This document shows positions 1-64,000 of a stretch of 64,000 nt of DNA, piece by piece. The notes beneath the pieces were generated by a model. That model did not search any database. It saw only the letters and a list, made by a program, of their open reading frames with translations, and was not told the DNA's origin. Origin of the DNA: Antedon mediterranea. Lineage: Eukaryota > Animalia > Echinodermata. The DNA lies in the NCBI RefSeq assembly GCF_964355755.1, contig NC_092673.1, positions 27,029,648 to 27,093,647 of the forward strand, given 5' to 3'. The position numbers and the translations under genes were made by a program. Each line of letters starts with the position of its first letter. Position 1 is the stretch's first letter.

Positions 1-335
1 AATCCTTGCCATAATTGTATCTTTTTTACTACTGTACTTTTTATAACATCTCAGAATGTGTACATGATTATTCTGCCAGTGAAAATCAGTTTTTAATTCT
101 TTGTTATTTTTGCTTCAATTCATGATTCAATTTTATATTCTTCTACAGTGGGCGTTTTGATTTTTGCCCGTAATATGACACGCTATGTGTGCCAAAATGT
201 TTGTTTTTTTAGGGATATTAATCTGCCATCTAGGACCATAGAAATATTATACTTCACTATATAATATCTATTCTAGAACTTCAAACCAATAAATGGGTAC
301 TGGAAAAGACAAGAATAAAACAGCAGTTTAATTCG

Positions 336-481
336 AGGGCGGATCTAGCCGGTAGCGCTAAGACGCACTTCCCCCTTTTGACAGCTAAAATCAACTATGT
401 TTTGATATATGTTTTAGACGGACACCTAACTATTAATGTTAAGAATGAATTAATCATGTAGCGCTCCTAGATTCGCCCCTG
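336..481. mobile_element. Short MITE with GGGCGGATCTAG...CTAGATTCGCCCC termini (hAT-like)
   Basis: Imperfect terminal inverted repeats seen; the superfamily is inferred. Confidence 0.55.
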
Positions 482-710
482 TGCGTTACTAACGTTCAGC
501 CTAAAAAAGGAACCACTGGTGTAAATGGGTAGGCCTACTAGAAGGCCTCTTAAGATAATAAAATTCCTATTTGTTATGTTATTGTAGTGAATGATGTTTT
601 CATTTATTGATTTTTTATGTTTTTAATAGTGAAACAAACTAAATAAATGATGTTAAAAAATTTAATAAAATTTGAATCGTATTTTTTCATTGTACAATAT
701 CAACATAACA

Positions 711-1216
711 TTAAAGATGTATGAAACACACAAAATGAAGGTCAAAATATTCTAAATTTAAGTTATTCACTTAAGTCGAAAATTCGTGCCAAAAACAATT
801 TCAGAATTAACAGGTAAATTAGTTTGATTACATTTCGTCTGGAAAATCGTCACGAGCGAAAGTAAACAAAGATTTCAAATCACGAGTATGCAGTATGCAT
901 GATGCTAATTAGGATTGTTTACAACTCATCACGGTTGAGAAGGTGTTTTTCACACAGATTGCGAGGAAGTTTTATGATTATGCATACAGAGTAGCATTGC
1001 ATTATGAGATATGTTTTGATCGAAAACTTTGACTGGAAGTCAAAGTAATTTTTTGAACTAAAAAACGTCTGTATTTCAGTTAAATAATTTTTTTTTTCGA
1101 CCAATTTTTTTTTTTAAGTTAATAACTATTCTGATACTTCAAAATAACCCACTTTTTTTCGAAATCTTCTAATTTAAATTTTTTGGGAATTTGACAAAGG
1201 GACAATACATCTTTAA
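711..1216. mobile_element. Non-autonomous DNA transposon with TTAAAGATGTAT...ATACATCTTTAA ends (TTAA-flanked, Kolobok-like)
   Basis: Inverted termini; a closely similar copy lies in opposite orientation at 60579-61128 and a related end at about 52580-52600. Confidence 0.75.
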
Positions 1217-2283
1217 TATAATATCGCCCTCAACCAGTACAGTAATTATTATATCAAGCAATAATATATGCGTGTAAACATTCTCGATGTGAATTGAGTC
1301 ATATCAATATCATATGTATCTCCGTGTTCTTAAATATTAGGGACCACGTCAAATCTATTCTACTGCAGTTAATGCAGTAACTTGAGTTTGTTTAATGCCC
1401 TTGTGGATTGCCTCATAACCTCATCTACGTTGATACAAACTTATCATATGCCTACATTATTGCAGTAAACGTGGACTATTGTTGGCATGATTCCTTAATT
1501 CTTTATATATTAGATCTAAATCATTAATATGAATTCATGCCATGTAAAAATATTGTTGTTTATTATTATTATCCCTCATTAATGAGTGTCCTCCGTTTCC
1601 GTGTTGTTACCAAGGAAACTCAAACTATACAATGTCTGTTGCCACAGTCTGGGTAATAGGCAATGAATGTGAAGCCTAAATTCGATCAATATCAAATTTA
1701 TTACAAATATGGATTTTTCTACCGCACTTGAAAGATAGACGGTAAATGTGTATGACAAAGAATTTAAACATGTGGTACTGTATACACATTGTCATCAAGT
1801 AGCCCAGTTTACAAAAACTGGGCTACTTGATGACAATGTACCACTATACCTTCAATATTTTATTTATTTGTTTAATCTGGTGGCCATGACTGTAAGTTTT
1901 GCTCCAATCTTATTTTGGCCTCCTTCTGCACACTTTTATTTTACTAGTGTAATTTGTGTAAATGTTGTGTGTGTGCGCAGAGAAACAATAAAAACAAACA
2001 CACGTTTCCAGGTCGATTAAAACGCTTCGTGGATAACAACCCAGTTTAAACGTAAATGCTTTCGCCCTGTTGATTCATATTATGATCCATCAATTTTAGT
2101 GAGTCACATGTTGAGGGTGTGTAGGTAGGTACTACCAAGCTCTAAGGGCGTGTTACGTAAACTGATGTCTACCTACATGTCATAATAACTGGTAAAACAA
2201 ATGACAATCGCCTTTTGTTTAGTTTCAACAACAAACTAACGGTATTTAATTAATCGCTCATCCGAATAGTGTACAGTAGGCTT

Positions 2284-2532
2284 ATAAAACTGCTAAACCA
2301 GATCTGCTGGGGCGTCTCGCGCATAAAAACTGCTAAACCAGATCTGCTGGGGCGTCTCGCGCATAAAAACTACTAAACCAGATCTGCTGGGGCGTCTCGC
2401 GCATAAAAACTGCTAAACCAGATCTGCTGGGGCGTCTCGCGCATAAAAACTGCTAAACCAGATTTGCTGGGCGTCTCGCGCATAAAAACTGCTAAACCAG
2501 ATCTGCTGGGGCGTCTCGCGCATAAAAACTGC
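2284..2532. repeat. 40-bp tandem repeat, ~6 copies
   Basis: Unit ataaaaactgctaaaccagatctgctggggcgtctcgcgc. Confidence 0.95.
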
Positions 2533-5500
2533 TTATTTGTCTAGAATTATAGCAAATAACCAAAAACGTTTTACACTCGACTCTCTCATCCTAAACCGCA
2601 TTACCAAAAATCGCGCCGTTTGGAACATTTTTATTACATTTTGGCAATTTGTCCATTGACGCCAATTTCTTTGCGAGAAAAGCGTTTTTAGACTAATTTC
2701 ACGATCAGGTCCCAGAAAGGTCATCGTCAATTCACTAATTAGGGTGGACGGGAAACTTGTATTTATACTTTATATTACAAGACAGTATTATTAATATAAT
2801 TTGCATTTAAACGCAGCATCCTTGTTAACCATGACTTTTCGTGTTTTGCGTGCCCATCACCGCCAAAGTGTTTTTATTTAAAGATATAAAGACAACTAGA
2901 GTATGTGAGTATTTCAACATTCTCATTTTACATCGGAGACCGACTGATTTGTAGACGTATTATTCGTAAAATACACTATCGGTGAATTCGACTGTAAAGC
3001 AGTAGTATAAATTTACATGGAATTGTGTTAATAGCGCCACATATACCTTCCAAACGTTTTAATCCAGGTTTTCCGCTTGTAATTAAGTTGTGAATTATAT
3101 TTGAGCTTCATTTGAGTTAGTATGTAGGCGCATCGAACCGAAGGTAAAGACCCTGACCCTAGCCCTAAAGCCGTACCTTACCACAAAACAAGTTAAAGAA
3201 TATTTTATAAGCCAACCGAATTAAGCTGATCGTGAACATGGGTTTGAGAATATCTTCTTTGGGGCGACAGTATTAGGCTACTTCTGAAGTGACTTACTGG
3301 AATACCAGCCAACTTACAAACGTATTCAAAATATGAAAGACGGACTTGTTAAGTTAGATATAATAAAATAATATATGTAATATATATGGGGTCAAAATGA
3401 TGTCCCCTTAATAGGAGTGTTCCCTGAATATTAGTTGGTGGTATAGTTAAGACATGTGACTTTTCACGTTTCGGGAAAGTAGGCATAGTCCTATACCTTA
3501 ATTTTAATATGGGTGTCCACCTGAACAGAGGTTCCACTGATAACTTAAAGTAACCTTTAGGCCTATACGTTTGTTAACAAATATTGTACTGATGTAAAAG
3601 CGTTTCTTCTCCATTTGCATGTAAAAAACGCTGGGTTTAACATAATATAGCTTTATAGTGATAGTGATCTTAAAAGTACACGTATCAGCATTGCTTTAGA
3701 TTCTGTACCATTCAATACAAAACACCGATTTTGTTATACAAAGAAAATAACTCATTTTTATAGATACTTTGTCCCATTCCATCCACAATAGAGCTATTCA
3801 TTGTAAATACAAGTAACAACAATAATAATTGTCATACCTTCTTTGAAGTGTATAAAGCATTTTGTGTGAAACCATTTATATACCCCATGGTTGCCTGGTT
3901 AAAATAAACTAGATATTTCCAAAACGGGTTTTTACCGTTTGGCTGGAAATCATAGTATATGAATACGAATAATTTTAGATAGCAGAATCTGATCATTGGA
4001 AATCTGATTTCAAATATTCAAACCAAACATTTTAAGATAAACACTAAAGAGAAATATCATTGCTCGCGCCACACAAGAATAACATATTGAAATGTCTTCG
4101 AACTATAAAATACAATAACATAAGAATTTAAATAAGTTAAATATTGCATTCAGAAATATATATATATATATAACAAATTAATAATGAACTGGCCACATAC
4201 CAAATTATATTACCTTGTAGTAATAAATAAATGAATACAAAAGAAATGCGTTTACTTATCTACAAACGAAAGAAATGATTTTTTAACTTAATTAAATATT
4301 GTCTTATCAACTTTGTTCTTTCCTAACCCTTTTCAAACTGAATTATTATATTTCTATGATGATATATTTTATACATTATGTTTCAATAGAAAATATATTT
4401 GAATGTCAATTTTTTAAAAATAACGAGATGGAAGAAGAAACTATGCATTTGTTGATAAAAAAGAATTAAATTTTCCAACCACAAAATAGTATAAACGTAT
4501 TAGCACGTTGAACGTGGGTGAAATTTCGCCTTTTTAACTTCCAAGGTTAAGTTTTATTTTATTAGTAAACCAGTTCAATTGAGTAAACCACATCTTGTTC
4601 TTAGAAAGTTATTTATGTTTTGTTTTGGAGAATAAAACCTGCGGAATTATGTTGTGATGTATTGTAATTTTTATATATTTCGTGCAATGAATGCGGATAT
4701 ATATTTTATGTTACGAGTACAGTAATATAAAAGCATTTGCATAAGCCTAATGCATTTTACATCAATCGAATATAGGAATAAAAAAGAGGTTCATAAATAT
4801 TATCGACATGGAATTTGTTTACATCGTTGAAAAAATCAAGCCAAAATGTTTCAGTTTGAATAGAGAAAAAATAGTTAAATCACATACAGCCACATTATTT
4901 TATTTCTAAATAGATTTATATTTTGATACCTGCAGAACATTTAACTAATTTTTCAACTATTTTAAAATCTACTAAGCCGTTTAAAATGGATTTTTTAAAA
5001 CTAGTTTTCTAATATTTAAAACGTAACTCGACATAAATATACAAATTAAAAACACTATTGTCACAGTGTTCTAGATTCGATGAATATAATACAGAATCTA
5101 TTGTTTCTTTTCAAAATAAAACTGTGAGCAATACAATTGTTTCAGCAACAAATCATTTACAACTTTGTGCCTACTATTCTTCTGATAACTCAGCCTAAAG
5201 GAAAAGCACACTGTCAACAAGGGAACCCGCCGTACTTAAGTTTTTTTAACAAAGGTGTACAATTTGGCCCTTGTTCAACTTGACTCGAATTTGTTGAAGG
5301 ATAATTATAGTTTTATTGACCTCTTTACGTGCAAACAGGGTGTGTCATGTACACTTCACATGTTTAATCATGTTTTAATGACTTTGTAGTTAGAAAAATA
5401 ATATTACGAGTAAAATGTTTGCAAAGTTACCCCATTCTTCTCGTTTCTAAAGGCATACGTAAATAGAAATGATTTTAAAGACAATTTCTAAAATTTTAAA

Positions 5501-5594
5501 CAATTATTACTGTTCAACAAATATGTATACAAAAAGAAAACTCAGTATTAGTTACCCTAAAGTTGAAAATAATTTTGGCAGCTAAAATTATTGA

Positions 5595-5805
5595 TTGTCA
5601 TTTTTTCAGTGGATATTTTATTTTGTATCTCCATTGAGAGCCAGTCACTGATACCCACAGCATTGTCATTTTTTCAGTGGATATTTTATTTTGTATCTCC
5701 ATTGAGATACAGCCACTGATACCCACGGCATTGTCATTTTTTCAGTGCTTATTTTATTTTGTATCTCCATTGAGATCCAGCCACTGATACCCACAGCATT
5801 GTCAG
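5595..5805 (+). repeat. Dispersed ~60-bp satellite, ~3.5 copies
   Basis: Unit cattgtcattttttcagtgcttattttatttgtatctccattgagatccagccactgatacccacag. Confidence 0.9.
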
Positions 5806-7065
5806 TGGATATATAAATATGTTTCTGTACATTAGAACAATTTCTTAAATTGAAAGGAATTAAACAGTTGTTGTTACTAAAACTATTAGGTATCTTTTAA
5901 TAAATACGTAAAAACAGAAAGAAAACTCGATTTTAGTTGCCCGAAAATAATATTTTGTTTGGGAACCAATTGGAACTGATGTATTTCTTATTTTATTTTC
6001 CATAATTACATCAACAATAATTTTCATTTACTGATAGATACTTTACTGAAGATATTTTTATAATATACTGCTGACCCACTTTTGTGTACAGGTTAAATAA
6101 GTAACGTACACATTTTAAGTTTAGGCCCCCTAATCCGTTTTATAATATTAATTTTCCTAAATAATAATAGTTTTTTTGCCCGAAAATTGCATTTTGTTTT
6201 GGTACCACTGGTCTGTAACTGCTGTATTTGTTTTTCTGTATAATTACCGTTTTATTATATTATTTCTTCTGCACAAATGTCATAATTCTAAGGTTGCTTG
6301 TGATTTTACTTCGTTATTTACTTAAACTTCCACCTAAAGAAATATATGTTAGTTTTTAGATTATCACCCGGGCGGGCCAGAATTAATGTTTGTGGTGTTA
6401 AGTATACACTGTAAATGCAAAAATAAAATACGAGAAATAAGAACTGATTGATTACAAAGAAATGTATATATTCAAAATGACTATGTAACAAAATATTACA
6501 TAAAGGTGAATGAATCTCACAAAAGAGAAAACCAAAAAGTCCGCCTTTTTTATAATTTTTTTTTTCTAAATTAAAATTTTACCTGTATTCTGTTTATACA
6601 TTTTAAATTTAACCGGTTACTGGTGGTTCTAAAATTAAAAAAATATATATAAATAAATAGATTCACGATGTTTTTAAAATGCAGAAAATAAAATGTTATT
6701 TTAGATTGTATTTAGTTAAAATAATATTATGTAGAAGTATGACAAATATATCGATGAATTATTAATATGGTTATAAATGTATCTGGTGGGTTATGAATAA
6801 TAACAAATTAATAATTGTATTGTATTTGACATCACAATCATGACTCTCTGCTTGAGTGACTCCTCTGCCCTGTCAATAGTATTCGACAAGTATCTTTGGC
6901 GTGGTGTGAGACTCGAACAAACGAACGCCGCTTGCTTGCTTCCAATAGGTGCACTCAACCGTTGATTTGGGTACAATACCTTCTTGACTCATTTTAATAT
7001 GAATGGACCTTTTTATTATTTGTATAGAGGTAGTGTAAGCTAAGGTATCAGTCAGTTACTCGATC

Positions 7066-7134
7066 ATGGAGACTCGTACGTTAGCATTTGTGGTGCTCTG
7101 CTGTGGCTTAATATGCCCTGGAAATTTCTCACCG
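7066..7134 (+). CDS. First coding exon of the EBR1-like gene: signal peptide METRTLAFVVLCCGLICPGNFSP
   Basis: ATG in good context (atcATGG), hydrophobic core, GTAAGT donor at 7135; phase 0 matches the next exon at 10710. Confidence 0.75.
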
Positions 7135-10100
7135 GTAAGTTTGTATTATATTTAATATATTTTAATGGTGGTGAAATATAATAATAATTCTGCGTTAATT
7201 TTAAATGTGTTATCTAGAAAAAAAAACTTGGTGAATATTGATAACAGTTAGAATGTCTTTTAGGCCTTATGAAATAATTATCCTTGAGATATGTTCAATA
7301 AAAGTGGTTTTCCTTATTTTATCAACATTTTGAACGTTTTGACACAATTCTTGTTGATATTTTTCTAGTTCAATAGTCTTGTTTGAAAGACACTGTTATT
7401 TTAGACAATTTTAAGCTGTGGTTTTGAAAGTGAAAGTTTTGATTTTAAAAGTCTGTCTACATGTTGTTACTAATATACACATGTGGTCAGTTCATATAAT
7501 GGATACAATACAAGCATGGCCAAAATAGATTGCCTCAAAAAGTTTTGCATTTTCTAACACTTTCACACTAATGGAAATTACTGAAAACATGACAATGCTG
7601 TGGGTATCAGTGGCTGGATCTCAATGGTGATACAAAATAAAATAAGCACTGAAAAAAATACAATGATGTGGGTATCAGTGGCTGGATCTCAATGGAGATA
7701 CAAAATATAATAAGCAAAAAGTTAAATAAAAAAGTAAAACAGCCAGAAAGATGGTGCCAAACTTTTGCAAAACAAAGTAAATTTGTATTCATCCCACATA
7801 GGGAAACTAAATGAACACTATTTCTTCCATTATAATAGACTAGAAGATGAAACCCTTTCAAAGCACTTGGGTCTAATCTTATTTTAATCAAAACTATTGA
7901 TTCCAAATAACCAAAACCTTGAAATAAAAATAACCTTGAACTTCACCATTTTAGCAGTATTTTGATAATTTAAATATAGGCATACTCTGCCATACAAATT
8001 ATATATTTGGCAATGTGTATCTTAATGTTTTACATCACTTGTATCTTAATGTTTTGTCGTCTAAATGTTAATATGCTTACTTACTGCACTTTGGATTACC
8101 GTTCAATTGTGGCGGAATTAAAATCTCCGCAATGGAATTTGTAGAATAATGGGCGTTGGCAAACCCAATTTGTACTATAAGCCATCGTCGCCTTCTTAAG
8201 TAGGTTCTAACAAAACAGATTAATTGTCAATCTTGAGGATTAATAATGACATAGCATCCTCAGAACACTATAGATTACAAAGGAACTATTGTTTTAATTA
8301 TGGTGTGAGATTTCTTAAGAAGCTTGCACAACGTGTTGAGTTTCTACTTGTTCTAAAAGGAGAAGTTTAACAGTATGAAGTCTTCATGAAAGATTTTCCC
8401 TTATCAATGAAAATATTTTATGCATTTGGCTAATATTGTGTGTTTGCAGGAGAGAATACTGTCAAGAACTCAACACATATTCTAACACATGTTCCTGTTT
8501 ATCGGGTATAAATGATATACTTAAAAGATTCGTTATTTTCATATTTTAAGTTGCATGCTTTTACTGTACTTCAATATTAACCACCCAATATTTTTTTAGT
8601 TCCCTGTGGTATGCTTAAATGAATGCCTAGTTGCCCAAATATAATAGACTGAGATTTCAGGGAGTGTCAACCCTCGGATCAATTTTTAGCTTAGTCTTTC
8701 CAAGGTGTATGCACTTCCGTAACGGCACTTACTGGTTCCATTGTTAAAGAACCCTATTGTCATTCTTACAGTCAAATAGCTCTGTTAGCCTGTCATCGAC
8801 CACCAGAGTGAGCTAAGCGGGCGCGGTCTGGTACTGACATGCGGCGACAAATTAATAAATAATTAATCATATAGTAATAATAATAATATAATAATAATTT
8901 ATTAGGAAATGACACCTTTGCATCGGTGGCACACACAGAAGTGGTGCATCCAATTTAACATAATACATCAAAACAACACATTATATGACGGATACAGGTT
9001 CTTAAACTATTTGCAAAAATATAAAAGAAAAATCCTTATCAATATGGTAATACAGGTACTCTATTAAATTGTTCTACAGTATCATAGGTTTGAGTTGATA
9101 ATTTTAAAAGGTATATAAAAATAAACATAAAATATAGTAAAGAGTTTACATTACAAACCATTGTGTTTCAACATCAGGTACTGAAGACCTATAGTTGTTA
9201 TCACAGGTGTATAATATTTATTATTTTTAACCATAACAGAATTAAAAGACGTTTACTATATAATTTCAATATAACATTTCTGAACAGATTATTATTAGGC
9301 CTATTAATTTTATATTGAAACCATAACAGAACCATAGAATAACATTTCCATTTTGACAGTAGGCCCTGCAGTGGTTCTTCAGTGGAGAGTTTTAGCTTTA
9401 ATAACCGGCTTCGTATAAATGTTCAAATTAATTAACAATCGTTTATTGACTAAAACGAATCATGCAGAGGAAATAAACATTAGTTTACATTGTCTGTAAT
9501 GTGTACACCAACCTTGAATCTGTTTGCTATACTAATGATTTTGTATTGTGTTTTCTGAACTTCATATGAGTAATAATTACAATAGAATGGGCGTGTTTAT
9601 ATGACCCAATACTGCAGTGTTGTGTAGTGGTTTTGTATATTGACCGTAATGTGTCATAGTTTTAGTTGAACCGATTTTTTGGGGTTCTCCTATACCAAGT
9701 CACATCAATTACTTTTTTAGGAGGAAGAAGAGTACTTGCATGTCACCTTTAGGGGTTAGATTTATATTGAATAATAATCAACCATATTATCAGCATGTAA
9801 AAATGAGATTTATAAGGTTCCGCTCCCTTAGGATGAAATTTTCAACTTAAGTTCTAATTGTTCCGTTCAGTGCTTTGTGTAACAGAGAAGTAATAATTTT
9901 AAGCTGGCCCTCATTGTTACAAATTCGCCACATTTTTGGCTTCGTACCTTGAGCCTTCATGCACCTATTGTACTGGTGACTTTTGTTCTGTGTGGTTGAC
10001 TTCAATGACAGGATAAAATTCAGTTTATAGAGTAGAAGTAGGTGAAGATCAAACAACCCAATAATGAAGGCTAAATTTGTTTCCGACAATGCATTCATTC

Positions 10101-13100
10101 ATAATACATAAATACCTGACATATGGTACCAAGAATTCCATGCATGTGGCACGGGAATCGTACCACTTCCGTTCGGACTATAACAATCAAACATTCTTCA
10201 TGCCCTATTACTCTAGTAGGCCTACTGCTAGCCTAACATTTTTCCTTTGATGATGGAAGTGTTCCACAAAATACACCAAGGTATCTTTAGTTATAAAACA
10301 AAACAACTTAATTGCATAGCAGAGTTAGAACACCGAATTGCGAAAAAAAAAAGTTTACAAAGAGTCAACGCATTAAAAACTGACTTAAGCCTACAGTATG
10401 TCATGTTTTAATACTTATTTACACACAATTTTGTTTGTCTGTAAGATTCTATTCCTAAATATGAATAAATAGTGTTCGTACTGTGTGTCAGACACGACTT
10501 TGTTGAGTTACATTGTATGCTATACACATCATTTTTTTATGTTAGTATAATTAAGTAAAAATATTCCTAATTCAATTCAACGTAATAATGATGTAAACCC
10601 CTCTGAGATTATACTTACATAATAATACTTGATTTTTGCTGAGCAGTTTTGTCTAATATAAATTAAATACCCTATTAATAAGGAAATCCTCTGTTCTCTT
10701 ACGTAATAGTTACAACCTTTGCTGAGTGCTGAAGATGTTTCAAAGTATTATGAAGAAGGAAAGGGTAAGACCATACTTTGTATGCAAACAAGAAAGTAGC
10801 TTTGGTTACAAATCTTTCTAGCGTTTATCTTCATAAATAACTTTGTTTAAACAAACCGATTTTGTTTTAACAAAATCCATTATGTTTCAAATATTTTCAG
10901 CAAGATATGTTTTTAAGTGAAAAAAAAAGAATCGAGCTGTGAAGTTTGCGAGTCCAGTCATGAAAGAGATACTCGCTGAAGTTACACAATTTTAAACAAA
11001 ATCCGTTTTGTTTTTAAATAATAGGAACAGATTACGAAGTGGTCGGTGTTGATTCTGACCATGGCTCGAAACGATACAATTTTGAGGCCTTTGGGCGAGA
11101 TTTGTCGATGATCCTACACGCCGTTGATGATGGTTCTGGCAAACACGAATGTCACCATGAAGGAAAGTTGGTTGATGGCTCAGATGCAAGCATTGCCATT
11201 GACACCTGCCATGGCTTGGTAAGCTATCACCTCTATTTCCCAAAACGATTACATAATCCAATCAAGGCCTAACTAATAAGATTGGAAGACTTTCAGCATT
11301 AAATGTACAGTATTACTGGAAACTCAGCCTAAAACTGTGTCTACACTATCAAATTTTATGTGACAAAAAATGTGATGTGCCCATATATGGACATAATGAT
11401 ATCATATCAATACCATATTTGAGAGTGTCACTACCAAATTTGGTCATTTTTTTTTTGTCAAACTAGTTTGATAGTGTAGACAAAGTTTAAATAAAATATA
11501 CATCCGATTATCTGTAGGCCTACTGTTCTTCACGTTATGATGATATGGAGAAATTTTAATAGGCTACAAAAAATCAGCTATAATTATCCCTTCACAACAT
11601 GAAAAGTTAGAAAAATCTATTCCTGACGACAGTATATTTTCCTAAGGTAGAAACTTTTTCAGTTGTTTCATAATCATTAAAATTAATTTTCTGCTTTTTA
11701 ATTGTATTTGTGTTTTTCAGACTGGTTATATAAGTGTAAACGGTGAACAATACTTTATCGCTAAGCTTAGTAACGAGCATGCACGTAAGGTGATGACCGA
11801 CTTTGAAGACCCTCATATAGTCTTCAAAGGGAATCCATTGAACTCTGACATGAAATTGAGCAGGAATCGTCGTTCGATTACAAAAAGACCAGAACAAAAA
11901 TACGCTGAAGTTAATGTTTACGCTGATGTGGCTGTACTGTCTGAACAATTTCAAAGCGAAGTTGACAACTTGCTTGTGGTATGTCTTTATTTTACATCAC
12001 ATATTATGAGGTAGCCAATCCATTTTCAACAAAGACGAATAAAGCATGCATGTGTCAGGTGTTGCGGTAAAAATGTTTAGACCACCACCTTGAACTATCC
12101 ACTTTATATCACTTTGTTATCGATTTTTTTTCCATCTATCAAATTTTGGTTACGTCATGTAATAATTAACTTTTTTTCTGCAGGAAATCAAATCATATTT
12201 TGAAACTTTTACCACCATCGTTACCGATAATAGGCCCATAAACTTTAATTTTAGGCCCGTGGCAACTGTTACTTCGGTAAGTATTTTTAATTCATGTTAT
12301 GAATTTAGTTATGGTTTGTGAACATTCGCATGTTGATATTGATAGTTTTCGTAAATAAATACGTTAGGTATGTCAAATTAAAACAAAATTATATAAATAA
12401 ATACATAACAATAACAAAACACAAACAAAAAAATGGTATTGGTTTTACGTTCTTGGTGGATTGGATATATTATGTCAACGCGTTTTTAAGTCCAACGGTG
12501 ACGTGTTTTGCTTAATGCTTAACGAAACAACACATTTCGTATAATATTATAAGGGTTGGGGAACTTGGGGAAAACCGAGAGCAGTTGTTACGTAACAATT
12601 GTTTCGATATTTTTATAATGTGCTCTCAATGCTGTTTAGGTTGTACAAAATGCTGATGTTGATACCTACCTACAAAACTTCTGCAATTCTGTGGAGGATT
12701 CTGCTGATATCAGTCTTCTACTTACAAGGTAAATTTTATTATGAAAATTACTACTAGGCCCCCCTAGAGGCCTAGGCTAGGCCTACTAGCTAGTGTACTG
12801 ACTAGAGGGTGGTGACCGACTAAAGTAGGCCCTATGCACTACAGAGCCTCCACTTCGTGTTTAATATAAAATGCAAACAGAGTGCCTAGGGCTAGCCTAG
12901 TAGCTAGAGACAGGAGAAGTGCTATTATGATATGATGCTGCTCCTTGAAAACCTTATTTTATATAAATAACAGTATGTACTCATTCTCTGTTTCAGTTTG
13001 AATCTAACGTTTAATGGCAATGCAGGAATTACTGGAAAAGCTTCAGATTCAGACAACAAACGATGTGTAATTGCCGAATTTGGGGTCAATGTCACTTATG

Positions 13101-16100
13101 CACCTGTCAACATTGTTCACGAAATTGCGCACTTGTAAGTAAATATCTCTAGTAAATTCTCTATTCGTTGTTGATTCAATCATTTAATTTATTGGGATTT
13201 TATTCTTCTGAAAAATCAATTAATTAAATGCCTTCAAACAAGTTTTAAAAGTAAATTTTTTCAGGCCAACGTTATTTTTTCCCTTACTACATGCCCACAA
13301 CATATTAATAAATTATATATTTAAGGTGTTACATTTTTTTTGTTTTACAAACAGATTCGGTGTTAGGCATGATGGTGAACTTAGTACTTGCAAAAGTCCG
13401 AGCTATATAATGGCAGACCGACGACTGCCTGGATCAAAACCGGACAGATGGTCTAAGTGCAGTAAGCAAGACCTTGAAGCATTTTTACTAAGTGACGATT
13501 CTTTCTGGTTGGACAATGAACCTGCAACAATGTACCATTTTAATGATGTTCTCCAAGGAAGCGTACATGATGATATGGAACAATGCAAGAATGTCTTTCC
13601 AGAAACCACCAAAGTTGCAGGAATTGTAAAAAACAGTCAGGTAAACTTCAATATTTTTAAAGTATTTTTGATCTATTAGGATTTAGATTTAGTGGAAAAT
13701 TCATTGAGTACATAACAAACCTAGGTTTGTTCTTGAAAAAGAACTGGTGATGACATTTTAGTAGGCCTACTGAATTAGTGCAAGGAGGTGTTGCTTATAT
13801 TAGTAACTTACTAAATTGTTTTGTTGCATTAAGTTTATCAAAGACCTCAAATTATAACCATTTCAAACATAGGAGGCATCAATTTGAATAGAATTGATAC
13901 ACCAGGATTAAGTCTGTTTTGCAGTTTTTTACAGGGCAGTTCTTTTCATTATCATTTCTAGAACATCTGTCCGGAAATTAAGTGTGAGGACGACAGTGGA
14001 AATATTTACTCCATGATGAAACCTGCTCTTGCTGGTACAGGGTGTGGATCTCAATGTATCTGTATTATTGAGAAAGGTCATTACCTTCACAACACAAGAC
14101 AGTGTACAGGCCCCAATTGCGACATTCCAGAGTAAGTTGATGTAGCCTAATTGTTTAAATTTTTGACATTTACTTTCCTCTGTCATAATACCTACCTGCC
14201 TAAAAGGTAGTGGAGCTTGGTGATTAATATGCTCGAATCCCAAGGTCCAGGCTTCAATTCTGAACTAAGTCCAGAGTTAAATTCTGACCTAAGTCCAGGG
14301 TTCAATCCTGACCTTTACTTCCTGTGCCTCAAACAAAGGAGACTTAGTTTATAAGCATGATAAATTATAGTTTATCCATCCTGTAATTGATGAGTTACTT
14401 GCTTTTGGATGCGTATGAAATAACAAATAATTATTTTTAAAAAGCGGTGCTACTGTACAGAACATTTCTTATTAATTTTGTGAAAGGTTACCCATTATTT
14501 ATTTTTTAACCATTAGTATTCTTCAATGTTTACTATAGTTCTGATTATTTTCTAGTCCTTGCCTTGATTTGTATTTATGTTTACAATGTTTATAACTTAT
14601 TTTTGGGTAAATAAAAAAAATAAAGATAGATAATCACCAAAATTGATTCTTTAAATTTGAGGCAATAATTTTTACACATGAAAATACTATTTTTATTTCA
14701 AATAATTACCCAGTGAACGATTGTAAGTTATTTCACGCTGCTTGTTCTGCTTCACGGCACAATGAGTGGTGTTTTTGATAGTGTATTGTCAGTGATGTTG
14801 CAAATGATATATATATTTAACAGTAAATTTAAATTTTAAACCCCTTAGCTGGTTTAAATTAGATGTAAATGTGTATTTTTTTTATAGTACTTTTGTTATT
14901 GATGATTTTGTTTTTAATTGGAAGATATATTTGAGAACTAAAATAATTATTTTGAAAGATACTATAATGTCTGTCACTGTTTTCTTTCTGTTTGTTGTTC
15001 AGGTGGACCTCATCAGATTGGGGTGCTTGTGTGGACTGCACTCGGGAACGCTCAGTCTTATGTGTACTTATTGACGCTGATACTGGAACTATTACCCTTG
15101 TATCTGACACAAGTTTATGTCCAGTTGAAGAACCTGCTTCGTCTGAAACCTGTAACTGCGATGCGACAGAATGTTCTGCAACATGCGGAGTCGACAATTT
15201 AACGTAAGTTATTTTAAACTAATATAATCATTGAAATTGAGATACTGTGTGCAGTACAGTTAATTAACCATATCATAAATAATCAGTTTAAATAAATATT
15301 CAGTGTGTCTGCCACCTTCTATCTGAAGTTCTAATGTAGTAGTATGTGCCGCATAATTTTCCCTATCAGGTTAAAGGCCCATTCACACTAGGACGATAAC
15401 GATGGACGATAAATATATAAACATGCATTGGCACTGTCAGTTCACAAAAGATCAGTATTGTTTGTATCTGAAAATGACATTAAAAAAGGGACACGATAGT
15501 AAATAACAATCAACCATGCACTATTCATCATTTCTGGCTTAAGGCCCATTTACATTAGGACGATAACGATGGACGATAAATATATAAACATGCATTTTTT
15601 TTACATAAAACAAAATAAATTAGAAAGGTTTTCGTTCTAGAACTATAGGATAATCATTTATGCTGTCTTTGATAAAAATAATATTTTTAAAATTCCAATC
15701 AAATGACGTCATGATAAATAAAAACAATCAAATCGTTGTATTGTCACGATATTATTGCTCTTACTAATCATGACGTCATTTGATTGGACGTGTGAAAATA
15801 TCATTTTTATCAAAGGAAGCATATATGGTAATTCTATTGTTCTAGAATGAAAAGTGTTTATATTTCTTTTGTTTTATGTATGAAAAATGCACATTTGTCT
15901 ATTTATCGTCGATCGTTATCGTCCTAGTGTAAATGGGCCTTAAGCCAGAAATGATGAATAGTGCATGGTTGATTGTTATTTACTATTGTGTCTCTTTTTT
16001 AATGTCATTTTCAGATACAAACAATACTGATCTTTTGTGAACTGACAGTGCCAATGCATCTTTTGTGAACTGACAGTGCCAATGCATCTTTTGTGAACTG

Positions 16101-19100
16101 ACAGTGCCAATAGTGATCTTTTGTGAACTGACAGTGCCAATAGTGATCTTTTGTGAACTGACAGTGCCAATAGTGATCTTTTGTGAACTGACAGTGCCAA
16201 TAGTGATCTTTTGTAAACTGACAGTGCCAATAGTCTTTTCAGTGCCAATAGTCTTTTCAGTGCCAATAGTCTTTTCAGTGCCAATAGTCGAAAAATAGAA
16301 CCAAAATTAATTTCTCTTTACTTATACATAGAATTTTTTTTATAAGAATTAAAACAAAAACGTTTAAAAAAATGTTTTTTTTTCAGTTATATGTATGTAA
16401 CAGGTAGCTTTAGCGCATGCGGTGCAGCTTGCGGTGCGTCCGTGCAAACTAGATCCGTTTTATGCCAGAATAGCAATGGAGTGACAGTTGACAACTCATT
16501 CTGTAGCGGCCAAACAGTGCCATCGTCATCTCTGGAATGTACCAACTATGTTAATTGTCAGTATCAGACTGGAAGCTATGGAGGTGTAAGTAGTTTTATC
16601 TCATTCGATTTATTCAATTTCAATAAACAAAGAAAACATAACAATAACAAAATTCATATTGACTGTTTGACATAGATGTGCATATCGATTCAAAGTGATA
16701 TATGCCTTTAATTTTTGTTGATCTTATAACAAGTCTGGTAGCCTAGTGCTTAGAATACTTACTGTCATACAGAAAGATCCATGTTCGATTCCTGTACTAG
16801 TCCACAAGCTTTAAATGAGTGCTTAGGAAGAATGAGGCGGTGTTGCCATCCTACCACATAATGCCAAGGCTTAGTACAGCTCATTCTCCTACATTCAAAA
16901 TAGAGAGCTTTTGATTTGCGACAACCAACCTATATATATATGATATAAAAATTTAATCTGTAACTCTGACAGAGTGTTCTAGATGGCATATGATAAATAA
17001 ATGCCGATTCAAAATAAGCGGGCCTTCGAGTTGTTAATGAAGGCTTGTCTGACCATTCCAACATTATCTAGAACTTGTTTGAATAACGTGTTCGTATTTC
17101 TACCACGCTTCGAGCATTTGTCATCTTGGAAGAATAGCTTTTTCGTCATCTGATCATTATCAGATCTAATCAGATGTGCAGCATAATTTCGTTGCTGGGT
17201 TTTGATGAATGTAGATAAATCACATGTCTTACATATATTGTGAATGTCGATGTTGGTGTAATACAGTTTATAACATTCATCGTCAAGTGTTTTTTCGCCG
17301 ATAACCATTACGGATCATTCCTAGGTCAGGACAATTGATGTGTCGTCGGGATTACCCGTCGTCGGTCATCACTGGACCTAGAAACCATTAAACCTGTGTG
17401 AAGGTGGAGAGCGAGGACACAATACCTCTGCATTTGCACAATGAATTAACATGACATAGTTTGCTGGTCGGTTCGTCTCAAATCAAAAGCTCCGTAATAT
17501 GAACACATGACTAACCTTTACCGTATAACAATATGTTCTGATTTTTTATAGTGTTCATTTACATGTGGGGCTGGATTTCAAACAAGGACAGTGACATGTG
17601 TAAATGCAGTAACCGGTGCCCTTGCTGACGACAATTCGTGCATATTGGCTGGCCTTACCGCGCCGTCTGCCACACGAGCTTGTAATAATGGCAACTGTCC
17701 TACTACTACTACTTATATTTACGTTACTACTCCTTTCTCAGATGTAAGTAAATAATTCTATGAATTTTGTTAAGGATTAATTAAATTACTCACAATCTGT
17801 TTATTTATACACCTCTTTCTGTGTGCGTGTGTGTAGATGATGAGTCTTTGTAGTGGGAATAGAAATAGAATTGAAGAACATTATATTAGAACAGCAATTT
17901 AACAACAGTTTAATGAATACGCATAAATTGTTTAATCTCATTAATGTCTCATAACGATAGTCTAAAAATACATGTTCTTTCACTGTACCCATTGTCGGAG
18001 CTTAAAATCTGTAAAGATGTACCCATTTGTAAAATTAAACGTTGAAAACACTCAACAATTCCTTTTATAAAATAATGAATAATGATTCGATCAACGGTTT
18101 ACATTAGTTTACATAATAGTGTTTTTTTGTACCAATTTTGATGTATTTAAAAAATTTGTTTTTAAAATAGTATTTTAAAAAATTGATTTGCATAATTGCC
18201 TACTTTGTAATCAGAATATATCTGTCCGTCTTCTGTTCAGTTTTGGTTGTTATATATAATTTTTTCTGTAAATGATCTTTTTTAGTGTTCAGTAACTTGC
18301 GGGACGGGTGAGCAAACACGTACCGTGTCTTGTTCAATTCAAGAAACCAGTGCAATTGTTGATAACAGTTTCTGTTTAGCTGCTGGGCTTAACGAGCCAG
18401 GTACATCCCAAGTTTGTACGCTAAGTGCTTGCCCAGTTCAAACTGTTGCCTTTACTACGGGAAGTTTTGATGATGTAAGTTATTTTTTAAATAAATCAAA
18501 ATACAAATTAGAAAATGAACATTTGGTGCATTATTTTTATATAAATCAATCAGTAGCTGAATCTCAATGGAGGTACATATAAAATAAGCACTGAAAATTG
18601 ACAATGCTGTGGGTATCAGTGGCTGGATCTCAATGGAGATACAAAATAAAATAAGCACCGACAAAATGACAATGCTATGGGTATCAGTAGCTGAATCTCA
18701 ATGGAGGTACATATAAAATAAGCACTGAAAATTGACAATGCTGTGGGTATCAGTAGCTGAATCTCAATGGAGGTACATATAAAATAAGCACTGAAAATTG
18801 ACAATGCTGTGGGTATCAGTGGCTGGATCTCAATTGAGATACAAATAAAATAAGCAAAATTCTAAATACAAATGATACAGTATTAAAACAGCCAGATAGA
18901 AATCGCAGAGCTTTTGAATAACGCTAACCCTTTTAAATAAACTATATAAAAATATGAATTTTACTATTTTATTTAACAAAAAGTTTACTGAAAAAACTGA
19001 TAACAGAATTTAGAAACTGAGAATTTAAAAACAGCATTTAAAGTTTACAATTACAGATCTGAATATACAATAATGTGCCATTAAAGAAAATATTATGATA

Positions 19101-22100
19101 TTAAAATCTCAACAAAATAGAATTACATGTTTTTACAATTTGTTTTTTGTTTCAGTGTTCGCTTACTTGTGGAGGAGGTGAACAAACAAGAACAGTTGCT
19201 TGTTATGTAGTTTCCTCAAATGCAATTGTTGACAATAGTGTGTGTATTGACGCCGGTCTTGAAATGCCAAGCACGCAGATGTCATGTAACACACAGCAAT
19301 GTCCTACATATAGTTACGTTGTGCAAGACTGGGAGGTAAGTGTGTTCTTTATATACTTTTAAAAGTTTTCTGTTCATTCTTTCATTTCCTTTAATTTTGG
19401 GTAGTACATCCATATACAAAACACACAAAACAATGAAAAACAAATTCAACCAAGAAATGAGCAATAATACCTTCAACAAAAGAAACCTAAAATATTAGGT
19501 TGCACCAACAGTGATGCATGCTGGATTATGTGTAATAAAAACACCTCAAGGATATTTTAATCAGAGTGAGACAAATTATATTAAATTAAAACAGAATAGA
19601 TTGATCATAATTACAACACACCTGATTTTATCCCTGCAATATGATTGGTCAATTACGCATCATTTGGAATTAGCCCTATCTAACGATACATTTTGTTCAA
19701 TTTAGGACTGTTCAGTGACATGTGGTACTGGAGTGGAGATGAGAAACTTATTTTGTGTTCAAGGCACTATGATAGTGGATAATTCATTCTGTGTATCAGC
19801 AGGACTTACTGCGCCAGATACGCAGAGAGATTGTAACACGCAAGTTGCTTGCCCGACCCGATACGCTTATGTCGTAGGAAGCTTTGGAGGGGTTAGTACT
19901 TCATTAATGCTTTTAAAAAGTAAAATGCTACTGACCGTTTTGTAGACAGACTTAAAAATCTTTCTATCCACGCTTCAGATTGCCCATACAGCGTTTATTT
20001 TATGGCATGCCATGCGGCTATGCGTATATCGAGAAAAAAGATAGCCATGTGGAGTGTCGAGAAACAAAACATTGAGATATGGTTTTATTTTCCGGAGCCA
20101 CACCAAAGCAGATGTGACGCTTTAGAGGGTTGTTTTGAGTGATTATTGCACATTGAATTGCACCATGAGTGCCATGGCTATGAGACATGACATTATTGAA
20201 TGTGCCTATTTACAACAAAGCACAATAGCCCTAAAACTCTCTCTCTCTACACTATCAAACTAGTTTGAAAACAAATTGTGATGTGCCCATATATGGACAT
20301 AATGATGTTATATCACTACCATATTTAGGCACACTTTTTTTTTGTCAAACTAGTTTAGATAGTGTAGACAGAGCTTAAAACAAGGTTGTTTTTTATTTTA
20401 GTGTTCAGTTACTTGTGGGGCAGGTATGGCAACTAGAACTGTAGAATGCCAAGATACCCAGAATAACAATGTGGTAGTGTCTAATAGCTTTTGTGGAGGT
20501 ACACCACCAACAACTATGACAGACTGTAATTTAGGCATGTGTACTGGAATGTGAGTATGTCCATAGCTTAGAGCTCTGTCCACATTATCAAACTGGTTTG
20601 ACAAAAAAGGTGTAATGTGCCCAAATATGGTAGTGATATGACATCATCATGTTTTGTCACGTAGGGGTTTATTTTGTAGGCAGAGCTCTAGGGGCTTTAC
20701 TACTGTATTCTAACATCAATAAATAATTTAGCAATGATATTTATCATATTAAATATAGCAACCTGTTTATATGGAAAATATGGTTTAATAGCTAACAATA
20801 CACCTAGAATACATTGAATTATGCAGTAATAGTGTCTGCTTTAAGACATATTGTAACATTGAACTATACATTTGAAATGAAATAAAGACTTTTGATGATT
20901 AAAATGTCCTTTATAAAATCTAACATTAAAATGAACTGAGTAAAATTTACTGGAAGGAGTTTTCTGTGATAATAAGATTATTTTTAACAATAATTTATAG
21001 GTTCAAAGTTAATAATTTATTGTGTTTTTATTACTCAGGTATCAGTATATTACCAACGTATATTCTGTATGCTCTTGCGAAGGAATTCAAACAAGAGATG
21101 TGTTCTGTGTTTTTGTAAGTGGCAGTACTTTAGTTAGTGCCACAGACCAAGATTGTCTCAACGCTGGCCTCACTAAACCTCCAGAGGCTGCAACATGTAC
21201 TCCTCCAAGTTCTTGCCAGGCTCCAGTATGGACAGTTGGTACATGGATGGATGTAAGTCTAAATTAACAAGTTTATAATTCATCAGAGCAATGCAATCAA
21301 TGCTCAAAAGTGAGCATCCATGACGAGGGACCATATCAATGAAATACAGCCTATAATAAGACACAAGAAACATACAGGAAGTTCTTTTTTATCTAGGTGT
21401 GTGTTCCCCTACCTTATAAACTAGGGATGTGTTTCCCTACCTTATAAACTAGGGATGTGTTTCCCTACCTAATCATCTAGGTGTGTGTTCCCCTACCTTA
21501 TAAACTAGGGATGTGTTTCCCTACCTAATCATCTAGGAGTGTGTTCCCCTACCTTATAAACTAGGGATGTGTTTCCCTACCTAATCATCTAGGAGTGTGT
21601 TCCCCTACCTTATAAACTAGGGATGTGTTTCCCTACCTAATCATCTAGGCGTGTGTTCTCCTACCTTATAAACTAGGGATGTGTTTCCCTACCTAATCAT
21701 CTAGGCGTGTGTTCTCCTACCTTATAAACTAGGGATGTGTTTCCCTACCTAATCATCTAGGTGTGTGTTCCCCTACCTTATAAACTAGGGATGTGTTTCC
21801 CTACCTAATCATCTAGGAGTGTGTTCCCCTACCTTATAAACTAGGGATGTGTTTCCCTACCTAATCATCTAGGAGTGTGTTCCCCTACCTTATAAACTAG
21901 GGATGTGTTTCCCTACCTAATCATCTAGGCGTGTGTTCTCCTACCTTATAAACTAGGGATGTGTTTCCCTACCTAATCATCTAGGAGTGTGTTCTCCTAC
22001 CTTTTCATCTAGGTATGTCTCCCCCTACCTTTTCATCTAGGTATGTCTTCCCTTTCCTTTTCATCTAGGTGTGTCTTCTCCTACTTTTTCATCTAGGTGT

Positions 22101-25100
22101 GTCTTCCCCTACTTTTTCATCTAGGTGTGTCTTTCCCCCTACTTTTTCATCTAGGTGTGTCTTTCCCCCTACCTATTTATCTAGGTGCGTCTTCCCTTAG
22201 ATACAGTTCTTTCAGGTGTCCTGGGTAGGTGGCGATGTTCAAATTAATGCTAGGCCATCAAAGGCTAGATGATAGAAACCTTAAAATAAACTTGAGATTG
22301 TGTGGAAGTTTCCTTGCCAACCTTGCACCCTGCACAATTGTAAATTAAAATCTTCTGTTCTTAAATTCTCATCTTAAATGATGTATATGTGTTTTTTTTT
22401 CAGTGTTCAGTGACGTGTGGCATTGGCACTGAAACTAGACAGGTATTTTGTATTGAGTTTCCTGGAGGGAATACTATTGTAGATGATTCCAATTGCGATC
22501 CTAACACCATGCCTGACACTTCTCAAGATTGTAACACAAACAGTGTTTGCCCAGTGATGTAAGTAAAATTTCTTCCCTCGGTAACAATATTTTCTCAGTG
22601 GTGTTGTGTAAATGCTTTTAAGCTTATGGGTACCTGGTAAGGCCAAGGAACAGCTTTGCGATGAATACTAGCTGTATTATGGAAGTATGTTTCCATAAAA
22701 AATGACTGGGTCAATAATAAGTACAGCTCTTAGAAATTTCACAACATTATATCCATGATATTATTATATATTTTTAAAATGTCAAAGTGGTATAGAAGAA
22801 AAATTAACATATTTTCTATATGTAAATACTTCTGTTTCAGGTACAGTTACCTGACTTCGACTTGGTCCGAATGTTCTACAACGTGTGGTGAGGGAACGCA
22901 GACTCGTACTGTAGGATGTTATCTCATAACTTCTTCTCTGCAACTTGTAGATGATGTATTTTGCCAAGACTTTGTCAGACCAGCAGGTGAAAGAGCATGT
23001 CCAGACCTTCCCCCTTGTGCTGGTGTCTGGATTGCCACAGTCTGGACAGAGGTAAGCTTGTTACATCACATGAGCCTTGCTAAACTTATTATGATGATAT
23101 AATAATGTCCATTTGTTTAGCACCATTCCAACGATCATTGCAGTGCTGTGGACTTTTTCAACTACATGCTTCTCAGCTAAGAGTCAAGTCATGTCAGTGC
23201 TGCCAATGCTTTTCCTTTTTATCTGTCCACGGCAGTGCCTGTGTGGACTAGTACACCAGGGTAAACCCCTACTCATCAACAACATTTGCTGGGTGCACAT
23301 GATTTTGCGTAGACTGCGCCTATGGTTTATAGTTCTTATCCAAGAAGACTCGTTCTACCATTTGAACATTGGAGCGAGTAAGCCTTTGCCGATATTATGT
23401 CTATGGATTACGGTTCCATTACTCAACACGGCACGATACGCATATTGTATATGTAGTGATATTTTTCCGTAATTGTACATATCGCATCTGTAAATCCTGC
23501 TCATATTCACCATCTAAAGTTCTTCCAATCAAAAAAGATATTTAAATAAAATTATAGATCCGTATTTTTAGTTCCCCTTGTATTAGCATATACATGATGA
23601 TGTGAAGCCATTTTAAGAGTTTTTTATTTCCAACTATTTTAGTGTTCGGTTACTTGTGACGTTGGATTCCAAGAACGTACAATTGCTTGTTACTTCTCGA
23701 AAGATTCACAAGTAATACTGGATGTAGCTGAGTGCACTGATCCTGAACCACCTCTAACACGTACATGTTACCTTCAAAGCTGCCCTCTATTGCCTGGTTG
23801 CGATGAAACCATTGAGGTATTTGCTGGTGAGGTGTACACGCTGTCTAGCCCGAACTATCCCAATAATTATCCTCACGATTACATTTGTGAAACTGTTTAC
23901 ACTACCACCGAAGGACGTATTCAAGTTACGTTTACCGAGTTTAATGTTGAGGAATGTCCAGGTTGCAGTTGTGATGTGCTCACAGTAAGTAATATAATGC
24001 ACATTCTTAATTACTCTATACTTTAAAAAGATTAAATTTTTGCAGGGGTCATCTGTGGTCATCCAAAAATATAAATAAAAAAAAAAAACTTTTTTTAATT
24101 ACTTATTTTTAACAGATTACCACACTAAAAATTAAATAGTTATTTAAACTAAATTTAAATTGTTCGAATTAATAAGAATTTTAACACTTTGGTACCTCAA
24201 GTCTATCACACACTTCTATTTCAAAATATTCTATTAGAAAAAGAGAGAGTCCCTTCAGTCCTATATTCATTGGACACCCCTATTAAGTAGACACTTTCCA
24301 CGAACGAGGGAAAATATATGTTATAACACTATGGTTAACCTCTATTAAGGAAACACTTTTTTTTGGTCTCAAAGATGATCCCTCTTAATAGGGGTCTACT
24401 GTAGAAGTGTCTGCAGATAAGAATGCGGCTGGTGTGAATTCGGAATGAATATATATTACCTTTTTTAAATATATATTCTTTTCTTTTCTATTAGATCACT
24501 GACGACAATATTAACCAACAATTCTGTGGACTGCCTCAAGTACCTTTTACAGTAACATCTACCAGTGGAGAGGTCACTGCTACTTTCACGAGTGATGCTA
24601 GTGTTAATCGAAGAGGTTACACAGCTACAGTGCAAGTTATCCCATCAGATGGCATCCAGTGGATAGCTGGAATGTTTGGAGTGGTAATTTCTTTGTCTTT
24701 GTTCCTTATTTTTCTCTTCTAGTAATACATTGTCTATAATCTTTTCCCGAACAGAATTGTAGTGGAGCTGTAACTTGGTTATTGTGCTTGCTTTCCAATT
24801 CCACATTCCGAGGTTCATTCCTGATCCAGTGCCAGGCTTGTAACTCTTTCAACTTCACTCCCTAAGCCTCAAATGAAACTTATTTGAAAATAGTAGAGTA
24901 GTAGTAGTAGTAGTGATTTAGTTTTGACTTTGTGTTGTGTCTTTGTTTTAGTGTTCTGTTACCTGTGGAGAGGGCACACGTTCACGATCAGTTACTTGCT
25001 ACAACGATGGGGTTGAGGTAGATGATCTTGTGTGCAGTGGTCTTGAAAGACCTCCAGCAATGGAATCATGTCTTGCTGGTGATTGTCCACCACCAGATGG

Positions 25101-28100
25101 TAAGTTTTGTTTTTTAAAGACATAAAAAAACGGCAATAAATAATGTATAATTTGTGTTATGTCATGCGCATTTGATTGAGTACCCAGAACATTGACAGCA
25201 CTATACTTACATACGTAGCTTGGTTCATCATGTTTGTGATTTATAAACTTGTGGTGGTTACCTATAGGCAAAAATTAATTGCAGATTACTGGAATAAAAT
25301 AAAATACCCAAACACCAACCAAGTGTAGGTCATAGGTTATTACAATCCAAAGCTTTCCTATTACTGTATGTCAGAATGGTTTAACAAATAACATGCTATT
25401 AATGGTTCTTACATTCCAGCCTGTGGGAATGATACCCTGCGCACAGTCAGTGGTGAGATTCAATCGCCATCAATTGGCAATTACGAAAACGACTTGTACT
25501 GTCTCACTATCATCCGAGCTCCTATCAACAATATCATTGAATTTTCATTGTTTGTATTTGATCTGGAGGATTCAGAAAACTGCACCAAAGACTCGCTCAC
25601 TGTAAGTATAATGAAGGACTAGTGCTGTTCTGCCATACCACGCCGAGAATGGTAAAGAGTCACAATCGAGTTTGAACTATACCATGAAAGCCCCAGTGGT
25701 CTAATGGTTAGGATATCTGCATATCAAGCAGAAGGTTCCGGGTTCGAATCTCGGTTGTGGCGACTTTTTCTCATTCTCAAAGATTTCCTCATCTTATCGT
25801 TTCAAATTAATTAATTAAATTTCAGTATATCACCGGGCTGTTTCAAATTAATGTTCTGTGCCTGATGTGTTTATATATATATATATATAAAAGTATCTCT
25901 TCGGAGATCCCGCTTCGTGAATAAACTTTCCAAAGAAAAATGAAAAATAAATATTTAAAAAATTCAACCAAAAACCCATTGGCTGGCAGCAAATTTGTCA
26001 ATTTTTTGCTTTAAATTAATAAGAACAGGTGATCTTTTAAATCACTCAGTCTTGAGCAATTTTATGGGTGGAATGGCAGGCCGACAACACGTCACCCTTT
26101 CATAAATATTTTATTTTAAATTATTTTATTATTAGTTTTCATCGGCTAATGAAGAAGAGGTATTCTGCGGAACACAATCAGGTAGTATGTTTACTTCTAC
26201 GACAAATGAAGTGAACGTGACATTTAGGACGGATGGCGACACAGTAGCCATTGGCTATATTATTGATTTCGAATTTATTCAACTAGAAGGTATTTATTTA
26301 TTTTATTTATTCAAAACCAACACCAATGACAACAGATTTGATAAACTAGAATAAAGTAAAATATTATATAAATCTAAAACAGATAAATATCAGAAATATT
26401 AATATTAAATACAGTAGAACACCAATTAAGGGGATTACATCATCATTATGTCATTCCTTTCTGATATTATGTAACTTACATTTAACATAATTATCTGTTA
26501 TAATTATCTGTTAATATTATTAATGTTATTATTATTATTAATGTTATTATTATTATTATGTAATATTTGTCTGAATTACAGTTGATCAGTGTGATGAACT
26601 TCTTATTGAAGAAGGTGAGGTGTTTTCACGTAACTACCCTAGTACATACCCCAACAACGAGGATTGTACTACCACCATTTTCGTTGGAGGTTCCATGTGT
26701 GTAGAAATTGTCTTTGATGTCTTTGAGGTTGAAGATAGTGATAATTGTGAAAATGACTATCTAGAGGTTAGTATTTTATTTTAAATTAGATACTTAATTG
26801 TAGGGTCAGTGTAAAGGATTTGTGTAATCCGAGAGCTCTGCAATTTCTTTCTGGCTGTTTTACTTTACTGTTTTGATTTAACTTTCTTTTTATTTTATTT
26901 GTATCTCTATTGAGATCCAGTCGCTGATGCTCACAGCATTGTCATTTTTTTAGTGTCTATTTTATTTGTATAGCCATTGAGATCCAGTCGCTGATACTCA
27001 CAGCATTGTCATTTTTTCAGTGCTTATTTTATTTGTATCTCCATTGAGATTCAGCCACTGATACCCACAACATTGTCATTTTTTCAGAAATTGGCCAATT
27101 ATATAGTACAAGAATATATGTATAAATCTCACCTTTGGAACACTATTCAGGAGACATGTGCCCATATTTAGGCATAATGTCATATCACTACCATATTTGA
27201 GCATATCACTACCATATGTGAGAATATCACTACCATTTTGAGCATATCACTACCATATTTGATCATATCACTACCATATTTGAGCATATCACTACCATAT
27301 TTGATCATATCACTACCATATTTGAGCATATCACTACCATATTTGAGCATATCACTACCATATTTGAGGGACATATTGTTAGGTAACGTCATTAAAACTT
27401 TATTTCAACCAATGTTATGGCAGTATGTAAAGTGCCACTGATTGTATCATCAGTCATATCATAGAAATGTGCGCTATATTAGGTGTTAATATTAAAAGAT
27501 ACAATATTAATAATACTGTGATTTCTTTGTATTTCAGTTTTACGACGTTTCAAATTCAGATTTTATACAGAGGGTTTGTGGTTCCAGAGACGATTTGATA
27601 ATACGATCATTTACTTCCACTTTCATCCTTAAACTCATCACCAATGATGAAATAACCGATGCAGGTTACCATGGTTACTTGAACTTTGTTGATTGCCCTG
27701 TTGCTTTGTTTAGAGTTGGTGAATTTTCTGATGTAAGGATTTTCATTTTGTTAGTAATTATTAAATAAAAAGTTGAAATAGTTATTACGACAATGGCCTG
27801 TGTTCATAACATACATAGTTTAACCCTCTACAATAACATGTTTATTTTTACAACTTGCCATGGATTTTCAAGGCTTTGTACTTATTCTTCAAATGTTTTG
27901 CTGTAACTATTTTTAATTTGCATTCTGAACATTTTGCTATGATCATAGGCATCATGTAAACATTGTTCTACTGCAGTTACTGCAGTAATTATATTTTGTT
28001 TATTTTGAAACTGCCTCATAAACTTGTACATTGAAACAAACTAAAAAAAAATAATACGTTATTGCAGTAAAAAATGTACTTACTGCAGTAACTGTACAGT

Positions 28101-31100
28101 GACATGTTTTGACATGATCCTTTACAAGCCACCATGTTCACCAGTTGTTTTGCTTAAGCTCTGTCTACACTATCAAACTTTATGTCACAAAAAAATGTGA
28201 TGTGCCCATATATGGACATGATGATGTCATATCACAACCATTAGCACCTCACTACCATATTTGGGCACCCTAACCCAAACTAGTTTGATAGTGTAGACAG
28301 ATGTTCTAATTCATAATATTAGGATTTTGTGTTACATTTTAAATGTTTTACCCCAGTGTTCTGTATCATGCGGTGGCGGGGAGAGAACAAGGACTGTAGA
28401 ATGTATTGCCAGTGATGGCACTGTTCTGCCTGATGTCATTTGTGGAACAGATGTTCCTGCATCAACAGAAGCGTGTGGCGAAGAAGACTGTCCATGTATG
28501 TTTTATCTAATTGTATTAATTTTACCAACTTAGTTTGACATGCTAGGTTTCTGTTCAAATAACCATCTGGTTGCCAACACCATGATAAATATGTGTGCAA
28601 CTTTTTATTTTATTTTACAAGCAATTATATAAAAAAAATACTACATTTTTGTAGATTACGTGTTAAAAATATGTTGGTTGACAGTTTACGCACAAAAATA
28701 AATATAAAATTTATTCAGAAATGTTAATGGTATAAAATTGGTCTTGTTTGCTAAGTCAGTTGTTCAGGTTCTCTCTAAACCTAAATTTTACCGTAAAATT
28801 ATTTCAACTTAATTCTTTATGTTATTTCTTTTATAGCTTGTGATGTCCTTATTACCGATGATGGTGAATCCACCGTGATTATCCAAAGTCCAAATTATCC
28901 AGATCCTTACAGTAATAATCTTAACTGTACGTACACCATCATCAGCACATCGGGTCAATGTATTTTCATACTTGACCAAGTCTTTGATCTTGAAGGTCGT
29001 AACGATAATGGCGAATGCGAGAACGACTACGTAGAGGTATGTATCAAGATAATTATGCAATAGCTCTACTAAAGGTCTCCAATTCGTTATAATAATTGAA
29101 ATTCACGAAAAACCACAATTTCCAGAAAAAAACACAGTTATTTGACACGATGATGTTTATTAGTGTATACAGAGCTTTACAAAAATAAAATAATTGTTTG
29201 CGTTCATTACCACGCAGGTATTTGACCTTGGTTACCCAACAATTCGGCAAAGGGATTGCGGCTCAGACCGCACCGAGGAATTTTTTCAGTCGTTGTCATC
29301 AGAAGTCCAACAGACATTTGTTACAAATGACAATATTACTGCAGGAGGATTTTCCACAACCATAGCTTTTGTTCCATGTGAAGTTTATGCCTACCTTCCA
29401 GGTGAATGGAGTGAGGTGAGTTCTTGATTTTAAGCTGTTTATTTATTAAAAGAAAAAAAAATATTTGCGACCTATGTTATGTTTTTCATCCTCAATTGAA
29501 GAAACAGGATTTGGCCCACAGCAGCCATAGTGCAGTGTATAACAGGGGCTGAGATTGACCAATACACTGAGATAATGCCTTACTCTTCCGAAAAATGCTC
29601 TGGGTTCTTTAAAGTACACACATGCCAGAGGTGTAAACTGACCTTTAATGTCCTTTTCCGAGAAAACATCTATACTACAAGAACAAATTTAATTTTTTAA
29701 TTTTTTTTTATGATTGGATTAGAAAACTTGTTATTGGTAGTTGATAACTTTAGAAATGGTTTTTCAATTAAAAATTTAATTTCACTTTTTGACAAATAAT
29801 GTTATCTGATCTTATCTTAAATTTTATGGCATTTTTACTTTGATTAATAAAATTATTTTATGCAGTGCACTTCCACATGTGGTGAGGGTGAACGAACAAG
29901 GACAGTGGACTGTTGGTTTATTGCGGGAGGAACTGCTGTTGATGACTCCTTGTGCTCTGGAACTAAACCACCAACGTCTGAGATTTGTCTTGAGGATCCT
30001 TGCCCAGGTTTGTGCAATTGCTTTTACTAGTTTGATGATTTATTATTATTATTGATAAATCTCTCAATGAAACCATAAACTGCTTAACAAATATATTTCA
30101 CTTATAATAAAGGCAAACAAACAATTACATTTAGCCAGAAATCTGTCACAGACAATTGACGTTTGGTTGGCTATTTACTTTCTTTAAATAAAATGTATCA
30201 CCCTCTGTTATTTCTGCCCTAACACATTGGTGATGATGTATCCAGTTGTTATGGAACTCATTTATTTATTATTTTTTTGCAGAATGTGATGAAGAAATAG
30301 TCACAGAGAATATTTTCAGCAATAAACCTGATGGTGAAGATACATATCTACCAAATCAAGATTGTGTGTATACCTTTGTCGCACCTGATGACATGTGTGT
30401 AACGTTGGTTTTCATTTCAATTGATTTAGAAGAAGCAACTGATGGTGTATGTCAAAATGACTATTTTACTGTAAGTTAATGGGATGCTTGTCCATTCATA
30501 CATTACGCTAAAGCTCTGCAATTTCTTTCTGGCTGTTTAAATTTATCATTTTGATTTAGTTGGCTTTATCATTGTCATTGTCATTTTTTAGTGCTTATTT
30601 TATTTGTATCTCCATTGAGATCCAATCACTGATACCCACAGCATTGTAATTTTTTCAGTGCTTATTTTATTTGTATCTCCATTGAGATCCAGCCACTGAT
30701 ACCCAGAGCATTGTCATTTTTTCAGTGCTTATTTTATTTGTATCTCCATTGAGATCCAGCCACTGATACCCAGAGCATTGTCATTTTTTCAGTGCTTATT
30801 TTATTTGTATCTCCATTGAGATCCAGCCACTGATACCCAGAGCATTGTCATTTTTTCAGTGCTTATTTTATTTGTATCTCCATTGAGATCCAGCCACTGA
30901 TACCCAGAGCATTGTCATTTTTTCAGTGCTTATTTTATTTTGTATCTCCATTGAGATCCAGCCACTGATACCCAGAGCATTGTCATTTTTTCAGTGCTTA
31001 TTTTATTTTGTATCTCCATTGAGATCCAGCCACTGATACCCAGAGCATTGTCATTTTTTCAGTGCTTATTTTATTTTGTATCTCCATTGAGATCCAGCCA

Positions 31101-34100
31101 CTGATACCCAGAGCATTGTCATTTTTTCAGTGCTTATTTTATTTTGTATCTCCATTGAGATCCAGCCACTGATACCCACAGCATTGTCATTTTTTCAGTG
31201 CTTATTTTATTTGTATCTCCATTGAAATCCAGCCACTGATACCCAGAGCATTGTCATTTTTCAGTGCTTATTTTATTTTGTATCTCCATTGAGATCCAGC
31301 CACTGATACCCACAGCATTGTCATTTTTTCAGTGCTTATTTTATTTTGTATCTCCATTGAGATCCAGCCACAGAATTGTAATTGTTTCAGTAATTTGCCC
31401 TTTGATGTATATATTACTTGAATTAAGAAAATTTGTCATTGTTGTTTTAATTATTTTCTAGGTAACGGACCCAACAGACTTGAACTTGAACCAGACCTTT
31501 TGTGGTTCAGTAGGATTAACCACTTTTGGTCCAACTGCCGGTCGAACTGCCCTCATCACATTTGTTTCTGATGACACTAATGAATTTGCCGGATTTAGTT
31601 GTTTTTTTCAATTTTCCGCGTGTCCATTATTCGTTTACAGAACTACTCCATTCGCAGATGTAAGTTGTAACATTTCCTTTCTTTCAAAATAGTTATTAAA
31701 ATTACTAGTTAATTTCAATTAACTGTGTTTTTGTTAATATAAACAAATTCTTTGATGAGAAAATATAAGATGCCTTTTTCAAATTTTTTACATTTTTTTA
31801 TTTATTCAATTTCTGACATATACAATACAATGAAAAAGACAAAACAAAATATAAAAGGCAAGGAAAGACCAAGCAGGTGCAAAACACCTATGCTAGTTGA
31901 TCAACTCAGAACAGTGAAGTATATTAATCGCAATAACACCTATGAATGTTTCATACATTTCTCTTCCTACTTTAGTGTGATCGAACTTGTGGAAGTGGTA
32001 TGCAGACAAGAAATATATTTTGTGTTGACATTTCGACTGAGGTCACTGTAGACGACAGTAACTGTGCTGATATTGAAGCGCCCCCTCAATCACAGTCATG
32101 CAATTTAGGACCATGTCCAGAATGTGATGAATTTTTTGAAGAAGACGGTATTTTACTAATGTCTAATTATGAGGCTGATCTTAGTTGTCGCGCTGACATC
32201 AATCTGGGTGAAGGCCAATGTATCGAGCTTACTAAGCTAACATTTTCATTGCCAGACCGAGTTGACGGGGAATGTTCAGACAAAATTTTGGTTAGTTTAA
32301 ATTGATTGTAGCCAGTAGGCCCAGTCGGCATTATTGGCCTAAATTCACTCATTAAAGACAGGCTTATGTCAATCAAGAACATAATTCAACTGAAAGAAAT
32401 TTTATTTAAGCAAATTTGTGTGTTATATTGACATAGGGTTGATAAAACTTGTACAGTGAACGCAATATGATGAAAAGTTCAGTCCAGTTCTGGATATTCT
32501 TTATCTGAAATTAACATATTTTACACAACTCAACATACAGTTGAATTGTTTTCAGTTCCGTTTTGACAGCCCTTTAAAGATGATTTCATTTAATTAAAAA
32601 TAATAATAATAATAACATTAGTTCATTCTTATATAGAGCATATAAGCGAGCGCTCAATGAATGGATCAAACACGTATGGAAATATACTCCCATAATGCAA
32701 CTAGTAATCAGCGCAAGGTTGTGTCTTGATCTAACCGGGTACCCTTTTATACACCTGGGTGGAGAGAGGCAAACGTAAGTAAAGTATCTTGCCAAAGGAT
32801 ACAAGCAATGCGACGAGAGTTGGATTCGAACCTCGGTCTCACGATCAGTAGTCCAACGTTCAACACCCTGCGCCACACGCCCTCGTTATTAAATTAATAA
32901 TTTAAATACTATTTTTGTATTAAATATAATAATCAAAATGAAAACTAAAATTGTTCTTTATTATATTTTCAGATCTTTGATGTTGGAAACGATGCACCTG
33001 AAGTAGAATTTTGTGGATCTGAATTTACTACTTTTCTATCCCGTTCAAATGAGGTCGATGTCAGATTTATGTCTAATAATGACACTGAGATCGGCAGCTA
33101 CACTATTGCAATTACAGAAATTGATTGTCCAACATATGGATATGTTTCTGGAATGTTCGATGACGTAAGTACATTGGTACAATTATGTAAATAAATTTTA
33201 CCCAACAAAGTTTCCACTGAATAGGGGTGTACGGTGAATGGTGTTTGGCCCAACCAAGTCAATGTTATGTTTTTGCTTGTGTGTATGGTATATAAAACAA
33301 ATATTTACTGGGCTTTCATCGGAGCATGGTAAAAATTATACCCCTCAGTGATCTGGAGATATACTATCACTCGACTTCATCTCGGGATATAGTATACATA
33401 TATTTTTAACTATGCCCTTCAGACCAGTAAATAATTGTATACTTGTATAGAACAATTCATGCATATCTATATATGACATAATGTACTGTTTGCCAGAGAA
33501 AAGAATTTTTATTTTGATAATATTTGATTGGTATTATATACAGATTTAAAAAGAAAATATCTTCATCATGAATTTGTTAACCTATAGTAACCTTTTCTCA
33601 TAATAGTGTACCAGAACATGTGGTGGCGGTACACAGACTAGAACAGTTGAGTGCCAGGAACTGGCAACTGAAATGGTTGTTGATGATTCTGTGTGCGATG
33701 ATGCTAAGCCAGAAGAAACCGAAGAGTGCAACATCCAAGATTGTCCACGTAAGTTTAAAAACCTTTCTTTCATTCATTCATTCTCTGTCTACACTATCGA
33801 ACTAGTTTGACAAAAAGTGTGATGCGCCCAAATATGGTAGTGGTATTCTTACACATAGTAGTGATATGACATCATCGTATCCATGGCTACATCATTTATT
33901 ACATTTATTTGTTACATAAAGTTTAATAGTGGTTTTCTTTTTTTTTTAATTGACACAGAAAAAAAATGTTTTTATTTTGCAGCATGTGGTCAGGATATTC
34001 AAGCCGGAGGTCCTCAGTTTTATGACCCTGCTGGTGATAATACAGATTATGACAATTTCCAAGATTGCTCATACAAAATTATTGCTGATGACGGACAATG

Positions 34101-37100
34101 CGTTGTTATTTACTTCAATACTTTAGAAATGCAGGAACCAGATAATGATGGCAATTGTCTTGACTATGTTGAGGTACATTATTTGCATTTCTCCTAAGAT
34201 AATGATAATATATCAACTACATATTCATCCAAAATTGCTTTATTTATTGAATAATATAATTTTAAATGAAAACGTTAATATTTTCTCACACCATGCATTT
34301 AATTTCTAGGTTATAGATATTGGGCTTAGCCTCAACTAGCGTTTACACTTACAGTCACAGATACAGTAATAATTTAATAATCAAACATTTATAGCGCCAA
34401 TTCCAAAACGATGATCAAAGGCTCATTATATCCTTAAATTTGCTATGCTGCATGTTATTCTATAAAAAACATTTATCATTAAGTATCATTTTGTTTTTTT
34501 TGCCTTTAAGCTTGACCAGCCAGGGTTTGAAAACACGTATTACCGATTCTGTGGTGATGAAAGCGCCAGTGTATTCTATGGCATTAGCCAGGAAATCTCT
34601 TTGAGATTTTTCTCTGATGATGACACAGTCGCAGAAGGTTTTGCTGCTACTGCTTTTTCTTTTGAATGTCCAGAATTTGCTTACGCCGTTGGAGAATTTG
34701 GAGATGTAAGAGATTTCTTCTTTTTATTTATTTATTCTAGAATAATAGATCCATGTTAACTTGAAGGAGTTACAGGAATAGTCAGTACAATGTATTGCAT
34801 TCTGTTACAGTATGCCGTCTTTATTGTGGGAGCCAAGTGGTTAGCTGTATGAGTGCCTGATTGAAAAACCTTGAGACGATAAGGTGGCAGAGAAAGGAAC
34901 TGAGACTCCTAACATTCCCTTACGTTCAGAGTGAATAAAAAGTTCACTTTTACCTTTATTGTACTTTCAGTGCTCTGCAACTTGTGGAGAGGGTTATCAA
35001 GTTAGAAGCCTACTGTGCATATCCTTGTCAGACAACACTGAAACTGATATTTCCAATTGTGATGACATTGACTATTTACCATATCGTATCAATCAAACAT
35101 GCGAAATTGAGGCATGCCCAGGTTAGTAGGACAAACCAAATTAAACAATTATGTTTGGATATTCGTGCAATGGAACAAATAATTTGATTCGGTGAAAGAT
35201 GAAAATTTGTTATATATTCATCTTTGAACTTTGAATTATTTGTACCAGCACTAAAAATTTATTATTTTAAATACACTGCCATATTTATGTACTAATATAA
35301 AAATAATCTATTACAAGTATCATTTAATAACTTGTTTAGTACATCTGCCTCATTCCATAATTACTTAACAAGAAACAGGTCAAACTACTGTCCACAACAA
35401 ATGCACTAACAATGCATATCGTATCAAGAACACATATTTGGAATAATTTGACAGATAAAACAATCCCCCACATTAAGTTTGTTCAATTGTGTTTAGGATT
35501 ACATGTTTAAAGCATTCTTGCTTATTTTGTATCCCATTATCATTCTTATTGTATTTGTATATTTTTATTTTTGAATAAAAATGTTTGATTGATTGATACT
35601 ATTAAACTGATTTATTTTTTTAAGATTGCAATTCTGTGATGTTAGTTAGTTCATCAAGTAGTATGGATTTATTTTTTGGAGACAACGATATGTGTCAGAC
35701 AAACATAACTATTGACACTGATGAGTGTTTGGTATTATTTATACAGTCAGTGAATCTACCAAGCGATTGTAATGAAAACTATATTGAGGTACCATATTTA
35801 TTAAAAATTTTTTTGTTATAGACTTTGTATAAATTATTGTGAAAATTAGGTGGTGGCATTGGATTTCAGTAATAAATAGATTGTAAACTATATACTGTAT
35901 AATGGGATAAAACAAATTGAAATATATAATAAATGAGGTTGAATCAACTCTTCTGGACTAATGAAAAATTACTGCCACACATTGATGTATTCAGCCCGAA
36001 AATTGCTTGAAAATCACTGCCTACTTCATTCTGTACACATTTAAAAAAACAATATTTTCATTTCAGTATTATGATGCCAACGCTCCCTGGTTGCAAGGAA
36101 GGTCATGTAATGGTGATAGCTCAGTAATTTTTAACTCACAAACCAACATGATTATTTTGGAGGCAAAACAGGATGGGACAGCAGGAGGCGCGGAGCCCGC
36201 TGTTAGCTACCTTATAGTTCCCAGTGCATGTCCTCAGTATGGATATGTGGTTTCAGGAGAATCTACTGTAAGGCATTTACCTTATTATAATGGATAAAAA
36301 TTGATTTATTTAATTTGTCTTTTATAACAATTGTTTGGTCCCAATATGATTAGTGATCCATTACTCTGTCAAAGTTGGCAACATTTCAGAAGCGTTTTAC
36401 AATCAGATAAGAATATAGTAGCTACAAGTTGTTGCAATAAACACTTTTGCTTCTTATGCCACAGTAAAGCTTTTAAATAAAAATATATCAAGCAATTTGT
36501 ATAACAGTCACTCTGTAGGGCATTACTTTTATACCTTCAAATCAATTTACATACATATTGTAACAAAATTAATTAAATAATTAAAGCAGAGGAAGACAAA
36601 ATAACAACAAACCTAATTGCAGGCCACACCCTTTGAGGAGTGCTGCCACACCCTTAATGGAGTTGGACATTTCTCCACCTAGAAAAGTGGAAAAAACAAT
36701 TGGTATAAATATATATATATGTATATTTCTCATTGTTTGATGTGATTTATTTGCAGTGTTCTGTTACATGCGGTGAAGGTGTTCTTACCCGAGAGTATGA
36801 ATGCCAGAATTTGATGACGGAAGAGGTGGTTGATGATTCTAATTGCGACGAAGCCCCATCATCCTCAGCATCTTGCGAGTTGGAGGAATGTCCATGTAAG
36901 TAGTACAGATAACTTGCATTTGCCAAATTCTTTTACAGCAACAAGTGGTAGTCACTGTGTTGTGCGCTGAACCTTGAAATACCACAGGTCCATTTGTTCA
37001 AATCCGACCATCGCTCTCTAGCTGACCTAGTGGGGTGAAATACATGTAGATAGCGCACCGTCTTTCAGATGAGATGTTAAGCTGTTAGCTGTAAAATAAT

Positions 37101-37912
37101 AACAGCCTACCACATGTTTTAATGCATTTTTTATTTTATAGGTGACTTTTAACTTTAGTATTACTTAATAATTTTTTTTTGATTACCTACTACACTATGC
37201 AAACCTTTACTAATAATTGTACGGTTTAATTTACATTCTTAGTTTCTAGCTTATTTTATCATTCCATTGAACATCAAGTAAACAGTATTAAAATTAATTT
37301 TGACTAATCTAAAGCTCTGTCTACACTATCAAACTAGTTTGGCAAAAAAGTGTGATGTGCTCAAATATGGTAGTGATATTCATCATGTTCATATCATGGG
37401 CACAGCACATTTTCTTTCTCATATAATGTTTAAAGTATACAAAGGAGAGCAACAAGGTGTTCCTGGGACACATCTTATTTTCATAGGTTGAAAGTGCTTG
37501 AATTATTATCTATTGATGACTTGTTTAAATTACATAGACTTTCATTAGGATTTAAGGTGTTGAAAGGTTACTGTCCCCATTCTTTCAATGAGTATATTAA
37601 AACTAGTGAAAGATGTCCGGGTAGGCTTTTACGTTGGAATTCGAAAGGCAATACTTTTCATAATTCTGTATTTGTTTCCTTTCCTAGACTATGGGAGCAA
37701 ATACCAAATGACATAAAAGATTCACAAACAATTTCAATATTTAAGGCTGCTCTAACAAAACACTATATTTCATGTTATGTATAATTTATTTGTATTTTTC
37801 TTGTATATGATTTTATCTTTAACTGATTATATTGTATGGAGTGAGTGCAGAATCTGTTTGGGCTTTAGCCTATTCTCATTCCTGGTTATTTTTACATTGA
37901 TGACCGAATAAA

Positions 37913-37943
<31 letters not shown>

Positions 37944-40900
37944 AGTGTAGACAGAGCTTTAGCATTTAAGCTGATAACATATTTGTAGTGTGTATATATA
38001 CAAATGGAACTCAATGTGTATGTTTAAGTTAAATTTTTGCTTTCCCAACAGCGTGTAATATGAACATTACACTTACAGAAACCATGCTGATCAGCGTAGA
38101 CAACTATGTTAATAATGAAGACTGTACATACACAATCAATTCTGATGGCTGTTTTTATATATTTTTTACTCAATTTGATTTGGAACCTGTGGACAATGAC
38201 GGCAATTGCTTGGATTACGTACAAGTAAGAATTTTATTGTTCGAATTAGGATAGATAAAATATGTTTGGTATTTATATATATATCTGTGTCAGTAAATTT
38301 TATTTATATATCCATTGAGATTCAGCCACTGATATCCACAGCATTTTCATTTTCTCCAATAATATACTGGTACTTAATTAATGATTAATGATGCCGAGAA
38401 TGTTAAAGAGTCGCTATCCAATTGAGTTTAAACTATACAATGAAAGCCCCAGTGGTCTAATTGTTAGGACAGGTGCATATCAAGCAGAAGGTCTGGGTTC
38501 GAATCTCTGTTGGGCCAACGTTTTCTCATTCTCACAGATTTCCTCATCTTATCGTTTCAGATTAATTAAATTTCAGTATATCACCGGGTGGTTTAGAATT
38601 AAATTTCTATACCTAATGTGTTTGTATACTGTATATATATATATATATATCACATTAGGCATAGAACATTAATCCTTAACCGCCTGGTGATATACTGAAA
38701 TTTAATTAATTTGAAACGATAAGATGAGGAAATTTGTGAAAATGAGAAAAAGTCGCCCCAACCGAGATTCGAACCTGGAACCTTCTGCACTAACATGAAG
38801 ATTCTTTTAATAACTCTAATCGCGTCAAGGAGCTATGTAATTGGTCAGATTAATTAATTGTCTTTTCATGAGATCCCTACATGTATAGAGACTACATATG
38901 CCATTATTCCCAATATGGACACCCCTCGAAAGGAAAATAGAATAGTCAAGGCACCGTAGCGGGCCATATATACTTTTTTTTATTTTATTCTTGATTGTCA
39001 GGCACAAATAACAACGTAAAAAACATGACAGCGGTGCAGCACCCTGGGGATTTACACGAGTGCTAAGCACTATCAAATTGGCTCTCCATATTGCACAAAT
39101 ACGTCTCTCATGCATAATTGATTTTTTGTTTGTAGATAACAGATGTCAATGAACCATTACTAAACAGGACGTTGTGTGGCAGTGATGAGATAGAGTGGAC
39201 CTCAGCTTCCAACCAAGGTGTTATCTATTTTAGATCAAATGAAAATGTAACTGCTTCAGGATTCAGATTTATAATAACTGATGGAAATTGTGCTGAATAC
39301 GCTTATTATGTTGGTCCATGGAGCGCGGTAAGTTTGTAGGTTTTATACAAATACTGTAACTGCACATGTGACCACCTAAGTTACATCTTTGATGATCCCT
39401 TGGTAATATAATCAACTATTTTCTGAAACTTTCTGAGTCCCAAAATCAAATTCCGAAAAAACCTATTCTGAATACCAGACTTTCCGGAAAGCCTAACTTT
39501 ATTAGGCCAGCCCAAAGTTGTTCGGTATTGGGAGAGTTGATTGATTACAGTAGAAGAAATTCATTTATATAATTATATAACTTTCAGTGTCCATGTGGCG
39601 ATGACTCAGTAGTACAGGCAGAACAGACTAGAGAGGTGTATTGTTTACAATTGGCTAATGACGCTCAAGTAGATGACTCACAATGCGAAGGTGATATACC
39701 AGTTATGACCCAACCTTGTGAATCAGAACCGTGTCAAGGTAAGATGACCTATTTATATATATATTTATTATTGTTTTTAATATACAAAAATTAAATGCAA
39801 CATTGATATAAAACTGATGTCATACACATAGTGGACATGCAAATCGAAAAGTCTTTTGATTTTTGTGTCTGGGAAGGACTTGATCCACAGAAAAAAACCC
39901 AGCAAGGTAGAGTCAACCACCTAAACTATTATTAATTGTACATTAGGATTTAAACAAGTTTCTTATTGTTGTTAATCAGAATATTTATTCGTAATTCATT
40001 TCTTTAATAGATTGCTATGTGTTAGTAGAAATGCTAGAAGAGACCTATACCCTCCTTGTTACCGCTGAAACCTACGTAAACAACTATAGATGCAATTGGG
40101 ATATTTCTACAGTTGAAGGAATGTGTTTGCAAATATTTTTTATAGATTTTGCTCTAGAAGACAGCGAAGGTTGCCAAAACGATGTCTTAGTGGTATTGTT
40201 TTTTTTTTATTTTATATGAATTATTCAAATTTTAAATTGATTTAATTATTATAAATGTAATGTTTTGTAACTTAGGAAAGGTTAGATTAATTCTTGTACT
40301 TATGTTTAACTAATTTTTTGGTTTGATTGTGCAAACTACATTAGCCTGTGTAGTAGTAATGCATTGGTAGCTGCATGTATTAGTATAATGTAAAACATTT
40401 TATTTTTATTTATTTATTCAATTTCTGCCAAAGAAAAACACAAAACAAATATAAAAGGCAAGGAAAGACCAAACAGGTGCTAAATAGTTGGTTGGTCAGA
40501 AACAGAGCACTGAAAAAAAACCAAAAACAATTACATTCTACAATTCAAGAAAGCGACCAACTACACACATTTTCAACATCAAAATTATTTTAAAAAGAAG
40601 TATTGAGATAATTTAATAATCTGTTTTTGACGCTTCTGTTACTCTTCTCGTCAGATTCAAAGTGAAGGCATTGAGGAGCTATTCTGTGGATCAGAATCTC
40701 CACCATCACTGACAACAAGTACAAACAGTGTAGAGTTTACCGTTCGTACTGATAACAATATCACTGATGATGGTTTTAGAATTCTGGTAGACCCGACAAC
40801 ATGTCCCGAATTTGGCTATGTTGCTGGTGAATATGGTGAAGTAAGTATTCATTGTTGAACTTTTATGTGTTTTCCTGTTCTATAATAAATACTGTATCTG

Positions 40901-43900
40901 TTTTTACACTTATTTTTATTGTTTATCTAATGCTGTTGCTGCTATAATATATTATAAAAATAATATTTTAAAATTTAAATTTTGATAATTAATAGTATAT
41001 ATTTGTATAAAATTTTATATTTGTAATATTTTTCTATGGTTGTTTGTGTTGTTTTTTTTTTAGGTGCTCCCGTTCATATGTAATTAAGATTGTTTACTTG
41101 CTTTTTTATTGTTTGTAAATCACAGGTTTGCCCGCTGGGATTGTTGTGATTATTTTTTTATACCGAATAAATAAATAAAAAAAATAAAAACTATGTTCCA
41201 AATAAAACTTATTATTTGTAAAGACTAGGATTTATCTCATTGTCTGTAGAGCTACTTTACAGTTACTGTTCTTATCATATTTATTCATTTATATGTACCT
41301 TATCAAAAAATGTCATGGCGCATTACAGATAACTAAAACTAAATGTTAAGCAATGTTATGAAAAAAAGATTTAAATGAGCTGTGGGGCCAGCAACATGGA
41401 AGGACTGATTCCCATGGTGGTGATTTGTTGGAGGAAGAAAGGTCAGGTTCTTATAGCCATCTTATTCTGGAATGCCACCTGACGTCAATCTATGCTTTTT
41501 ATTTGTTGGCCATTTCTTAATAATAAAGAGTGGCCTAATTGGCCAAAATAAGACTGGTTTCTTTAAGGGTCTTGTGTACAAAATTAAGACATCAAAATTG
41601 AAGATAGATTACGTACATGCATAATTGCAATGCTTTAATATTGAGCATTAAAGCCTATCTGTGCATAGCACTACTATACTACACTATGAAGCTTAATGCA
41701 ATGAGAGTTATTTGTAATTAATTTAATTAATTTATAATTTTTAAATTAGTGCTCAAAATCTTGTGGTGGTGGTGAGCAAATACGAACTGTACAATGCCAA
41801 AGACTTCAAGAGCCTAATGTTGGAGAAGTACAGATGGATAGTGCTTGCAGTGGTGACGCACCAGATAATTCCAGACCATGTGACAATGATGAATGCCCAC
41901 GTATGTTTTCGTATGCTACATTTGTTTATTTATTTTACATTATTCATCCTCAATTGAGGAAATTCGGATTAGGATCTCAACAGCATCAAGTTCAACACCT
42001 ACCATATAAACAACAGAGGTAGGGATGGACCAGTTGACCTAGGTCAAATTAACCCACAAATATGCGCTGGGTTGTTTAACTTACACACAAGTCAAATGTG
42101 TATGATGGACCTCCTTATCCGAGAAGACAGAACTATAGTAAACGAGAGCCATCAATACCATATGGTCCGCATAGGCCACTTCAATATCATTCAGAAAAAT
42201 GGTGTAAAGTGTCCGCAAATTATGTCTGCCTATTTCGTGAACTATTCATGGACATTTCATTTCCCAAGTGAGCTGTGACAACTTTTCACAGGTTGCCACA
42301 CATCATGATGATGATCATCATCAAAGGATCATATTTGTTATGATCAAAATTAACAATATATAAAAAATTAGTTTAATGAAAAACAAATAATAGTCAGAAA
42401 TCACAAGAAATGTTAATTGAAAAAATGAAACAAGATTTTTCTTTTTCAGCTTGTTTATTTGAATATGTACCATCTAACAACTTGATAAACACAGAGCCAT
42501 TTGAAAATAACACAGAATGTACCTATCGAGCTGAAGGTAGGGAAGACATGTGCATTCAAATCCTTATTGCCTCTTTGAATTTTGCTGAGCCTGATGAAAA
42601 TGGAGAATGCACCACCGACTATCTTCAGGTAACGTTCTCATTTCCTGAATTTATGGCTGTTTTTTTTTTTTGGGTTACTCAGAGACACAAAAACAAATTT
42701 CTGATGATTTTCATCCATTTGTGTAAAACTGCTTTTTTTCTACCAATTTTAATTTTCAATATTAATGGAATTTTATGCAGATTAAGGATTTGAACAATCC
42801 TGATTTCTTACTCACTTACTGTGGCGTGATTAACGCATTGGTACTAGATTCAAGTTCAAATGAGGTAGAGATTGTTATCCACGTTGAAGATGGTATGGAC
42901 AAAGTTGCAAGTTTTGCATTCGTAGAGGAATCTGTCTGCAGAACCTATGAATTTGGTGAAGTAAGTGTTAGTTCAGTTTTAGGATCACCTTTGTTACCGA
43001 GGTGACAAAATATTCAGAGTATAGCTTTTTAATCACCCAGAAATTTAACTGAAATTGCGAAACTGAATATTATCATCATTTTTTTTTAAATACTGTTGTT
43101 GAGGATTGAAATAGTACCCCCCTCTTCATCTCGAAAGATGTATTAGGTTAGTTTGTGTACACTGTGCCTACAGTTGGTAGTGCTATTTGAGAAGACTCGT
43201 TCTACCAACTCCAGAACCGATTGGCCACTCTCTGTCTGTTACCTTTTTTTTATAACAAAAATCATCGGTCAAGAAACAATTATAGGGTGCTCAGTCACCT
43301 TAATCTGGGAGTTCTAAAGATGACTGATTTAATCAAAAGAATTATTAGTTTAGTTTGTGAGACATTACTACTTATTTTTCTTTTAGTGTTCACGAGCATG
43401 TTCAAGCGGTGTGGACGAAATAGATGTAGATTGTATTCTGATTGGAGATGGAGACATTGTAGAGGACTTCTATTGTTATGGCTTAGAAGGGTATAATGGA
43501 AGCAAGTCCTGCCCAGAATTTGACTGCCCAAGTAAACAAAATATAACTTTGCATTTTTGATTGGAATATGTGACACCAGATACACAGTACAAGCATATCT
43601 ACTACTAACATTGATAGATACATGCAAAACAGATTCATTCAGTCTTATGTAACATGACACTTTAAAACAGCTAAGGTTTGAAAGACCTCCCAACTCGTTA
43701 TTTCATTTTACCTCCCGATGATATGTATAATTTCTCCCGATATTTTGGATAAACATAACAAAATATCACGATATGGCAATAGTCTACCAATATTGCGCGT
43801 CATTTCCCTCTAAAATACAATTTTCTTTACATTTTTTACCTTTGGTACGCCATGAAATACCCATGTTTACTATTATAGATATATTTATAAATAATGAATT

Positions 43901-46900
43901 AGCGTCCGAATTTGAGGTAATTTTGGAAATATAATAGCGCCCTCTATAGTTTAGATATGCTTTAAAACATTTCACTTTTCCAAATCGGGAGGTCTGTGAT
44001 GCAGCTTTCAAACTCATACCGTCCTGTTTTGTACACGTCCTGTTCTCACCATTCTCTAATTGTCAATAGCAAGAATTTTGTGTACACATCTCTCTAAAGG
44101 CCTGTTTTTTTGTTTTTGTAGATTGCAATGGACAAGTGATCACAGACTTTTCTGTTGTTAGATTGGCTTTTACTAATAATGAAGATTGTAGTCATAATAT
44201 AATTGTTAGTAGTATGGAATGTCTTCTCATCACTTTTGAGGTGTTTGATGTTCCAGATGGACCAAGTGATGCTTGCCAAGATTATTTAATGGTAGATCCT
44301 GTTTATATATATTTATACAAACTGCCAAGGAAAACCATAAAAAGTGAATTCATTATTAAAGGCAAAATCTGTTAATACAAATTGGGGGAAACCAGGTATT
44401 TTCGCTGAAAAGTTACGACTCTTCTATTATACTGTATTTACAACAACGATATTCTTTTATAGCTGTCAAGCCCTGTATATATACACTGTGTGATAGAGAT
44501 TAGCGATTATGTATGAAAGTGATGATGATTCTGTTGTTGTTGCACTCATAAACATTCCTTATTTGGCAGTGCCTATTATACTGTATTTACAATAATTATA
44601 CTCTTTTATAGCTGTCAAGCCCAGAATATACACTGTGTGATAGAGATTTGACTGGAATGCAATATTTTTCAAATGATCAATTTTTGGCGATTATGTATCA
44701 AAGTGACGGTGATTCTGTTGTTGGAGATGTCGTTCTCCGATTGGAAAGACGTAACTGTACAGGTTTTATGTTTACCGTTGGTGAATTTGGAAATGTAAGT
44801 TGAATTTTTGTTGTTTTATTTTAACCAATTACTGTGACCATCATCATCATTTTTTTATCATAATATCAAATTTATCACAGTCTTCCCATTCATCATCATC
44901 TTCCCATTCATCATCATCATCCCATTCATCATCATCTTCTTCCCCTTTATCATCATCATCTCCCTTTCATCATCAGCATCATCATCATCTTCCCATTCAT
45001 CATCATCATCATCTTCCCCTTCATCATCATCATCATCTTCCCTTTCATCATCATCAGCATCATCATCATCTTCCCATTCGTCATCATCATCATCTTCCCA
45101 TTCATCATCATCTTAACCTTTCATCATCATCATCATCATCTTCCCATTCGTCATCATCATCATCTTCTCATTCATCATCATCATCTTCCCATTCATCATC
45201 ATCATCTTCCCATTCATCATCAGCATCATCATCATCTTCCCATTCATCATCATCATCTTCCCATTCATCATCATCCCATTCATCATCATCATCTTCCCAT
45301 TCATCATCATCATCATCTTCCCTTTCATCATCATCATCATCATCATCTTCCCATTCATCATCATCTTCCCATTCATCATCATCATCTTCCCATTCATCAT
45401 CATCCCATTCATCATCATCATCTTCCCATTCATCATCATCATCATCATCTTCCCTTTCATCATCATCATCGTCATCATCATCATCATCTTCCCATTCATC
45501 ATCATCATCATCATCATCATCATTTTCCCATTCATCATCATCCCATTCATCATCATCATCTTTCCTTTCATCATCATCATCTTCCCTTTCATCATCATCA
45601 TCATCTTCCCTTTCATCATCATCATCATCATCTTCCCATTCATCATCGTCATCATCATTCCATTCATCATCATCTTCCCTTTCATCATCATCATCATCAT
45701 CATTTTCCCTTTCATCATCATCATCATCATCATCTTCATCATAATTATCCCATTCATCATCATCCTTATCTTCAACTTCACTTTTAGCAAATTCATTCAA
45801 TTTTTTATTGATGCTTTTTGTGATAACCACCAGAATATTTAATTGCAGTGTTCAGTTCCATGTGAAGGGGGTACAAGAACAAGAGTTGTGGAGTGCCTTG
45901 ACGATGACGGTACTATTGTGGATGATCTGATGTGTGAAGGTATTAAACCTCATACGTCAGAAGAGTGTAATGCAGGCCAATGTGAAGAGAGTTACTATGA
46001 ATATGTAATTGGTGAATTTGGTGACGTAAGTAGATTATTTTTTTATTTTTTAATGTTATAAATGTTCAAGTTTATTAGTTCAAAGGCTGTGTAGAAAATA
46101 CTAAAACAATTCTACAACATTGTACAATTAAAACAAGAGTATCAACATTGTATTTCCATGTAAATTACATATAACCTTACCAAGGAAGTTTGTTTGTTTG
46201 CCTGTCTCTATACAAGATATCTCAAAAAGCTCACATCTTCATCTGTAGGCTGGGAGTTTGTAGGGTTCGAATGAACCACCTTCTTTTTGAAGGGCCCATT
46301 TCAAACTAGTAAAGTAGTAAAATTGGTAGTATAGGTCTAACGCTGGACATTTTTTGCCCAATCTAGCTTAAGCCGACAAATTTCATCTACAAGGCAATTT
46401 AAAGCAATATTTGGCAGTATTCTCCTTTTTGGCCCCTAGTTCATTTAATCACCCCCTTTTTAGGAAAAATGAACCCACTGACTATGTGCTTGTCTGCTTT
46501 GACCCATACAAAACATTTATTTTATTTCAATTTAATGTACATGAGCCAGGATGTAACAAATTTATTAATCACAATAAAACAATTGGGACAGAAAAGAGAA
46601 CTGTTTTAAATGTGGGCAGAAACATCACTTGTAGTAAGGTCTACTTTTTAGTTCATAATCAGATAATAATTTTGTTTTTGCACTCTTATTAAGGCTCATT
46701 TTCAGAAATCAATATTTTATGAATATTATTAATGATTTTGTTATTGTTAATTACTTTCACAGTGTCAGGAAGTCGCCATCGGTTTTTGCGTTCGACAGCG
46801 AGATGTAGATTGTCAGAATAATGTCACGAATGTCGTTGTGGACGACAGTTTGTGCGAGGGAAATCCACCAGTAAGTGAGAACTGCAATTGTCCAGTATCA

Positions 46901-48016
46901 ACCACTGTTGCAGCAGAAGTTACAGAAGCTACTCCTATGACCACTACTGGACAGATGACCACTACTGGACAGATGACCACACAGGCGATGACTACAGATT
47001 CATCAGGTTTGTGAAACATATGATTATCTATTACTACTTACACAGTGGTTAATCGAAATGCAAACCTTTAAATAAACAATATTCCTTGATGAATTAGACG
47101 CCGATATTTGATGCGGGTTGTCATCTGGCTGTGTAATGTTTTTTTGTAAAAAGATAATTCCAATATCAAGACATTTGTTGGTGTTTAGCTAAGCAGTGTA
47201 TATAACCATTCTGTAGTACCACTTTATCCATACCCTTGTGGGATTATTTCTACCTAGCTGTTTGGAATCTTAATTGTCATATCCATTCAGATCTTGTAGT
47301 GACCAAAACAAATGTTGCTTTATTCTTTCAGAATGTGGCGGTGTCTTTTCTGAGAATGATGATACGGGTACAATCACTTCACCGAATTACAGTGAGAATT
47401 ATCCAGCAGATATAACATGTGTTTGGAATTTCACAGTTCCAGTAGGCTCCAAGATTGTCTTCACTACAATGGCATTTACTGTTGGTGATTCTGGTGATTG
47501 CGGAGCCGACTCTCTTACAGTATGTAATATCATGTGCTTTCTCTGTTTGATTGCGCGATAAAATCTCAATTTTTTTTGTTGCAAATATCTAGGCCTACAT
47601 ACTCTCTACATTTTGGGAAATATTTTGTCCAGTTTTTAAGCACTCTATTAACGTACTAAGTCTACCCTAAAATTAGATTTTTTTTCCTGAGTTTGAATTT
47701 TGTACCAATGGGTATAATACTAAGACCTATTATCCACACACTGAACATTCAGTTACTGTACTTAAAACTTAATATTTTGTCTTTTAGCATCAAAGATAAA
47801 ATCAGAATATTTAAAATTAATGCTGTTTTTATTTTTCAGTTTGATGATTACGTACAAGAGGTAATACAGTATTGTTCTTCTATTGATGACATGTTCCTTC
47901 CTTCGACGCTAGACCGAGCAGGTGAAAATGCTGACTTCTGCACGTTAACTTTTACAACCAACAGTGTCAACGAGGCCAGCGGATTCTCCTTATCGTATGA
48001 GTACACGGCTGAATAA
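7066..48016 (+). CDS. EBR1: EBR1-like (egg bindin receptor 1-like) ADAMTS-related secreted protein: SP-propeptide-M12B metalloprotease-disintegrin-like-(TSP1)x11-alternating CUB/TSP1-Thr linker-CUB; 56 exons, ~3,349 aa
   Basis: Hand-spliced GT-AG exons, all phase compatible, total 10,050 nt: 7066-7134, 10710-10764, 11031-11218, 11721-11978, 12184-12276, 12640-12728, 12997-13134, 13355-13640, 13962-14131, 15003-15203, 16387-16585, 17552-17743, 18286-18474, 19156-19335, 19706-19891, 20402-20550, 21039-21252, 22404-22558, 22841-23051, 23643-23984, 24495-24683, 24952-25099, 25420-25601, 26136-26289, 26582-26766, 27538-27732, 28357-28495, 28837-29036, 29218-29415, 29866-30007, 30283-30470, 31462-31659, 31976-32290, 32973-33164, 33607-33748, 33983-34173, 34511-34705, 34971-35121, 35625-35788, 36067-36267, 36757-36895, 38052-38224, 39136-39327, 39588-39738, 40011-40192, 40655-40840, 41750-41900, 42450-42628, 42781-42960, 43387-43531, 44122-44291, 44612-44794, 45849-46025, 46763-47006, 47332-47519, 47840-48016(TAA). 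An ADAMTS-like head followed by alternating TSP1/CUB is the known EBR1 architecture. Gene existence is near-certain; the EBR1 name is inferred from architecture only. Confidence 0.85.
7580..7765 (-). repeat. Dispersed ~60-bp satellite element, ~2 copies plus conserved flank
   Basis: Reverse complement of the same unit followed by aaaacagccagaaaga. Confidence 0.85.
10710..11978 (+). CDS. Reprolysin (M12B) pro-domain exons ending at a furin site
   Basis: Translation includes FEAFGRDLSMILH...CHHEGKL...IAIDTCHGL|TGYISVNGEQYFI...PHIVFK...RNRR^S, typical ADAM/ADAMTS propeptide motifs plus an RxRR site. Confidence 0.85.
11333..11488. mobile_element. MITE family with AGCTCTGTCTACACTATCAAAC-type TIRs (PIF/Harbinger-like)
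   Basis: tgtctacactatcaaa...tttgatagtgtagaca; further copies at about 20238-20375, 20572-20690, 28157-28300, 33783-33930, 37313-37958, 52308-52395, 55319-55440 and 62758-62930. Confidence 0.8.
12184..14131 (+). CDS. M12B metalloprotease catalytic domain plus ADAMTS disintegrin-like module exons
   Basis: YLQNFC...DISLLLT; HEIAHL|FGVRHD across intron 13135-13354; Met-turn YIMA; WSKCS; EQC; PALAGTGCG. Confidence 0.9.
15003..23790 (+). CDS. Array of 11 tandem ADAMTS-type thrombospondin type-1 repeats (about one per exon)
   Basis: Repeated CS(V/L/F)TCGxGxQTRxVxC...VDxSxC...P...C...CP translations in exons at 15003, 16387, 17552, 18286, 19156, 19706, 20402, 21039, 22404, 22841 and 23643. Confidence 0.92.
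15542..15940. mobile_element. Palindromic MITE with AGGCCCATTTACA...TGTAAATGGGCCT TIRs and TWA flanks (Harbinger-like)
   Basis: Long imperfect inverted arms; an additional partial left end at 15375-15428. Confidence 0.8.
16028..16289. repeat. Tandem repeat with 28-30 bp units shrinking to 18-bp units
   Basis: tcttttgtgaactgacagtgccaatagtga repeated about 6 times, then tcttttcagtgccaatag about 3 times. Confidence 0.95.
17009..17308 (-). mobile_element. Non-LTR retrotransposon 3' ORF2 fragment (RTE-like C-terminus)
   Basis: YAAHLIRS...TKKLFF...SKRGR resembles the GHxxR...KRxRGRP C-terminal motif of RTE-type LINEs. Confidence 0.55.
18545..18915 (-). repeat. Dispersed ~60-bp satellite element, ~5 copies plus conserved flank
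   Basis: Same unit on the minus strand; flank aaaacagccagatagaaatcgcagagct. Confidence 0.9.
20238..20375. mobile_element. MITE copy (ctacactatcaaac family)
   Basis: TIRs plus internal gtgatgtgcccatatatggacat...catatcactaccatattt. Confidence 0.8.
21390..22200. repeat. Minisatellite: 56-bp dimeric unit grading into ~29-bp monomers
   Basis: ctaatcatctaggagtgtgttcccctaccttataaactagggatgtgtttccctac about 10 times, then tttcatctaggtgtgtcttcccctac monomers. Confidence 0.95.
23790..46025 (+). CDS. Alternating CUB/TSP1 ('EBR-type') repeat region, 12 CUB domains
   Basis: CUB motifs (SPNYPNNY...C...FxxFxLE...C..DYL...FCG...F.SD......GF) are split over two exons and alternate with TSP1 exons; one CUB-CUB tandem at 25420-27732. 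Confidence 0.92.
24250..24403. mobile_element. Tc1/mariner-like MITE remnant (TACAGTAGA.CCC.TATTAAG terminus)
   Basis: Ends cttaataggggtctactgta; related pieces at about 3400-3540 and 26410-26433. Confidence 0.5.
25655..25890 (+). mobile_element. tRNA-derived repeat (SINE-like); cloverleaf at 25690-25762 with ATC anticodon; ends in (TA)n
   Basis: A box TGGTCTAATGG, B box GGTTCGAATC, stem TCTGC-ATATCAA-GCAGA, downstream TTTTT; flanks shared with copies at 38405-38650 and 38650-38790. Confidence 0.8.
26833..27087 (+). repeat. Dispersed ~60-bp satellite element, ~3 copies plus leader
   Basis: Leader agctctgcaatttctttctggctgttt followed by units. Confidence 0.9.
27178..27368. repeat. 21-bp tandem repeat (~9 copies) amplified from the MITE internal motif
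   Basis: Unit catatcactaccatatttgag, also present in 1-2 copies inside ctacactatcaaac MITEs. Confidence 0.92.
28157..28300. mobile_element. MITE copy (ctacactatcaaac family)
   Basis: agctctgtctacactatcaaac...gtttgatagtgtagacaga. Confidence 0.85.
30510..31371 (+). repeat. Dispersed ~60-bp satellite element, longest array (~13 near-identical copies) plus leader
   Basis: Leader agctctgcaatttctttctggctgttt followed by 60-61 bp units. Confidence 0.95.
32601..32885 (-). mobile_element. tRNA-head SINE with (TTA)n tail
   Basis: Reverse complement of the element at 58072-58363; B box GGTTCGAATCC. Confidence 0.85.
36943..37085 (+). mobile_element. Deu-domain-like SINE 5' fragment
   Basis: Degenerate B box gttcaaatcc followed by ccgtctttcagatgagatgttaa, resembling the Deu-domain core as recalled from DeuSINE consensus. 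Confidence 0.5.
37436..37940 (+). mobile_element. 5'-truncated CR1/L2-group LINE 3' end with (TTA)n tail, nested inside a MITE
   Basis: ORF 37488-37784 (...SVFVSFPRLWEQIPNDIKDSQTISIFKAAL...) matches the WNxLP...SLxxFK C-terminal motif; aataaa plus (tta)n tail; MITE TIRs at 37313 and 37958. Confidence 0.8.
38405..38790. mobile_element. Two tail-to-tail copies of the tRNA-derived repeat around a (TA)n tract
   Basis: + copy at 38405-38650; 5'-truncated minus copy at 38650-38790 (ccgagattcgaacctggaaccttctgc). Confidence 0.8.
44424..44540 (+). pseudogene. Decayed tandem duplicate (pseudo-exon) of exon 44612-44794, including its acceptor
   Basis: tattatactgtatttacaa...cttttatAG ctgtcaagccc...tacactgtgtgatagagatt..gcgattatgtat.aaagtga.g.tgattctgttgttg recurs at 44574-44722; this copy has a frameshift, an internal deletion and an in-frame TGA. 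Confidence 0.85.
44836..45772. repeat. Compound (CAT)n microsatellite interrupted by CTTCCCATT/CTTCCCTTT
   Basis: About 900 bp of catcatcat runs inside intron 44795-45848. Confidence 0.97.
46763..48016 (+). CDS. Last three exons: degenerate TSP1, Thr-rich linker, terminal CUB domain, stop codon
   Basis: STTVAAEVTEATPMTTTGQMTTTGQMTTQAMTT, then CGG...GTITSPNYSENYP...FTTNSVNEASGFSLSYEYTAE-TAA; no transmembrane segment seen. Confidence 0.88.
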
Positions 48017-48352
48017 ATTAAATGGAAAAAAATGTCATAGATCACGGGGCAGATACATCAAACATGCTTTAAGTCAACGATTTTGCTTTCAGTCAGTTTT
48101 TACAATATCCTGCGCAAATATTTTTACATTTAAAATGATGTATTTCTCTCGATAGGATACAAATAATTTTTTAAAGAAGGTGTTATTTGAGCACTATCTT
48201 GACTTGAGCAAAATGATTAAAAATACCAGCCTATCTGTACATATTACTATGTAATCACATTTTATAAACAAATGTTTGTACCTAATTAATATTTAATGAA
48301 TGACATTATCATATCACATTTTAAAATCATTCTTTTAAAATTAAAATTCATT

Positions 48353-48358
48353 AATAAA
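48353..48358 (+). terminator. Candidate polyadenylation signal (AATAAA) for the EBR1-like gene
   Basis: AATAAA about 340 nt after the stop codon, followed by T/GT-rich sequence; the AT-rich context weakens this call. Confidence 0.35.
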
Positions 48359-49539
48359 ATGTTTTAAATATCAGGTGTTCTATAACACCAATTAAAATTA
48401 ATTCTGTAATAATTATATGAAATAACCTATGTGTATTCTTAATTTTAATATAAGAAAAGTTGTTTTCTTGTATTTTTATTGCTTAAGTTTTCAAAAACAA
48501 TGTTCGGATTATTAGATTAGCTGTGCTGGCATATTAAGCACTAATGTAGTTATTTTGTGTCTATTATATACTAAACCGTAAATAAATAATCATCAGGTAG
48601 TCTCTATAATTGTACAGGAAAAATTATATGAGCGCCAGTTGTGTATGCCATAGCATATCCGTTAAATGCTACTATGCTCTGTAGAGGGTGGGCTACACCC
48701 GGTTATGGTTAGTAGTGGATAGAAGTGATGTTATTCTACCATAGATAGTCCATACGCAAAGTACAGAGCTTTTTCAAGGGTTCTTTTATCTCTTATATTT
48801 GTTTATTGAGGAGATCGATATTTAGATGTTTGAGGTCATACTTGTTAATGATGATATAGTAGTATTGTATGAATATGCATAAGCTATACATAACTGACAT
48901 AGATAATGATTTTCTATGTGAAAAAGATATATGCAAATATAGTTTATACTGGCACAGGTAAAATAATACACAGACATGATTTCAGGCCATTATGATGAAA
49001 TCATTTGTAGAAAATTAGGATTGGTGGAAATAGATATAGAAATAAAAATTAGGCCTCCTTATTCCTACCAAGACAGCATTCCTGTACAAAATTCACACTT
49101 ATTTAAAAGTTATTATGTATATAACCACACCAGAACCCATCGTATTTAATATTTGTACTTTTTTGAAAAATTCAACATAATAATTAATAATATTTTGTTA
49201 ATAAAAATTGTAATTGACTAAGATACAATTTTTATATGTTGTATATATTATGCTGCTATAAGTTTTTATGGGTATTTTGTTCTTGTTTTTTTATAATAAT
49301 ATCAAAAGGGTTTTGTAATTTGTAGTGTATTCTCTTTCATCTTATTTGAGTAGCTTTATTTTACTCTAAAATCGGCCGAGCAAAATATTCCAGTCATCAG
49401 TCACATAGATTCTGAACTTAAAAAGGTGAATGAAGTTCTTTTTAAAGAGATTAAAGTGTCATGACAGCAATTATGCAACATAAGTGATTTGACCAATCAC
49501 AAGCGATGGATCATTCGAACATTTGTATACTTTTCTGCG

Positions 49540-49790
49540 TTAAAGTGTAACTCCGGCTTGAAAAACAATAAAAATGATGTTACAGGACTTTCGTAATGCT
49601 ATAAGAATTTATCCAAACTTGATTCACATTTATGTAAATCTGAGACATACTACTTACATAAAAAGTAAATAAATTTGAAGGGGAGATTTTACATAAGAAA
49701 ATACAATAAATAGTTGAAAATTAGTGAAATTCATCTTATAAGATTCTAAAAAAGTCCTGTAGCATCACTTTATTTTTAAAAAAGGGTGCT
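49540..49790. mobile_element. Decayed TTAA-type DNA transposon upstream of DDAH
   Basis: ttaaagtgtaactcc start; inverted pair tgatgttacaggacttt / aaagtcctgtagcatca. Confidence 0.45.
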
Positions 49791-49859
49791 TCCGCATGAC
49801 GCTCTTGTCTTGTTTCACTAAAAAAGGAAACCTTTTTTAACGTTATATCAGTCCCTTAC

Positions 49860-50104
49860 TCAAAGTTTCTGTGTGAACTTAACGTTGGAGGCGCTATTGC
49901 AAAAACAGTGGCACAAAAAAAACCCACAAGAGGCGCGGGCAGCAGCGGCCAGGCTAAGATCCTAGCCACCAACAATCAACTTGACGACGGCCGGAGAGAA
50001 GAGAGTCGACTCAGTGTGAAGTGGCGTGAAGAAATTGACATCGTCAGGTAAAGCTCGTTGAATTTTAGACAGGTAACCCTGCTTTTTCTGTCTGATTACA
50101 TAAT
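49860..50104 (+). promoter_or_regulatory. Probable DDAH promoter/5' UTR
   Basis: Local GC/CpG-rich patch immediately upstream of the ATG, including a GGAGGCGCTA-type motif. Confidence 0.45.
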
Positions 50105-54161
<4,057 letters not shown>

Positions 54162-55318
54162 GTAAGCACCAATTAATGAATATAACTTGTGTACCATACT
54201 AACAAGGCTTCATTTACACATGGGCTTTTGTGTCTCAATGTTGTCCTGTTCAAAATCTCGTATTTTGGAGCTTGAATTGAACAGGTCGCATTATTTTATT
54301 AAATGCCAATGGGAGGATACCTCAGACTAAATATTGTATTAGAGGTCACCTAAAAAATATTATATTGTACAATAAATAATAAAGAACATTAAAATCAATA
54401 ACACTCTATTTCTAACTAAAATTGAGCTGTTTTACAATCTAGCAGTTTTTGTGGCATGATATCTAAATGACAAATCAGCGTGGCTGCAAAATAAGATTAT
54501 AATATTTGATATCACTAATTAAATCTGTACAGCACATGAAATCTATGCATGTACTCATTTCGTGAACCCATTAGAGAAATAGAATAAGTATTCATTTTTT
54601 TTCTTTTGTAGCTTATACATCACCTTTATTAATCACATACCATATTTTACATTTGTACACTTTACTACTGTATACAAGTATTTTTACGCATAAACAAATA
54701 ATGTTTTCACTTTAAAATGACAAGAATAATGGTTAAATTCAAAAACCCATTGGCTGGCAGCCAATTTTTTTTATATATTACAGTTTTTCAGGTAAATAAT
54801 TTTTGATCAAAGTGAAAAATTATTATGCTACATCAAAATGGCATCAACAAAAAAATGTTAAATTATTTTTTTCACCACAATATATCTTTAAAGTATGATA
54901 ATTTTGTAAAATTGAAAGCCTATCATGTTGTACAATAGGGTAATCCCTGCATCGTATCATAGATGATGCCATGTACAAGCAATCAATTATGCATAATATG
55001 TGATGATATTAATACCCGATTAAACATGCATAAAGGAACTGACAAACGAATGCTTCATCACCTTTGATAACAAACCGAATATACAACTCACTTTATAGCC
55101 AATTTGTTATTGTAACAAAGCTTACGGCTTAGACGGTTATTAATGCTCAATGAACTTTGTAATAACGAACCGTGTTATGTTCTCTGAAAAACCGTGTTTT
55201 ACAACCTTCTTTTATGCTTCAACTTCAAATTTTTGCTCGAATTGTTGACGTACATTTTTGTAAATATTCACATTTGTTTCTGATCCCGAAATCAGGTATT
55301 ATTTATTGTGTTAATCCT

Positions 55319-55440
55319 TGTCTACACTATCAAACTTTATGTGACGAAAAAATGTTATGATGATGATGATGTCATATCACTACCATATTTGGGCACATCA
55401 CACTTTTTTGTCAAACCAGTTTGATAGTGTAAACAGAGCT
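55319..55440. mobile_element. MITE copy (ctacactatcaaac family)
   Basis: tgtctacactatcaaac...gtttgatagtgtaaacagagct. Confidence 0.8.
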
Positions 55441-56549
55441 TTAGATACATAAAGGTATATAATTGAACCTTTAATTGTCCAGATTACAAATTTTGATACT
55501 AAAAACCAGACATTTCTGAGTGAAATTCTTTCATTCTTTAAAACAAATAATGTGAAGCTTTTGTTTTCAGACGCGCCACTCAACTACACAGCTGTCGAGA
55601 AATGAATTTTTCTTGACATATATGTAGATGAGTATCGCAATATAAAAAATAAATGTTTCTGATATTTTAAGTATATTCAGAATTTATCAATTCTGAGAAT
55701 AAAAAATAATGTCAAATCAAGTTATACATTATTTGTCATTTTGTAGAAAAATGTGGTTATCTACTGTACAAGCATATATCAAAATGCTCCTTCACACCAC
55801 TGTTGTTGAATTTTTTGTTATTCTATTGCGAGCCTACTGCAAAATGGAAAATGAATCAATAACGCTCACCTACGAATACAACCAACGTTCTCACTGGCGC
55901 TCACTTGATTCTCAAGGAATTGCTTCATCACTTTAAGATCTATTTAAGCTATCAAAATAAATTGGTAATTTGAAAGCTGGAGACAATCTCTCAATTGAAC
56001 GTAGTAAGGTTCACGTTCTGATTGTTTTTAGCTTCAACCTATGTCTCCTCATAGGTAATCAGTTAAAAGTATTTTTTTCTGCCTGGTGACAACAACAATT
56101 TGAAGGATTTTGGCAGCAGAAAATGGTACTGTATACAAACAAATGTGAATGAAAATAGTAAAAACACATGAAGCTTACTATAATTAATAATAATTTATTG
56201 GAAACTTAACTTTTACAACAGTGGCACTGGCACACTTTGATGATAAAGTTGCATCCAAATAATAATTTAAAATGAAACAAAATAAATACAAATATTTATT
56301 TTTTTTTATAGTAATTAGTAATAATTATACTATCTTTGTATTCTTCTAGCCTGGACATTCATTATTGTTCGCAGTGGTTCACTAATCAGTTATCTGTCAA
56401 TTTTTCCAGTATTATTATTTTATTTTATAATTATTTATAGTATTATATCAGGTTTTACTAGCCTAATGATTTCAGGCTACCAGTTACACTTACAGTACAA
56501 AGTAAAATATGAACAAATCATGCACATGAGTCTAGTGGTTATTTCTTAT

Positions 56550-56852
56550 TATATAACACCTATATAAATTCCTGTCATTTGATTGGACGAATGTGGGTCA
56601 CATGGCGTGCAATAGTACGCACTATTCAACGATCGTTAAATAGTACTTTTTGAAACATTTTTGTTTGTTATTTAGATGTTATATAAAACAAATAATGAAT
56701 GTTTTGTATTCGTGTAATGGTACAAATAATGGCACTTGGTGAATGATGAAAGGTTATATCAACTCGGCTTTGCCTCGTTGATATAACCTTTCATCATTCA
56801 CCTCGTGCCATTATTTGTACCATTGCACTCATAAACATTCATTATTTGTATA
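56550..56852. mobile_element. Repeat element with long terminal hairpin (CTCGGCTTTGCCTCG loop region); related copy at ~33290-33442
   Basis: About 75-bp arms at 56687-56762 and 56777-56852 are near-perfect reverse complements. Confidence 0.75.
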
Positions 56853-57249
56853 CTAGCCAACAAGGAACACTTGATGACACTTGCTAGCCCTAAGTTGACT
56901 ACATGTAGTGTAGTACTCCATTGCTGAATCAAACCTCAATCTGTACTCATCGGATTATCTAAAATACATCGTTCATTAAACTTACCAAAATAACCAGTAT
57001 TATCAGAGTCATTCTTTTAATATTACCAAACCTGTTATACTGTACTGATTTGTGTATAAATAACCCATCGCAAGGCATATGCCTTGTATACAATATGTTT
57101 TAGCAATTCAGATTATTTATTTTTTATTTATTTATTCAATTTCTGCCATAAAGAATAAGGCAAAACAAATATTATATAAAAGTCAGAGAAAGATCAAACA
57201 GGTGCTAAACACCTATGATAATTCATATTATTAATTATTCTTTATACTG

Positions 57250-57447
57250 GGTGACCTCTTCAGTCAAAGCTGTTCTCCCAGAGGACCCAGTTATGGTTCA
57301 GTCATTGTGCTACAGTAGCTGTGTGTACTGTACTTACAGGTAGTACACCGGGGTAACCCCTACTCGTCTCGAAAGATGTACTGAGTAGAGTTCTTTAAAT
57401 TAACATGAGCCAGATATGTACCTACGGATTTATAGTCCCATCCGTAC
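57250..57447 (-). mobile_element. Old Nin/Deu-like SINE fragment; related pieces at ~23245-23360, ~29545-29665, ~42050-42190, ~43110-43220
   Basis: Shared gtacacc.gggtaacccctactc...cgaaagatg...gttctttaa...acctacgg.ttatagtcc.tatccgagaagac motifs. Confidence 0.55.
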
Positions 57448-58071
57448 TTGTTTATAGTAAACAGATTCATTTGGTCCATCTCTAATCTGGTGGTTAATCT
57501 ATACTGTAGTTTGTATTTTGTATATGTAACTGCTGTATGCAGTCATATCATTGTCGTGCATTTACAGCACTATCAAGCAGTATATACACAATTATGCTAA
57601 TGTATGCTAATGTATTCATTGTTCACTGGGTCATTACCTATAAATTCAAGCACATCATTAGACACGGTAGATAATGGGTTTTATTGAGTAAATTATCAAA
57701 ACCCTATTTGTGTATTATCAATAAGAGAACATACAGTACTACAAATTCTTGATTAATAAGTTTCTATATTTATAGATTTATTAAAATAAGATTAGATTTA
57801 ATAGACATGTTTGTATTGTGACAAATATGCTATTAATTTGTTCATTATTTTATATTCTAAGCCTATGCTTTGTTTTGAAAAAAATTTTAAATAAAAAATG
57901 TATTATTCCAATAGCATTTTATTTTTAAACAGTTTAACAAATTTATAGATAAATTAAATAAACTACCAAAAAAATAAGGTTTGTATAAAATTAAATTTTG
58001 TCCTAAATGTTAGAATGTTATTATTTGTATACATTTGTGCTGTAATGTACTGAATGTAATTGTGCACATGT

Positions 58072-58363
58072 GAGGGCGTGTGGCGCAGTGTGTTGGACGT
58101 TCGACTACTACGTGAGATCGAGGTTCGAATCCAACTCTCGCTGCATTGCTTGTATCCTTTGGCAAATACTTTACTTACGTTTTCCTCTCTCCACCCAGGT
58201 GTATAAATGGGTAGATCAAGACACAACTTTGCGCTGATTACTAGCTGCATTATGGGAGTATGCTTCCATATGTGTTTGATCCAAAAAATAACTGGGGTAA
58301 TAATGTTCAGCGCATTGAGAGCTTGCTTATAATGCGCTATATAAGAATGAACTGTTATTATTA
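58072..58363 (+). mobile_element. tRNA-head SINE with CORE-like centre and L2-like tail
   Basis: gtggcgcagtg A box, ggttcgaatcc B box, cctttggcaaatacttta...ccacccaggtgtataaatgggta, tail gcgctatataaga...ttattatta. Confidence 0.85.
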
Positions 58364-60578
58364 TACCCTGTATGATACTAATTACTCAGTCAGTGCTTAC
58401 ATTATTTGAACACAATACCATTGTAACCTCCGTAGACAATGGCTAAATTACAGTTATCAATTAATTACAAGTACTGTAGTACATACAAAAATATAAAAAA
58501 CATTTCATTTACAATTCTTAAAAAATAAAAGTATAATTTATATAAAAAACATTATAATAAATATCTACAGTCAAAAAAAAATTAAAAAACCAGATCAGTT
58601 TGGAAATGCAGTGAATCACATTGCTATAATTTAAATTAGCTTTCTTATTATTATTGTTAAAATTGGTTCACATAGAACTGTACCATTAGTGTGCTTTGGT
58701 GTGTACTATCCTCAATGAAAAAATCTAGGAGTCAACAGAGCGTAATGCGTAATTATAGAGTGTGCTGTAAAGGCAAGAGCTATTAACATCTAAATCCTTT
58801 GTTCTTCATGTGAACTCTCCTTAATTATAATCGTACTACTGGATTTCTTGTCTCCGTTGTTTATCATATAGTGTGTATTTTTCAAAATGTGTATTTTACA
58901 TAATGCTATTTTTGATGAAATCTCTTTAGGGATCATTTCATAATTATTTTACTGCAGTAAATGTGTTACTGTAGTATGATAAGTTTGCTTCAAGTCCATG
59001 AGACATTCACTACAGTAAACGATTGGCCAAAATAAACTTACTAAAAAATTGCATAACATGATTATACAAAGTCAAGAATACTGCAGTAACAGTCAGTAGA
59101 ATAAATTTCCTTTAATTTAGATACATTTAAACTCACTCCACTGGTTGGTACACATAATGAATTACTGTTCATTTTATACACAAATCATGTGATTGTTTAT
59201 ATTGAATGCAAAGCATTATAGGATGCCCATTAGGCGCTGTCAGGATTTTCATAAATCTATTTATAGAAATTTGCTACGGTAGTCATATTTCTGGTAATTG
59301 TGTTCTTAGTGTGTCTGGATTAAACTCATATTAGTTTTTCGTTCTCTCTGTGGTCCAATAAATATAAAGTGGAGAATGTTAATTTTTTTTTCTACCAGAT
59401 AAAATTCATGAATATTGGTACAGCATACTGGTCCTTATTATTATTATTATTTACATCCTGATCACTATATAAATATATTTATTGTCCTAATTTTCATCTG
59501 ATGGTCATTTTCATCCTTCTTAATGGTTACCAGTATCATTCTGGTCATTTTCAGTGTCATCTGTCTTCACAAATTGTTCTCATTTTATCTGATGGTCATT
59601 TTCGATTCTTCTCAATGGTCATCATCATTGTTGTCATTCTTTTCTTCATGTTTTGTTATCTGCCTCACGATCACAAAATATCCTCATTTTTCAAGTTTTT
59701 GTTGATTGTCGTCAACTTCAAGATCTGTAGAAAATCATCAGCAAAACAGCATCATATTTTCAATATTTGATCAATATTCAATATAGTGTCTTTTTATGTA
59801 TGCAATTTTGTTCACACTATTGTACTCAGCAATATATAAGTATAGCAATACAAAAAAAGCCTGACTGAAATACATAATTTATGGGCTCATTGACAAGCAC
59901 GTTCTTAACATGCAATTAAAAATGTTTCTCAATTATTTTCATCATTAACGATTTTGTGGATGATATGTGCAATTTTAATTCAAATGCTCTGTCATTTTAT
60001 GCTGACCCACTTAGACAATAACCTGCTCAACTATGTTTGCAGGTAGCTAGTACCATCATGTAGTGTTTATATTGGATACGCTTGGCTGATCATTACTCCG
60101 ATATATTTAATGTTGTACTATCCAATATTTAAAGTAGGTGCAAACGAAGGTTTGACAAAACTATTTGGTTGATTACCAGGGTAAAAATGTTGGTTTGTTG
60201 ATGAGTGGCTTCTGATTTGCTAATGGAATTTGTATTGGTTTTGATCCTCCTTAGTCGCCAGAGGTCACAACCACAGTTTCAGAATTAATAAATTCAGAAA
60301 TAATTTATGGTATATGTTCTTTCCTGACAACATCATCCGTCTTTGGACATAAAATTAGAAAAAAATAAATTAAAAAGGAAAAATGTAAAGAAATGTTGAA
60401 AGTGAAACATATATGGAGTACAAAATTTGAAGTCACATTTATTTTGTTTATTGCCACTTTAATGAGGATAGCCTATCCAGATCCAGTAAAGGAACTGATC
60501 ATTGAAAGTCCCTCGACAAAACATAAGAATACAAACATATAAAATATAAATTATTCAGAACAAGTTAAGTATAAAATC

Positions 60579-61128
60579 TGTATTGTCCCTTTGACTAATT
60601 CCAAAAAAATAAAAAATAAAAGATTTCGAAAAAAGGTGGGTCATTTTAAAGTATCATAATAGTTATTAACTATCACCAAAAAATGTTTGAAAAAAAAAAT
60701 AATTTAACTGAAATACAGACGTTTTTTTGTTAAAAAAATAACTTTGACTTCCAGTCAAAGTTTTCAATCAAAACATATCCCATAATGAAACGCACTTGTT
60801 TGGCTACTATGTATGCATAATCATAAAACTTCCTCGTGATCTGTGTGAAAATACCTTCTTAACCGTGACGAGTTGTAAACAATCCTAATTTAGCATATGC
60901 ATAATGCGTACTCATGGTTTGAAATCTTTGTTTACTTTCGCTCGTGACGATTTTCCAGATGAAATGTAATCTAACTAATTTACCTGTTAATTACGTAAAC
61001 TTGTTGTTTTTGACTCAAATTTTCTACCCTAAAGTGGATAACTTTAATATTACTTTGATATGGCCACTTTAAATTTAGAACATTTTGACCTTCATTTTTT
61101 TGTGTTTCAAGGGACAATACATCTTTAA
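60579..61128. mobile_element. Second (inverted) copy of the TTAA-flanked DNA transposon at 711-1216
   Basis: Reverse-complement similarity over about 500 bp, e.g. actttgacttccagtcaaagttttc and ttgtttactttcgctcgtgacgattttccaga; ends in gggacaatacatctttaa. Confidence 0.8.
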
Positions 61129-61304
61129 GATTAAAATCTGTACATTAAGATTAAAATCTGTACATTAAGATTAAAATCTGTACATTAAGATTAAAATCTG
61201 TACATTAAGATTAAAATCTGTACATTAAGATTAAAATCTGTACATTAAGATTAAAATCATTACATTAAGATTAAAATCTGTACATTAAGATTAAAATCAT
61301 TACA
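61125..61304. repeat. 20-bp tandem repeat, ~9 copies
   Basis: Unit ttaagattaaaatctgtaca directly abutting the transposon end. Confidence 0.95.
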
Positions 61305-62757
61305 ATGTAACCAACTAATGTGCAATGACAATCAAAAAAGCTGATTCTGCACATTAACACTTTGACTGCCAGAGGTTTTTCCAGTTCCCGTCAGGGTTTT
61401 TAGCTCAATTCGATGTTTTTATTAAAGCTGATTGAAACCATGTATGTGATCTGATTTATATGTAATTTAGACTAAAATAATCATAAAGATTTAGCTTTAC
61501 AATGGTACCAAGAACGATTTTTAAATCGCAATATGTAAATCGCAATATGTAAATCGTAATAGTAAAATGAAAGTAACCCACTTTTTGAGTTTTTCGTAGT
61601 TCCGCGCAAGAAAGTCGAGATATTCGCGATTTTGTGCAAGACATCACAATATGAAAATATCGCCCGGTGAGATCAACAAACAACAAAAAAGTTACTTACA
61701 CGGCACCGACAGGCCTATAAAAACAAGTTATCACTATCGAAAAATTTATTACATTTTATAAATCATAAATCTTACATCAATGTTTCGCCAAAATCCACAT
61801 AGTAAAGACACCAGACCTAGTTAACCAGGCCTAAAGTTGGTCCGGAACCGTTTTACGACTAGGCCTAGGCTAGCCTAGTACTACTAGCCTAGATAGTAAA
61901 CTGATGATAATATCCATACCATTTCAAAACAAGTTTGTTGCGTGAAACTCAGTCACTTTCAGTAAAACACCAAAACAATTAGGGTATACATACAATAATA
62001 AAATTAAAGACTTCATATTGAAAATGACTCCATTATTTTTTATTCAGATAACAAACAAACATGTCAATCCACAAAAACCTTTGTAATTCGACAGGTACCA
62101 TTTGGACAGTCGTTCGTAACCAGATTAGTTACTTTCAAATTGTAAAATATTGATGGTCCAGACCGAATATAAGTGTTCATATTTATAGTATATACCAATA
62201 ATTAACCTATCTACCGGATTTCGTAAAAAAACGCGAAAAACGAAGATCTTCGTGTTTGGCAGTCAAGCGTGGTGTTTCCAAAAACGAAGATCTTCGTGTT
62301 TGGCAGTCAAAGTGTTAAAAAAGGAATATTATGATGAATATCATTAATAGCTGTCTTTTTGTAAATTCAATCAAGGCAATCCAACAACAGGACACTTAGC
62401 TCACCTTGCCAAGATAGGAACTCTTAACAATACTTTGATCTTATGTCTGGCTACAACCAATACCAACAGTACTGTACTATGTACATATTCTTTGTAACGC
62501 GCGGTGTCTGTTAGATAAGGGGAGCATGGAACTGATCTTGTTGCAGCCACAGATAAACGCTTTGATCTTCGGAGCTCAGTATTCTGTTGTTTGATTGCCT
62601 TGATTCATTCCAAAACTCATTACCTTGTAGAATATCGTCAAAGCCATTTAGGAAAGAGAAACTATCTACAAACATTCTGCAGTATAAAACTCATTAATAT
62701 GACCTACATTCCTTATATAAAGGAAAATTGTCTTATTATATTACAATGTGTAAAGCT

Positions 62758-62930
62758 AGCTCTGTCTACACTATCAGATTTTATGTGACAAAAAAACTGA
62801 TGTGCTCATACAGTATATGGACATGATGATGTCATATCACTACCATATTTAGGCATATCACTACCATATTTGGCCACATCACAATTTTTTTGTCATTTTG
62901 TCAAACTGGTTTGATAGTGTAGACAGAGCT
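62758..62930. mobile_element. MITE copy (ctacactatcaaac family), full length
   Basis: agctctgtctacactatca...tttgatagtgtagacagagct. Confidence 0.85.
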
Positions 62931-63289
62931 CTAATCATTTCAACCTGGTGAATCACCTCCTCAAATCTTGGGTTAAATACATGTTAAGCATCACTTGTGA
63001 GGTTATCTCAGTCCAGCATGTCTACAAAGATCTCATAATGAGAGTATTACTATTACGTAGCACTTTGTTCATCAGCCATAAACAGTAAGTGCATGTTGCC
63101 CTACCGTACTTCGTTGCTTTTAAGAAATCAGATTGGGCGATGTAAAAGTATTTTCATTTAGAATGCAATTTGAATCGTTCCAAACACGCTGCGCAAGTTT
63201 AAACAAAATCTGATTGAGTGGTGTATAAAAAAATGTATTTGTCATGTGCAACTTTCAGTGATCAAATTGCTTACATGACAGTCAGAAAA

Positions 63290-64000
63290 ATTTATCGGTG
63301 CAATGGTACACATGAATGTTCGAATATTTATCAGTGTAATGGTATACATATGAATGTTTATCAGTGCAATGGTACATATTTGAATGTTTATCAGTGCAAT
63401 GGTACACATTTGAATGTTTATCAGTGCAATGGTACATATTTGAATGTTTATCAGTGCAATGTTACACATTTGAATGTTTATCGGTGCAATGGTACACATA
63501 TGAATGTTTATCGGTGCAATGGTACACATATGAATGTTTATCAGTGCAATGGTACACATATGAATGTTTATCGGTGCAATGGTATACATATGAACATTTA
63601 TCAGTGCAATGGTACACATTTGAATGTTTATCGGTGCAATGGTACACATATGAATGTTTATCGGTGCAATGGTATACATATGAATGTTTAACAGTGCAAT
63701 GGTATACATATGAATGTTTAACAGTGCAATGGTATACATATGAATGTTTAACAGTGCAATGGTACACATATGAATGTTTAACAGTGCAATGGTACACATA
63801 TGAATGTTTAACAGTGCAATGGTATTCATATGAATGTTTAACAGTGCAATGGTATACATATGAATGTTTAACAGTGCAATGGTATACATATGAATGTTTA
63901 ACAGTGCAATGGTATACATATGAATGTTTAACAGTGCAATGGTACACATATGAATGTTTAACAGTGCAATGGTACACATATGAATGTTTAACAGTGCAAT
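63290..64000. repeat. 30-bp tandem repeat, >23 copies, running off the window
   Basis: Unit tgaatgttta(t/a)c(a/g)gtgcaatggta(c/t)acata. Confidence 0.97.

What the first reader, a model, noticed from the sequence alone, without database searches (positions are those of the whole stretch)
7066..48016. Complete ~3,350-aa EBR1-like gamete-recognition receptor candidate (ADAMTS head, 23 TSP1, 13 CUB) hidden in 56 short exons
Seen: dozens of ORF fragments splice into one uninterrupted frame from signal peptide to stop. Known: sea-urchin EBR1, the egg receptor for sperm bindin, is an ADAMTS-like head followed by alternating TSP1/CUB repeats, whereas ordinary ADAMTS proteins have at most a few terminal CUBs (ADAMTS13 has two). 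Inference: this is an EBR1 orthologue or a parallel expansion. If the host lineage has no described bindin/EBR1 pair (e.g. a crinoid), it would point to an undescribed sperm-egg recognition system with an unknown ligand.
Basis: partly seen in the sequence, partly recalled or inferred. Interest (0 to 1): 0.85.

Follow-up and report, generated by a model that had tools for sequence, protein, structure and literature searches.

The report
Feather-star orthologue of egg receptor EBR1
This is a real, spliced 56-exon gene of a feather star that is the direct counterpart of the sea-urchin egg protein EBR1 and likely helps eggs bind sperm; the family reaches back to acorn worms, and in this lineage the enzyme head of the protein has changed unusually fast.

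Summary
Confirmed. Fifty-six GT-AG exons at 7066-48016 give one open frame: signal peptide, prodomain, reprolysin domain with an intact zinc motif, Cys-rich domain, 23 TSP1 and 13 CUB. RNA contigs show 8 of 55 splice joints directly and move one acceptor by 6 nt, giving 3,351 aa. The host is a crinoid: the neighbouring DDAH exon is 97/98 identical to Antedon mediterranea and 90/98 to Anneissia japonica. The gene is the EBR1 orthologue, not a parallel expansion. It shares the domain order T11-C-T-C-C-(T-C)n with S. purpuratus EBR1. Its protease falls in a 100/100 clade with echinoid, asteroid, crinoid and hemichordate sequences. It is syntenic with an unnamed A. japonica model. The twist: the protease, the best-conserved part in three urchin and sea-star pairs (70-84%), is only 39% identical between the two crinoids (repeats 55-62%). 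It has lost two near-invariant cysteines but keeps the catalytic motif. Ovary expression, protease activity, bindin presence and the ligand were not tested. This is a new member of a known family.

The parts
7066..48016 (+). EBR1 orthologue, 56 coding exons, 3,351 aa
7066..7134 (+). exon 1, predicted signal peptide
   Evidence: most hydrophobic stretch of the protein; 65% identical to the A. japonica N-terminus; intron contig starts 30 nt before the donor and nothing covers 6900-7104 (inference)
10710..11873 (+). prodomain (exons 2-4), ending in the furin-type site R-x-R-R at 11862-11873
   Evidence: joints 2-3 and 3-4 seen in RNA
11874..13530 (+). reprolysin (M12B) domain, exons 4-8; fast-evolving; lacks two near-invariant Cys (one replaced by Trp at 13506-13508)
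13118..13373 (+). zinc motif HExxHxxGxxHD, split by intron 7 (13135-13354); Met-turn follows in exon 8
   Evidence: joint 13134-13355 in RNA
13531..14131 (+). Cys-rich (disintegrin-like) domain; no ADAMTS spacer follows
15003..23784 (+). 11 tandem TSP1 repeats (exons 10-20)
23785..27700 (+). CUB1-TSP12-CUB2-CUB3 block, the echinoderm EBR1 signature
   Evidence: same order in 7 of 7 full-length echinoderm orthologues
27701..44770 (+). nine TSP1-CUB (EBR) repeats; the CUBs carry extra cysteines, as in S. purpuratus EBR1
44771..48016 (+). TSP22, TSP23, Thr-rich linker (exon 54), terminal CUB13, stop; no transmembrane segment; AATAAA about 340 nt past the stop
50105..54164 (+). neighbouring DDAH gene (4 exons found); synteny and lineage marker

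Best explanation
The locus is the expressed crinoid orthologue of echinoderm EBR1, and it likely encodes a secreted egg-coat glycoprotein whose long acidic TSP1/CUB arm would bind a sperm acrosomal protein while its zinc-protease head is predicted to remain active but remodelled. SHOWN: gene structure, splicing of the head, orthology, synteny, no transmembrane segment, intact HExxHxxGxxHD and Met-turn, fast protease evolution. INFERRED: (1) secretion and furin removal of the prodomain; (2) O-fucosylation of TSP1 repeats (16 POFUT2-type sites; consensus recalled) and deposition in the vitelline layer of oocytes, as for urchin EBR1; (3) multivalent binding of a bindin or bindin-equivalent by the strongly acidic repeats; (4) the head trims the sperm ligand or coat proteins, with a changed substrate pocket in this lineage. 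Confidence in orthology is about 0.97; the number below is for the whole statement, including the egg-surface sperm-binding role.
For: The order T11-C-T-C-C-(T-C)n is shared with NP_999830.1 (S. purpuratus EBR1), two Lytechinus, Diadema, Acanthaster, Asterias and A. japonica. Protease tree of 31 rows: EBR1-like clade of 10 at 100/100; five alternative groupings with other ADAMTS rows rejected, p-AU 0.0003-0.0016. 23 of 23 TSP1 and 13 of 13 CUB best-match the same-index domain in A. japonica. A. japonica DDAH and EBR1-like models have consecutive accessions on a contig of the same length, 642,107. Spliced RNA contigs at depth 224-359 over intron cover of 5-9. EBR1 is egg/ovary-biased in M. franciscanus (PMC13672419, sections read); 'egg bindin receptors' are ovary-upregulated in Acanthaster (PMC9759900, passages) and listed among gonad sex-related proteins in Holothuria scabra (bioRxiv 2024.03.26.586852, passage). 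D+E 15.9% vs K+R 4.1%, like the acidic repeats reported for urchin EBR1.
Against: No tissue label for the RNA run. No crinoid bindin could be sought. The species-specific block of strongylocentrotid EBR1 (HYR insert or near-identical repeats) is absent: maximum internal identity is 0.53 for TSP1 and 0.38-0.40 for CUB. Even in urchins, the egg receptor for bindin is called uncertain and EBR1 protease activity untested (PMC13672419). The protease has lost conserved residues: 34 of 45 near-invariant columns kept vs 40 of 45 in A. japonica. On the protease alone, a tree with the other nine EBR1 rows together and the window outside them is not rejected (p-AU 0.097).
Confidence: 0.6

Rival explanations
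1. The same orthologous protein is an egg-coat scaffold or processing enzyme (vitelline layer, fertilization membrane, or attachment of brooded eggs to pinnules) with no role in sperm choice. Bindin binding would be a later urchin and sea-star co-option.
For: The family is present in hemichordates. The repeats are old and not homogenised. The nearest named relative, A. mediterranea, broods eggs on its pinnules and has an ornamented fertilization membrane (bioRxiv 2024.01.30.577964, passages).
Against: Divergence between the crinoids is high (55% vs about 90% for DDAH), as is usual for recognition proteins. EBR1 is under positive selection in urchins (PMC5521101, passages).
Confidence: 0.22
2. 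It is a somatic extracellular-matrix protease (for example of mutable connective tissue) in crinoids, unrelated to gametes.
For: Intact zinc motif and furin site; ADAMTS genes are linked to echinoderm connective-tissue remodelling (PMC10381214, passages); RNA tissue unknown.
Against: Proteins named EBR1 or egg bindin receptor are ovary-biased or gonad-associated in three other classes.
Confidence: 0.12
3. The head is a decaying pseudo-protease under relaxed selection, and only the repeats work.
For: Branch 1.52 vs 0.41 for A. japonica in the head, but 0.37 vs 0.35 in the repeats. Two Cys found in 28 of 29 and 29 of 29 other rows are lost.
Against: All three zinc His, the catalytic Glu, the following Asp, the Met-turn and the W-S-x-C-S motif are kept. 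The two lost Cys are, from recall, partners of one disulfide. No difference was listed in 1,034 nt of exons 4-9 between run X1 and the window, against 27 in 3,575 nt of intron 1 (one comparison, list may be incomplete, weak). This rival concerns only the head and can hold together with the best explanation.
Confidence: 0.25
4. It is an independent TSP1/CUB expansion of a conventional ADAMTS gene.
For: Repeats beyond the N-terminal block do not map by position to urchin or sea-star repeats (2-3 of 13 CUB same index). No vertebrate ADAMTS13 row was in the tree.
Against: Shared domain order, shared CUB cysteine pattern, clade support and AU tests.
Confidence: 0.02

Closest known systems
Strongylocentrotus purpuratus egg bindin receptor 1 (NP_999830.1, 3,712 aa)
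   Same: Head with zinc motif, no spacer, T11-C-T-C-C-(T-C)n, terminal CUB, extra-Cys CUBs; same protease clade
   Different: No 883-aa HYR-containing insert; 23 TSP1/13 CUB vs 19/10; 28-40% identity by region; function untested here
Mesocentrotus franciscanus EBR1 (from PMC13672419; sequence not retrieved)
   Same: Signal, propeptide, reprolysin with zinc signature, Cys-rich domain, TSP1 run, CUB/TSP1 tandem, final CUB
   Different: 71 exons over 114.8 kb, 4,066 aa, 24 TSP1/17 CUB with a block of near-identical repeats; here 56 exons over 41 kb with no homogenised block
Anneissia japonica LOC117124937 (XP_033127166.1, 'uncharacterized', 3,396 aa)
   Same: Identical architecture, one-to-one repeats, next to DDAH
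   Different: Protease only 39% identical; A. japonica keeps both cysteines and the family motif just before the zinc helix
Hemichordate relatives: Ptychodera flava XP_070531950.1; Saccoglossus XP_006823538.1 + XP_006823537.1
   Same: Same protease clade, TSP1 run, then CUB/TSP1 repeats with extra-Cys CUBs
   Different: About 20 leading TSP1 and no CUB-CUB doublet; annotated as uncharacterized, ADAMTS20-like or cubilin-like
Conventional ADAMTS, including ADAMTS13 (two terminal CUBs; recalled)
   Same: Prodomain, reprolysin, disintegrin-like domain, TSP1 type
   Different: No spacer module after the first TSP1; interleaved CUBs; separate protease clade from the rows tested

Membership tests
EBR1 | ADAMTS-like head: signal, propeptide, reprolysin with zinc signature, Cys-rich domain | tested here: met
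EBR1 | TSP1 run, tandem CUB/TSP1 repeats, final CUB | tested here: met
   the first 15 repeat domains are in the same order as in NP_999830.1
EBR1 | Protease domain groups with named EBR1 | tested here: met
   clade 100/100; five alternatives rejected; exact place within or at the base of the clade not fixed by the head alone (p-AU 0.097)
EBR1 | Secreted, no transmembrane segment | tested here: met
   hydropathy scan: highest 19-residue window is the N-terminus (1.83), all others 1.58 or less; no signal-peptide predictor was run
EBR1 | Egg/ovary-biased expression | not testable with these tools
   one RNA-like run, tissue not on record
EBR1 | Species-selective binding of sperm bindin | not testable with these tools
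   no genome held; needs an assay
Strongylocentrotid EBR1 subtype | Species-specific C-terminal block (HYR repeats or near-identical CUB/TSP1) | tested here: not met
   also absent in the Diadema, Acanthaster, Asterias and Anneissia models, so not a family-wide feature
Classical ADAMTS | Cys-rich plus spacer module after the first TSP1 | tested here: not met
   no gap after T1; PF05986 absent from the 7 EBR1-like hits and present in the ADAMTS7/9/20 hits
ADAMTS13 subfamily | Protease groups with ADAMTS13 | tested here: inconclusive
   grouping with two ambulacrarian terminal-CUB ADAMTS rejected, but no vertebrate ADAMTS13 row was available
Active reprolysin metzincin | HExxHxxGxxHD and Met-turn | tested here: met
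Active reprolysin metzincin | Conserved cysteines of the catalytic domain | tested here: not met
   2 of 6 near-invariant Cys lost; that they form one disulfide is recalled, and one search found no paper
Active reprolysin metzincin | Proteolytic activity | not testable with these tools
   needs an assay

The most novel reading that the evidence does not exclude
EBR1 is an ambulacrarian-wide egg-surface receptor older than bindin: crinoids and acorn worms use it with a different sperm ligand, and in the Antedon lineage the protease head, not the repeats, has become the fast-evolving recognition or processing surface, possibly with the shift to brooding eggs on pinnules.
Probability: 0.2. Interest if true: 0.75.

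Novelty: new member of a known kind. Interest (0 to 1): 0.45.

Why it matters
The bindin-EBR1 pair is a textbook model of sperm-egg recognition, described from urchins and sea stars. A one-to-one orthologue in crinoids, and clade members in two hemichordates, date the receptor to the ambulacrarian ancestor. That makes two open questions testable: is the receptor older than its ligand, and does its protease work? The crinoid pair is a natural experiment, with the same repeat array but a strongly remodelled catalytic domain. In the searched library no listing described a crinoid or hemichordate EBR1 or bindin (listings only). [quoted passage not shown]

Tried and rejected
No whole genome was held, so no search for bindin or a second EBR1 copy. 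A homologue search with exon 20 found nothing, but only proteins up to 2,000 aa were searched. No run is on record as RNA; X1 behaved as RNA by its GT-AG joints. A candidate extra exon at 8450-8514 was rejected: it lies inside an unbroken depth-9 intron contig and the orthologue needs no such exon. An alternative 5' end was considered, because one contig runs from intron 1 unbroken into exons 2-4. In-frame stops lie just before exon 2 and exons 1-2 align with the A. japonica N-terminus, so I read it as pre-mRNA; not excluded. A 15-exon alignment misaligned and was not used. A PDB search with exon 8 gave only weak reprolysin and ADAMTS hits (4 at E up to 1). The Atlas did not hold the exon; with a short relative it returned ADAMTS6/13-like clusters. 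Sliding-window control of the rate test: 9 windows of 198 aa outside the head gave ratios of 0.46-2.88, one as high as the protease (2.7), so the relative-rate count alone is not unique. Earlier scan findings: none. The disulfide literature search was empty. No fold or complex job was run: the spliced head cannot be given as one reference and no ligand is known. Supplements of PMC13672419 were not opened; they may hold EBR1 exon tables. Passages from PMC9367165, PMC4063459 and PMC3605852 added nothing.
Full report
OBSERVATION. Reading the sequence and snapping exon ends to AG/GT gave 56 exons and one open frame of 10,050 nt. Exons: 7066-7134, 10710-10764, 11025-11218, 11721-11978, 12184-12276, 12640-12728, 12997-13134, 13355-13640, 13962-14131, 15003-15203, 16387-16585, 17552-17743, 18286-18474, 19156-19335, 19706-19891, 20402-20550, 21039-21252, 22404-22558, 22841-23051, 23643-23984, 24495-24683, 24952-25099, 25420-25601, 26136-26289, 26582-26766, 27538-27732, 28357-28495, 28837-29036, 29218-29415, 29866-30007, 30283-30470, 31462-31659, 31976-32290, 32973-33164, 33607-33748, 33983-34173, 34511-34705, 34971-35121, 35625-35788, 36067-36267, 36757-36895, 38052-38224, 39136-39327, 39588-39738, 40011-40192, 40655-40840, 41750-41900, 42450-42628, 42781-42960, 43387-43531, 44122-44291, 44612-44794, 45849-46025, 46763-47006, 47332-47519, 47840-48016. 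Exon 3 is given with the RNA-supported acceptor, which makes 10,056 nt and 3,351 aa. Random joins of intron pieces never had fewer than 165 stops in 1,000 trials.

TRANSCRIPTION. Five runs hold the stretch, none on record as RNA. Two were laid. X2 covers non-repeat bins evenly, like DNA; X1 holds spliced contigs. GT..AG joints displayed: 2-3, 3-4, 5-6, 6-7, 7-8, 8-9, 9-10 (15 of 23 joint rows shown) and 14-15 (15 of 792 shown). That is 8 of 55 introns, of the 24 that were laid. Joint 7-8 unites the two halves of the zinc motif, and 9-10 ties the head to the TSP1 array. A 681-nt contig equals 344 nt at exon 20 plus 337 nt, exactly exons 21+22 (arithmetic). Spliced contigs from exon 5 on have depth 224-359; intron contigs have 5-9. 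An intron contig starts 30 nt before the exon-1 donor, like those at the donors of exons 8, 15 and 22, and nothing covers 6900-7104; I infer that this donor is used. Against this: the exon 1-2 joint was not displayed, and one contig (depth 53) runs from intron 1 into exons 2-4.

ANATOMY. The N-terminus is hydrophobic, there is a furin-type site at residue 152, HExxHxxGxxHD plus Met-turn, and no membrane anchor; about 365 kDa, very acidic, 24 N-glycosylation sequons, 16 C-x2-S/T-C-x2-G sites. Order after the head: T11-C-T-C-C-(T-C)9-T-T-linker-C. The repeats are old: TSP1 mean identity 35%, CUB 24%. CUB3-12 carry extra cysteines.

HOST. The downstream gene is DDAH. Exon 1 is 92% identical to the crinoid Anneissia japonica and 52% to a sea cucumber, and 97 of 98 residues match Antedon mediterranea. 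The host is a feather star close to Antedon (inference). A. mediterranea broods externally (passages).

ORTHOLOGY. A profile of exons 20 and 33 against 1.84 billion representatives gave 2,104 hits, 150 listed. The top three are Ptychodera flava, A. japonica and Lytechinus variegatus proteins, all 'uncharacterized'. The Lytechinus head then retrieved S. purpuratus EBR1 (77%), L. pictus, Diadema, Acanthaster, Asterias and Saccoglossus at E 1e-94 or better, ahead of ADAMTS7 at 1e-44 (104 hits). All 7 full-length echinoderm proteins begin T11-C-T-C-C-(T-C)n like the window. In the reverse direction, the S. purpuratus head ranked A. japonica among the EBR1-like rows, but the window was not in its top 26 rows: a sign of its divergence, and a result against a simple reciprocal best hit. 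For the protease tree I named 34 rows and kept 31 (P0031 too short; P0079 and P0098 no hit); only 3 of the many ADAMTS7 hits were used. The ten EBR1-like rows form one side at 100/100, with the window next to A. japonica at 91/92. Placing the window with five other ADAMTS groups was rejected (p-AU 0.0003-0.0016); placing it outside the other nine was not (0.097). The T1-C3 repeats pair it with A. japonica at 100/100, and all 36 repeats map one-to-one. A. japonica DDAH and EBR1-like models are XP_033127165.1 and XP_033127166.1, on a contig of the same length, mirroring the window.

THE UNUSUAL PART. In three eleutherozoan pairs the catalytic domain is 70-84% identical, above the repeats (50-70%). 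Between the two crinoids it is 39%, below the repeats (55-62%). Relative-rate counts, window vs A. japonica, were 33/13, 36/12, 38/15 and 38/10 with four echinoderm outgroups, and 45/19 and 40/14 with hemichordates; these outgroups are not independent. Branches are 1.52 vs 0.41 in the head and 0.37 vs 0.35 in the repeats. Of 90 sites invariant in five eleutherozoans the window keeps 42 and A. japonica 63. Lost are a Cys present in 28 of 29 other rows, a Cys present in 29 of 29, a conserved Trp, and an Asp before the zinc helix; from recall, the two Cys form one disulfide and the Asp binds calcium. All catalytic residues remain. Caution: one of 9 windows outside the head showed as large a rate ratio, and no dN/dS could be computed. 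The changes are unlikely to be assembly errors: RNA contigs match exons 4 and 8 with 0 differences in 546 nt.

MECHANISM AND COMPARISON. By homology the protein is likely secreted by oocytes, furin-processed and laid into the egg coat, where the acidic repeat arm would bind an acrosomal protein and the head may cleave it. That last idea has been proposed but not tested for urchin EBR1 (PMC13672419). Bindin is essential in urchins, and EBR1 has no transmembrane domain (PMC8403831, first of two parts read). The locus has the build of EBR1 and is a member by architecture, phylogeny and synteny; the functional criteria could not be tested. It lacks the HYR or homogenised block of strongylocentrotids, as do the Diadema and sea-star models.

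PAPERS SEEN. PMC13672419: abstract, introduction, gene-annotation results and first part of the discussion. PMC8403831: first part. Passages only: PMC8830517, PMC9759900, PMC5521101, PMC10381214, PMC3605852, PMC9367165, PMC4063459 (no match), bioRxiv 2024.03.26.586852 and 2024.01.30.577964. [quoted passage not shown]

VERDICT. A real gene, a crinoid EBR1 orthologue and a new member of a known family. Interest 0.45, for extending the family to crinoids and hemichordates and for the remodelled protease head.

Noticed in passing
window 50105-54164: DDAH gene, four exons found; the last exon was not located; same neighbour as in A. japonica
   Followed up: partly
proteins P0007 and P0023 (Saccoglossus XP_006823538.1, XP_006823537.1): Consecutive models named ADAMTS20-like and cubilin-like that look like two halves of one hemichordate EBR1
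   Followed up: partly
proteins P0109, P0083: Short spacer-less relatives (head, 6-7 TSP1, one CUB) in A. japonica and another record; possible link between EBR1 and ADAMTS13-like genes
   Followed up: partly
proteins P0013, P0011, P0038: Protease-less proteins of 21-42 TSP1 plus one terminal CUB in a crinoid and two hemichordates
   Followed up: no
window 39588-44794 and 47840-48016: Exons 44-52 and 56 are less conserved against A. japonica (0.33-0.59) than most of exons 20-43: a second divergent zone where urchins have their species-specific block
   Followed up: no
window 46937-46996: 18-nt coding repeat in the Thr-rich linker before the last CUB; a Thr-rich linker is also in A. japonica but not in the urchin or sea-star models
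   Followed up: partly
window 5594-5804, 26891-27087, 30576-31371; 7580-7716, 18549-18856; 21393-22174; 44890-45764; 63291-64000: Minisatellites (66-68, 56 and 30 bp units) and an 875-bp TCA microsatellite, mostly intronic
   Followed up: no
window 11338-11482 and about 20240-20650: Very high-copy short dispersed element, MITE-like (summed contig depth above 100,000)
   Followed up: no
window 9190-10764: An RNA contig joins the 3' part of intron 1 to spliced exons 2-4: pre-mRNA or an isoform without signal peptide
   Followed up: partly
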